A stretch of 61,638 bases of DNA, counting the filler, from Choristocarpus tenellus KU-1152 (Eukaryota > Protista > Phaeophyceae), in the NCBI GenBank assembly GCA_964200185.2. It is 13 parts of 13 records of this genome, joined end to end, with 100 filler letters (N's around TTAATTAATTAA, not from the genome) between each part and the next. Parts side by side here need not be neighbours in the genome. Positions count along the whole stretch, not along the records: positions 1 to 3,606 come from CAXNAD020018992.1; positions 3,707 to 9,117 come from CAXNAD020010870.1; positions 9,218 to 12,045 come from CAXNAD020024395.1; positions 12,146 to 18,774 come from CAXNAD020007715.1; positions 18,875 to 30,952 come from CAXNAD020001988.1; positions 31,053 to 36,990 come from CAXNAD020009365.1; positions 37,091 to 40,273 come from CAXNAD020021716.1; positions 40,374 to 44,691 come from CAXNAD020015136.1; 5 more parts are not named here. One strand, written 5' to 3'. The notes under the pieces were generated by a model. The model was given only the letters and a program-made list of their open reading frames with translations, searched no databases and was not told where the DNA came from. The translations under genes were made by a program, and so were the position numbers. This document shows, one piece after another, positions 1 to 61,638 of this stretch; position 1 is the first letter of the stretch; each line of letters opens with the position of its first letter.

Positions 1-325
1 CACCACCCCCCAACCCACCCACACACACAAGCCCCCCCCCCAAAGCCCGCCCCCCCCCCCCCCCCCCCCCCCCCCCCCCTTCTGTCTTTGTTGGCATGAG
101 TCACGTCTGTGTGAGTGAGGAAATCTACGGATAGTTGAGACACTACGTAGTTGTGGTCCATCCATGATTGCGCCTGGTACAATCAGCCCATCGGAGTGTT
201 GAGTAGCCCCCTTTTGGAATTTTTTCCTATGCCTGTCAAAAGAAATTAGGTTGCTCTTGCTCTGATGTGGAGATTGATTGGTGTTGCGAATATCTGTGAC
301 TTGCTTGGTGCAGTTGAATGAGCCC

Positions 326-360
326 TGTGTGTGTGTGATGGTGTGTGTGTGTGTGTATGT
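326..360. repeat. (GT)n microsatellite
   Basis: tgtgtgtgtgtgatggtgtgtgtgtgtgtgtatgt. Confidence 0.8.
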
Positions 361-1603
361 TGGGTTGCAGTGTCAGTCTTATTCTACATATTTCTTGCTG
401 TAGCTAGCTGTTTATCTATTCATTCTGCTGCAGACATGTGATTATGACACAATTATATTGTAGTAGTGAATGTTTAATATTACTACCAAGTACTTATCTT
501 TGTTAAGTCCTTTGTACAAGGATAGTTGAGGAGATACGCTTAGTATAATGTTTGATACACAGTGTACATGCATAATATGTAGTAATAACATCTTGATGGT
601 GTGGTGCATGGCCTTTTCTACAGAGGTACTTGTTAACAACTGTGTTCCAAGCAAGGAGTAATTGCTCAAGGTGCCTTTGAGAGTGTATATGGTGTCTGGT
701 GTGCTTGCTGTTGGTTGTGGAGCTTCGCTGGACATGTCCACTTTCAAGTCTGCTCCTTGCAGTTGTATAGATACCTCACTCTTGGCCCTCTCTTCATCTT
801 TTGGGTGTGGGGATTCATGGTGTTGTTCAGGACGATTGTACAATTGGTGGGCTTTGGAAGAGTTACATTTCTCCCTACGTGGATTGGTACATATTTGTAC
901 GGGTGCTATTTTTTGTTGGGCTGCTCTTGGGCACTCTGTCATGTGCTACCTCATGCCGTTTTCGCAAATACCATGCATCAACTGGGCTCTACTCGGGAAG
1001 CTGTCCTAGGGACAATGATTTTGTTGGAAGTGGGAAGATCATGAGTTTGATTGATGCCGCCAATGGATACTATCTTGAATGCACACGTAGGAGCAGTAGG
1101 TGGGACACGTGACCAGGGTAGAATACAAGATGGGTAGGTCTTATGAACAGTATTTATTCTGTACAAGAGTGTTTGGTGGGGTGGTAATAGAAACGTGTTT
1201 GTACACTCGCATGACATCATCATACTGAAACGATAATGCTGCAGTGCTGCGAATGGTTGCAGTTTTTGTACGTGTATGATAGACCTCCAAATCTCGCTGG
1301 CTGATACATTGATTTCCTCTGGTGAATCTATCTCTGATACGCTTTGGTAGTAGTGGCCTCAGAGAGAGCGATTCTCAATATGCATCTTCCAGGGTTGATC
1401 ACAGTGTCCATAATGAGACGAGCTTTGTCCATCTCCATGATGACTGAGTAGAGAGTGGTATCTCTGGTCCGGTATTGAGTATCCACAGCACATGCATCCG
1501 TGGTTGCTTGATTTTCAAGGATTGTTGTAGGTGTTTGGATTGTTCACTTCACTCTTAACACTTCTTCTGTGAGTGGAGAAGGCCTATAAGTACCTATCCT
1601 CCC

Positions 1604-1777
1604 GCCTCAAAGTATCTGGGGGGGGGTCTACACCGGGGTGTCCATTTGGGCCCTTACAAGGAGAAGTGCACTTACATTGCCCATCCAACATATGCAACCA
1701 AATTCACCCAAAAATTGCGCCGTGGAAAAATGGCCCCGAATGGATAGCCGCCACCACCCCCCCAGATACTTTGAGCC
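1604..1777 (+). mobile_element. MITE subfamily A, full copy (174 bp)
   Basis: TIR gcctcaaagtatctggggg ... ccccccagatactttgagcc with a perfect 4-bp flanking duplication TCCC (1600-1603 / 1778-1781). Many homologous copies occur in the window. Confidence 0.9.
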
Positions 1778-3029
1778 TCCCACAACCCTAACCTTGCTGT
1801 ATCGATAAACATTTTAGGAGTGAAGCCACTATTTTTTTTGTCACATTGCGATCGATACATTCATTCAGATAACAATGTAGTATGTTGCTCCTTTAATTGT
1901 AGTATGCATCTCCTTACTACTTCTGGAGGTGAAGATCAGCAAAGAGTAGTCTGCCGAGCTAGAAAGGATAGAAAGCTCAACCATTACTAACTACTCTACT
2001 AATATACCCTCAATGGTGACCTCTCGGTTTTATACAGCAGACAACCAGTTAATTAACAGTTTTCCTTGTCAGAAGAAGATCAAAATTATTTTGATGGTGG
2101 TAAAGGTGCAATGTCGAAAGGACCCCTGGTTGCCTTGCAGCAGACGTTAATGGGTTGAGTTATCGTTTTCTCGAGTCATCACAGGCAGGGTGCAATTTTG
2201 TTGGTACCCCTCCTGGGGTTGGAGAAAAAAGGTTCCCAATAAAACGTGAGGCCATCACCAACTCCCGTCTTGATCAGAAATAACATCAGTAGTAACACTG
2301 ATGGTGTGTGGTGAGTAATTTAAGTCTTAGTGCAGGATGTGTGTAAGGAGTGAAATTCCAGGCCACCAACCTCAACAATCTCCTGTATCACCATTTGTGA
2401 GGCATACTGTTAGGTCCGATCAGTTGTTGGGGATTGCTTCCCAATTCCCTTCTGCTTTGAACCATCCCTTGAAAATCCCCACACCAAACACCTCAACTCC
2501 ACCGTACACAGTGTCGAGATCCTTGACATTCCTGCTCTATAGTTTAGACATAACCTGTTGCCCACTATAAATGAGAAGTTTTTGACAAAGGCGTATGGAA
2601 TAGTACAATAAATCAATCTCTATGTTTCTTGGACAACATGGCTCTCCTGTGCAAATTACCTTGGGAGGTAATGCTATTTCTCAGTAGTGAAGATAAGAGA
2701 GTATGAAGCCTCACACGACCCCCTTTGCTGAACATGAAAAAAGGAAAGGATGGTTGAAATTTAGAAGAGTGACCTTTTGTGTGTGGCGTCTTCTCATTGC
2801 TTGCTTAATATTTATTTGTGGTTCCTATCTGAGTCAACGGTCATGTCAAAGTTAGTTGAATGCAGAATAAATACCAATACATAATCCCATACATAATCTG
2901 GACGTACTATTTTATTAGTTACATCACATGGACTCAATTCAACCCAACAATCTCATATACACAAAATAAGGTACACCTCACTATTGTCCTATTTTGCACA
3001 CTCCCCCATGAGAGTGCAGGCAATGAAGA

Positions 3030-3600
3030 GTCGCTGGAACTCTCAAACCTAAAACAACTTATTGTGTACACTCCCCATTCTGTACACTTGCCCATGAAAA
3101 ATGGAAGTAAAAAGGCACCAGATTAGTTCAATTCTCACACATATCACATTTATCTTGCCAACGCAGTAAAAGAACGCAGATTACTTCAACTTTAACACAC
3201 GACATTCATCTAATCAACACAGTGTCTACAAAGTCTTCTACCTGCTCCTTGCGTAATCTTTTGGTCAAGATGTCTGCAAGTTGGAGTGCCGTGGGAATAT
3301 ATTTTACTGTAAAAAATCCTTTGCTAACATACTCCCTGGTGCATTTCAGCTTGATGTCGACATGTCTTGTCCGTCCATTAAAAACTTCGTTATCGCTGCT
3401 TGTATTGCTCCTCGATTGTCTCCATACCAAACCGTGACCCCTTTGAGTATGCCCAGCTCCCCCAGAATGCCTCTGAGAAATATTGCATGCCTCACCTCAT
3501 TCCATGCACCATCGCTGTCCATTCCGCCTCTGATGAAGATGTGGTTACAGCTCCCTGCATCTTGGATTTCCATGCAACAGGTGCTCCATTGATGATTATT
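3030..3600 (-). mobile_element. Ty1/Copia retrotransposon 3' remnant (frameshifted RNase H, 3' noncoding region, purine tract)
   Basis: Copia RNase H motifs DNRGAI and RTRHVDIKLKCTREYVSKGFFTVKYIPTALQLADILTK, split over two frames. The 3' noncoding part is homologous to 29150-29540. Confidence 0.85.
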
Positions 3601-3606
3601 AGATAC

Positions 3607-3706
3607 NNNNNNNNNNNNNNNNNNNNNNNNNNNNNNNNNNNNNNNNNNNNTTAATTAATTAANNNNNNNNNNNNNNNNNNNNNNNNNNNNNNNNNNNNNN
3701 NNNNNN
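3607..3706. other. Artificial contig-joining spacer N44-TTAATTAATTAA-N44 (first of 12; others at 9118-9217, 12046-12145, 18775-18874, 30953-31052, 36991-37090, 40274-40373, 44692-44791, 47724-47823, 50671-50770, 53847-53946, 57903-58002)
   Basis: The same 100-bp spacer occurs 12 times. TTAATTAATTAA gives stops in all six frames, as expected of a concatenation linker. Confidence 0.97.
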
Positions 3707-3745
3707 CTTCTCACTGCCCAAGACCGCCTGTGGATCGAAAACGCT

Positions 3746-6700
3746 ATGCCAGTTGCTTCCACAGCAACGGGATGGCTTGTGTCGCCTACGTCTCCCCCTG
3801 CGTTGCCCCCATACCAGCCTGCCAACAATGATGCGCTGGAACTTCATGCCAATGATGCTTCAGCGACCGGCGCCAAGCTTCGACTGGGGTGGATTGAACC
3901 TATCCCAGTCAACAAACAGCATGGCTGCTGCACGCACTTAGCCTGTGTGCAGAAGTTCACGGCAGATGGCGAGTCCTTCCTTGCACGCACCTTGGCCAAA
4001 GAGCAGGACATCATCCGGGCATGTGACAACCGCCACGATCGCAAGGAGATCGTTGGCAAGCGTGTACCTGTGATTAAGTTGGGACCTGGATGTGGATCTA
4101 TGCTCGCGGCTGGCATTCCTGTCTGCAAGAAGTTTTTCAAGGCATTGTTCGGGATATCCAATCATGTCATCGACGCCTGCAAAGGTACACCTAACGCAAG
4201 AGCATCCGCCAGCGTGGAGAGGTGGGTTTGAAGTATGTACACAGTGTCACTTGTACCAAGGTCTTGTTTCCCCCCTGCTTGAACACACAATAGTAGTCCT
4301 ATCTGAGAACAATGTGATCCGACCGTACTCACCCGGTTCACTTTGCAGTTACCATGCCTAGATGTCTGATATCCCAAGCTAGAGATCCCTCCAGCATGGA
4401 GTAATGACTGACCTATGTATGTATATGCACGTGCGATATGTTTTTCATGCTTCAACAAATCATCTCGTCCGACCGTCCCCACGCTGCTGCATCATGTACC
4501 ACACGCAAATATCTACAGAGTATATGATCCGCTGCTGGCATACGATACCTCTACAATTCCATCCCCCATCCCTCGTATCCACCTCCAACACATATCCCAT
4601 CCATTCATATACATACGTGCGCTACTACAACAGGAAGGGCACGAACAAAGATAAGGACATGGGTCCGAAGCGAGACCTGGTGATGTCCTGGATAGACTAC
4701 TGGGCTGATACATACGGGCAGTTCATGCCTCACAAGTCAACAATTGTGATCTACGCCGCGAACAAAGAGGTCGATTTTCCCCTTGGTTGTGGAGAGGTTG
4801 GCTGCACCCTGTTGTGTTGGAGTTAGATGCAAACCGTGTGAACCGGCAGCACGTAGAAAAGGTGGATCTAAGTAGTGTATTGAGGGGTAGATATTCATTA
4901 CCTTGACTGGTTTGATATTATGGTTAAAAGAACATGCCAAGATTCATACAAAGTGCTATCCTTTTCGTTTGCTATGTCGATATATCAATATTCATTATGA
5001 TACTCGTTGTCGACAATTTTACGTAGGAAGACCCAATAAATGTTATTTCAACACCGAGCACACATACTCTGCGGCCCCGGACCCGGTCTGAAATTGGTAG
5101 GAAAAGTGTGTACTTCGTATGTACAAAGCGCTTTGCGATGATGATGATGATGGTGGTAGATTCGCCTCCTTTGTCGCCTCTGCAAACGGCAGCAAGGCCC
5201 GAACCGAATGACGCTCATGGCAGATTTAATCAGATCATTGTATTTGCTCTTTCGTAACGCATGATGTAAGCTTGCTTGATCCTGTCTTCCGCGTTCTCAG
5301 TAAATTTATTTGTCAGTCCGCCTTCGAGAGATGTTGCAGGGGTGTTCTTCGAGTGTTCCTTCTCAATAACTCCTCACTTGCCCACACAACCAACATTTTT
5401 AATTAAGAGCTATACAAGGATTTTTGCAAAGAGGCAATACGAGTGTATCCTGACGACCCTTCCAAGCGGGTAAGCAAGGAGTACTTCCTCCGATTAGTCA
5501 GAGAGGACAAGCCCAACATCCGGGTGAGGGTAGGAGGTGAGTTTATGAAATGTGACATATGTGTCACGTTAAAAGAGAAGCGGCACGGTTGCGCCTGGTG
5601 TAAAATCCACCAACGACTCCACCGTCCTCGAGTCCATCGATATGGAGCTGTCAGACCATCGACAGGTAGGTGTCGAGCGTTAATTTTGCAACAAGGGTAC
5701 AGTGACAACATATCACCGTCATTTCCCTCCTAACCCTAAGTAAATCCGTGTCCTTTTGCGAATGAAGACTCCCACATAGGTGTTTATGGCAGCAGCAGTA
5801 GCCTCACTCACCACAAAACTTGCTGTTATTTGCTGCCCAAACACCTTGTAAGACAGACTGTTTCCTGATAGTGTACAACGGGCTATGGGAGAGACAGGTC
5901 ATGCAGCGGTCTTCCGGCCCGGTACGTGCGTACTTCCTACTATCCCGACAACTTGGTGTTTGTTTTGAACGCAGCAATAAAAAACATATCCCAATACTAA
6001 CATATCTTGATACCCAGACTACATTTTTGTTACTAACCAACATGATACGTGTTAACAAGCGGCATTTTTGTTTTACTCTGAGCAGATTTATTTGATTAAT
6101 TCACGTGATGTTGCTGTCCCCCATTCACCAGGTTATCAAAGCGGATCGGCTGGTCGTCGCCAACAGCACCAGCAACGCCATGCGGGCCAAAGCCGACGGC
6201 AAACCTCTCGGCTTCGTGTTCATGTCCGTAGACGCCGCGAACCAGACAGCATACGCCCTCCCAGCACTTTACCCACCTACCCACGGCGGTGACAGGTAAC
6301 CACACGCACGCACAGTCCATCCGACAAGAACTTTGTAGCCGCACGCGGAAGAGAGTAGAAGACCATGTTTTATCCTACGGATGAGTGCAAAGTCCCAAGA
6401 AATAATCACCAAAACAAATGCACATAATTCCACTACTACCTATTCAGTTCATCATGATGACCTTGCTTTACATGTTCCTTTCATTCATGTCCCCCTTATC
6501 AGGGGCTACTCCGAGCGCCAGAAGATCATGGCCGCACACGTCGAAGGCCAGTTCGCGGAGGTGTTCTTCACTCCTATCAATCTCGGAGGAGGTACGTACT
6601 GTAGAGTAGCGTAAGAGCTAATAATCAACGGGTAGTGGAGATCGCAGACATGTACATCAGCCGTATGGGTGTATGTCCTCTACATCGCATAAACAACTTA

Positions 6701-9117
6701 CATTACCCCTCTTTTTAGCTCCGAATAAACAATGCGTAAATGAGCAGAGTACTTTTTACCAACAGTTGTTTAACATCATTGTTCGTGCAGGTTGTAACCT
6801 TGTCTGCACAGCCACCCACCTTGCCCTCACAAGGCTTATCAACAAGTACCGCAATAGCCTCGATGACTCGGGGAATTGCATCATCCAGCACGCGCATTGG
6901 CAGGTAAGAAGGTTTCATCCTGACACGACCTACTCAACACATACTCGCTGAATACCAGTCACCAAGTAACTAACTGCACACTCTTTAGTTTTGGTTTGTC
7001 TGTTGCAACCTGCATGTATGATGGCGGTGATGTAGGCATTGCGCTCTAGCAATACTGGAAACCTACCCTGTTCCTCCAAGAAACGCGGCGAAATGGGCTG
7101 ACATATTGGCCTCACGCCCATCCCTCCCTTGCTCCCAACTACCCAAACTGGTCAGGTCGACAACTGCGTCCCACAGAAAAAGAACAATTTCTTTCTCGGA
7201 TACGCGGGGCTGTTGGTTGCAGTGAGTGTCATTCGTGTTGTCGAGATACATTTTATGATGGTGGGGCACACGCACATCAAAATCGATCAGATCTTCTCCA
7301 GGTAATTAGGCAAGATATATATGCAAGTTCGATAGCCACATAGTGTTCTTATATGGACAGATACAGCCTCGAGGCTTGCAGCCCACGCTTGTTGCATTCC
7401 TGGAAGGTTTATGGTTGCACACTGTAATTGATCGATAGGCTTTTGATTTCCCCACAACGAAATTTACCTACAAGAGCAACTGCCTAAACTGTTTCGTAAC
7501 ATACTCTCGAAAAAAAACAATGAACAAAAAATGTACGCATCACGAAATTTTATATTGATTTTTCCATATACATGCATCAGAGCATGTGCCGGCATATATA
7601 TCCTGCTTATCCACGTCGCTTCTTTCGCCCCCGCCTCGAAATTAACTTGCTTGCATTTCACCTTCAGGTTCTCACGTGGAATAAAAGGCAAAAACATATT
7701 CACCAGAACACAGCTGGGTGAAGAGCTGCAGGCCTCTTACACGGAGGTTCCAATATACTACAAGACCCTACGGAAACAGGGAAACTTCAAGGGACTCCTT
7801 CGCGGTCGCGTCAACCGTGTCCCCAACATCACGAGCTACAGGGCTTTCCGTGTTGAAAAAGGCGGCGATGGGCGGGTGAAGGTTAGCGTTAAGCGATACA
7901 TGCACAACACAGAATGGAGTGGGATAGGCGGAGACCTTGCTATGGACCCCAACACCCCTCCACACGACCTCTTCATCGGCCACCCGCCTCATATCCAAGA
8001 TGCACCACCCTACCAGCTCAAGAGCGTTCCCAAGGACGTCATCCTGAAGGTGGAGCAGCGGTACTAGGCGTCACATGAGCGCCTCCCTGCTGCGTACTCA
8101 CCCCTGGGTAAGTCGATTTTTTCGTGAGGAGAGTTAATAGCTAATTCTGGTATTCGGTGGCAGCCAAAAAAATCAGGTGCAAGTTTTGTACGAGGCAGCA
8201 TTTGCAGCCTTTAGAAAAAAAAATCTTGAAAACTATTGCATTATCATGTGTAGTGATCGTCGCATGTTACAATAATAATTACCATAGATTACTCCCCATA
8301 AATGTTTTGAGGGTACCGGTCTTGTACTCAACAGAGACGATTCCGACGAAATATACACCATCCCTCTCACCACATGCTCCCCGAGCGTATTCATGAAACC
8401 TCACGCCTGGTAATAAAGTAACATTCATGTATCCATACCGTTGATGTCCTCATGCTCATGTATTCCACCTTCGCAGACAATGAAGCCGTTCAGAGAGCGA
8501 AACACGAGCAAAGCGAGTCTGTGCGACTTCTCCAAAAGACAGGGGAACGAGATTTCGACCTCCCAGTCCATTGGCTTCCCACCGATGACAATGGCGCTGG
8601 AACTAGCACCAGCGACGTCGAAGACAATGACCAGGGCGAACGTTTTGGTGGGGGGGATAATCTCGTTGATAGTGACAATGATCTCGGCGGGCTCGAGGAA
8701 ACACACTCTTCCTCATTGGAGAGTGACAAGGAAGAACCTGGCTCCCGTCGACGGGTTTGGCTTCGTCCAACGTTGACATCGGGGAACCATGGAAACCTGT
8801 TCTCGGTGCAGGAAGGCAGCTTTGCCTTTTTTGTGGCAACGGAGGCGCCGCTCTTGGTCGGCAAGATCTTGGCGGAGCGCGTCGGCGAGGATGGGGAGAG
8901 TGGGGTGGATCTTCACTGGCTTCGGCCGACCAGCGATCACACACGTGACAACACCGCGACCCTAACCCTAGAGTAATATGGCAAAAGTAGTTTTGTGGAA
9001 GGCTGGGTGCACGCCGGTGATAGATCCGGGCGAGGTGGGAAACCTAAGCAAGTTAAGGACGTTGGCTGGGAACCCGTGGCGGGTATTGTTTGGACTTGTG
9101 ATAAACTTGTTGGGAAC
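3746..9117 (+). pseudogene. Nine-exon DUF7869 / Sola-like DDD transposase, disabled (exons ~3746-4221, 4634-4769, ~5410-5665, 6132-6295, 6503-6591, 6791-6903, 7156-7301, 7668-8107, 8477->9117)
   Basis: Phase-compatible GT-AG junctions join the motifs WIDYWADTYGQFMP, FMKCDIC, MSVDAANQ, QVDNCVPQKKN and FMMVGHTHIKIDQIFSR. These match the remembered family pattern KCDxC / DGMDQ / LDNC.RENKN / VGHTHEDIDQ.FS. Lesions are a +1 frameshift near 5590, TAG at 8065-8067 and TAA at 8974-8976. The exon 3 acceptor is uncertain. Confidence 0.8.
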
Positions 9118-12100
9118 NNNNNNNNNNNNNNNNNNNNNNNNNNNNNNNNNNNNNNNNNNNNTTAATTAATTAANNNNNNNNNNNNNNNNNNNNNNNNNNN
9201 NNNNNNNNNNNNNNNNNCCCCCCTCTCCCACACAGATACTTTGAGTCAGCTGTGTATTCTTAGTCCTTAACACGATACAAGTTGGCCAAATGTACATCTG
9301 TGTTGTGCTGAGTGGGTGTTATCTATTGGTGTATGATTGAATTCCACAAACCCCACATCATCAAAGAATAATCTGGAGTGGACGAGGGGAGCGAAGATGT
9401 GATTGTGTTGATTTGGCATGTGTGATTTTCTTGAGAGATTAATTGCCTGTTAGGTATTATTAATGTAGAGTGTCACTGGTGGTTAATTAGGCAAGGGGTG
9501 ATATTGGTTGACTGTGCCGGTTTGGGTTCAATGCGTTGTTAAGTTGTTTGATGTATAGTGTTGTAGGGAGCTCAGCTTTGTCAAGATGCTCAACCTTGAG
9601 TCGATGTTTTTGCTGGGTGGTTGAATATGTTGCGAAGGTCTTGTATTGTTTTAATCAAGGGATTAGCTTAGCTTATTCTGTTGGGAACAACCTTAAATTT
9701 TGGTGTGCCGTGTATGATTATGCCCAAGGAGGCTGGTGTGGATTGTGCAGTGTTTGCTTGATGGTGAAACCTGCAGGAGGAAGGGATTGTTGCCCAGGCG
9801 TTCGAGAAGGGTTGCATGTATATGTTTGTTCAACAGTTCATGTTATTGTCCAATAGGAGTTTGTGTACCATAGCAACCCAGGGAACTGTTCTTGTGGAAT
9901 TATGGTGTATTGCTTTTTGTTCAGTGCCATTACCACACAGTTAGTAGTGCAATAAGTGCTACTACTCTTCAGTTATTGTATTTTTTTCTGTGTCGCACGT
10001 AAAATATATTTATGCGTTCTGTTACGTGGCGTATGTGCATGGGTAGTAGTGCTTATGCAGCCCTTTCTTGCATTCAGCGTCGAACTAGTCATATTTTTGT
10101 GCTATTGGTTCTGAATAACATATATTAAGAAAATGTTGCGCTTGTTGCATGGCATTTCCCCTCATACTTCCTGTTAGGTTTCATCCCTCTGACCATTTTT
10201 TTACAATATGTGGTGATGATAATAATAGGATCAATAATACAAGAAAGACAGCATGATGACCACACACAGCAGAAAAAACGAGAAACCAATACTCTTCGAT
10301 CCTCTGTTAATTTACACTGGAGACTATCAGTAATAGTTTCATTGTTCCTGGGGCTCTAGACATTTCCTTTTTTCATGATTATGGATCATGCTTTTCCTGT
10401 GAAGTGATTAAAATAATAATATTAAATAAGCCTCTCTTCATCTCCTAGTCACAGAGAGAGGGTGCATGTTTGCGCTCAAGAATTTCAACCAGTTCAGAGG
10501 AGGAATGGATGGATCTGATGGATCTCAGTGAAGGCAAAAAGGGTCTCACCAACCGACATTGTGCTTCCTAGAAGATCTTACCTCGAAGTATCAGTATCAA
10601 ATACGAAGTGAAACATGATGTATCTGCTGCAAAGGATGGCTGCACAAACTCATCTTCTAACAGACAAGAATGCATTGTTCTTGTTACTATGATTCTTGAG
10701 ACATAGCCCATCACAACCCATCCTGGACGCTGGGTTAACGAAATAATTGGGTCATGGAGAACCTCCTGTAATAATAAAGATAGTAACAATAAATAGTAAA
10801 AAATAGAGGCAATAGCCAACGGCACCATGAACATGCACTATACAATACTACGAGCAAAGATGGGAGACGCGTACTAAAAAAAACACACCAGATGACTGGT
10901 GTCCGATATCCTGCCTTGCACAAGAACTGATCCCCTACGTAAACCTTTTCACTTCAATACCGTTTGGAGTTGGCGATCGTATTATCAGGAAAAGAGCAAG
11001 TATTTCTCATTATTATTGATATCGAAAGAAGAAACAATGAAAGTGCTGAACGACAAGGCTCGTAGTGAGCAGTAATTGTGTACAAGATGTCCGCTGGCAG
11101 TACGACCAAGATCACAAACCTCCTCACGTTCGCAGGAAAGCTGGGAGAAGACTTCTATGCTTTCCAGTGAGGGCTCAGGCTACCCTTGGAGTTTACGACT
11201 GCGAGACTGCTCTCCATGGCCCCAACATTATCTGTGGGGGACCCATCTTGGCAGTGGATGTCGAATCATCAAATTCACCGAGCAATGAAGGAGACCAAGT
11301 GGCGAGAGCTTCAACGACACCTGTTCCGGTTGTGGCAAGCGATGGTGACCTGTGACTGGCCACTTCACGGGTCAAGAAAGCTTGGCAACTCATGCTGATC
11401 ATGCTGCAAGATCATGCCCTACATGTATTTATCGCGCCTGGCTCCCCCAAGTGCAGGGTGGGGCGCGCTTGATGGGTCGTTTATGCCCAAGACCCGCCAG
11501 GAGGCGAGGCGCATGCGCCAGGAACTTGACCGCCCTGCTCATTGATGGCAGAAAGGACCCTTCACCAGGGCTTAATGAGTTGTCTGGGTTGAAGACTAGA
11601 TAAGAATTGATGGGCGAGGTCATCGCCGAGGAGACTAAGGTGGTCACAATCCTTACAAGATGGGGGAGAACTACTCCCAAATTAAGAGCTTTATCGACTT
11701 CGGTGAAACCAAGACCGTGAAGCAAGTGAAAGATAATATGGTGGTGGCAAGGTTTAAGGACCTGCAGGCAACCAACATGGCTAAATCAATGGACACTACT
11801 CAGTCAATACATAGGATATATTCATCACTGGCTCTCCATCCTATTACCTTATCCACTGGTGGTATCTATAGTGTATTAGGAGCACTATCTACGAACATAA
11901 AATGACATCTGATTTGCAAAATGTTGGGGCTTAAAACGATGTAAATATATGTACCAATTGTGGGGATTTTTATTATATAAATACATAACTATATAACAGC
12001 CTCTCACCAAAATTGAGGATGGAGCATACTATGGAGGATGAGTTTNNNNNNNNNNNNNNNNNNNNNNNNNNNNNNNNNNNNNNNNNNNNTTAATTAATTA

Positions 12101-12503
12101 ANNNNNNNNNNNNNNNNNNNNNNNNNNNNNNNNNNNNNNNNNNNNATGGACCTTTGGTTGTCCATCCCAAAGCAAAGTACAAAGAAGAAGAAGCACATGC
12201 CAGGTCCTGCCCCGCCCCCCCGAAAAAACAATGAGGTGGATATCCAAAGTGGACATGACCACAAAATCTTTGCCTTTTGTTATTGTCGCGTGGTCCTCCT
12301 TACAATAGCCAACTCATAAAATTTTATACCGCACAACCAGACTATCCACTAGCAAACTCTCCCCATAGCGGGGGCAAGCATTTCCCGTCCGTCCCCACTA
12401 CCTACCTACCAACCCCAGGATCGTGTACCCAACACCACCTTGCTCATCACAGTCCTCTTGCACTACAGGACAGCTACGACATCCACTTTGGAGAGAGGGT
12501 GAA

Positions 12504-13656
12504 TTAAAAGCCTGGGGGGAACTGAGGGACCTGTGCCACTTCAGTTACAGTTCCCCCTCCTTGCTGGTAGGTGATCTTCAATTTCATCATGAGGAGTTTG
12601 GTGGAGGATTGCAGGCTAGACATGACCCGAATCACCGGTGTGACTGCAGCAACACTGGAGCAAAGAGAGGTAAAAAAAAAGAACAACAGAGGGGTGGTCT
12701 TGAGATAATACACGAGGAAATACTTGGACACATTTCTTGATGAGAATAATTGGATGACATTCATGCAATCATGCGCGACCAGCGTTTGAAAATATTCGCA
12801 CTATATTCTTAGGGTAGGGTGCGACAAATAAACAACAACCAAAACTGTTTCAGCTGTGGTATAATCACAACATTCTTGTAGCACCCACACCTTCATTTAT
12901 ACCCTCATACCATGTAACGGACCACCATGCTTTTCACACCAACAGTCACTAAAGTTGGCCAATTTTTTCCCAGTGGACCGGCACCCAAACCTCCTCATTC
13001 CAGACACAAATTATTATTATTATTTACAACAACATGCAAACAAACACACCACATTTATTGCCCTCGCATTACCCCACAATATGTGCAGTACCTGTGCCAG
13101 TCCAAGGGTACTAAATAAGGTATACTACTATGTGGTGTGCCATGTCCCAAAAGGGTATAGATGAGTGAAATACTTGGTATTTTTTACAGTGTCTTCCCTC
13201 TTGGGAACCAACCTTTCAGGAGGTAGAGCATGCCCTAATGCTGGCTCCATGCGCATAGTGAAAGCCTTGGGTACAGCAACCTGGAACATTAGCTTTGTCA
13301 TCTCCTGCTCTCCAGAAACAAATCAGGTGTAGAGAAAAAGTCAAAGGTTAGGGATAGGGTAAACCAACCCAAACCTAGATATTGCAACCACCTCACAAAA
13401 CTTGGTAGAGTTATTCTAGAAAAAATAAATAAAATTAGTCAAGTGTGTGAGTGTGGTAGTTTTGTAATCCATTTACCCACTATTTTTCTCGAAATGGTGA
13501 ACGATCCCTCTCTCTTGTGTCTAAAATTGTGACAATCCCTCTCTCTTCCATCAAGCAATTCAAGGACACCCATGGCTGCGTTAAACACTCTTAAGTTTGC
13601 CTATCTTCTATTCCTCTCTGTACCACATACATAGAATGTTGTCAAGGTGAAGAGTA

Positions 13657-13697
<41 letters not shown>

Positions 13698-14817
13698 ACA
13701 CAAAAAAAATTGTAAAGAGGAAAGGGTAGCCCCCCCCCCCCCCCCCCCCCCCATTTTAATCCAAAAATGACTTCCAAGATTTCCTATTAACATCATTCCT
13801 CAATACTGTCCATGAGGACATCTGTCTCAACCTGACGAAGATATAGCACCACGAAAGCATCGATTTTCTCAATTTTGTATGTGCTGGTTATCTCATTGGC
13901 ATATCATGCGAATATTGCCCTATACACTGTCCTGTTGCATCCCCTACTGAAAACACTTTCTCCATATATATATTTTTTAATGAAATACCCACACCAGATA
14001 ACAAAATACTAATCTTGGAGGAAAGAATACTATTATCCCAAGTAATAATGAAGAGGAGGATAACGCACATAGACATAAACAATCACTACCTGTTAAAGAC
14101 AAAATAATGAAAAATAACCATCAGAAAGGAAGTAACCGTTGTAGCAACACACACTGCACATCACGCTTGAAATACAACAAAAATAAGCAAGAGTCATCAT
14201 GCAACGTCAACATTACCGTTCTCATTTTTGAGTATACTTGAAGTAAGGGATGCTGCACAAAGTGTGTGTGTCAAACACTATTTTACCATTGTCGCTATTT
14301 GGTGGAAAGAGGGAAGTGAGGCTAAAGAAAAGTTCTGAAACATATCTCACCTCTAGAATTTTCTGGTTTTTGTATTTTCCGATAGCCAGGTGCCGCTAAT
14401 CAGCAGATGCAATTAACATTATATTCAGATTAATGTTACCCAGAATCATGGTGTCCATTTAAGCTACGTTAGATAGAGTCAGATGTGACACATTAACTGC
14501 ACTTCACTTACAAAATAAAAATAATTAAAGGACTCTTTTCAGCTTGAAATAGGACCTATCCATAGTGTGGTACAACACAACATAATGTTAAAAAGAAAAA
14601 ATAATCAAAGAAAAAAAATGCGAGTCTGTATCACCACGGTTGAAATTCAATTTAAAAAAAAAAAAAAATCCTATCACGTAAAATACATGTTTAATAATTT
14701 TTATTATCTTGCTTCAGTGGAGGTGTTGATGAAGCGTGCTGTGACAATGGCGGAGTTGTTCCCATCGTCTGACTTGGTCAAAATATAATCCACCTCCATT
14801 CCATTCTTATCAAACGC
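12504..14817 (-). CDS. Gamma-adaptin ear (GAE / Alpha_adaptinC2) domain, AP-1 gamma subunit-like C-terminus; exons 14713-14817, 13213-13304, 12504-12654
   Basis: Spliced product AFDKNGMEVDYILTKSDDGNNSAIVTARFINTSTE-EMTKLMFQVAVPKAFTMRMEPALGHALPPE-SVAAVTPVIRVMSSLQSSTKLLMMKLKITYQQGGGTVTEVAQVPQFPPGF* matches GAE hallmarks (AFDKNG, FQ.AVPK, MKLKI.Y, V..FP). Phases are compatible. Upstream exons were not found. Confidence 0.8.
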
Positions 14818-16415
14818 CTGCAGGTATAATAGCAGGTTGTCAAAACAATACATCAAGAGGGGCCAGGATACAATCAATTGCAGGAGGGGTAGGAAGGATG
14901 ATGAGGAGAGGAGAGGAGAGGGAGGAAATGGCTTCAAAAGAAAAACTAAACTAGAAAGAGACCTCAAAAAGAGTTTTCAAAACAAGAGGCAACAGTCCAT
15001 ACTGAAAGGCCACAACATCTACACTGTTACATAGACACATGATAAATAAAGCCGGTCAATATTGATTAAAATAGAGTTTATGCACAACCACTATCGCACA
15101 TCAAACCCCTAACCCTAACCTTGAAACAAATAAAATACTTTGAGTCGCATTTAAACCCCCTCAAATTATTCTATCGAGGGAAGTAAATATTATAATTGAC
15201 AAAAAATCAAACATTACACCAACCAGGTACTGGGGGATTGTCAGATCGGCATGATGTTAAAAGGTATTCCAACAGTATACACACATACCAATGGCAGTAT
15301 AAAATCAACACTTCATACCATCATTATAAGTTTTTTTCACAGTTAGTCACATTGTTTCCACGAACTCCTATCAATAATACTCATACTTCCCTGATTCTAT
15401 CAAAAGGGACTATAAATAAAAAATAACCAACCACAAAAAAAAAAACTCTCTTACGACTCTCTTTAATTATCTTGCTTCCTGTGTGTTAGGTTCAGTCATC
15501 CCACCACATGTTACTCCATCTCCTATCTTGTATTGGACCAACAGCCTTGGCATCACTTGCCAGTGAACAGTTACCCCCTCCTCCTTAGTTCATTTCATTT
15601 TTGGACGTATAGGAACAGAAATATACTATATTTAGGATAGACATATACTGTACTTAGTATAGATAGTGCATGTACACGATGTACAACATAGTACAGGTGC
15701 TTGTTACATGGAATTGGATCCTTTTCTCGAATCCTTCTAGCCTCTGCCAACCATCACAAGTGAAGAACGTTCCTCCCATATCCTCCCCCAACTCTTGTTC
15801 CACCTCCTTTATCTGATGGCTTTGCATGATCTCCATAGCAGACTCTCCGCTTCCACCCCTTTTGATCTGTTTTATATGATCTAGCACTTCGTCCAGGACT
15901 ATTGTACACAAGAGCAAATAATTAATCAATCCCAGCACACTTCACTGTACCGTGGTTTTTTTTACTTGTTTTGTGTTTGGTGTGTTAGACCTTACCCCTA
16001 TTTAATGCTTATAGCATGTACACCATAGAGGATCATCCAGCAGTTCATTCTGTACTGTGTCTCTTAAGAATATTTTGTGCCATCTTCAGCAAGAAAATAA
16101 AATGCATGAAATACAAAGAGTGGGAATTGATCCCTACCTGCTACTTCCCTGTGTAGGGCATGTTGATAGGTCGGTCGGTCCCCCTAGGGAGTGATCCAGG
16201 AGGGAATGCCTTGCCCTGCCCTCAAGGAACACAAGCGTGGTGTTGTGCTTTGCCATTATCTGCACGAAGAGTTGGTTTAGATTGGTTTGGTTTGGTGAGA
16301 TGGGGTGAGTGGTATACAAATAGCACATATTTTGAAGTTGTACCTTTGGGGGAAGAATATTAGATAGTCATCTTACCCAACAGAGTTATAAACATGTGTA
16401 CTATGATGTCTGAAA

Positions 16416-18774
16416 GGCAATTCTGGTCGCAGTCGTGTCCACGCTACTGAACGTCGAGACAGGCGCAGAGAGCGCGTTCGTTTTCGGTCTTCCACTCGTG
16501 GCAGATCCCGCTCCAGGTCGAGTCCCGTGGCAGATCCCGTTCCAGGCCAAGATCCCGGGACACAGACATTCTCATCGACATGGAAGGCGGACCAGAGAAG
16601 AACGCAGAGGCCGCACCCGTTCACCACATCGTCACCGTCAGACCAGTGATTATTCTTCTCCGCACAGGTCTGTATCACCCAGACAATCTCGAAGGAATAG
16701 CCTGAGTACGGTACGTCGGTCCAGAGAGGTTGAGGCAGAGTTGCGAAGAGAGATTCATGAGTTGCGTACTCGAGCCGAGTCGCGTGAGTCACGACCCGAT
16801 AGGCAAGAGTGCAACCTCGATATGCGTTATCACCAAGATTGTGTTGAAACAATGGAACGCATTCATAGAAAACTCGGAGACCCTGCACACGACCCCGTCT
16901 TTCGTGGAGTACCTGCAGATAACTCCGCCCCAACCATGTCAAACAAACCCGTTTTTTTCGCTGACGCTCTTACCAAGGCTTTAGGGAGGGTTCAAGGAGG
17001 ATCGTGGGCCTTACCCAAAGATCGCAATACATCACGTCCACGTAGTGATGCCCTTACCCCTTTCCGCATCGAGCTTCTTGAGAAACTACTGTCTGACTCT
17101 CTTAGGACCCACAGTGATCTCCTAAGTGACTCATCTACAGTGGAAGTCCCGAGCGTCACTGGACACCTCCTTCGGGTTCCTCGGGAAGACATGACGGCGA
17201 CCGAGTGGGTCCGTATCCTGGTGAGAGAATGCACCCTTTCGTACAGTCAAGAAATGCTGTAAAGAACGCAATGAGTTCTTTAAGGACCGAGAGAGGGAAA
17301 TCGTGGAAACTGCAGCCAACAGGCTTGTCTTGCATTATCGAGCATACACAGTAGATTCGCGGATGCCTCATGTTTGCGAGACAACTTTATTTTGGAGGTA
17401 TATAGCTGAAGATCAACTCATTGATCTTTGCGAACGAGCTCTTCCTATCCTTCTTCCCAATGTTCTAGATTAGATCGGAGTGCAGTCAATGGCATTTTCA
17501 TTTCGAAAGGAGATTCGGAACCAAATTCGCCCACTGGCAATTTCCCACAATAATCCTTTAGGAGATGAAATGGTACAGCGGGGAATTAAAGCAGAGCGGA
17601 TCTTTGACGATCTTATCGAAGAATTGTCCAATCGTAGCGACCAGTACGCATTTTTCCCAATCAATCAAAATGCTACAAAACCTACGTCGTCTAAAGATAG
17701 GACATTACTGCTTTAGGTAACATGACTAACGCTCGTGCTATGTTCGCAAGCATGTCCGACCCTTTGTCTGCCCCAGTTGACACCCCGGTAGGCAGACAGG
17801 AACTGGAATCACCTTAGCATAGCAGGATATTCTTGCCAAAGGAGGTGCCAAGCTAGACTCCATCACCACACCAAGAAGTGGTCAACAGTGTGCTGGTGGC
17901 CCTCGCACCGATGCTCCAACCTGTTTTGTCCCAAAATTCTCTGCCCATTGTCTGTGCTGCGTTGACAAACCAACCTGCTTCTGCTCCTGGGAAACATGGT
18001 ACCAAATTCGTTTCGAAGAGCAATGCATCCGCGCCCGTTCGCCCAGCAACACCCGCCACCCAGTTTGTGCCCCGATCCACGTCCTCTATAACCACAGACA
18101 GAGCGAGCGATGCAGGTCGACACCATTCGGGTAAGGATTTACCTTCGCCATCTACTTCCCAAGATGAGGTTGTCGAGTGGCTCAAGGCACATCGAGTTTG
18201 TTTCCATCATGCCTTTGGTTGCGAAAGCTTCAAGTCTATCAGTCGCAGGTGCAAGTATACTCACAACGACTCGGTAGTACCTAAGGGTTACTTTGCATAT
18301 CTGTCCCAAGATAAGCTAAGTACCACCCAAGCGAACGAGTCACATACGATGGTAGCCTTGACAGATGCCCACTTGCCCTACCTCACCGCGATGCAAGACT
18401 TTGAGTTTCCGCCACCATTTGCAAGCAGCTCGACCGATTCTGAAGTTCCTGAGTTGCCCTGAAGGTGCGCCCTAGAGTCTTCAGCTCCAGGGAACTTAGG
18501 CACTGTAGCCATAGGAAGCATGACCCCCACACTTGCCTCGAACATATCCACTATGTCAACTGCCCAACGAACTAGTCAAGTATGGCTATCTGCACTGCTG
18601 TGGCACCCTCACAATGTCGGCTTGAGAATGCCTGTACAGATACTCCTTGACACAGGTGCAGGAGGTGGGAACTACATCTCGTCTGCTTTCTGGCGCAGTG
18701 CTACTCTATGGGGAGGTAGCACCGGCTTACCACGCCTTAACCAAACTGGTAAGGGAACGTTGCATGTGGCAAAC
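16416..18774 (+). mobile_element. Degenerate LTR-retrotransposon gag-pro region (Arg/Ser-rich gag-like ORF, CCCH-like finger, aspartic protease), truncated by the contig end
   Basis: ORFs 16435-17262 and 17878-18462 (CFHHAFGC...CKYTH), then the protease motif ILLDTGAG near 18640-18663. The first ~0.9 kb is homologous to the LTR-bearing copy at 56060-56940 (-). Confidence 0.75.
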
Positions 18775-18987
18775 NNNNNNNNNNNNNNNNNNNNNNNNNN
18801 NNNNNNNNNNNNNNNNNNTTAATTAATTAANNNNNNNNNNNNNNNNNNNNNNNNNNNNNNNNNNNNNNNNNNNNCTTACAAACCACCCCCCCCCCCAGAT
18901 ACTTTGACTCTGCGGAAAGAGGCTTTGTGAGTTGTTACGTAGCCTTGTGTATGGAAAAGGGGAATGTCAATTTTGTATACACTATTG

Positions 18988-19245
18988 GAGTCGAAGCATC
19001 TTAGAGGGTAGAGTCGTGTCCGTTTGGGGAACCAAAATCCAATGTTTCGATTTTGATGTAATTTTGGCTATCGTGTTTGCAATGAAGTGTCAGTATCCTT
19101 GTTCCGGACACACCTTTTCATAACGTACATATTTTACCTACTTGGAAACATTTCGGATTAGGTAAAATGAAAAAAAAAACGTGTGAAGCCAAGCCCCAAA
19201 CGGACAAACAGGGCAAAACTCGTACCCACTCAGATACTTTCACTC
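18988..19245 (+). mobile_element. MITE subfamily C (258 bp)
   Basis: TIR gagtcgaagcatcttagaggg ... cccactcagatactttcactc, homologous to 51844-52101 and 53377-53635. No matching TSD (attg/tttt). Confidence 0.85.
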
Positions 19246-20800
19246 TTTTCCACATGGAGAAATGAAAAATATAGTGCATTGCACATGTTAAGAAATGTGG
19301 CTTCGAATTCAAAAGGGTCCAAGCCTTCCTACCGTTGGATTGGTTTGGCGCTTGGAGGAGGAATGGGAGGGAGAAGTGTGTGGTTGTTTTATACCATTAT
19401 GAATTAAGTGGCAACCTCTCTTGGTTTGGAATATTGCGTGTTGTTATGACCAAACGTGTTCTCCAACAGTCGTAAACCGCACCCTTTTTTTATGTGTGTG
19501 GTCTGCTTTTTTTTTTTAACTCATTCGTTTTGAAGGGAGTACAAACCCTGGGAGAAACATTAGCACTACAAAGAAGTGGTTAGGAGTAACAATATAGACT
19601 ACGGTGAACACAATAAGGAGACACGTCAAATCATCACCCTACTTGTACCACATTTGTATCAGTTCTTACACCAGTCAGTAGAGAGAAGCAGCAGAAGAAT
19701 AGAAGAACCATACAATACTATGTTGCCACCAATACATGGACTAGTCTTCAAACCAAAAAAACACGCAAAACACAAGTGTGTAACACAGTAACACGGACCC
19801 ATCTGAACAATTAAATATGCATGTGTGTGTGCACACTCTATTGCAACAAAGACTCAAATCATTCATATATCTATACACAATACAGCACACACACTGACGA
19901 ACACCAGTTGTAGCAGAGAGATGCACATATACCATTAATTCACTCAAACACAAGAGTTAACGCAAAGATATTCAGACATACCATCAATATTTACTCGCGC
20001 GCGCGCACAAGCAAACACACACCTATGTCCAACAGAGACACGCAGACACCAGTTACAACATAGACACTCGCACTATACGTTAATACTAGCACTTACAAAC
20101 ACGTTCACATATATGCACTCTCTCTCTCCCTCTCTGAAATGGAACGAAGTATAGTATTTACAAGGTGTGCCATCCAATATTGGGTTGATTGCCTTCAGAT
20201 ACCAGGGTCAAAACCTTAGTGAAAGCTACTACATCTTTGCACTCATCACAAATGTTCTTTTCGCGCACTCTTTAAAACATAAAGTTGATGCAACTGTTGG
20301 TCAACACAATGTTCATCACACATCATTAACCCGATCACCTAAAGATCTCAAAGTGTGTCCCTGTGCTAATTCATTTGGACGTACCACCAAAATGACAGAA
20401 TGTATACACATATATCTACACCACATGTCACAAGTTCTTGAGAATAGTTCAACGACATATGGCCACCCCTCTTTATAAGTCAAAGTTCCCTTTTCATCTT
20501 TGCAAATCTTCCATTCTGATCTTGACGAGCTCAGACGTGATACATTTTGTTCATAATCATATTGCTATCTCCACATGGACTGATGGACGTTCGCAAAAGT
20601 ATGATTTTTGGCTCAAACAATTACTTGTGTATATTGATGGTCGAATTGAAAAGACGATTCCTCTGTTGGATACCTTTATTTCTGACCTATGGTCGTGTAC
20701 ATTCATTGATAGAAGTGTTGATGATGAAACCGGACAACTCCCTCCTCGCAACATCCAACCCTCTCTTCCCATAGGATTGAATTGGCAGCAAAGGTAATTC

Positions 20801-20983
20801 GACTCGAAGTATCTGAGGGGGTAGGGGGGGGGTCTACATCAGGGTGTCCATTTGGGCCCTGACCAGGAATAGTGTACCTACATTATCCATCCAACACATG
20901 CACCCAAATCACCCCAAAATTGCGACATGGAAAAATAGGCCCCAAATGGACAGCCGCCACCATCCCCCCTGATACTTTGAGCC
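20801..20983 (+). mobile_element. MITE subfamily A, full copy
   Basis: gactcgaagtatctgagggg ... cccctgatactttgagcc; internal homology to 1604-1777. No clear TSD. Confidence 0.88.
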
Positions 20984-21373
20984 AGTTGTGCAATAACACG
21001 TACGCAAACTTCTCTTGATGGGCATCATGTGAAGGCAGGAGATCACTCATCTTCCAGCTCAAAAGGTTGACCCAAGGGACAACACGATCAGTGCGTCGCC
21101 AGATTCAAGGGCACCAAGTCTATGCACAGGTTCTTCCCTAATCCATGGATGGGATGAAGGTAGCTCTTCTGGCATGATGTACTCCGAGATGTTTTGCTTC
21201 TACACTAACTGCTCAGTTAGCAATACCATGAACTACAGTTAGCAGGGCACCCACATGCCTGCGTTGAAGGAGGTCAACCACAGATATTCCCCTGGGGATC
21301 AGGTGGGTGACCTGTGGAGGAAGAAGAGGCACCTCACGGTTGGTAATGTTTTTGTATTGTGCAAACAGAGCTC

Positions 21374-21556
21374 GGGTCAAAGTATCTGGGGGTGGGTGGT
21401 GGTTTGTGAGGGGGCGTCCGTTTCGGTCAAACAACTCTTTTTTTTTGCTTATATTTCAAATCAGACACGTCCAACCAAATCACACCAAAAAAGTGAAAAT
21501 CGAACAAAAAGGGTGAAAAACGGACGCTGACACCTCCCCCCCAGATACTTTGACCC
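21374..21556. mobile_element. MITE subfamily B (same TIR core, different interior, 183 bp)
   Basis: TIR gggtcaaagtatctgggg ... ccccagatactttgaccc; flanks gctc/gcta (3 of 4 bases match). Confidence 0.8.
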
Positions 21557-23342
21557 GCTATCAGGGTACAACGGGTTAGGGTTCCTGCCGTTCATTATAC
21601 ACCCGAATGCCAAGGACAACTCCAGGTACAAAGAGGTATGTTCAGTGCTAGTGACGAGGTGGTATTTCCTAGGGAGAATTCAGGGAGTTGAGGACCAGCT
21701 TTGTCTATAGGGTGTGAAGAATTCGTGGGTTAGGTGGAGATAGGGAGAGTTATGCAAATATTTTCACTGTTTCTTTCAAATATGCAAGCATAGTATGTGC
21801 TGTATGAGTTTTCCCAGGTATCGATTCAAGTTTGTGTCTTTGCTTTTCTATCTTCACCTCAGAACCATCAGATGTACCTCACGTCTGATTATTCCTTTTT
21901 TGTCTGGTTGTCTTTACCCCCACATAGACATTGATTTCCCTGTATACTAAGTTTATCTGAAACACAACTGGACGCAATAAATTCAGAGTTAATATAAGGT
22001 ACTTAATTCTGTGTATACTTGATAGGATGCAGTTTTACCAATTCATACGGCCTGTTGATTCGCAAATCAGTACTGATGATGACTCGCATTTACATCATGA
22101 ACACCTCATCTTGGCATCAACAATTGTTAGAAAAATGCGACATGGGAAGCATGGAGCAATCGCCACTTATCAAGCGTGTAAGCACACAACCATGGTATGT
22201 GCGATACAAATCATCCCAGATGATTCCAATTTCTTTCCTTCTTTTCTTTGATCTTCACATCAGAGTAACCTGTTTCGTCTCATATGATTGTTCGTTGTTC
22301 TCTTGTCTTTCCCAACTGGACTTCGGGTACACTCTGCATTGAGTGTGTGCCTCTAAACAACCGTACGACTACATTTTCAGATCCAAGTCAATTTCGAATA
22401 TCTTCCTAAAGGGTGCCCCCACTTCCTCACAGCATGTATCTGTACCTTCGAGCGTAACACGGAATACCCATAATATTAAAGCAAAGAACCTCTGGTTATG
22501 AGCAGTACGTAGAGCGATTCATTACAGAACATTAATCATGTGTTGGGCTGTAACCCAGCACATTTTTGCCCCATCCAACCTATGTAAATAAACGATTAAT
22601 CCAATCCCAGATCCCACAAGAAGCGGAATTTCAGTCAAGTTTCTATTCTTTTTTACATTTCGTGGTATCAGATAAATTGTGGAGACCTCTGTTCCTTACC
22701 GACAAATTATTATTCATCTTAGTTTTGTTTTAGATATTACCTTAACCATATTGATGTTTAAGAAATATTGGGTATATATGTTCCAAACTTCATCGCTACC
22801 TTCTTCTACTGCGTCCTATCGTGAGGTTGAAAAGTGTAGTGAGGATGTAACCACTGAAGATTCCCAATTATGTTTCTGCCTTTGAAAGCTTAACTTTTAT
22901 TATCTTAGCCCCCAAACAGATGCAGTCTCAGATAAGAAATTCTGACAGACGTATATTTCTATACACCAACTCTGCTCAAAAGACATTAGCATAAACCAAA
23001 ATAACTCACTTTGAAATAAAACGCTCATACATACTATAAAAATGTACCGTGTCCAACTCAAAACGGTAAACCATGTATTTCAACAAGCTTATGATACAAT
23101 TAGTACCCCACGTGGTTTTCACGTCCTTCACTGTGGTACCTCCACGTACTGGCAATCGAGCTCCAGGAACAGGACAGTTTAGAAAACAGAGCTGTTCCAT
23201 AGTCATATCATTCTGGAGACTTGGCCTAAGCACTGCGCGCAGAGAAACATGCAAAGAGATGTTAATATAGGTCGTTAGCTGTAACGTTAAAAAACTTGAA
23301 GACTGTTCATCTCTACGTCACAAAGTCATTTTTCAGTTCATT

Positions 23343-26300
23343 TCAAAATACTAACCTCGAATTAAGCGTTTTTCCCCTAGAGCACATTCCAGAGAAGACT
23401 GCTTTGATAGAAGCCATGGACTCGTACAGGGGAAGGAAGACCACAATAACAGTAGATACAATTCCCCAGATTATGGAGAGGGCCACCCAAAATCCGAAGT
23501 AGCCCTCCGAAAACACACCAGCCGGCAGAGAAAGCACAGGCCAGAGGACCACAATGATGATAGTGAAGGCAATCCCAAACTTGCTGATCCACTTCTTGGC
23601 AGCAGTGAGCATTTTGTCATCATAATCAGCCTCAGTGTGCCAAGCATTGTCATCTTCCTCCACCATTTTGATCTCCCTTGTGCTAGCCCAATCATAATCA
23701 TCAGGTTTAGCTATGGACACAACAGTTGTTACAAACCCACCGAACAAGATCGCAACAAGGTTGCCGATAAGCATCGGGTAGTTTTTGCCGAGGTTGTCGA
23801 CGGTAATATCTGTGTACATTATAGAGCAGGAGATAAGCCATGCAGCAACGGCGAACACCTGTCCAAGAAGAGCCCCAGCAATTGCACCATTCGCACTACA
23901 CTTCTTCCATGTCAACACCATAGACACAGGGATAACGGCTGATCCAATAACCACACCCATGAATAGGTACACCCAACCCAGGTTGAGACCAATCTCATTT
24001 AGAACAATAGAAAGGACACCCATAAGAGCACCAAACACGAGAATGGTGATACGAGATACCTTAAGTATTTGAGCACCAGTAGCGTCTGGGTTGATGTATG
24101 CACGATATACGTCATACGACACAAGTGATGACACAGCAATGAGCTCAGCTGATCCAGTGGATGTCACAGCCATAAAAAGCATGATGAGAATAAGAGTGGC
24201 TCCGCCTTTGCCAAGGATGAATAGAGCTGTAGCAGGTGGTACAAGTCCGGAGCCAGCCTCGTCTGATGTAAGTGGGAGCTGCATAGCAATAGCAGCCAGA
24301 CCAAGAGAGGTAGCCAGTGCGAAAGGAATCCTGACCAAGAAAAAAATTCAAAACAAAAATACATGAACCAGAGTTAGAGTACAGCAATAGACATCAGAAT
24401 TGCAAAGAGCATTTTGTGGATACAAGATTGTACTATTTCGTTCTTGTAAAATCAGTAACAAAATTCAGGTCTATACTGCATCAATCACAAGGTTGAAGTA
24501 CACTGAAACAATCGCACCACTTACGTGAACCAGCACATACCACCAAGTAGATAACTGATTATGGCCGCCAGCACATTACGCAGATACGTCCATTGGGTCA
24601 AATGGAAAACCGGGAGGAGGGGCAAAGATGTCAGTAATCACAAAATTTAGTCAGCAGATGAAAAAGTATCAAAATTTAGACGATCAGAGATTTTTTAGAA
24701 AATCAAAACCTTCAACTCCTTCAGAGTAATATCAATAGTTCTGTTCTTGTAACAGGTCACATTGAACATCACTTACCCTTTGTGTGAAGACTGGGGCTTG
24801 GCAGCGATTGCTGACTGCCAGTAAGACTGGTCGACGAATACGGTACCAAAGTTACCAACAATGTTGATAATTCCGAAGATGAGACCTTCACGAGACAACA
24901 TAGTAAGGTACGAACCATCCTCGTTACCATCCACAGGCCCACAGGCAGTCAGTTTAAGTTCCAACTCAGGGGGGCCGTAGGAGCAGTCGTTGATGTTTGT
25001 GACCTCCTCAAGCATGTCGTACATGTTTCCAGGGCTGGTGGAGAATACAAGAATGAGGGAGCAACAGTTGCATTTCTTTAGGCAAAAACGCTGTCTCGGT
25101 CGTACTTCAATGATTGCTCTAGCTATGCACTGCACCCTTCACACCCAAACAACTCCGAAAATCTTACCTGCCCACATATTTATCAGGACCAGCGTAGATA
25201 TAGAATACAAAGATGCACAGCACGACAAAAATGATAGACGTGTGGATGTAGGAGGCGAGGAAGGTGGCCTTGAGCCCACCAGCCATGGTGTACGCGATAA
25301 CGCCCCATGGGATAAGAAACGATGCCAGGTTAAGGTTCATGCCGGTGAGGGCATTAACGGTCGCAGCACCGCCAAGTAGAAGCATACTGGTTACGATGAC
25401 GTTTGTGAGTAGGGCGAAGAACAAGAAGACCTTGTGCGTCGTGTTGCCCCACCGTGCCTGGATGATCTCGAGGAAGGTGTGGCAAGTAGGCGCTTTCCGC
25501 TTCACCTCGATAGCAAGGATACCGAAGAGAAGGACCTGAATGGTAGCGCCAGAGGCATACCAGAAGGGTCCTGAAACACCGTAAGAAAAAGCGACGTTGG
25601 AAGACTGGAGGAGGGTTGCTGCCCACGTCCACTGCGAAACGATCACGGACGCTGTTAGGCCGGTCTTGATTGTGCGTCCTGCCGTGTTAAACTGCAGGCA
25701 CACATGCGTGGGCATAATGAGAAGAATTGGTCAGAAAGTTACAACTTTGTTGAACGCTAAGTAGGTCGTGTAAGGCTGAACCTCTTTCGAGTTGACATTG
25801 TTTCATTACACCTGGCTTCACTCACATGCTCGGAAGTGATGTTGGTTCCATTGAACTTGGCATCGAGCCAAACCAGACCAGCTAGACGGGTGGCGTGCAA
25901 GATTTTGAAGGGACAGGAGAAAGGTCGGTCAGAACTTTTTTAACTCGGCATGTGTTAAAAGACGGAAGTTGACTCATAAAAAGTCTTTCAAGATAAACGT
26001 CGAGACGCAGGCATCACTCACTTGTGAAGAAGGAGAAGAAGATGCCGAAGATGAGCACGACAACTGTTGGTAGTAAGGTTAATAGAACGGAGGGAAGCGC
26101 GAAGAAACTGAGTTAAGTAGTGACCAGTCCATTGGATTGATGATCAGTTCATTCAACCAAGGATCTAATTCCAAGGGAAGAGCAATTCAGAGTCTTAAGA
26201 GAGAAACAGACCAAAGTATCAAGCACTACTACATCTTCATGTTGGTGTAAGTGCGCAAGTCCGTGTTATTTCGAGTGCAGGTACGCATCACAGTCAATCA

Positions 26301-26549
26301 TGTAACTTACCGTATCCCACAGCTTTGTCTAGAGGCGCTTCACCTCCAAAGAAAGAGTCCTGGAAGAGGAGTTGATACATGAGGGATAAGGGACTTTGTT
26401 AGACGTAACTGGAAAACATTGTATTGACCTTTATCGTGTGGGATAGTAGACTATATTCCTACATGATCGGTTCAACTCATTCTTGTAAGAAAAGGATGCA
26501 CCTGGTCTCTGTACGACTCAGGGACACTAGTCCCAAGAACGATGTCCAT
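23343..26549 (-). CDS. DUR3: Urea active transporter DUR3 (sodium:solute symporter family); exons 26502-26549, 26311-26359, 26022-26063, 25826-25881, 25168-25691, 24777-25034, 24525-24554, 23343-24330
   Basis: Diagnostic motifs [94 protein letters not shown] and [24 protein letters not shown]. All junctions are canonical GT-AG and phase-consistent, with no stops. Confidence 0.95.
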
Positions 26550-27779
26550 GATATCTTCCACTACAAGAGGGCAGCAGTCTCAACGAAATGAAAGTGTGAA
26601 CAAGAATATTAGTAAGGGGGAAAGGGATTGAGTGTGGGGAGAAGTTGTTTTTTGTAAAATGTGAGGTCATTCTACATCTTACGTCACTTTGCCTCCTTTG
26701 TTAGAAAATTGAAAAATATTATAGTGATATTTTTGTTGATAGAAGCTATTGTTATCAACCTCAAGATAAAGAACAGATTTCTTTGGCCATCCACCATTTT
26801 TATATGAAGAAAACAAAGTGAGATATTCTTGGATAAGTTAGGCGTAGCAATTCTGTAAACTTTTACTGAACAATTTCTCATTACCTTGTTGTTGTAGAGT
26901 TTGAAGGGATGAAAGTAAGTTTGAGCACATAAATATTTTGCGGGGTGGATGGAACAATATCATCCATATTGTCTCTTGGAAAAAGTGGGAGTATACGACA
27001 TCATAGAAGGTATTGTCCCACAGTCACAACCCAATGATCAATATGTATATTTATATTATTATGCCCTCTGACATTATATATATATCATACATTGAAATAG
27101 TTCTCAACCATAAACCTTCTTAGTTTTTCCAAAAATGAAAATGTAGAAACCAATAAACGATCTAGATTTAATATTTTTCCTTCTCATATAACCAAAATTT
27201 GTATTTTGATTATTCATGTACCCCCGCACAAACTCGACTTTTAAATTCGACCGTACAGGTTCAAGTATCAAACCTAAAAAACCTACAAATTTTCCTGGAC
27301 TATACTTAATATTATAGTTAGTACCAGTAGCTTCGCCCTCTAATTTTGTGTGGTCATAACTTTTGATACAGACATCGGATAAAAGAAATAAAAATATACT
27401 CGTGATGCCTGTCGGAAGGTCCTCTAGGTAGGTTGGGCTACTCTATAGACGTGGGAAACAATTGTCTGAAACATTGTCTGAAGAGGTGGGGTAATTCAAG
27501 TGGCAAACGACTACAGCAGTTCAAAACAATGAATACGCACATGTAAATCTCATTTGGACTGAAGTTGACTTTCTCCTGTATCACCCAGTCTCCTTCGAAC
27601 ATGGGGACAGCTCTTTATAACATGCCATGACAGGCCTCTCAGCCATCCTGAATAAAGGTGTGTCCCAATGACAGTACCTCTTGACATTTGAGTTGTTTTG
27701 TTGATACTTGGTGCTGATTTTAATAATAATCTTTATTGTGTTGTGTTTATTGCAAGGCACACAATCTTGTGAGTCTGAG

Positions 27780-29560
27780 CCTGAGCCTGAGCCACAAGAG
27801 CCCATCGATTGGAAACGACAAGATTCTTGCTTACGGAATGAGAAAAGCAATTGCTGTACCTGCCACTAGAGGAGCAAGACGTTAGCAGGAGCAGTAACTA
27901 AGCCTCTCACCACAAAGGAGAGAAGGAGCTAACCGTGGGGAGTCTGGGAGCACTCTAGCCCCTGGGACGATAAACTCGTGGAAGAGGAAACAGAAGGTCA
28001 GCGGAGGAGGCGGTCAAGGTACAACTGGTCAACGTACGGACGATATCACAACAGGATCCCCTACCAGAGAGAGATCAGGACCAACAGAAGATGTTTAAAA
28101 TGTGGTCTGATCAAGTATATTGGTCCTTGTTCTTTCGAAGGAATATGCTACAACTGTGGAGATAAAGGAGACCTTCAGATTGTTTGTCGCCAGAGGAGAG
28201 CGACATCGTCTAAACAGGCGGAGGAATTAGCTGGACATACTTCAAAGGGGTCACGACTTGGTATGGAGACAATCGAGGTGCAATTCTAGCAGCGATAACC
28301 ATCGGATAATTTCAATGGACGGACAAGGCAGTCACATCAAACTAGAATGCACCAGGGAGTATGTTAGCAGAGGATTTTTGAGGCATCCTGGGGGAGCTGG
28401 ACATACTTTCAAAGGGGTCACGACTTGGTATGGGACAATCGAGGTGCAATTCTAGGAGCGATAACCATCGGATAATTTCAATGGACGGGCAAGGCATGTC
28501 ACATCAAACTAGAATGCACCAGGGAGTATGTCAGCAAAGGGCTGCCTGCACAAGACTTGTAAGTCTGGGAAGTAAATAATATCTACTCCAGACCATCAAG
28601 AACCATCTTCTATATCAAAGGTACCCTGACGAGTAAGGTTGTCAGCAAAGTGCTGCCTGCACAAGACTTGTAAGTCTGGGAAGTAAATAAATAATATCTA
28701 CTCCAGACCATCAAGAACCATCTTCTATATCAGAGACCCTCACTGGGCCTGACACACGAGAATGACAAGCGGCAATGGAGAAGATGGAGCAACAGTGGAT
28801 GAAAGGAACATTCATAGAGGGAGAGGTTTTGACATGGGGAAGAAATCTTGTCAAGACTTATTCTGAATTTAAGATAAAGCCAATAGCTGAGGGGACTAGT
28901 GAACAGTTCAAGACCAGGTTGGTGGCACAGGATTGACTCAACGAGAGGATGTACAAGACATTCAATTATGATAGGCTTCATGGTTCTTGGGGAGTGAGTG
29001 CTACGTCCAACCAGAGAAACAGCAAAAGGGGGCTGGTTCAGATTTTTAACCATACACTAAGCGAGGGGTCATCATGGGACATGATTGTATATCACTGTGT
29101 TGGTGCATCTGAAGAAGCAAGTACAAGACTTCGTAGACACTACGTTGACTAGATGAATGACGTATGTTCGAGTTCAAGCAATCAGTGTTCTTTTACTGCA
29201 TTGACAGGATAAATACCATCTGTGTGACCCAAAGTATCTGGGGGGGGGGGGGGGGGGGGGCGCGGGGGGTAGGGCGGGTCTACACCAGAGTGTCTATTTG
29301 GACCAAAACCAGGAAAAGTGAACTTTCATTATCCATCCAACGTATGGAACCAAATCACCCAAAAATTGCGATATGAAAAAATTGGCCCCAAATGGACAGC
29401 CACCCCCCCCCCCAGATAATTTGAGCCTGTGAAAGTTGAGCCGATTTTTTTCCCCTCTTAATTCCACTCTCATGGGGGAGTGTGCAGAATGGGGAGTGTG
29501 CACAATAAGATGTTTTAGGTTTGAGAGTTCCAGTTGGACAACTTCATGTCGTTGAGGCCC
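27780..29560 (+). mobile_element. Heavily deleted and rearranged Ty1/Copia element (gag zinc knuckle, duplicated RNase H fragment, RT fragment, 3' region)
   Basis: CYNCGDKGDLQIVC knuckle (~28145-28190); RNase H piece HIKLECTREYVS present twice (~28222-28380 and ~28390-28540); RT motif FKTRLVAQ (~28907-28930); 3' region homologous to 3030-3230 (-). Confidence 0.75.
29226..29427 (+). mobile_element. MITE subfamily A inserted in a Copia remnant
   Basis: gacccaaagtatctggggg ... cccagataatttgagcc; flanking tgt(g) is duplicated. Confidence 0.88.
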
Positions 29561-30285
29561 TTCACCTGCTCCTTTTCTCCATACTACTGACAAATAGGAT
29601 TATCTCCCAAGGTAAATTGCACACTCCTCACTCCAGAAAAATAGTGGGAAATTTAAGATACGGAAGTGAGCTGTGAGTACCCTAAGGAAGTAGTCTACGT
29701 TCTTTCTAAAACTCTTCTAGTACTGCCTTTATCTCACCTGGTTCTCAGTTCGGGTGGCCCTGCAAGGAGTTATGAGGCACCCCAATGTGGTTTTATTCTG
29801 GGAGCAAGGGGGATGGATGAATGTGAACACTTTTAGTGCAAGTTGTACTCGAACATAATATGCGCCTGAGTGGGGACACTTCAGCAACCAGTTAATATTG
29901 TAAAAGTGGTGAAATTTTCACAAAAACATGAAGAGATGCACATCAGCTCTCCAATATGCAGTACGATAATGGAAAAATGTCATCTCCCCCTTCACGTGAA
30001 TCTGATCGTTATTCCCTTTGACTGTCTTCTTTAATATATTTGTCTTTCTAAATGTTTTAATTTTGATTTTGTCCCCCATCTCTTGTGTATTTTGATGCAT
30101 GCCCACAGTAGTCAAGTGACAGCTGTGATGTTTTATGCAGACTGACTTCAGATAGAACTACTAAAGTCAGGGAGAGGCTTTCCTCGTGTTTGTGTGTATG
30201 GTATTTCAGTGATAAGTCAATTGTTTAGTACTACCTTTTTCCAAAGATTCACTTTAGGCGTGACACTAGGGATATTTCCAGGATC

Positions 30286-30772
30286 GTGGGAGACGCATTT
30301 TGGTATCGCTAAGGACCTACAGTAGAAAACACCCCAGGACGTGTTCGTAGAGATTGTGATAGGTTAGGTAGGAAGTGACAGTTCCACCATATTACTTTGT
30401 TCCGAAGATTTGTAGTAGTGATGTACTAGGGAAGTTTTGTTGATTGTAGGAGACGCTGGATGTATTGCTAAGGACCCTGCCATTTCATGGATTATGGGAG
30501 ACGCAATGGGACATCGCTAAGGACTTGCAGGAGAAAGTACCCCATAATGTTTCCACTGGAGACTACAATAGGGAAGTAGATATGAGGTAGGATTTGTATT
30601 CTGATGATCTGCAGTAGTGATGTACTAGGGAGGTTTCGTTGATTGTAGGAGACGCTGGATGTATTGCTAAGGACCCTGCCATTTTATGGATTGTGGGAGA
30701 CGCAATGGGACATCGCTAAGGACTTGCAGGAGAAAGTACCCCACAATGTTTCCACTGGAGGCTGCAGTAGGA
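30286..30772 (+). repeat. Tandem repeat (~200-bp unit, 2 copies plus a partial) containing a recurring ~27-bp GGAGACGC...GCTAAGGAC submotif; diverged copy at ~31570-31850
   Basis: Near-identical blocks at ~30412-30571 and ~30611-30770. Confidence 0.85.
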
Positions 30773-32772
30773 TGACAGTTTAGAATTGATAACTGATGTT
30801 TTTGTACCTACACAGACCCAATGTCACCATTGATGTTAAGTATATTTATTACTTTGTTTTTGAGAGAGTTAGCAGAAGTTTGTTTCTTTCTTCAAATTTT
30901 CAGAGAAGTAGATTCTAAGGGTGTATAGTATCTGCGCAGCAAGGGAGAGTGTNNNNNNNNNNNNNNNNNNNNNNNNNNNNNNNNNNNNNNNNNNNNTTAA
31001 TTAATTAANNNNNNNNNNNNNNNNNNNNNNNNNNNNNNNNNNNNNNNNNNNNTAGTGAAAGTGCACTTTTCCTGGTTTTGCCCCAAATGGACCCTCTGGT
31101 GGTGTAGCCCCCCCCCCCCCCAGATACTTTGGGTCTCCAAACTAGCCCCAGTATCGTCAGCCCACTCAATCCGCTGCTTCCTTACTTGCCACTTGCTGAT
31201 GAGCCTACCATTGGGGAAGTGAGCAATGTTGTATGCTCTCTGGCCAACCAAAAACGCTGTGGGCCCTGATGACCTTCCTATGAAACTCCTGGGAACTGGG
31301 ACTTGACGTAGATCCCCTTCCCCTCCAGGTCTTCCATAGCATCATTCTTGATGTGTAGCGGTCAGAGGAGGCCGTTCGTAGATAGTGCTACTAATGCACT
31401 ATATATTCCACCAGTGGATTAGGTAATAGGATGGAGAGCCAGTGATAGATATATCGTATGTATTGACTCACTAGTGTCCATTGATTTTGGTGTCATGTTC
31501 AAGATACACTTGCTATACTTAAGACAAGTAGATTAATGATTCATAGTAAATTAGTGTGGGCGATAACACCCCACAAAGTGTTCGTAGAGATTGTGATACG
31601 ATAGGTAGGAAGCAACAGCCCCACCATATTATTTATTCCGGTGACTTGTAGTAGTGATGTACTAGGGAGATTTTGTTGATGTAGTAGGAGACGCTACATG
31701 TACTGCGAAGGGCCCTGCCATTTCATGGACCGTGGGAGACGCAACATATTATTGCCAAGGACTTGCAGGAGAAAGTACCTAAGGATGCTTCCACATGAGA
31801 CTACAATAGTACAGATGGGTAGAGTAGTGACTTTTTATAGTACCTACACACCCAACGAACTTGATTATGGATCTATCTCTTTTGCCATGTTGGTCCTATC
31901 TCTGGGCCAAAGTAATTGAAAGGTAGACAAGTTTGGATTTTAAGCACCCCGAAAATGGCAAAAGACGCAATTTTGCAAAATTGGAGAAAGAGCGGAGCAA
32001 ACTACCTGATGTTTGTGTGTGGTTTGCACTGGGGCGTCCGTAATGATCCTGACAAGGTGTTAAAAAAATTGTGGAATTGCTTTCTTCAGTTAGCCTTTGT
32101 TGAAGTGTTGTCTCACTTTGTTTATGGAAAGGGGGAATATCAATTTCTTTTAAGTTATTGTGAACATGAAGCAATGTGAAATTGAGTGTATTGCACAGTA
32201 CAATAAAGATGGTCCAGAATGCAAAGGGTTCAAAACCTTACAGTATACTGTAGCGTATATACGGTTTTGTTTTTTTGACACAAATGCGATAAGGTATAAT
32301 AATGCCGTTGTTACACATTTATTTGAACATTATTAGTGTAATCATCTTCATTTATACAACACCAGTTTTTCTTACTCATACTCTTCCATCGCATAAACCG
32401 AAACCCTATAACATACCATTTATCGGTTAAATTGATAATGAGTGTTCTTCAAATAAGTATGAAGGAAAGATTGAACTTTCGGCTCCTTAACAATTCGTTA
32501 GATATATTAGATATATCCATCAAGAGTTTGAAAGAAAAATAGGTTTTTGTTGAGAGTATTACGTGGAAGAATTGATGTTAGTTCTACCAAGTGCATAATA
32601 ATGACGTCATAAACTCATTTTTTCTAAAGGATCTTGTTCACAAGAACATTACTCAAAACAGATTATTCCACCACATCTACATATCGTCCTTCTTATGATA
32701 AAACCGGAAGAATAGCTGAATTGGGATTGGACCTACAACCCAACAGATAGGTGGCTACACAGGAGTTTTGTC

Positions 32773-33722
32773 ATGGCAGCTTTCAAAGAGATCCACCAGA
32801 GGTTTCCTATGGTTTTGAACAGCGCAGTAGGTTACCTCGTCTTTGCTGGAGGTGATATGATGGCCCAGCAGTTAGAGAAGGTCGATGCAGAAACCGAATG
32901 GGACAGTCGACGTTCGTTGTCTATAGGTCTTCTTGGGATCTGGCAAAATGGTGTGCTTCTTCATTTCTGGTACAGAGCTCTGGATCGGTTCGTTAGTCCC
33001 AAGGTACCTGCCTGTCTCAAACTTGGATACAATTTCGACCCTGGTGACGACCGAAAATTACTGCTGGGAAGATATTTCGGCATGCGTATCTTCTCATCAG
33101 GCCATCACGGGTGTGTCCTAAATCTATTTTGAGGGAGTGGGAAGAGGACGAGTTAGTGCATCCTTCATATATCCATACTTTTTCGCTTGTTGGAACCGAC
33201 GATATCACATCACACCGCACCACTAGATACGACGGGATTCGGAAGCCGCCTGTATATACCCTAACACAATTGGAAGATCGCACACAAAACTCAACCATAT
33301 ATTGGAACCAATATTTTTTCTCTTATCGCCTCCCGTTCAAGGTGGACGTGGCTAGTGTCCTGAAGAAGATAGCCTGTGATGAAGCCGTGTTTGCCCCCCA
33401 GCTTGCATGCAGTTACCTTGCAACCTCCGCTTATATTTCCTCTTCTACCTCGGGGAATAGTGTGGAAGACCGCTGGAGGGCAGTTCGCCAGAACGTGCTA
33501 GACAAGGCACTGACGACATGGTCGAATGATCTCAAGCTGTGGCCAGCAGCAAATTTCATTGGTTTCACATTTATCCCCCGAAATGTGAGGCCGATTTATG
33601 CCAGCGCCGTCCAACTTGCATGGCAGTGCTACTTGAGTAAGGTTGGGTTCAGCCCACCTAACGATTTAAAGACTGATAGTGGGGGAGATTTGGGAACGAC
33701 GGGGGATGGATTCATTACATAG
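32773..33722 (+). CDS. Mpv17/PMP22 (SYM1-like) family membrane protein; exons 32773-33003 and 33342-33722
   Basis: GDMMAQQLE, WDSRRSL, LHFWYRALDR, KKIACDEAVFAP and LWPAANFIGFTFIPRNVRPIYASAVQLAWQCYLS. Phase-0 intron AAG|gtacct...ttcaag|GTG gives ~203 aa. Confidence 0.88.
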
Positions 33723-35034
33723 CAACAAGTGCAGTTGGCTCTACAGGTGGCGAAGATTTATGGAGGTAAGTTGACCCTGCCATAGAATCTGCTAAGGTCA
33801 TGATGCTCTGGCAGTTACATATCGGTACGCGTGGATCAGACTTCTCGTCACCTGAGATGCGAGGACTTTTTCAACCTTTCCGATGAGTAGATTACTCCTT
33901 TTGTTTTTATTCTGCAACTTTGCTACTGTTCTCACAGGAAGGGGTTACACTTAGTTTTGCAGGATACCTGTATCAGACTTTTCGGATGTTTTCACGATTT
34001 TTGCAAGGAGTGGAGATGGTTCGCTTGAAGATGTAGATGAGATAGATACAGGGGCAAAGGCTGTACGAAGTGTATAAATCGTATGCATGGTAGGATAGAG
34101 TGATTTTTGTCCTGAGGCAGCTAGCTTATAGTTCCTATTACAGGATGTCAACTGCTGAAGAATTGAGTGAAAGTGTATGTAAGGTGATACCTGATTACGA
34201 GGACCCCGGAAGGATAGTTTGATCTAACCCTTCCAAAGAAGTTTCAAGGTTGAAGTTAAATGATATTGCTGAGGTCTGGCGTTGCAGCTTTGGGTTGTTC
34301 TGTGATTAGGCATCTCTGATGGTATTGAATCTCTTTCATTCGAGAGGGAGGGTTTGGACCTTGATTGATTGTTGATAGTCACCTTACCACAGAGACAGCT
34401 GACACGGGAAAAGATCTGTATCATGTCTACCTTCTCTTGAGAAAGAGACAACCTGCTTCGCATGTTGATCTTACGAATTGATGACGTAGTTCTCAAAGAG
34501 GTGTGAATAATTGCTATTTTCCCCATCCCATTATCTGGCATGGAGATATTTCGTGTGTTGTGCTGGATTTTTAATTGTATCCTCACCGATCAACAGTGAC
34601 TGTTGCTATTTTATAGTATTCAGATTAGGACATGGGGAAAACCCTACTACACAATGAGTAGCGATTTGAAGAGTTTGATGTGATTTGGTTTGATGATAAG
34701 CATAGAGGTGGCTGTATCCGAACAAGGATATCATGATGATATATTCTGTTGTTGTACTTTGTATTGGTTACTCCAGGGTAGGTTGTTATTTATAGGGTAT
34801 GTTGGCCTAACTGTTCACCAACTGACTTTTGGATTTGTGAACAAGTAAAAATGTAAGGCTAGGTCCTGAAGGCTCTTCCTATAGAACTAGTGACAAGTAT
34901 ATACTCCTTATTTTATATATACAAGAATTCTTAACTCATCATGGCGCATACTCCAAAGTCAGGAGCATGTCTTACCTCCCACATTGAAACAAGGCATATT
35001 TACATGTATATAATTATGGGGTTTTCTCTCTTAT

Positions 35035-35292
35035 GAGTCAAAGTAAATGAGAGGTATCCAGGGTTGCATATTTAGGATGCTTACAATAGCGTACAAAGAA
35101 ATCTTTTTTCCAAAATGCGCGTATAAGGTATTTTCTGAATTGTGTCCAAAATTTTCAAAAATAGAGAAATCAATGCTCCCAAGCCAAAATTAGTACTTCA
35201 TATAAGAGATATGGGTGAATTGCGAAAGGTTTTAAGAATGGCTTTAAATGCAAAACCACCGAAACCTAGGTACCTCTCGTTTACTTTGTCTC
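35035..35292. mobile_element. MITE subfamily D (258 bp)
   Basis: TIR gagtcaaagtaaatgagaggtatcc ... ggtacctctcgtttactttgtctc with a perfect TSD TTAT (35031-35034 / 35293-35296). A second copy lies at ~58140-58400. Confidence 0.88.
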
Positions 35293-37208
35293 TTATTCTG
35301 GGATGTATGGATCTATCGGTAGAATGTAGAAGAAGAAACAGGAATTGCTGTGGTGATTGACACTCGATTTCCTCCACATGGTACATTCTTGGACCTCTAA
35401 CAGTACATCGAGGACTGCAGTGTGCTTCAACAGATGTCGTGTATATATGAGACACACAGTTGTGTCTCACCTTGAGCAATGTGTACACTGTATTGTGAGA
35501 GAGGAAACTCCTTGCTAGCGCATCCTTAGAATCTCTGAGGTGAAAATGAACTGCTGGGAGTTCAAACTTTGAATTGAATGGGGTTTCAAGGATGATTGTG
35601 GTTTAGAAAATTGAGCCGTCGAATTATCATTCTTGTCTTCATATTTTGTTTTGGTTTGTTGATCCTCATGTAATACTTGCAACAAGAAATATTGATGAGT
35701 AGGACAAACGGAGTCAATCCAAAGGTTGACTACTAGAAAGAAAGGTGATACTGCAATTTCATCATTGTAGCACCTGATGCAGAGGTACACATGTTTTTTT
35801 GCACTATATGCCTCTCTGACTAACCCCTGCGGAATCCACGCTATTTTCATGTTTTCTGTGGACACCAGAAGCCGCCCAAAACGAAGGTATTGCTACAGAA
35901 GAGAGACAAGAAAAAGTGGCCACAATTGAGCAAGGGGTCATTTGTACTGTGTAGAATGATGTGATGTTTGCTGATTTCTGGGGATCCTTTCAATGCAAAC
36001 GTATGTATCTCTTGGTTACTATGACTAGACAGATACCCATTTGTCGCTTGCTCTTGTCTCTAAGATATACTACAACTCAACTAGTTTGGTACGTGCACTG
36101 CTTCTTACACATTAGGTTCAGTCTTTTCATTACCCTTCCTCCGTCGAAGCCAGATCGTCTTCACTGGACGCCACTGCTTTGCAAATGAAGCAACAAAAGT
36201 ATGATTTTCTACCAGGCTATACCTCACACTTATGTTAGGAGTTTCATCTCATGGTACTCCCCATGTGACTAGAATCGAAACGAAAATTTCTACCAGAAGA
36301 TAAGATCGGATTGGTGAAGGTTTGATAGGCAGGGAGTGTGATCTGACGAAACTAAATTTGCAAATACATACCTCGAACTAGTAGGTTAAAATACTACAAA
36401 GTGTAACTTAGCCTTGAGGAAACACCTCTCGACCCTGAGTTTGTCTCTCTGATATAAAAAAATAATAGTAAAACACCTTATCAGGAAATCGTTCATTGAC
36501 TTGAAAATCTTCAAATTCCCCATATCGTTGCTTTCTGGAATTTGTATTTTCTACAATCTGAAGGGTGATTTTGCAATTTACCTGGACAAAAGTTCATCTC
36601 CTCTTCTACAGTCACAGTCTCCAAAAGGGGTTCAAAAACATTTCAGGCGTGGGAAGTGATGTGTAGGGTGTTCGGAAAAAAAAAACTCTGAATGCTCACA
36701 AGGACCGAAACTAACCTCTCTCTAAGATTACTTTCGAATTGACAACAGAAACGAATCGGGCAGGCTTAATGGTAGCCTGTAAGATGTAGTTCTAATGTCT
36801 CAATATTGCCTTAGTGTCTTTTTCAGACCTTTATCAATTACTGTAAGCAAAACCCATTCGTGTGTTCGACGTTTTGTGCAACCCATCATGCCTTTTTGGA
36901 ATGGCCCTCAGAAGTTGTTAGCATCCAATCTGATAATTCAACTGATTTGATAACGGCAGTTGCTATTGAAGACCCAAAGTATCTGGGAGGNNNNNNNNNN
37001 NNNNNNNNNNNNNNNNNNNNNNNNNNNNNNNNNNTTAATTAATTAANNNNNNNNNNNNNNNNNNNNNNNNNNNNNNNNNNNNNNNNNNNNCCCCACAGAT
37101 ACTTTGGGTCCAAAACACTCACACATCATCTCAATTTCAAACCCCACCCGTGATGTAAACGCCTAACAAGACGATGTCGACTCAACCCCCGCCACACCGG
37201 ACCTTGTA

Positions 37209-38483
37209 TCAAGCGTTCGATTGCTCCTTCCAACTGAGTTCAATTAGACGGAGAAACGCCTTCTTCTTCGCTTCATACCCAGCGCGTTCAATCTTCCCCT
37301 GTATCCTCAGCTCTTCCTGCATCATCCTCAACTCCTTGTGCCTCGCCAGGATGGCATCCTCCTCCGCCAAGATCAATTCCTCCCGCCTCCTCAGCTTCAA
37401 CAGAGCCGACGCCAAAGACTTCTCATTCTTCCGCTGTGCTCGCCTCAGCATCTTTGCCTGAGACTCAAGGACAACAACAGAATCCCCGCACTCACTCGCC
37501 TCACTTACACGCCCTACCAATGAGCCCTCTATAGCCTCTCCCCGGTCACTGCCAGTGGGCACTGCTACTTCCTCCCTGCTGGAGGTCCTCCTCCGCTTGC
37601 CCACACCACCCTCCCCCTTCCCCCTCGACATCTGACCAGGACCATCGGACAGGCTCAATGTACCCGGGGTCATGCGCCTGGTCGGTGCGGAACAATTACA
37701 ACCGCCCAATAAGCCGCTTCCGCAACCGTTGCCGCTTCCTGCTCTTGAAGCCCTCTCACCACAACCCGTCGCTCCCCCCACCCCACCACCCTCCACCTCA
37801 TCCACCTGCCCTACCCTCCCCCGCTTACTCACTAAGTTTCTCGTTCCTGTAAACTCTTCAACTAACCCGCTGCCCTTCACAGCTGGCGCAGATGCTCTTC
37901 TATTCCCCGCCGAAGATCGTTTTGCCACGGACCTTCGAGGAGCCCTCGCCAACAACTCAGCTTGACCTCTTGGGGTGTCATCATCAGCTTCCCCACTCGT
38001 CCCCTCGACTTCCTCTTCTGCCCTCTCCCCCCCCTCCCCCACACGAAGATCCCTCCCCGTACCCCCTTCAACGCCCTCCTCCAGTCCTCCACACGATTGG
38101 GTGGGAATCTCTGATTCACTTGGCAACTCACCTCCAGTAGGTAATCTTTCGAGGTCATCTTCAAGAACCGTGGCATCGAGCCTAAGTTCACTCAGGAGCT
38201 TTTTCATTTCATCCGTCCTGTTATTCCGCAAGCAGTGCAGTTCTGCCACTGAGAGCGTTATGCAACCAGGGCAAGTTGGAGGGCGATCCTCTGAACTACC
38301 GCCACCGCTCTCTTCCCCCTTCCGCTCAGGGAAAGATATACAGATCAATTCACTATCTCCCATCCTGTGTGCTTTTCCATTGTCTCGAACATACTGAATA
38401 GCCCACAGGCGGAAGACCTCTGCAGCAAGAATGGGATGCATGCTGCCGCTATTGCCTCCTGCCCCACCCTGGGGCCGGCACAC
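37209..38483 (-). CDS. Unassigned 424-codon intronless ORF, Gly/Glu/Arg-rich with a C-terminal coiled coil
   Basis: Longest ORF in the track. Heptad-like C-terminus (EELILAEEDAILARHKELRMMQEELRIQGKIE). No recognisable domain; the start is uncertain. Confidence 0.4.
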   Translation of the reverse strand: MCRPQGGAGGNSGSMHPILAAEVFRLWAIQYVRDNGKAHRMGDSELICISFPERKGEESGGGSSEDRPPTCPGCITLSVAELHCLRNNRTDEMKKLLSELRLDATVLEDDLERLPTGGELPSESEIPTQSCGGLEEGVEGGTGRDLRVGEGGERAEEEVEGTSGEADDDTPRGQAELLARAPRRSVAKRSSAGNRRASAPAVKGSGLVEEFTGTRNLVSKRGRVGQVDEVEGGGVGGATGCGERASRAGSGNGCGSGLLGGCNCSAPTRRMTPGTLSLSDGPGQMSRGKGEGGVGKRRRTSSREEVAVPTGSDRGEAIEGSLVGRVSEASECGDSVVVLESQAKMLRRAQRKNEKSLASALLKLRRREELILAEEDAILARHKELRMMQEELRIQGKIERAGYEAKKKAFLRLIELSWKEQSNA

Positions 38484-40413
38484 CTTTCTGACAACCCCCC
38501 TAGAGCAAGGAGGGGAGGGGGAGGGGGAGGGGGGGGGGGGAAGTGGTGTGATACAGTTGATACCTCACATTGGCAATGAGTAAGAAACGGGGCAGAGGGG
38601 AAGATGGCACGAAGTAGTAGTTCCTTCATTGACAAAGGGACTTTTCGCAACAACTATTTTTGTAAGGACCTACCTTCCTTGGAGGGATTGGAAGCGTTGA
38701 ATACACAGATGTTGAAAGTCATTTCTCGAAAATTGCACACATTGCACTTCCCAGCGATTCACAAGCCAGAAAGAACACAACCCCCACCCCCCCTCCCCCC
38801 CCCAAAAAAAAATCTTGCACATAAAATAGAAGCCACAATGGATAAATGAACTGAAATAACTTCGGAGCGCTCTCGAAGAGAAAATAAGCACCACCTTTCG
38901 ACATGTGCTGCCTATTCATACACAACTAGGGAGTCACCAGCACCATATCCCTCCTAGTGCTGCTGCATTGCTCAAGGTCTCGGATTCAACTTCCTGCCTA
39001 GCCAATCTACACACGCAGCCTTCAAAAAGTTGCACTGGCTTCATCAGAAAGACCAAAACAATAAGCCGGGTTCATTGCTAAGGACAGTCTAACGCAAACC
39101 GCACACAACTTGTCTCACGTGTAGCAATACAAATTACACCCACCATCGTCTCCAAGAGTGCTCCTCACCAGTACTGAGCGCCGTTACTTTTCCAAGTCTG
39201 GTGGAAACAACACCACCCGAGAACAGACAGTAACAACAGATGAATACTCATCAACACAATAGGTCCCATAACCACCGCCTCCTTAGAAAACACGAAACGC
39301 CTCAAAACAGATTTTCGCATCCAACAACCACTTCCTCCGTTGCACACACGCGCACACACATGGTAGCACCAAAAATTCAAGGGCATGTAGAACATTGCGT
39401 GGGATTCAAACGCACGCAGATTACAGGTGCCCATGACACTCAGCACACCTTCATCATTGGCACGTCCAAAAGACCAACCACCGATCGATTCTCCTCCAGA
39501 GTCCCCCGGCTCTTAGGCCAGGGTTTTGGGATGCCCCTTCAATCACCCATTCATTGACAACGACGTAACTTGCCTCAGGTAGTTCCTCTTACCGAACTCC
39601 CCATTCTGCAACAAAACTCACAGGTCGAGCTACCTCCAAGGTTGCACTTACACACTAGAGTTGAGCCTTAATGTCCCAAACATGCCCCCAATGCTTGACC
39701 CGACCCGACCCTCTGCCCCCATGGATATTTCACCGCGGATTTCTGGGCAACACGATTGATTACCTTCAGAAGAGAAAGATGCTTACTGTCCGTGCAGCTT
39801 CACACCGTTGCTCGGGAGCTTCTACTTGCTTGGGCAGTCTCTCATAGCTGTAGCCCTAACTTCTTAACTTCCTAGCCCTAACCTGCGTACCAAGTCAAAT
39901 ATCGACCAATTTCCCCCTCCTTTCAACATTGGCAGCGTCACCAGAACCAAGGACACAACTAGAGGAGACTTTAAGCTTTAAAGCTTCTACTCTATTTATC
40001 CCCACGACCGTCTTGAGCCCTACCCGCAGTGCTCATTGATAGAGCTCCTTGGGAGTGGTGGAAGACTTAAACCAGGGTCTGTGTTTGGCCAATCAAATCA
40101 AACCGACCAAACCTCCTGCCGTCATATACCAAAAGCACGTACTGCCGATGTAAATGTTTTCACCGATTCCAGGGGGGGGGGGGGGGGGGGGGGAAAGAGG
40201 GAGAGGGGGGGGGGGGGGGGGGGGAGGGGGGGGGGGGGGGGGGGGCGCCGAAAAAAAAAAAAAAAAAAAACAANNNNNNNNNNNNNNNNNNNNNNNNNNN
40301 NNNNNNNNNNNNNNNNNTTAATTAATTAANNNNNNNNNNNNNNNNNNNNNNNNNNNNNNNNNNNNNNNNNNNNCCAAATGGACGCGGCTCTACCCTCTAA
40401 GATACTTTGGCTC

Positions 40414-43400
40414 GACTCCATGTCTTAAAGTATGCTAACACTCGCAGAACGTAGCCGTGGAACCCCCCCTTCCCCTTTCACAGATCGACAGGCGAATGTC
40501 AGACCCGTGTCGTCGACCTTAGAGCATCGTGTTAGCTCGGGCGACCATGACACTCGTCGGGTCCTATTCCAGGAAGAACCGGTCCCACCCCCAAGTTCGA
40601 CTACTACTTGTGAGGTGGTCATTTCACAGGCACAATTCGGGAATGCTGTACCATCGTTCATTGCACACCATGTTAACGAGTGCACCAGAACGAACACTGT
40701 GCCTCCTGGATGGCTTCAGGATTTGATGAAGCTTCAAGCTAGGGTAATGGACTCCGATCAAGTAAGATCTGTTGAACAGAGTAGCAGCGTCACACGCCCA
40801 CCATCAATGTCAGAAGCGAGTCGTTCAGGTTTTCCGCTTCAGATATACCATCTGATTCACATTGGTGACACCGGTGTCCTCAGAAATAGGGTCACGGGGC
40901 ATTTCTGTTTGACCACGGAGGAAAGATGCCGAACTCAAGATCAAGACGAAGATGTCATGTACAAGAGCGCAGAACCCCAGAGCTGGCACCATCAAGAGCA
41001 CCAGAAGAAGAAACCCAAGACCACGAGTCAATGGAAGACATGGAGTTTTCCACCCACCTCGATTCTGATGTGTCTAGTATCGACTCCATATCATCAAGTA
41101 CGTTGACTCTTGCAGAACGTAGCCGTGGATCCCCCCTTCCCCTCTTTCACAGATCGACAGGCGAATGTCAGACCCGTGTCGTCAACCCTAGAGCATCGTG
41201 TTAGCTCAGGCGACCATGACACTCGTCGGGTCCTATTCCAGGAAGAACCAGTCTCACTCCCAAGTTCGACTACTTGTGAGGTGGCCATTTCACAGGCATA
41301 GTTCGGGGATGCTGTACCATCGTTCATTGCACACCACGTTAACGAGTGCGCCAGAACGAACACTGTGCCTCCTGGATGGCTTCAGGATTTGATGAAGCTT
41401 CAAGCTCGAGGAATGGATGCCGATCAAGTAAAATCTGTTGAACAGAGTAGCAGCGTCGCACGTCCACCATCAATGTCAGAAGCGAGTCGTTTCAGGTTTT
41501 CCGCTTCGGAAATACCATCTGGTATTGTTATTACAGGTGCTGGAGAAGAACATTTGCCACTCTTGTTCTCCAAATGGCACGTGGCAATTTCCTTGCACTC
41601 TAGTCAGTATGGTCCCGCATCTCCTGAGACAATCAATGCTCGATGTGTAGAATTTTTACCGAAAAATCTTCAAGGACCAGCTGAATCTTTTTTTTTTCAG
41701 GGGTTGGGTGGCACAGTAGAGCGGCGTTCAACAAGTGATTAGGCTCGTTTGCAATCGTCTCCTGACACTCCCGTCCCCTTTATACCTCTAAAGACTTAGG
41801 ATGATGTCCAGAAAGCCTTAATCACCGTGTTTACTCCCGTCCATGCTTTAAGTGTGTCAGCTCGTAGACTAACGTCTTTGAAACAGGGAGAGAACGAGTT
41901 GGTTGAACAATATACTTTATGTTGTACCACAGCAAAGAATCGTTTTTTGGATGATGTTCATCGCACAACGTCGTCCTCAGATGCAGTCGATATGAAAACA
42001 TTGCTTGTCGAGCAACTGAAGATCACCCAGATAGAGGGTGGCTTACTTCCTGCGATTCGTCTAGAACAAATTCGGGACGAACCCGCCACCTCGTTTGCCC
42101 AAGTTCGTGACCGTGCCAAACGGCATGAAGCTAACCATTTGTCTGGCAATAACCCCACCCCCATAACAACATACGCAAATGCTGTGACCTACAATTCTCG
42201 TCGTGGATAGGTTCCCTGTAGCGAACTCGAGCAAGTACAACGAGAGTGCAAACGGCTACATACGGAGGTGGAACGTCACCGAGCAGGGGAGGCACCCATC
42301 AACAGAGCCCCAGCTCGGTCGTTGACGAGTCCACCTCCCACAGCCGGGGAAACTGACAGACCAACGCGACCACAAGACACGTCGCCCTATACAGCCTCAC
42401 TGTCCAACTCGATGTACACCATGGATCAACAAAATAGTGTGTGCCAGTACCCGGGTTGCCGGGGAGCGACTCGTGAGGGTCACACAACTCAGTCGAGCCT
42501 GGACAATCCGCGGGGTGCTCGTTTGCCACACATGCGTCGTAGAGGCAGGGGTTGTGGAAGTCGTGTTCGTGTTCGTGAGGACAGTCAGTCAACACCTGGC
42601 CATTATGGTCCGCGTCCCTAGGGGTGCCCAGGTGGATTTGACTCATGTCCACTTGGGAAGAGTCATGGTGTTGTTGTTGACACCACCGTAGGGAGTGGCA
42701 AGCGTCAGAGGTTGACACCAATCACACCTCTTACCCCGCAGGAATTGTTCATTGCCTGCACGCGTGTCACAAAGCATTCTTATTTGACATTAGTTCAACC
42801 AAACTCGTGTAATAACAATGAAACTTGGTTCAACAGTTCTTTGTGCAGATATCCAGCCATGCCCAAACCTTTGTCGTTTTCATGACAAAGAGTTCGTGTA
42901 TCTGGCACCGTTGAAGAACAAGAGGAAAATGACTTGACAATTGACACAGCCAGTGATGTATCATCTATTTCTGAATTATTTGTTCGCAATCACCCTCAAC
43001 TGAAACGTTCTGATGTGCATCCTGTCCCACCTGGTGCAATAAATCTACGAGCAGCAAAGGGTTCACCATTTCATATCCGTGGATTTATTCGTTTCGCACT
43101 TACACTTGGTGACACCACATTGCCAGTTGATACTTTAGTGATTCCCCAACTTGGTCCCGATAAAATTCTGCTTGATAATAGTGTTATGCAGGCATTCGAT
43201 GCAATCCTTGATTGGCAAGAACGTCTTTCATTTCACTACAGTTCGTGTACCATTCCAGCAAGACATCACATGACAAGGAGCCCCACTCAAGTACGTGATA
43301 CAAGTACCACTCCTTCGTGTTCCGTGGTGAGTATGCAACATGATTTTGACCCTATACCTGTTCATGTACATAAACAGTATAGCATACCACCTGGTCATGA

Positions 43401-44691
43401 AATCATCGTACATTGCACAACTGATACTAGTCCGTCGTTGGATACTGCCGTGGTAGTCGAGCCAGTCATACACTCCATGCCTGCTGTAGATCAAACCACT
43501 GAACCTACACAGCCATGGAATCGTATCGTAGCTGCTCGCACTCTCAGTACTTGGTCAGCAAGTAATAGATCAGTATTGGTTCAAATGGCAAATCCAACAA
43601 CACGGAAAGTATGTATCAGGAAGCATCTTGTGATAGGTCACTTAACCCCTATTTCAGATCAGGTACCAATTACTGTTAGTGCTCCAAATGCTGATTCTTC
43701 TCCATTCAGTAAAGCTAGAGAAGAGTTACATCAAGCCTTCACCAAGTCAAACGCATTCAAAGATACCACGTTCAGTCAGTCACAAATGTCTCAAATTTTA
43801 GACCTCTGTGCTCGTTATAGATCGGTATTTTCGCTTAATGCAGCAGAACTAGGCAGATGTACCCTAGTTGAAGCAGAAATTCCTATAGAGCCTGATACCA
43901 AACCTGTTGACAGGAACCCTTACAGAGCAAACCCCCGCACCCAACAAGTAATTGACTTGTGTGTTAATACTATGGAAGAGCAAGGCATTATTGAAAAACG
44001 TGCCAGCCCTTGGGGTAGTCCTGTTACTATTGTGGCGAAATCGGATGATTCCCCACGATTCTGTGTGGACTATAGGTCAACTGTTAACAAACACCTTGTT
44101 CGACAGTCTTGGACTATGCCTGATATAAAGTCTCATATTGATACTGTTGGGGGTGCAATATTTATCACCGTTTATGATATTCAGAGTGCATATTGGTAGA
44201 TTCCTGTTGCTGAGGATGACATTGATAAAACTGCTCTTGTCACGTCCAGAGGCAACTAAATTTTGAAGAGGATGCCCTTTGGGATATCAAATGCCCCTTG
44301 GCAATTTCAAAGAATTATGTCCTTAGCCTTTGCCAACTTTGGTCCATTGAGTGGGTTGCTAGTTTACATGGATGATCTGATTGGAAGGACATCTACATTT
44401 ACTAGAACAGCAGTTCAAAGCGTTACAAGCAGCAGGTTTAACTTTGAAACCGTCAAAGATCCAGTTTGGACCCAAAGAAGTACGTTACCTGGGCCACATT
44501 TTATCATCTGAAGGGAGTCGCATCGGTGAGGATCGTGTCCGTGCAATCACTGAATTACCCAAACCCACCACCATCAAAGAACTTCGATCTGTCCTAGGTA
44601 TGATCAATTTTGTGCACAAATTTGTACCCAACTTAGCCACAGTAATCGAATCATTAGTTCTCACTAAGAAAGGTGTCAGTAAGAGAGTGGA
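40414..44691 (+). mobile_element. Degenerate Ty3/Gypsy LTR retrotransposon (gag-like region, protease, RT), truncated at the contig end
   Basis: Protease IDTASDVS...ILLDNSVM; RT motifs NPYRANPR, SPWGSPVTIV, RFCVDYR, DIQSAYW, RMPFGISNAPWQFQRIM, VYMDD, YLGHILS and LRSVLGMINF. Stops at 44197-44199 and ~44257, frameshift ~44383. Confidence 0.92.
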
Positions 44692-47488
44692 NNNNNNNNN
44701 NNNNNNNNNNNNNNNNNNNNNNNNNNNNNNNNNNNTTAATTAATTAANNNNNNNNNNNNNNNNNNNNNNNNNNNNNNNNNNNNNNNNNNNNCCCCCCCGC
44801 AGATACTTTGGGTCAGGTCGGGATAGTCCTCAACAAAAAAAAAGTGAAGACAAGCAACGTCAACAACACAGAAGATGAGGGGAAAAAAGAAAGTATGAAG
44901 AGTGGAAAGAAGAGAGGAAAGAAGAGAGGAAAAAAGAAAAGAAAGAAGAAAAAATAAGGGGGATAGAGGGGCACAAAATATTTCTTTTTTAGGAAAAGAG
45001 ACAATGTCAAAAGCAGCATAGACCAGGCACTAATGGTGGTGAGTGTGGACTCAAGTACCGGTTTAGTGTAGACGTACAACAGGAACCACAGGTAGGTAGC
45101 CGTACATCATTGTGTTGTTTGTCATCGTTGTAGTAGGGCCTAAATCACACGATAGGGAGGTGCGACATGTCTTGTTTTCAAATTATAGAACCATGTTATT
45201 CTGAAGAAACAAATGTTTCAACTCTATTATCTTATTCTTTTCATCTCATCATCTAACCATATACATGAGATACACCACTTGAAGAAAACAAGGAATTATA
45301 ACATTGAAAAGAAAAAGAATGTACCAAAGCGGTTTTACGAAAGTCTCCGAGATCAACACCACCCTAATCTGGATATCCACGCTGGATAGCCCATTTCAAT
45401 AGAAAAGAAACTAGGGGAGAAACAGAAGGCAGAGGTTCGATATCGAAATCGAAAATATATCCTTCTGATTCAATTGACATCGCCAAATTGCGAGTTACAA
45501 AAACCCGCATTGGTTCCTCCCGAAGTCGTAACCGTAGATGTCGGGAAGCATGACTGCAGTTGGAGGGAGTGGTGACGTCGGACAGGGATGTCATGATACA
45601 AATATGAAATACGTCGAGGTAATGTGACTTGTCCGGGAGGTACCCAAGAGAAGCTGTATGGCTCTTGCCGGTCTCATAGATTCTCATTGTGTGGGAACCC
45701 AACCCTGACGATCGTAGTAAGTGACCTCGGCGATGCTCGCAAAGTACACATGCAGACTTGAGGAGGAAGGAGAGAGTGCCACAGTTTTTCCCCTCAATGA
45801 CCGCTAGGCCTATCACAAATTCGTCTTCCACAAAACAAGCAAAAATCTGAACGAAGAAACGTCGTCACCGTTGAGTCTAGAAACCCGTCCTGTCGAGGTA
45901 TTTCGAAGTTTGAATTATATCCACGCGCGATACTTCGCCCGGTGAATCGCTGGTGCACTTCGATCTAGGAGGAGAGTATATGCCTTCGATTCTGGACAGT
46001 ATGACCGGTCCCGGCATCGGCCAATTACTCGCGACTGCCTGCTTGTCTCACGATGGCACCTCTCGTAGACTTCCCCTCGATCCTCTTTGCGCTTTTACGA
46101 ACAGATTATCCTAACGAGCCCTTTCCCGCAACCTCCAAATCTACTTCATTTAGACATATCTATACGACCATGTCCTAGCAACGAGGATGGAAAGGCTGCT
46201 TGCATCCAAGAGGATCGGTGCAAGTGACCAAATCTTTCAGGAACATGGAATCAGCTTAATTGAAACCCTCAATGAGTTCACAAGGTTTGTCATACTCCAG
46301 GTCCACTTTCCGCCGTCCGATCTAGAGAAACACGTGACAAGAAGATACTTGCCCACCCTCCCTCTCTAGACTAGATCACACCACTGCAGGGTGACTGTCA
46401 TCACTCATTGCTTGCTACTGTCCTCCAACTCTCTTCCTTTCCTTCGCATCAAAACTCCTTCTAGACCTGGGATCTGCCAGTTTACGTCCATGGCTCACCA
46501 GCTCCTTGGGGGTCATTTGTGCACCATGGGTTCAGGCCAGAAGTTGAACTCAGGTAGCAAACAGAGTCCACTGTGAGAGCATTAACACTCTAGGAGAGGG
46601 GGCATGCAGGATTTGGAAGTGCCCTGTCAGAAAAAGAGAGGAATGATATATGATTTGAAAGATCTGATGGGAGTAGAAGAGCTTGACTTTGTACTCTTGT
46701 CTCACACTTCAACAATGGCACTTTGAGCCATGTTGATCCAATGGAATGGTCATGGCAAGATGCTAAGAGGTTAAGCTCTTGCTGAAGTTGTGTCGTTGAC
46801 TGTTATTTAGAGGTATACTATGTGGACAAACCAATGAATTGAGGAAGAACAATAGCATCTTATCACACATCAGAAAGTACTACATCTTTCCAAGATATAT
46901 TATGTGTGGATCTACTTGTGCTAAGGTGGCTGACAATGGCTGGGGAAGAGGATACTCTCCAAGGGTCGAAAATGTTAAGTACCTCAAAACCAACACAATT
47001 TTTAACCCATTTGGAAGGATAATGGCGGGTGAACGATGACAGAGTATGTATCCACAGATGTTAGAACAACGAAATTGGTGAGCAAAAAATATGGTATGCA
47101 ATATTATCCAGGGAGATTCTAACCTGCCAACATAGACAACGTATTGCCACTCTGTCTTGTATCTTTATAGAGTTGCCCCTCTATAGTTCCCCAAAACTAC
47201 TCAGTTGATAGCGTTTCTGAATCACGATACTACGGTGCCTTTGTCAACCTTGTTACTCCTTGCACAGGAAACTTGCAGTTTCTCATATCCAAAATAATGG
47301 CGAGGCCTTCCAAGCTTTCCTCGGAAACTGCAACGCTCGAACCAGAGCTCAAAAGAAGGTAGGCATCCCATCGCTACTTGAAGTACCTCACTGTCCCCTA
47401 CCAACCTATAATTTTCTTGTGACCTTCAAGGAGGGAGGACTGGTAGACTGCAGGATTAGCTGATTGGTGACAGGTTGTCTTCTACAAA

Positions 47489-47668
47489 GACCCAAAGTAT
47501 CTGGAGGTGGGGAGGGGGTCTACACCAGGGTGTCCATTTGGGTTATAACCAGGCAAGTGCACTTACATTATCCATCAGACATATGCAAACCAAATCACCC
47601 AAAAATCGCGACATAAAAAGATTGGCCCCAAATGGACAGCCGTCACCCTCCCCCAGATACTTTGAGTC
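47489..47668 (+). mobile_element. MITE subfamily A, full copy
   Basis: gacccaaagtatctggagg ... ccccagatactttgagtc; flanking aaa(g) is duplicated. Confidence 0.88.
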
Positions 47669-48339
47669 AAAGATAAAGTCACGATTGACAAGGCCTGTGA
47701 GGAAGGAAGGGGGGACAGGGTGGNNNNNNNNNNNNNNNNNNNNNNNNNNNNNNNNNNNNNNNNNNNNTTAATTAATTAANNNNNNNNNNNNNNNNNNNNN
47801 NNNNNNNNNNNNNNNNNNNNNNNCAAGGAGGGGTCTGTTGGATTCTTGGGATACTTCCTTAGCTCCCTCCCCCGGGGCACAGGAGTAGGTAGATGGGTAG
47901 ACGACGTCACCGACTGAGTAGACGGTGGTGCTGGCGGTGTTGTGAGAGACCTTGTGTGGGGTACATGGGCAGACTGGGAAACGGGCGGGGTTGGCGGTAA
48001 GGGAGATTGACTCATGGGGTGATTATCTGCCGAAATAAGCTGTTGAACCACCCGTTGATCCACCACTCTGAAATCAGTGTCCACAAATATCCCAGATGCT
48101 TTGTGAACTACAGGTTTTCTCCATCTTCAGAATAACCTCATCAAATGATAAGGGATCCTGGTCGTAGAATGGTGGGAGTAGGTGTTCATCAGGTTCATTT
48201 TCCTTGTATTCTTCCGCCATTAAGCTCTGGAACCGGTATGAGGTTGTAAAGGTTCTGGAACGTACTCTGTCGTCTCCTTGATGAACCTGTCGGCTTGTTT
48301 CCATCTCTTTCACAAATATGATACGATGATATGTTCACA

Positions 48340-48630
48340 ATAGGAATAATTAGAATTGCAATAGTAACAACAATAATATTGATGATGACGATGGTGATGA
48401 TAATATTATTTGTAATAATGATATCGATAATGCAAGGATAATAATTATTATTGCAACAAGAAGTATCAAGAACAACATTACAATAATGGTAATAATGATA
48501 CTTACAATAATGTCATAATCATAATAATGTTCAGAATTATATCAAAAATAAATAATATAATAAATATAATGATAGTTTACATAAAAGCAATGACGACCTC
48601 CATAACATTATCATGATGATATGAAGAACA
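48340..48630. repeat. Degenerate AT-rich (ATA/GAT)n low-complexity tract
   Basis: Runs of aataat, gatgat and taataa over ~290 bp. Confidence 0.7.
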
Positions 48631-50810
48631 TTGTCAATCGTATGATTCTGTGGCGGAGTGGTTCACTCAGGCAAGGGTGACAAAGAGAATCACTGGGCAA
48701 AACGGACCAGACAAACAAAGACGAACTCTAACAAAAGGTACGAGGTTAAGGTTGGACAAGTGCAAGACTGAAAGGACTTGCAGGAAAAAGTGTGGAACTG
48801 AGGAAGTGGGGAGGATCACGATTTGGATGGGTTTCAGAAAAGAAACCCTCCAGAGATAGAAGATCCGTCTTCAGAAAACCATGCTCATAAAGAGACTTTT
48901 CGGGAAGACACGGAAATCGGTATAACAGTATATGGCATACGGCAATATCGGTATAGTAACAGACAAGCATGCTTTCTACATTACCCCCGCTTCTGTTCGG
49001 CCTTGAAGCCATGTAAACATTATTCAAAGGTCAACCAAAAGGTGAGTTATGGGAGCGAGATGGGAAACATGTGTGGCTGTTAGATTGCTATTGGACCATT
49101 GTATTACAAGACTCCATTAATACAAAATGGAGTGTAATATATAAACGAGGCACATAATGAATATCTGATCAGGATAACATTAGCCTAAGGTTGATGGTGC
49201 GTGGTCAGCACGCCAATCAAGCTTAAGAGGTCTGAGAGTATGGGATCAGCATATCAATCAGTCTAAAGACGAGGCGAGAGGTATATGTGGCCAGCATATG
49301 TAGGGTCTCTTATTTCTTGTGTAAAACAGAGGATACACTCAGAATGGGGATACGAGGAGCAAAGACTATATACAATATCAACAAACGGTTTGACTAGTGT
49401 TTGTGAGTCGACATTGCTATACGGGTGTTATACGATGATTTGATCACCACTTCGATGTGTGAAAACATCTCGTGTTACATGACCAAATCAACACAGCTAA
49501 CGATGAGATCAAATTTGTGCACCCACTCTCCTTCCACAATTCTGACATCGATGGGAATATTGCTCACGACGACTACAATATTCCAAGTAGACAACTCGGA
49601 CGTACGATGTTGGTGGTTCAACTCTCCTAAAACGATACGAGGCAACTGTACGGTCATTACGTCATGTTGGGGGAATCATGCCACACACGAAAAGTAAATA
49701 ACATAATTGGCTCACCTGAACTCTCCATCTCTTACTTGGGGGTAGACTTGAATATTCAATTATTTATTTATTTCTGTTTTAGGATGAGGTTAGTCATTTT
49801 ATGATGATAAATAAATCAATTTCATGAAAACGTGACATGATGCAATGAACAGCCACCTCTATTTAGCACACAAGTGCAAACGTATTAATGTGCCCAGTGA
49901 TAACGGTCTCTTCACCATCGCATGTGTCCACTCATGCAAATGAGGAGAATTGGGAGATAAAATAAAATGTATTATCAATTTCTCTACGTCCACCAACATT
50001 TATGAGTAATCTATTTGCAAGGATTCATAAACCCGGTAAACACGAGATGTCAAGTCAGAGCTGGACGTGAACAGGCTAACTGACATCCGTTACCAGTTAT
50101 CTCATCTCTTCACAAAAAGATAGATCATACCCATCAATGACAAAATGACATACAAACGATTTGTCTAAACTAGATGGACAAGCTATGTAAGGGATTACGG
50201 GATGTGGATACCACGAGATCTGGCCAAGGAACAGTAGTCTTAAAAAAAAAGTACATAAACATTCAATTAAACAATAAAAAAAAAAAAAAAAAAAATTAGC
50301 AATGATACACACGATACTCTCTTTACTGAATTGATAGGTTACACCATGACGGCAATGCACGATATACAGACTACGCAAAGGAGTATGATAACAGTTAATA
50401 TACATTCTCAAGTCAACACCACGAGGGACGAGAATCTTACTGGTTATCCAATTCATTTACTGCTCGATAGGCTGCAATCATTTCACGGCATTGTAGGATC
50501 TGTTCTAATCTTCTGTGAAGATCACAAGACGGTCCATAGCCACAAACGACGAAGGCGATAGATAACATTAGTGGTCGAAGGACGACCAGGACCAGGTCTA
50601 TGTCCAACAGGTTGATAGATTTGATGGTCTACATCCGGTAATGGTAGTGGTTTTCCCAGAAACAAATAATNNNNNNNNNNNNNNNNNNNNNNNNNNNNNN
50701 NNNNNNNNNNNNNNTTAATTAATTAANNNNNNNNNNNNNNNNNNNNNNNNNNNNNNNNNNNNNNNNNNNNCAAATGGACAGCCGCCACCCCCTCCCAGAT
50801 ACTTTGAGCC

Positions 50811-52456
50811 CGTGTGGTTTCATCATACTCCTATATACTGTTTCTTAATGACCTTCACCATCATCTCAATGGACCCAAACCGCTCCCCCATCACCCGGCA
50901 TTTCAAAGACCTGAGGAGAAGCACAGGTCCATGATATTGAGGTCAGGGAAGTTGGATGGCTGCGTCATAAGCCTAATCGACCCCCCATCAGTCGTCCCTG
51001 CCCCTGACAAGATTTTTTTGTTGCCCTTGCCCACGTGGGGGGTAGCACCGTCTTGTTGAATGACAACGTGCTTCCCCTGCAACCAAGGCATCTTGTTCTT
51101 GATTGCAGGTAGTAACTCCTCCGTGTACCAACTCCTGTACCACAAATGGTCTAAAGTACAGTCCTGCTCATACACATTCCCCTTTTTATGGTTATTGCTT
51201 GTTCTGTCAGCCGTTTTTGGTGCACACACACACCAAACACCAAGCTTTCCATCAAATCTATTAGCCGAATCTAGGCGGGCATTGGCCGAAATGATCATGG
51301 ATTTGGGGATATGACTCTTGTGCTGCACAGTAGGGGATCCTGGAAAGTAGCTATCATCCTCATGAGGAAATACTCCCACCCTTTCCCCATCAACCATCAC
51401 GTAAAACCAGGTTTCATCCACAAGGATCATATTCACCATGGAGACGTACACACCACATTTCCGGTCCACTTGATCTCAACCAAAGTCCGTTCTCCGTACC
51501 TTTTGCCACGATTTAAGCTTGGGATTGATCCAACGGCGATTCAGCATGGTCCCTATATCATTCAACCACCTTTTGATGGTGCTCGTGCTATAATTCAGCC
51601 CCTTGGCAGCCATCTTCATTGTCACCTGACGCACTGTGGATGACCGATTATCGGAGTTGATACTATGTATTGTGGCCATCTTGGTCGGTGTGAGCTCCGA
51701 AGGCCGCCCACTATGTGCAACCACCCCTAAGTCAAGCGTGTGGCCACGGGCGAGCTGATCGGTGACGTCCTCCCAGAGCCTTCGCATGTAGCGCTCAGAA
51801 ACTCCAAACTCCGCTACAAGGGCCGGCCCAACATGTCGCAGCAGAGCCGAAGTATCTCAGAGGGTATAACCGCGTCCATTTGGGGACCAAAATCCAATGT
51901 TGCGATTTGTATTTAATTTTGGCTATCGTGTTAGTTAGGAAGTGTCAATATCTATGTTTCGGACACAGCTTTTCATAACGTATACCTTTTATCTACTCCT
52001 AAACATTTCGGATTAGGAAAATATCACTAAAAAAACGTGGGAAGCCAAGCCCTAAAAGGACAAACAGGGAAAAACTCGTACCCTCTAAGATACTGTCACT
52101 CAGCAGTTTATGTTCACCAGGGGCCATTGCGAGGGCGTGCCGCACTGCAAGCGCAACCCTGGTGTTCAGGGACACTTGTGCATCCTTCCTACGCGGGGGG
52201 GTCGATGGGGGGGTTGCCATGCTGACGTTCTGACCCTCCATGTGCCCAGTTCTAGCCTCAAAATCACCCCAAAAGACCCCTACTTTGACGACTTGAGGCA
52301 CCTCGAGTTTGTATCTGATGATCCTCGACCCCCATCTTTTCTGAAAAGCTGAAATTGTCAACCCGATTTCATTCTGTGGGGTTATTGTTCGATTCGGCGC
52401 CGTTGTCGCCGGCTAGCCCAGATGTTTCACATCACAAACCTATGGCACAGAGGTAG
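50811..52456 (-). mobile_element. Tc1/mariner element of the plant/oomycete-type (DD39D-like) lineage; transposase pseudogene (start ~52220) with its 5' TIR ending at 52456
   Basis: Motifs SGRP, VDETWFY, HKSHIPK, FDGKLG, QQDGATPH and QPSNFPDLNIMDLCF. In-frame TGA at 51476-51478 and a frameshift near 50910. The minus-strand terminus TA|CTACCTCTGTGCC resembles the Stowaway TIR CTCCCTCCGT. Confidence 0.88.
51844..52101 (+). mobile_element. MITE subfamily C inserted in the mariner transposase ORF
   Basis: gagccgaagtatctcagaggg ... ccctctaagatactgtcactc with a perfect TSD AGCA (51840-51843 / 52102-52105). Confidence 0.92.
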
Positions 52457-53376
52457 TAGTATAAACTGAACAAGCACTGTACACACGATATGGGCTAGGG
52501 TTAGGGTTAGAGTCAATGATACATGTATATAGTATTATTATTAACTTTAGTATATGGGATACGTAAGGTTAGGGTTAGGTTGGAAGACATACAGTACTTG
52601 AAAGTATCAAGTATAGCAATGGTCTAGCACCTATGTATGTGTATCTGATGAGCAGAAATCACACCTAGGTAGTTACCGTATGTTGTATTGGATTTGTTCT
52701 TCTGAGCATTGCACCTTATCGTTGTTGATATTTTGTTATCTTGAGGATTGACCATCAAATGTCACACAATTTTGCACTCACTGTCTCCTGGAAGAGCCAT
52801 ACCTGGGTGAGGCATTGCGTACTCTGCTGTAAGCGTTCTACATAGATGGCGGAGATTAGACCACATATATATATATTAGAACACTAAATTAAAGCATAGA
52901 CCAATCCTCTAGTTCCCTTCACCTCCCAATAATAGCATGGGCACAATCCTTCCAATTTATCCAAGTAGCTGTACAGGGAGTTTTCAGGGTATTTACCAAG
53001 GTTGGAATGCACTGGTCTTGTGCCAATGATACTGCATTTTGTGAAATTATATTGATATCGGGATACTACTGTGCAGACAGTTCAACTTCGGTCAAAGAAA
53101 ATCCAACATGCAGTCGTCTATAATACTATCATGGCTTTCCATTATCTGCTTGATTGAATCATTCATGCTTAGAAGCGAGCCTACTATAGCTATGCTGACC
53201 TCTTATGCTTGTCACCTGGATGGGCATGTAGAATTGAGCCATCTCATACTCAATTATAGTGGGATAATAAACAGGCACGTTGCCCTTTGTCTCCCTCCTA
53301 GCCTAGACATCATCACCATGTAAACTACAGTACGCATTACTTGGAATTATTGACTTGTATGACAATTCCCTCCTAC

Positions 53377-53635
53377 GAGTCAAAGTATCTTAGAGAGTAG
53401 AGCCGCGTCTATTTGGAGGCCAAAATCCAATGTTGCGATTTTGATGTAATTTTGGCTGTCGTGATTGTTAGGAGATGCCAATATCCTTGTTCCGTACACA
53501 TCTTTTCATAGCGTATACATTTTACCTAATCGGAAATTTTTTGGAGGAGGTAGTATGTCATTAAAAACCCGTGGGATGTCAAGCCCCAAAAGGAAAAACA
53601 CGGCAAAACTCGTACCCTCTAAGATACTTTCACTC
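53377..53635 (+). mobile_element. MITE subfamily C (259 bp)
   Basis: gagtcaaagtatcttagagag ... ccctctaagatactttcactc with a perfect TSD CTAC (53373-53376 / 53636-53639). Confidence 0.92.
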
Positions 53636-54011
53636 CTACGCACATTATATTGTGGCCTACTGTTTGGGTAAGACCAACCAACACCTCTCATGAAACGAAG
53701 TCTGACCTTTGAATCACGGCCACAGTAGTGAGATTTTCCCGCCAGAAACATCGGGTTTGCATGATCCATATTGACCAACCTATATTTATAGTCAACCTTG
53801 CCCAGCTCACTATTATGTGTGGAGAAAACCAAGTGTTGGTGGTGGTNNNNNNNNNNNNNNNNNNNNNNNNNNNNNNNNNNNNNNNNNNNNTTAATTAATT
53901 AANNNNNNNNNNNNNNNNNNNNNNNNNNNNNNNNNNNNNNNNNNNNGTGTTTTTTTTGTGGTTGCGGGGGTGATAAGTGCTTCCTGTTTTTGCGGCGAGG
54001 GGGCGGTAGTT

Positions 54012-54237
54012 AGGGGGGGGGGGGGGGGGGGGGGGGGGGTTCTACACCAGGGTGTCCATCCATTTGGACCAAGATAAGGAAAAATGCATTTACATTATCC
54101 ATCCGACATATGCAACGAAATCACCCAAAAATCGCGACATGAAAAAATTGACCCCAAATGGACAGCCGCCACACATACCCCCAGATACTTTGAGCCCCAA
54201 ATGGACACCCTGGTGTAGACCCCTCCCCCCACCAGAT
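54012..54237 (+). mobile_element. MITE subfamily A copy abutting an inverted partial copy
   Basis: A-type body ending agatactttgagcc (54196), followed by ccaaatggacaccctggtgtagacc, the reverse complement of the A 5' part. Confidence 0.8.
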
Positions 54238-56059
54238 TCCATATCACCCATCACCTCAGATTGTGCTGCAGCAGCATTTACTGGTTGGCATTTAATAACA
54301 GAGGGGCTCCAGTTCCAAATTTGCCAGTTGTTTCCAACACAGGGATTCCAGTTCCAAATTAACCAGTTGTTTCCAATGATTGATCGACATATCTCCTAGT
54401 TTCTTTTGGGAATGGATCCCCAAAAGTCTTAAGACATAGTCAGAATCAATATATGTCTGACCAAATCAGATTATATCTCTGACACATCCTAAAATATATG
54501 TGTCCCCAGTTCTGAACTCCCTAATAACAAATGTGATCAATTTATATCCATGTTCTCTTTGAAAGTGTCTGTCCACAAGGTCGTAGGAAACAATCTTGGC
54601 CAAATTGTGTCTGACCTGATCCAAGTATACACTTGTGCATTCTGAACCAGACCTTCAAAGCCATCGAGTATATACCTATGATTAGGCCTACAATTTATGG
54701 ATCCTCTGTTCCAAAGACTTGGAAGTTCTATTCTATGTCTGCATCGTAAGTGTTACCAAGGAATAGACTCACAACCCCTATACGATTCATTACCTACTGG
54801 GTATCTGCTTATTGCCTGTCCTATACCCCCCAAGCACAAAGCGTACTCCAGACTGATAGTATGCAAAACAGGGAATAAACAAAAGAGATGAAGAAAAACA
54901 AGATTGGAGAATGAAAACAAAAAATATATATATATATTTTTTTAAAGAATGGGAGTGTGAGAGATTCTTAAAAACAAAGACGAAAAATAAAGAAATAGTA
55001 ATTAAAAAACATCATCGAAAGCACTTGCAAATAGAACAGAAAAAATGTTCATTTTTGTTGACTACACCTATGTAACCTATATACAACTGGTCCACTCTGA
55101 AGTACGGCTTCTTGGTTCCAACTTTTGCTATTCTATATACCTTTCAGTGACTGTGTGTCAACATCGATACCCTATTCTCTTGTTTTGACGTACCTAACTA
55201 ATCCTCACCTTTTCGTTCACGCATACAGTTTTTACCTATTGGGACGGCCTTTGGAGAAGCGACCGATTTCGCTCTTGTTTAAGTCCTTCCAGTCTCCATC
55301 GTTAAACCTTACCCTCCAGTAGGGTGACTTGAGGTCTAAAAACTGTGCCTGTGTACCACTAACCTCTTCCTCTCTCGTCTATCCACGACTTCTTGACAGT
55401 GGTACCTATAGGGAAAAGGCGCAATGCATCCTCTCGGGACAAGAGGTTTCTTGGACGAAGCCGTCATTTGGGGGTGGTCTTGCGTGAGGAATGTAAAGGT
55501 TCCAGAGGGTGTGAAAAACATCCAACTGCAGTGTGGTGGAGCTGTCCATTGCCTCTGTTTCTGTTATCCGGTCTGACAACTATCCATTCTGATACTTTCC
55601 TCCTTACTCCCAATGCCACACATTGAATCTTATCGTGACAATACCGCCTTTCTGCCAGCTAGTGTATACAATGGTGTGCCTACCACTATTCTGTTGTTAG
55701 ACCTAGGTTAGATTCCCACACTATTGTTGAAGAGCTCAGCGTGTGTAAAGGCTCATCGCCCGAAGCCGCTGGTTGAGTTACACAGTGAAACATACACTGA
55801 ATTATTTATTGCCTGCTGGGTGCCCAATATCACTAGTATTGACCCACCATACCACTGGTACTGGCCCACCATACCGTTATGCACGATACTGCTTTTTGTT
55901 GTATCATCTCAAAGATAAATGTACATAAAACCTATGTTATATACTTGTATCAGCACATATAACAGAAGGATGACACTATGTTATTCGACAGGGGCCGATT
56001 GCGGAAAAACAAGTACTAACTCTGAAACAATCACACCAATAAAAAAAACTAAATATATG

Positions 56060-57432
56060 TCATTAAAGAACTCATTGCGTTCTTTATGGCATTTTCCAAC
56101 TGACTATAAGAAAGAGTGCATTCTCTCACCAGGATTTGAACTCACTCAGTTGCTGTCATGTCTTCCTGAGGAACTCGAAGGAGTTGTCCGGTGACGCTCG
56201 GGACTTCCACTGTAGATGAGTCGCTTAGGAGATCGCTGTGTGTCCTAAGAGAGTCAGACAGCACTTGCTCAAGAAGTTCAATTCGGAAAGGGGTAAGGGC
56301 ATCACTACAAGGACGTGATGTATTACGATAGTGGACACGATCTTTGGGTAAGGCCCACGATCCTCCTTGAACCCTCGCTAAAGCCTTGGTAAGAGCGTCA
56401 GCGAAAAAAACGGGATTGTTTGACATGGTTGAGGCAGAGTTATCTGCAGGTACTCCGAGAAAGACGTGGCCATTGGCAGGGTCCCCGAGTTTCTTATGAA
56501 TGCGTTCCATGGTTTCAACACAATCTTGATGCTAATGCATGTCAAGGTTGCGAGAGACTCTGTCTCGCTGCTGCCTACTGGATTATGACTCATGTGACTC
56601 AGCTCGTGTACGCAACTCATGAATTTCTCTTCGCAGCTGTGCCTCAACCTCTCTGGACCAACGTACCGTACTCAGGCAATTCCTTCGAGATTGTCTGGGT
56701 GATACAGACCTGTGTGAAGAATAATAATCACTGGTCCGACGGTGACGACACACACGGTGAACGAGTGTGGCCTCTGCATTCTTCCCTGGTCCTCCATCTG
56801 TGTCGACGAGAGCGCCTGTCCCGGGATCTCGACCTGGAGCGAGATCTGCCACGAGTGGAAGAACGAAAACGAATGCGCTCTCAGCGCCTGCCTCGACATT
56901 CAGCAGCGTGGACATGGCTGCGACCAGAATTGCCTTGAGTTGTGGTACTGGGCTGGAATCTCTCGGAATCATCGATTCTTTGGAGAATCTGTAGGTCGGA
57001 GGCGACCCCCACTTCTCACGAATACTGTGAGCCAGACATGTCTGCGAACCTGGGAGATAAAGGGCAAGATTGTAACCAAAAAAGAACAGATATGTGTGAG
57101 TAAAGGAACGCAGAACAATTGACTACCTAGGCAGCGTCTCGACCCTGGTGATCAAAGACCACTCTTTTTATGACTATAGGCAAGTGATGTGGCGATCGGA
57201 GGCCACTCGTTTTACAGCTAGAGAAGGGCGATTCCCTCAGAGCCACAGAAGCCCTCACACCCATGAAGACGACGAGCCCAAGGAGGGAATCCCGCAGACA
57301 ACGAATGAAGACCACAAACCCAAGTGGGAAAAGAAGAGAATCCAGGCGGGCGTAGGAAGCTACAAAGAATCCTAAGTGTTGAGGTGAATACTGAGTATTC
57401 TGTCCAGTTTGAAGGAGGCAGTAGGACCTCCA
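56060..57432 (-). mobile_element. Internal region (PBS, leader, frameshifted gag-like ORF) of the same LTR family as 16416-18774
   Basis: Translations MSTLLNVE.GAESAFVF and PVFFADALTKAL.RVQGGSWALPKDR are nearly identical to ORF 16435-17262. PBS-like TGGAGGTCCTACTG at 57432-57419. Confidence 0.82.
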
Positions 57433-57848
57433 TGTTACAGGCGCCCCTCAGAGCTCACCTCCACAGGATGTACAACTCAAATCCAATTCACGGATTAACG
57501 AATGTCAGCTCAGCAGAACAGGGGTACTCTCGAATGAATCAATTAGCACAAGGAAAATATGTTTATCAATATCAGTAAGAGAGAATGAAAAAGGTGGGGC
57601 CTCTTTAGACCCGAACTGAGCTGTTTGGAGCCGTTTTTAGGATCTCGTATCATCATTTATCGCTGGGGCTTCTTTGGTTTACAGACATTGGAATATATCT
57701 GAGAACCCTTGCGACTTTCCCGAGTTACAGAATTTATTCTGCAACTTTTTAGCAAATCGGAGTTCCCCTTTTGGGGTTGCCCATGCACGTACGCTGCTCA
57801 CGCCGGTTAAAGCGCGTGAAGAAATACTCGCGCTATTTGCCTGTAACA
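57433..57848 (-). repeat. 5' LTR (416 bp) with a perfect 10-bp terminal inverted repeat TGTTACAGGC...GCCTGTAACA
   Basis: TG...CA ends and the 10-bp inverted repeat; on the minus strand it is immediately followed by a TGG-initiated PBS. Confidence 0.8.
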
Positions 57849-58002
57849 TAAGTGCACTTTTCCTGGTTTTGGCCCAAATGGACACCCTGGTGTTGATCCC
57901 CCNNNNNNNNNNNNNNNNNNNNNNNNNNNNNNNNNNNNNNNNNNNNTTAATTAATTAANNNNNNNNNNNNNNNNNNNNNNNNNNNNNNNNNNNNNNNNNN
58001 NN

Positions 58003-58400
58003 GTGTCCACTTGGAACAAAATCAGGAAAAGTGCATTTAAGTTATCCATCCGACATATGCAACCAACTCACCCAAGAATCGCGACATGAAAAAATTGACC
58101 CCAAATGGACAGCCGACACCCCCCCAGATACTTTGAATCTCAAACTAAACGAGAGGTACCCAGAGTTGCATTTCAAGTGTGCTGACAAGTATGCGCAATA
58201 AAACGTATCTTTTAGACCAATGCATGTAGGATATTTTCATAATTGTGTCGGAAAATTTCCAAACTATTGAGAAATATACGTTCTCCAGTCAAACTTTGAA
58301 CTTCATCCCCAGAAATATGGGTGAATTGCAAGAGATTGCAAGACAGACTTAAAATGCAAAAAATACCCAAAAACTGAGTACCTCTCGCTTACTTTGATCC
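58003..58400 (+). mobile_element. MITE A (3' part, to 58139) adjoining or inserted into the left TIR of a MITE D copy (58140-58400)
   Basis: cccccagatactttgaatc is followed directly by tcaaactaaacgagaggtaccc ... gtacctctcgcttactttgatcc. Confidence 0.8.
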
Positions 58401-58483
58401 AGTAGGAACATAGTCAACACATGACAAGATGGACAAATGGAAAGCAGAGATGAATATTATACGGTACAGTCTCCCTGAATGAC

Positions 58484-61400
58484 CTGTGCAGTTGTGGCTG
58501 TGATTACAGTCTTTCCACGCATTGACTCTTCCGCTTTCACCTCGACCTGAAGCTGCAGCAACTTGTTCCTGTGTTCCTCGAGACACTCCGCCTGGCAAGA
58601 CTGGGAAAACTTGGACATGTGAGGAGGCGAAGGGGTAGAGCTAGTGAGGTGAGGGGACATAAATCCTTGTGCCAGTGAAATACAACGATGCCGTTCGAAA
58701 CTGACACCATGGAGGAAATTCTAGGGAGGTGGCCAGGTTTAGGTTGTCTTGTATTTCAAGCTTTATTCTTACACGGTGCAATGTACTCCATTTCGTTGCT
58801 TAATGTCCTGCACAATAGTGTACACAAAAATGATATTCCCCCCTCCCCCCCAAAAAATGGCACCACAATTCAGCAAAGTTCCATTCTGCAATGGCGCAAA
58901 AAAAGCATCTTTGGTCATTTCTCAGTATCCTTAGAATGCAACCTTGCCTACTTTTCAATTGCTTTTGGCTCACAGCAAGACCTTGTCTTACATAACCCCA
59001 TATGAGTTGGTGCCAACGACTCAAGCGGTTCTCGTAGACCTCTCTTATTTCCCCGATCACCGTGTACTACGCTCACAGTTTTGTGCAGCTCTGTAGTTGC
59101 CATGAGGGTGGTAAGTCAAAGCGCATGGACCGACTGTGGTCTACAGCCTAATGGGGACACTAGCTATCTCGATAAAACTGACATCAGACACCTCGTACTG
59201 TGTTGTGGTGATACCAGAGCTCTACTAATGCCTGCTTTATACCTCATGGGAAAGAAGTTGCTGAGTTTGCTGTGGGCAAGCAATACCAGCTTATGAGGGT
59301 CTCGTCAGTTAGGCTGTTCTAATCTGCCCTTTACACTCTAGAAAGTGCTACAAAGCGATTTTACATAAAATGGAGGTTCCAGGGTAGATTGGATTGCTAC
59401 TCCTGTTGTCGGCATTTGCTACATGATTAGGCTGCCCCCCATTTTGGGGTGTTTCTAACCTTCTGCTTCAAATTGTTGATCTCTTTGAGACTGGTCTTGA
59501 CCTGAGCATTCAAAAGGTCGTTGATCTCTTGCTGCTTGGTCAGCTCGGTCTGGAGTGCAGTGATGACCACCTTAGATTGGCTTGGGAATTGGGGTGGGTG
59601 TGCAAAATCAGTATTGATTGCGATAACACTCTACTTGTAAATCAACCTATACCCAGAATAGATCCAAACAATAGGAGCACTACATGGGATACTGTGATCC
59701 ACAGCAAGTAGTGTAACCGCAGAGCCCTGGCAAGATATAACAAGCTTTGGTAGTACCAGCAAAGTAGGTTGGGTCTTGGACAACTTCCCACGAAATCAGA
59801 ACAACCTAGAAGCATGTTTCTGCTATGCTAGCAGCTCCTACAGACTCGAAGCACTTCAGAGTGTATGAATTATCGGTTGAGGAATATATAATAAGAAATA
59901 AAGGCAAACTGCAGCGCTGGGCAACAAAAGATGATATCTGGGAGGATTTACGTTACGTCTTCTATTGGATCCTTATTCACAAAATTTATTCAGTCTTTTA
60001 GTGCTGATCAAGACTTGGGGATAAGGTTAGGGTTAGGGTTAGGTTAAGTGAATCTGCTTCAAAGTAGCATGACCTCATTGCAATGCGACAATGGCGCCTG
60101 ATACGTTTCTTTCCACTCCAAGAAGAATACGTGGGAAGCTGTTACCTGGACGTCGAACCAGGCAAGGGCGCAATTCAATACGGAGAGAGAGTCCAGAGAA
60201 AGCACGCATGCCTACTGGTGGAGGGACAATTTGGCAGCAGTGACTCTGAGCAAGCTCACCATAGACCATCCTTCATTTCCTCCACTTTGCCCTCCGCAGC
60301 CTTGCACTGGGCATAGACACACTCGGCTGTTGTTGTTCAGAGTGGTTTGCAGACACAAAGGGTGTAGACACAAAGGGGGTACACCTTTCACGTGGTCAGT
60401 GGGAAAGTAACAATGGATTCCAACGCATCCTTGAAAGTACGCACAGGTTGCTCCATTATTTCCCCCTTAATGAGGTCCCAAATACGGCAATGCGCTCGCT
60501 AAAGGTTCACTGTTGTCAATGATATCTTGGAATGTACATGCCATTTTGATAGGGAGAGCCAGGTAGCACCATCGTTGCAGTCCTGCCTGAGACCCAAAGC
60601 ATTTAAGAGGGTACGAGTTTGCCCTGCTTGTCCGTTCGGGGCTTGGCTTCCCACGGTTTTTTTCTATACCCTTTTTTTTTGTTTTTTGTGTGTGAACACA
60701 GTTACCTAAAACAATATACGACTATGAAAGGTGTGTCCGGAGCAAGGACGTTGACTCTTGCTAACAAACACGATAGCCAAAATTCATCAAAATCACAACA
60801 TTGGATTGATGACCCTGAACGGACTCAGCCCTACCCTCTTCAACGCTTTGGGTATAAGAAGGGAGCACTGTTCTAAGCACACCCTTCTCAATTTGTGTGT
60901 GACAACTGGCACTGTGCAAGATTCAGAGCAACACAAGTTTTCCGGTAGGAAGGAGGGCTTTCTTATTACCTCTCAATGTTATTGCATGCTCGCCGATTCA
61001 TTCTCTCTATTGAATGCCTGTGCAGTGCAATAATCCAGGGCGGTAAGGGCAGCTACATAGTGAAAACAAGAGTTTAGCAAAGAGCGTTTCCCCTAAGTCC
61101 TCACCATACACAGTGTACAAAGGGGGTGGGTGTCCAACGGAGCAAACAGAAACTGCACTAAAAATATATATTCATATTATTTCCAGCACAGTGCGTGAAG
61201 ACTCCATGTGTGTGGAGGGTCAAAATTATTGTGTATATTTTTCAACACTTGAACACCTTCCCAAACTCGTGAGACGACCATTCACCCCATTGTCTAACCC
61301 TAACCCTAACCTGGTAGAGCATAGGGGAACAAAAAAATTAGAGGAGAAAATTATTCTTTCACGGATTGTTCTTCAAATTTAAATCAGGTTTCTCACCCTT

Positions 61401-61488
61401 CTTCGAGACAGTGGCGAGATCGTTCTGCGCCAGGTCTTCACATCTCTTTGCACGGTCTATCTCCCCTTCCAGTTTGGCGATCTTTGCC
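58484..61488 (-). CDS. Internal exons of an unidentified coiled-coil protein gene (best exons 61397-61488, 60260-60326, 59460-59549, 58484-58591)
   Basis: AG/GT-bounded segments translate to AKIAKLEGEIDRAKRCEDLAQNDL, ECVYAQCKAAEGKVEEMKDGL, TELTKQQEINDLLNAQVKTSLKEINNLKQK and AECLEEHRNKLLQLQVEVKAEE. Additional small exons are needed to link the phases. Confidence 0.45.
60025..60045 (+). repeat. Short interstitial telomere-like (TTAGGG)n tract; others at ~15107-15120, 52496-52510, 52568-52580, 61295-61311
   Basis: ggttagggttagggttaggtt, and ccctaaccctaacc on the opposite strand. Confidence 0.65.
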
Positions 61489-61638
61489 CTGTCCGGACGG
61501 TGACAGTTACGAAAAAACAAAAAAGAGAGACCAGAGTAGTACGTAAGGGGCAGAAAACAAGCCGGGGGGGGGGGGGGGGGGAGACCGAGAAAATTGAGAG
61601 GTTGGAGCGGAGGGGGGGGGGGGGAGGGGGGGAAGGGG

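Follow-up and report, generated by a model that had tools for sequence, protein, structure and literature searches.

The 61,638-nt stretch of Choristocarpus tenellus KU-1152 DNA analysed here (the window) is interspersed with short elements that end alike, which raises the question of which transposase moved them and how it cuts its target. We counted 26 full or partial MITE copies in the window (A 14, B 2, C 5, D 2, E 3; Table 1), which make up 6.1% of its non-N sequence; three short contig-end pieces (9218, 36971, 37091) were placed in A by motif alone. All five families share the terminal motif G(A/G)(G/C)YCAAA(G)TA, have consensus lengths of 180-259 bp with TIR matches of 23-32 bp, and agree with the definition of a MITE as a short, non-coding, TIR-bounded, high-copy element with target-site duplications (TSDs) on either side. 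Since 8 of the 13 joined stretches start within a MITE, many of the partial copies represent assembly breaks. A preliminary description of this DNA had listed about 20 elements in at least four subfamilies; its elements and their coordinates were confirmed, as were the lengths of the families and the terminal motif they share, and families A-D stand, but the total is 26 and the fifth family, E, had been missed. In the genome, a first look returned 810-4128 hits per family query, which are candidates and not copy numbers.

Table 1. MITE copies in the window (columns: element; position; strand; flanks and remarks)
MITE A, full	1604..1777	+	exact 4-bp TSD TCCC
A-type end, truncated at contig start	9218..9247	.	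motif only
MITE B left end, truncated at contig start	18875..18910	-	
MITE E, split by a C copy	18911..19349	-	overlooked in the preliminary description
MITE C, nested within E	18988..19245	+	no exact TSD
MITE A, full	20801..20983	+	no exact TSD
MITE B, full	21374..21556	+	flanks GCTC/GCTA, 4 bp with one mismatch; 55 bp at the left correspond to the S2-1 (Sola2 subfamily) right end
MITE A, full	29226..29427	+	exact 3-bp TSD TGT
MITE A left part, truncated at contig start	31053..31135	-	
MITE E, degenerate	31904..32238	-	
MITE D, full	35035..35292	+	exact 4-bp TSD TTAT
A-type left end, truncated at contig end	36971..36990	+	motif only
A-type end, truncated at contig start	37091..37110	.	motif only
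MITE C left end, truncated at contig start	40374..40413	-	
MITE A end, truncated at contig start	44792..44814	-	
MITE A, full	47489..47668	+	exact 3-bp TSD AAA
MITE A right end, truncated at contig start	50771..50810	+	
MITE C, full	51844..52101	+	exact 4-bp TSD AGCA; lies in a Tc1/mariner-type transposase gene
MITE C, full	53377..53635	+	exact 4-bp TSD CTAC
MITE A without left end	54013..54237	+	adjoins inverted partial A
MITE A internal part, truncated at contig end	57849..57902	-	
MITE A right part, truncated at contig start	58003..58139	+	
MITE D	58140..58400	+	adjoins A copy
MITE E, degenerate	58726..58971	+	
MITE C, old copy	60596..60839	-	

The target-site duplications come in two lengths. 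The four 4-bp TSDs on which the preliminary description had built its signature are indeed exact, and the two A copies it regarded as ambiguous between 3 and 4 bp both carry exact 3-bp duplications (Table 1). Among 249 unique full copies from the genome, picked by similarity to the window copies and not at random, an exact 3-bp TSD flanks 86 (shuffle mean 6.7, maximum 14) and an exact 4-bp TSD flanks 82 (mean 1.2, maximum 6), with two copies fitting both lengths and 83 fitting neither. The 4-bp enrichment thus holds, while 4 bp as the sole length does not. No other length is enriched in these copies: 2-bp duplications were found 26 times (shuffle mean 17.0, maximum 29) and those of 5, 6 and 7 bp 0, 0 and 1 times. 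An earlier pass on 261 copies gave 88 with 3 bp and 81 with 4 bp; 77 of these 261 had an empty site, and the 58 sites kept after filtering show 3 bp in 23 cases, 4 bp in 29 and another length in six. A boundary artefact as the source of the 3-bp class is ruled out by these empty sites together with the flanking bases, which have no G or C bias next to 3-bp TSDs and thus indicate no boundary shift. The target follows the pattern W-N-W or W-N-N-W, the outer positions being A/T at frequencies of 0.92 and 0.81 against a background of 0.55, and the first and last bases of the 3-bp TSDs (n=84) are mainly TT (21), AT (20), AA (18) or TA (12).

Two lengths could also mean two unrelated enzymes, with a PIF/Harbinger or Zator transposase making the 3-bp insertions through similar G-rich ends and Sola2 the 4-bp ones. 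Harbingers of Ectocarpus end in GGGTC/GACCC and duplicate 3 bp (PMC12477816 supplement 1), the Choristocarpus genome holds 50 Harbinger gene matches, and Zator makes 3-bp TSDs (PMC10045372). However, the outer bases of the 3-bp TSDs here are independently A or T and do not form the palindromic TNA or AWT, whereas PIF/Harbinger and Tourist-like MITEs, similar in their G-rich starts and 3-bp TSDs, use TWA, TNA or AWT and have no 4-bp class. The main Harbinger family of this genome (one of at least two) begins TTA/GGCCATCTCC at eight boundaries, unlike the MITE end, and was rejected as master. A Zator motif had no match in 271 sequences, and the 4-bp class is also unlike Zator. We consider this explanation very improbable.

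Candidate masters were found by a Sola2 transposase motif pattern, with 73 matches against 3 in the control. The translated genes read DFS...WSDGCGSQFKN...HNFFASCHGKSLSDGVG and agree by eye with the Sola2 sequences aligned in supplement file 2 of PMC3627910; one of 30 translated motif loci (L280) is a chance match. A DDE integrase/transposase fold is predicted for the protein (pLDDT 73, Z 11), the structure matches including no solved Sola transposase; the assignment to Sola2 is one of motif reading and predicted fold. The Sola2 core and 13 relatives matched no Pfam family at cut-off, a PDB sequence search gave 0 matches, and the nearest ESM Atlas cluster is 38% DUF7869; HMMER returned 517 matches in the full library, and a homologue search among longer proteins gave 0 at E 0.001. 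At least three subfamilies (S2-1, S2-2, S2-3) of these large elements (about 12.6 kb) exist in the genome, and stops or frameshifts interrupt every transposase copy seen. In a strict count, the S2-2 5' end occurs with 17 different flanks and its 3' end with six (another count gave 13 of 30 loci, two of them the same place), and the S2-1 3' end also occurs with six. One locus (L338) connects the S2-2 5' end to the transposase motif across 9.07 kb, a second (L408) connects that 5' end to the front part of the gene, and five more (L337, L344, L451, L455, L456) connect the motif with the 3' region. An A or T adjoins 26 of 29 master ends (p 7e-5), the same as at the TSD edges of the MITEs. None of the 40 regions examined holds a whole master with both ends, so that the TSD lengths are known from the MITEs alone.

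These master ends recur in the MITEs. Positions 84-180 of the A consensus correspond to the S2-2 5' end (79% over 97 bp) and positions 4-56 to its 3' end (89% over 53), while positions 1-55 of B correspond to the S2-1 3' end (91% over 56), the right arm of B having no matched master end. Since the Sola2-type gene lies between the same ends in S2-1 and S2-2, the Sola2 placement also holds for A and B, which their shared ends tie to Sola2-type transposase-bearing elements. C matches an S2-2 end at 80% over 45 bp only, D and E gave no BLAST match to the master ends (for S2-1, the 3' end), a search of 471 sequences turned up no long element whose ends are specific to C, D or E, and clustering of orphan ends yielded no master for them; these three families are tied to the masters only by the terminal motif and the TSD pattern. 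The proposal of non-autonomous Sola elements is supported, through shared ends in the case of A and B, though its ground of a fixed 4-bp TSD is wrong in part, and that of one lineage needs softening, as at least two master subfamilies carry the ends and none was found for C, D and E.

If the MITEs were instead Academ elements, the end match would stem from old MITE insertions captured at Sola2 termini. AcademX indeed gives 3- or 4-bp TSDs (PMC10045372), and a complete 207-bp foldback, resembling a captured MITE, forms the right end of S2-1. At both S2-2 ends, however, a single terminal repeat runs directly into element-specific sequence, with unrelated flanks beyond in the 17 and six copies; a MITE half cannot repeatedly hit the same two spots, which argues against capture there. 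AcademX also differs in its transposase, which has a nuclease partner, and the gene between these ends is not AcademX; we regard the Academ reading as hardly credible. Least probable of all is that the Sola1-like DUF7869 element of the window (3707-9117) served as master: it brings a high-copy Sola-type gene into the same window, but its right end, followed out to ...CTGTT with unrelated flanks in about 20 of 26 rows, is unlike the MITE end and resembles Ectocarpus Sola1-1 (AACCG-CGGTT), so that this candidate is largely refuted. MITEs have also inserted into this element.

With the Sola2-type elements as the preferred source, one or two of their transposases may account for the two lengths. 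Possibly, at least two Sola2 subfamilies, one with a fixed 3-bp and one with a fixed 4-bp stagger, cross-mobilise the same MITEs. The three or more subfamilies in the genome speak for this, as do the 3:4-bp ratio, which differs between families (A 23:6 versus C 42:60, Fisher p 0.0003; chi-square across families p 0.0014), and the youngest C copies, which lean to 4 bp (18 of 24 rows of closest copies). On the other hand, both lengths occur in every family and even in near-identical C copies (L074 and L072, 3.1% apart), and the outer-W rule is common to both classes. TSD length does not follow C sublineages: nearest neighbours agree in 58 of 102 cases (shuffle mean 52, p 0.19), and 30 changes fall on the C tree. 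Two fixed enzymes thus appear unlikely to us, and a 3-bp Sola2 enzyme would still be a variant.

Taken together, the MITEs share Sola2-type ends and were, in our judgement quite likely, moved by those transposases, which probably cut with a 3- or 4-base stagger, because both duplications are about equally frequent. The transposase would bind the terminal repeat of about 25 bp and a subterminal (C/G)TCCATTTGG-like motif, excise the MITE and join each end next to an A/T, the distance between the two attacks having one base of play. Family A probably arose by deletion from an S2-2-like element and B from an S2-1-like one, and C, D and E probably use the same or sister transposases. The fuller proposal, which we see as evenly balanced between right and wrong, is a distinct Sola2 lineage with a single transposase that inserts at a stagger of either 3 or 4 bp, anchors each end on an A/T and has its ratio set by the end sequence or the version of the enzyme; this lineage would have caused a burst of MITEs that now occupy several percent of a brown-algal genome.

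Sola2 termini have the form GRG...CYC. The masters and families B, C, D and E end accordingly in GGG/GAG...CCC/CTC, while A differs with GAC/GGC ends (consensus GAC...GCC). Described Sola2 elements, such as DFa-2 and PPa-1, have the same core motifs (DF...SDG...Q(Y/F)KN...HGKS..DG), short TIRs with G(A/G) starts and A/T-edged TSDs, and are likewise large and carry extra genes (12.9 kb in DFa-2), but their TSD is described as 4 bp, AWWT in Dictyostelium (PMC3627910), in contrast to the TSDs found here, which are 3 or 4 bp long and free at the inner bases. Since 4 bp is not the only length, we file these elements as a radiation of Sola2-like MITEs whose TSD is a variant with two lengths, and not as textbook members. 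More than one TSD length within a family is also known for IS481EU, whose lengths step by helical turns (about 4, 15 and 25 bp; PMC10045372) and not by one base as here. The suggestion that the elements are undescribed in this group was too strong, as the curated repeats of Ectocarpus include a Sola2 family, though its termini differ and no MITEs are listed (PMC12477816 supplement 1). This brown-algal Sola2-1_Ec32 has GGCGG-CCGCC termini, an imperfect 26-bp TIR, a length of 4.6 kb, a TSD of 4 and 48 copies (PMC12477816), and no non-autonomous Sola2 families are listed for Ectocarpus (supplements 1-2); the 12.6-kb masters and five MITE families of Choristocarpus differ from this description.

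For the genome, the MITEs cover 3-8.5% in four sequence sets (non-random ones), compared to 0.04% for Sola2 in Ectocarpus (PMC12477816), and they break the assembly. TSD length is a main rule for classifying non-autonomous elements (PMC4455052); as the two lengths arise about equally often from one set of ends here, half of the copies would be misfiled by it. If a single two-stagger enzyme is at work, TSD length would not be fixed in Sola elements, and G-rich MITEs of algae and protists that were filed as Harbinger or Tourist for their 3-bp TSDs could be Sola2. The biochemistry of Sola transposases is, to our knowledge, little described, and the thousands of natural insertions whose masters are known would provide data on target sites and a case in which flexible target capture can be put to the test.

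The window joins 13 stretches; those that were located in the Choristocarpus tenellus assembly (a eukaryotic assembly of 164 Mb in 27,310 contigs) are whole small contigs. Within the window we found 26 MITE pieces (A 14, B 2, C 5, D 2, E 3), together 6.1% of its non-N sequence; all element coordinates of the preliminary description, which had missed family E, held on rechecking. The consensus sequences measure 180 bp (A, B), 258 bp (C) and 259 bp (D, E), and copies are 86-95% identical to the consensus of their own family. D and E are 68% alike across their length, A and B 75% alike in their right halves. Searching the genome with each family returned, as first-look candidates, 2380 for A, 2369 for B, 4128 for C, 1962 for D and 810 for E; with only 40 per search scored, these totals are not copy numbers. 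The B set likely overlaps A. C copies often lie inside or adjoin other C, D or E copies (L073, L086, L199, L013, L257, L418 and other fetched sequences), which may reflect local insertion preference or merely how the sample was drawn. One element of about 700 bp (L051:5409-6111) combines D-like ends with an interior matching window positions 48631-48982.

The four 4-bp TSDs initially reported in the window are exact. However, two further window copies have exact 3-bp TSDs, and a fixed 4-bp rule fails, as the 3-bp class is present in the window, in the genome sample and at empty sites. This sample comprised every end-to-end MITE copy with unique flanks in 471 fetched sequences (1.75 Mb), excluding the terminal foldback of S2-1 described below. 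Among 249 copies, 84 fitted 3 bp only, 80 fitted 4 bp only, two both and 83 neither, against means of 6.7 (maximum 14) for 3 bp and 1.2 (maximum 6) for 4 bp in randomly re-paired flanks. In the same copies, 2-bp duplications were no more frequent than by chance (26 against 17.0, maximum 29) and duplications of 5-7 bp were absent; another tally, on 261 copies, gave the same picture. Since many MITEs lie within other repeats, empty sites could be obtained for 77 of these 261, of which 58 passed a filter of at least two hits, which may be overlapping loci, with 70% agreement (19 dropped). They indicated 3 duplicated bases in 23 cases, 4 in 29 and another number in 6, agreeing with 20/21 copies called 3 bp and 18/23 called 4 bp. 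At the C copy at 51844, the interrupted mariner-type frame is continuous with a duplication of 4 (or 1) bases, and not of 3. The 3-bp targets read W-N-W (W, A/T; 0.92 at both edges) and the 4-bp targets W-N-N-W (edge A/T 0.81), compared with a background of 0.55.

For the master, the transposase-bearing element proposed to move these MITEs, we used a Sola2 motif pattern (HGK...DG.G) from the Sola2 alignment in supplement file 2 of PMC3627910, which gave 73 matches versus 3 in the control. The translated loci carry the Sola2 series DFS, WSDGCGSQFKN and HNFFASCHGKSLSDGVG and form at least three subfamilies. These motifs are kept among 517 relatives of the core at E 0.001, and the two named relatives of the transposase are brown-algal proteins, known by prediction. 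The core is predicted to fold as a DDE integrase/transposase domain (pLDDT 73), and this model matches the Metnase transposase domain with Z 11.2 and rmsd 3.5 over 166. On L338, subfamily S2-2 has accessory reading frames of 169 and 354 aa (4806-5315 and 6200-7264) on the strand opposite the transposase; L349 and L456 carry more exons downstream of the core; these contain a C-x-C-x-x-C motif as well as a long C-terminal part and may include chromatin-reader-like domains.

Termini of the form GRG...CYC are described for Sola2 elements. S2-2 starts with GGG(T/C)CAAAGTATCT, seen with 17 different flanks, and ends with the complement of this start, seen with 6 (both counts by a strict test). The start is linked to the Sola2 motif across 9.07 kb on L338 and to the front of the transposase gene on L408, and the motif to a 3' region 3.6 kb further on L337, L344, L451, L455 and L456, giving a total size of about 12.6 kb pieced together from these contigs. 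The right end of subfamily S2-1 is a near-perfect 207-bp foldback holding two inverted copies of the terminus common to S2-2 (6 flanks). The foldback may be a duplicated terminus or a foldback MITE captured there; a single free-standing copy, in the 261-copy tally, has a 4-bp TSD. The S2-1 5' end was not reached on the contigs walked. For family A, matches extend to both S2-2 ends, at 79% over 97 bp and at 89% over 53 bp. B matches the S2-1 end at 91% over 56 bp; the match of C to the S2-2 end is weak (80% over 45 bp), and D and E have only the first ~11 bases in common with master ends. The proposed Sola assignment holds, with A and B linked through their ends to Sola2-type transposase elements. 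A/T adjoins 26/29 master ends, as predicted by the MITE TSD rule. No whole master with both ends occurred among 40 fetched regions, and the TSD lengths reported here come from the MITEs.

Two other candidates were rejected as master. The main Harbinger family has another terminus, starting with TTA followed by GGCCATCTCC. The Sola1-like DUF7869 element of stretch 2 has a right end ...CTGTT, which is not the MITE terminus; it is a MITE target rather than the master. Its family is of high copy number, at least 10 kb long, with a multi-intron transposase, AACAG...CTGTT termini, an extra gene region upstream on the opposite strand and 173-bp subterminal repeats; the element resembles the giant Sola1-1_Ec32 of Ectocarpus, as does the right end.

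Genes and repeats in the window, and related copies in fetched sequences (L numbers) of the same assembly
Feature	Position	Strand	Remarks
Degenerate Copia-like retroelement pieces	2648-3473 and 28229-29623		Common to both sites; by eye; second piece split by A MITE at 29226
DUF7869 gene, intron-rich (Sola1-like)	3707-9117 (stretch 2, contig C10870)		E 1.5e-18
Sola1-like family terminus	11995-12045 (end of stretch 3)		AACAG...AAAATTGAGGATGGAG
Further Sola1-like copies	L052, L058, L192, L196, L243-L270		
900-bp repeat	16414-17287 and 56059-56936		Two stretches, 82% identical; coding-like frame; no Pfam match
Sodium:solute symporter gene	23343-25730	-	PF00474, E 3e-9; presumably a DUR3-type urea transporter
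Unclassified 200-300 bp repeat family	30274-30771 and 31562-31809		Tandem in stretch 5
Likely Mpv17/PMP22-like host gene	32716-33722		By eye
668-bp tandem duplication	40412-41521		With Gypsy-like remains
Gypsy-like LTR retrotransposon remains	41800-44691	+	Frames resembling gag, protease and RT, by eye
Broken Tc1/mariner-type transposase	50903-52412	-	HTH_Tnp_Tc3_2, E 6e-4; VDETW, QQDGA motifs; split by C MITE
S2-1 3' foldback	L333, L334, L343, L345, L348		

Sola2 was described with 4-bp TSDs (PMC3627910, in part), whereas the MITEs here have 3 or 4 bp. A 3-bp or mixed Sola2 TSD was not reported in the full-text literature searched, which is weak evidence, as Repbase Reports and subscription journals lie outside its coverage; TSDs of 3 or 4 bp are given for AcademX and of 3 bp for Zator (PMC10045372, in part). 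Sola2 MITEs have been counted in insects (PMC5199201, in part). For Ectocarpus, the accessible part of PMC12477816 gives one Sola2 family with GGCGG termini, a 4-bp TSD and 48 copies, and lists no Sola2 MITE, which sets it apart from the elements here by description, not by sequence.

In general DDE chemistry, the TSD would correspond to the stagger between two strand-transfer attacks, a relation discussed in PMC10045372 (in part). Here each attack probably prefers an A/T and their spacing probably has one base of play, which would give 3- or 4-bp TSDs. The main rival explanation is that several Sola2 enzymes, each of fixed stagger, cross-mobilise the same MITEs. The ratio of 3-bp to 4-bp TSDs varies between families (A 23:6, B 7:6, C 42:60, D 10:4, E 2:4; A versus C, p 0.0003 in a sample picked by similarity to window copies), and the closest C cluster tends to 4 bp (18/24 rows). 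Nearest neighbours within C share TSD length no more than by chance (58/102, p 0.19), and C copies with a 3-bp TSD are only 3-5% distant from 4-bp copies. Since no family is restricted to one length and even near-identical copies differ in it, the best reading is that one flexible enzyme makes both. The MITE ends are common to Sola2-type elements, the TSDs have two lengths and A/T edges, and broken Sola2-type genes lie between those same ends; we conclude that the MITE radiation is real and large, and that Sola2-type elements probably drove it.
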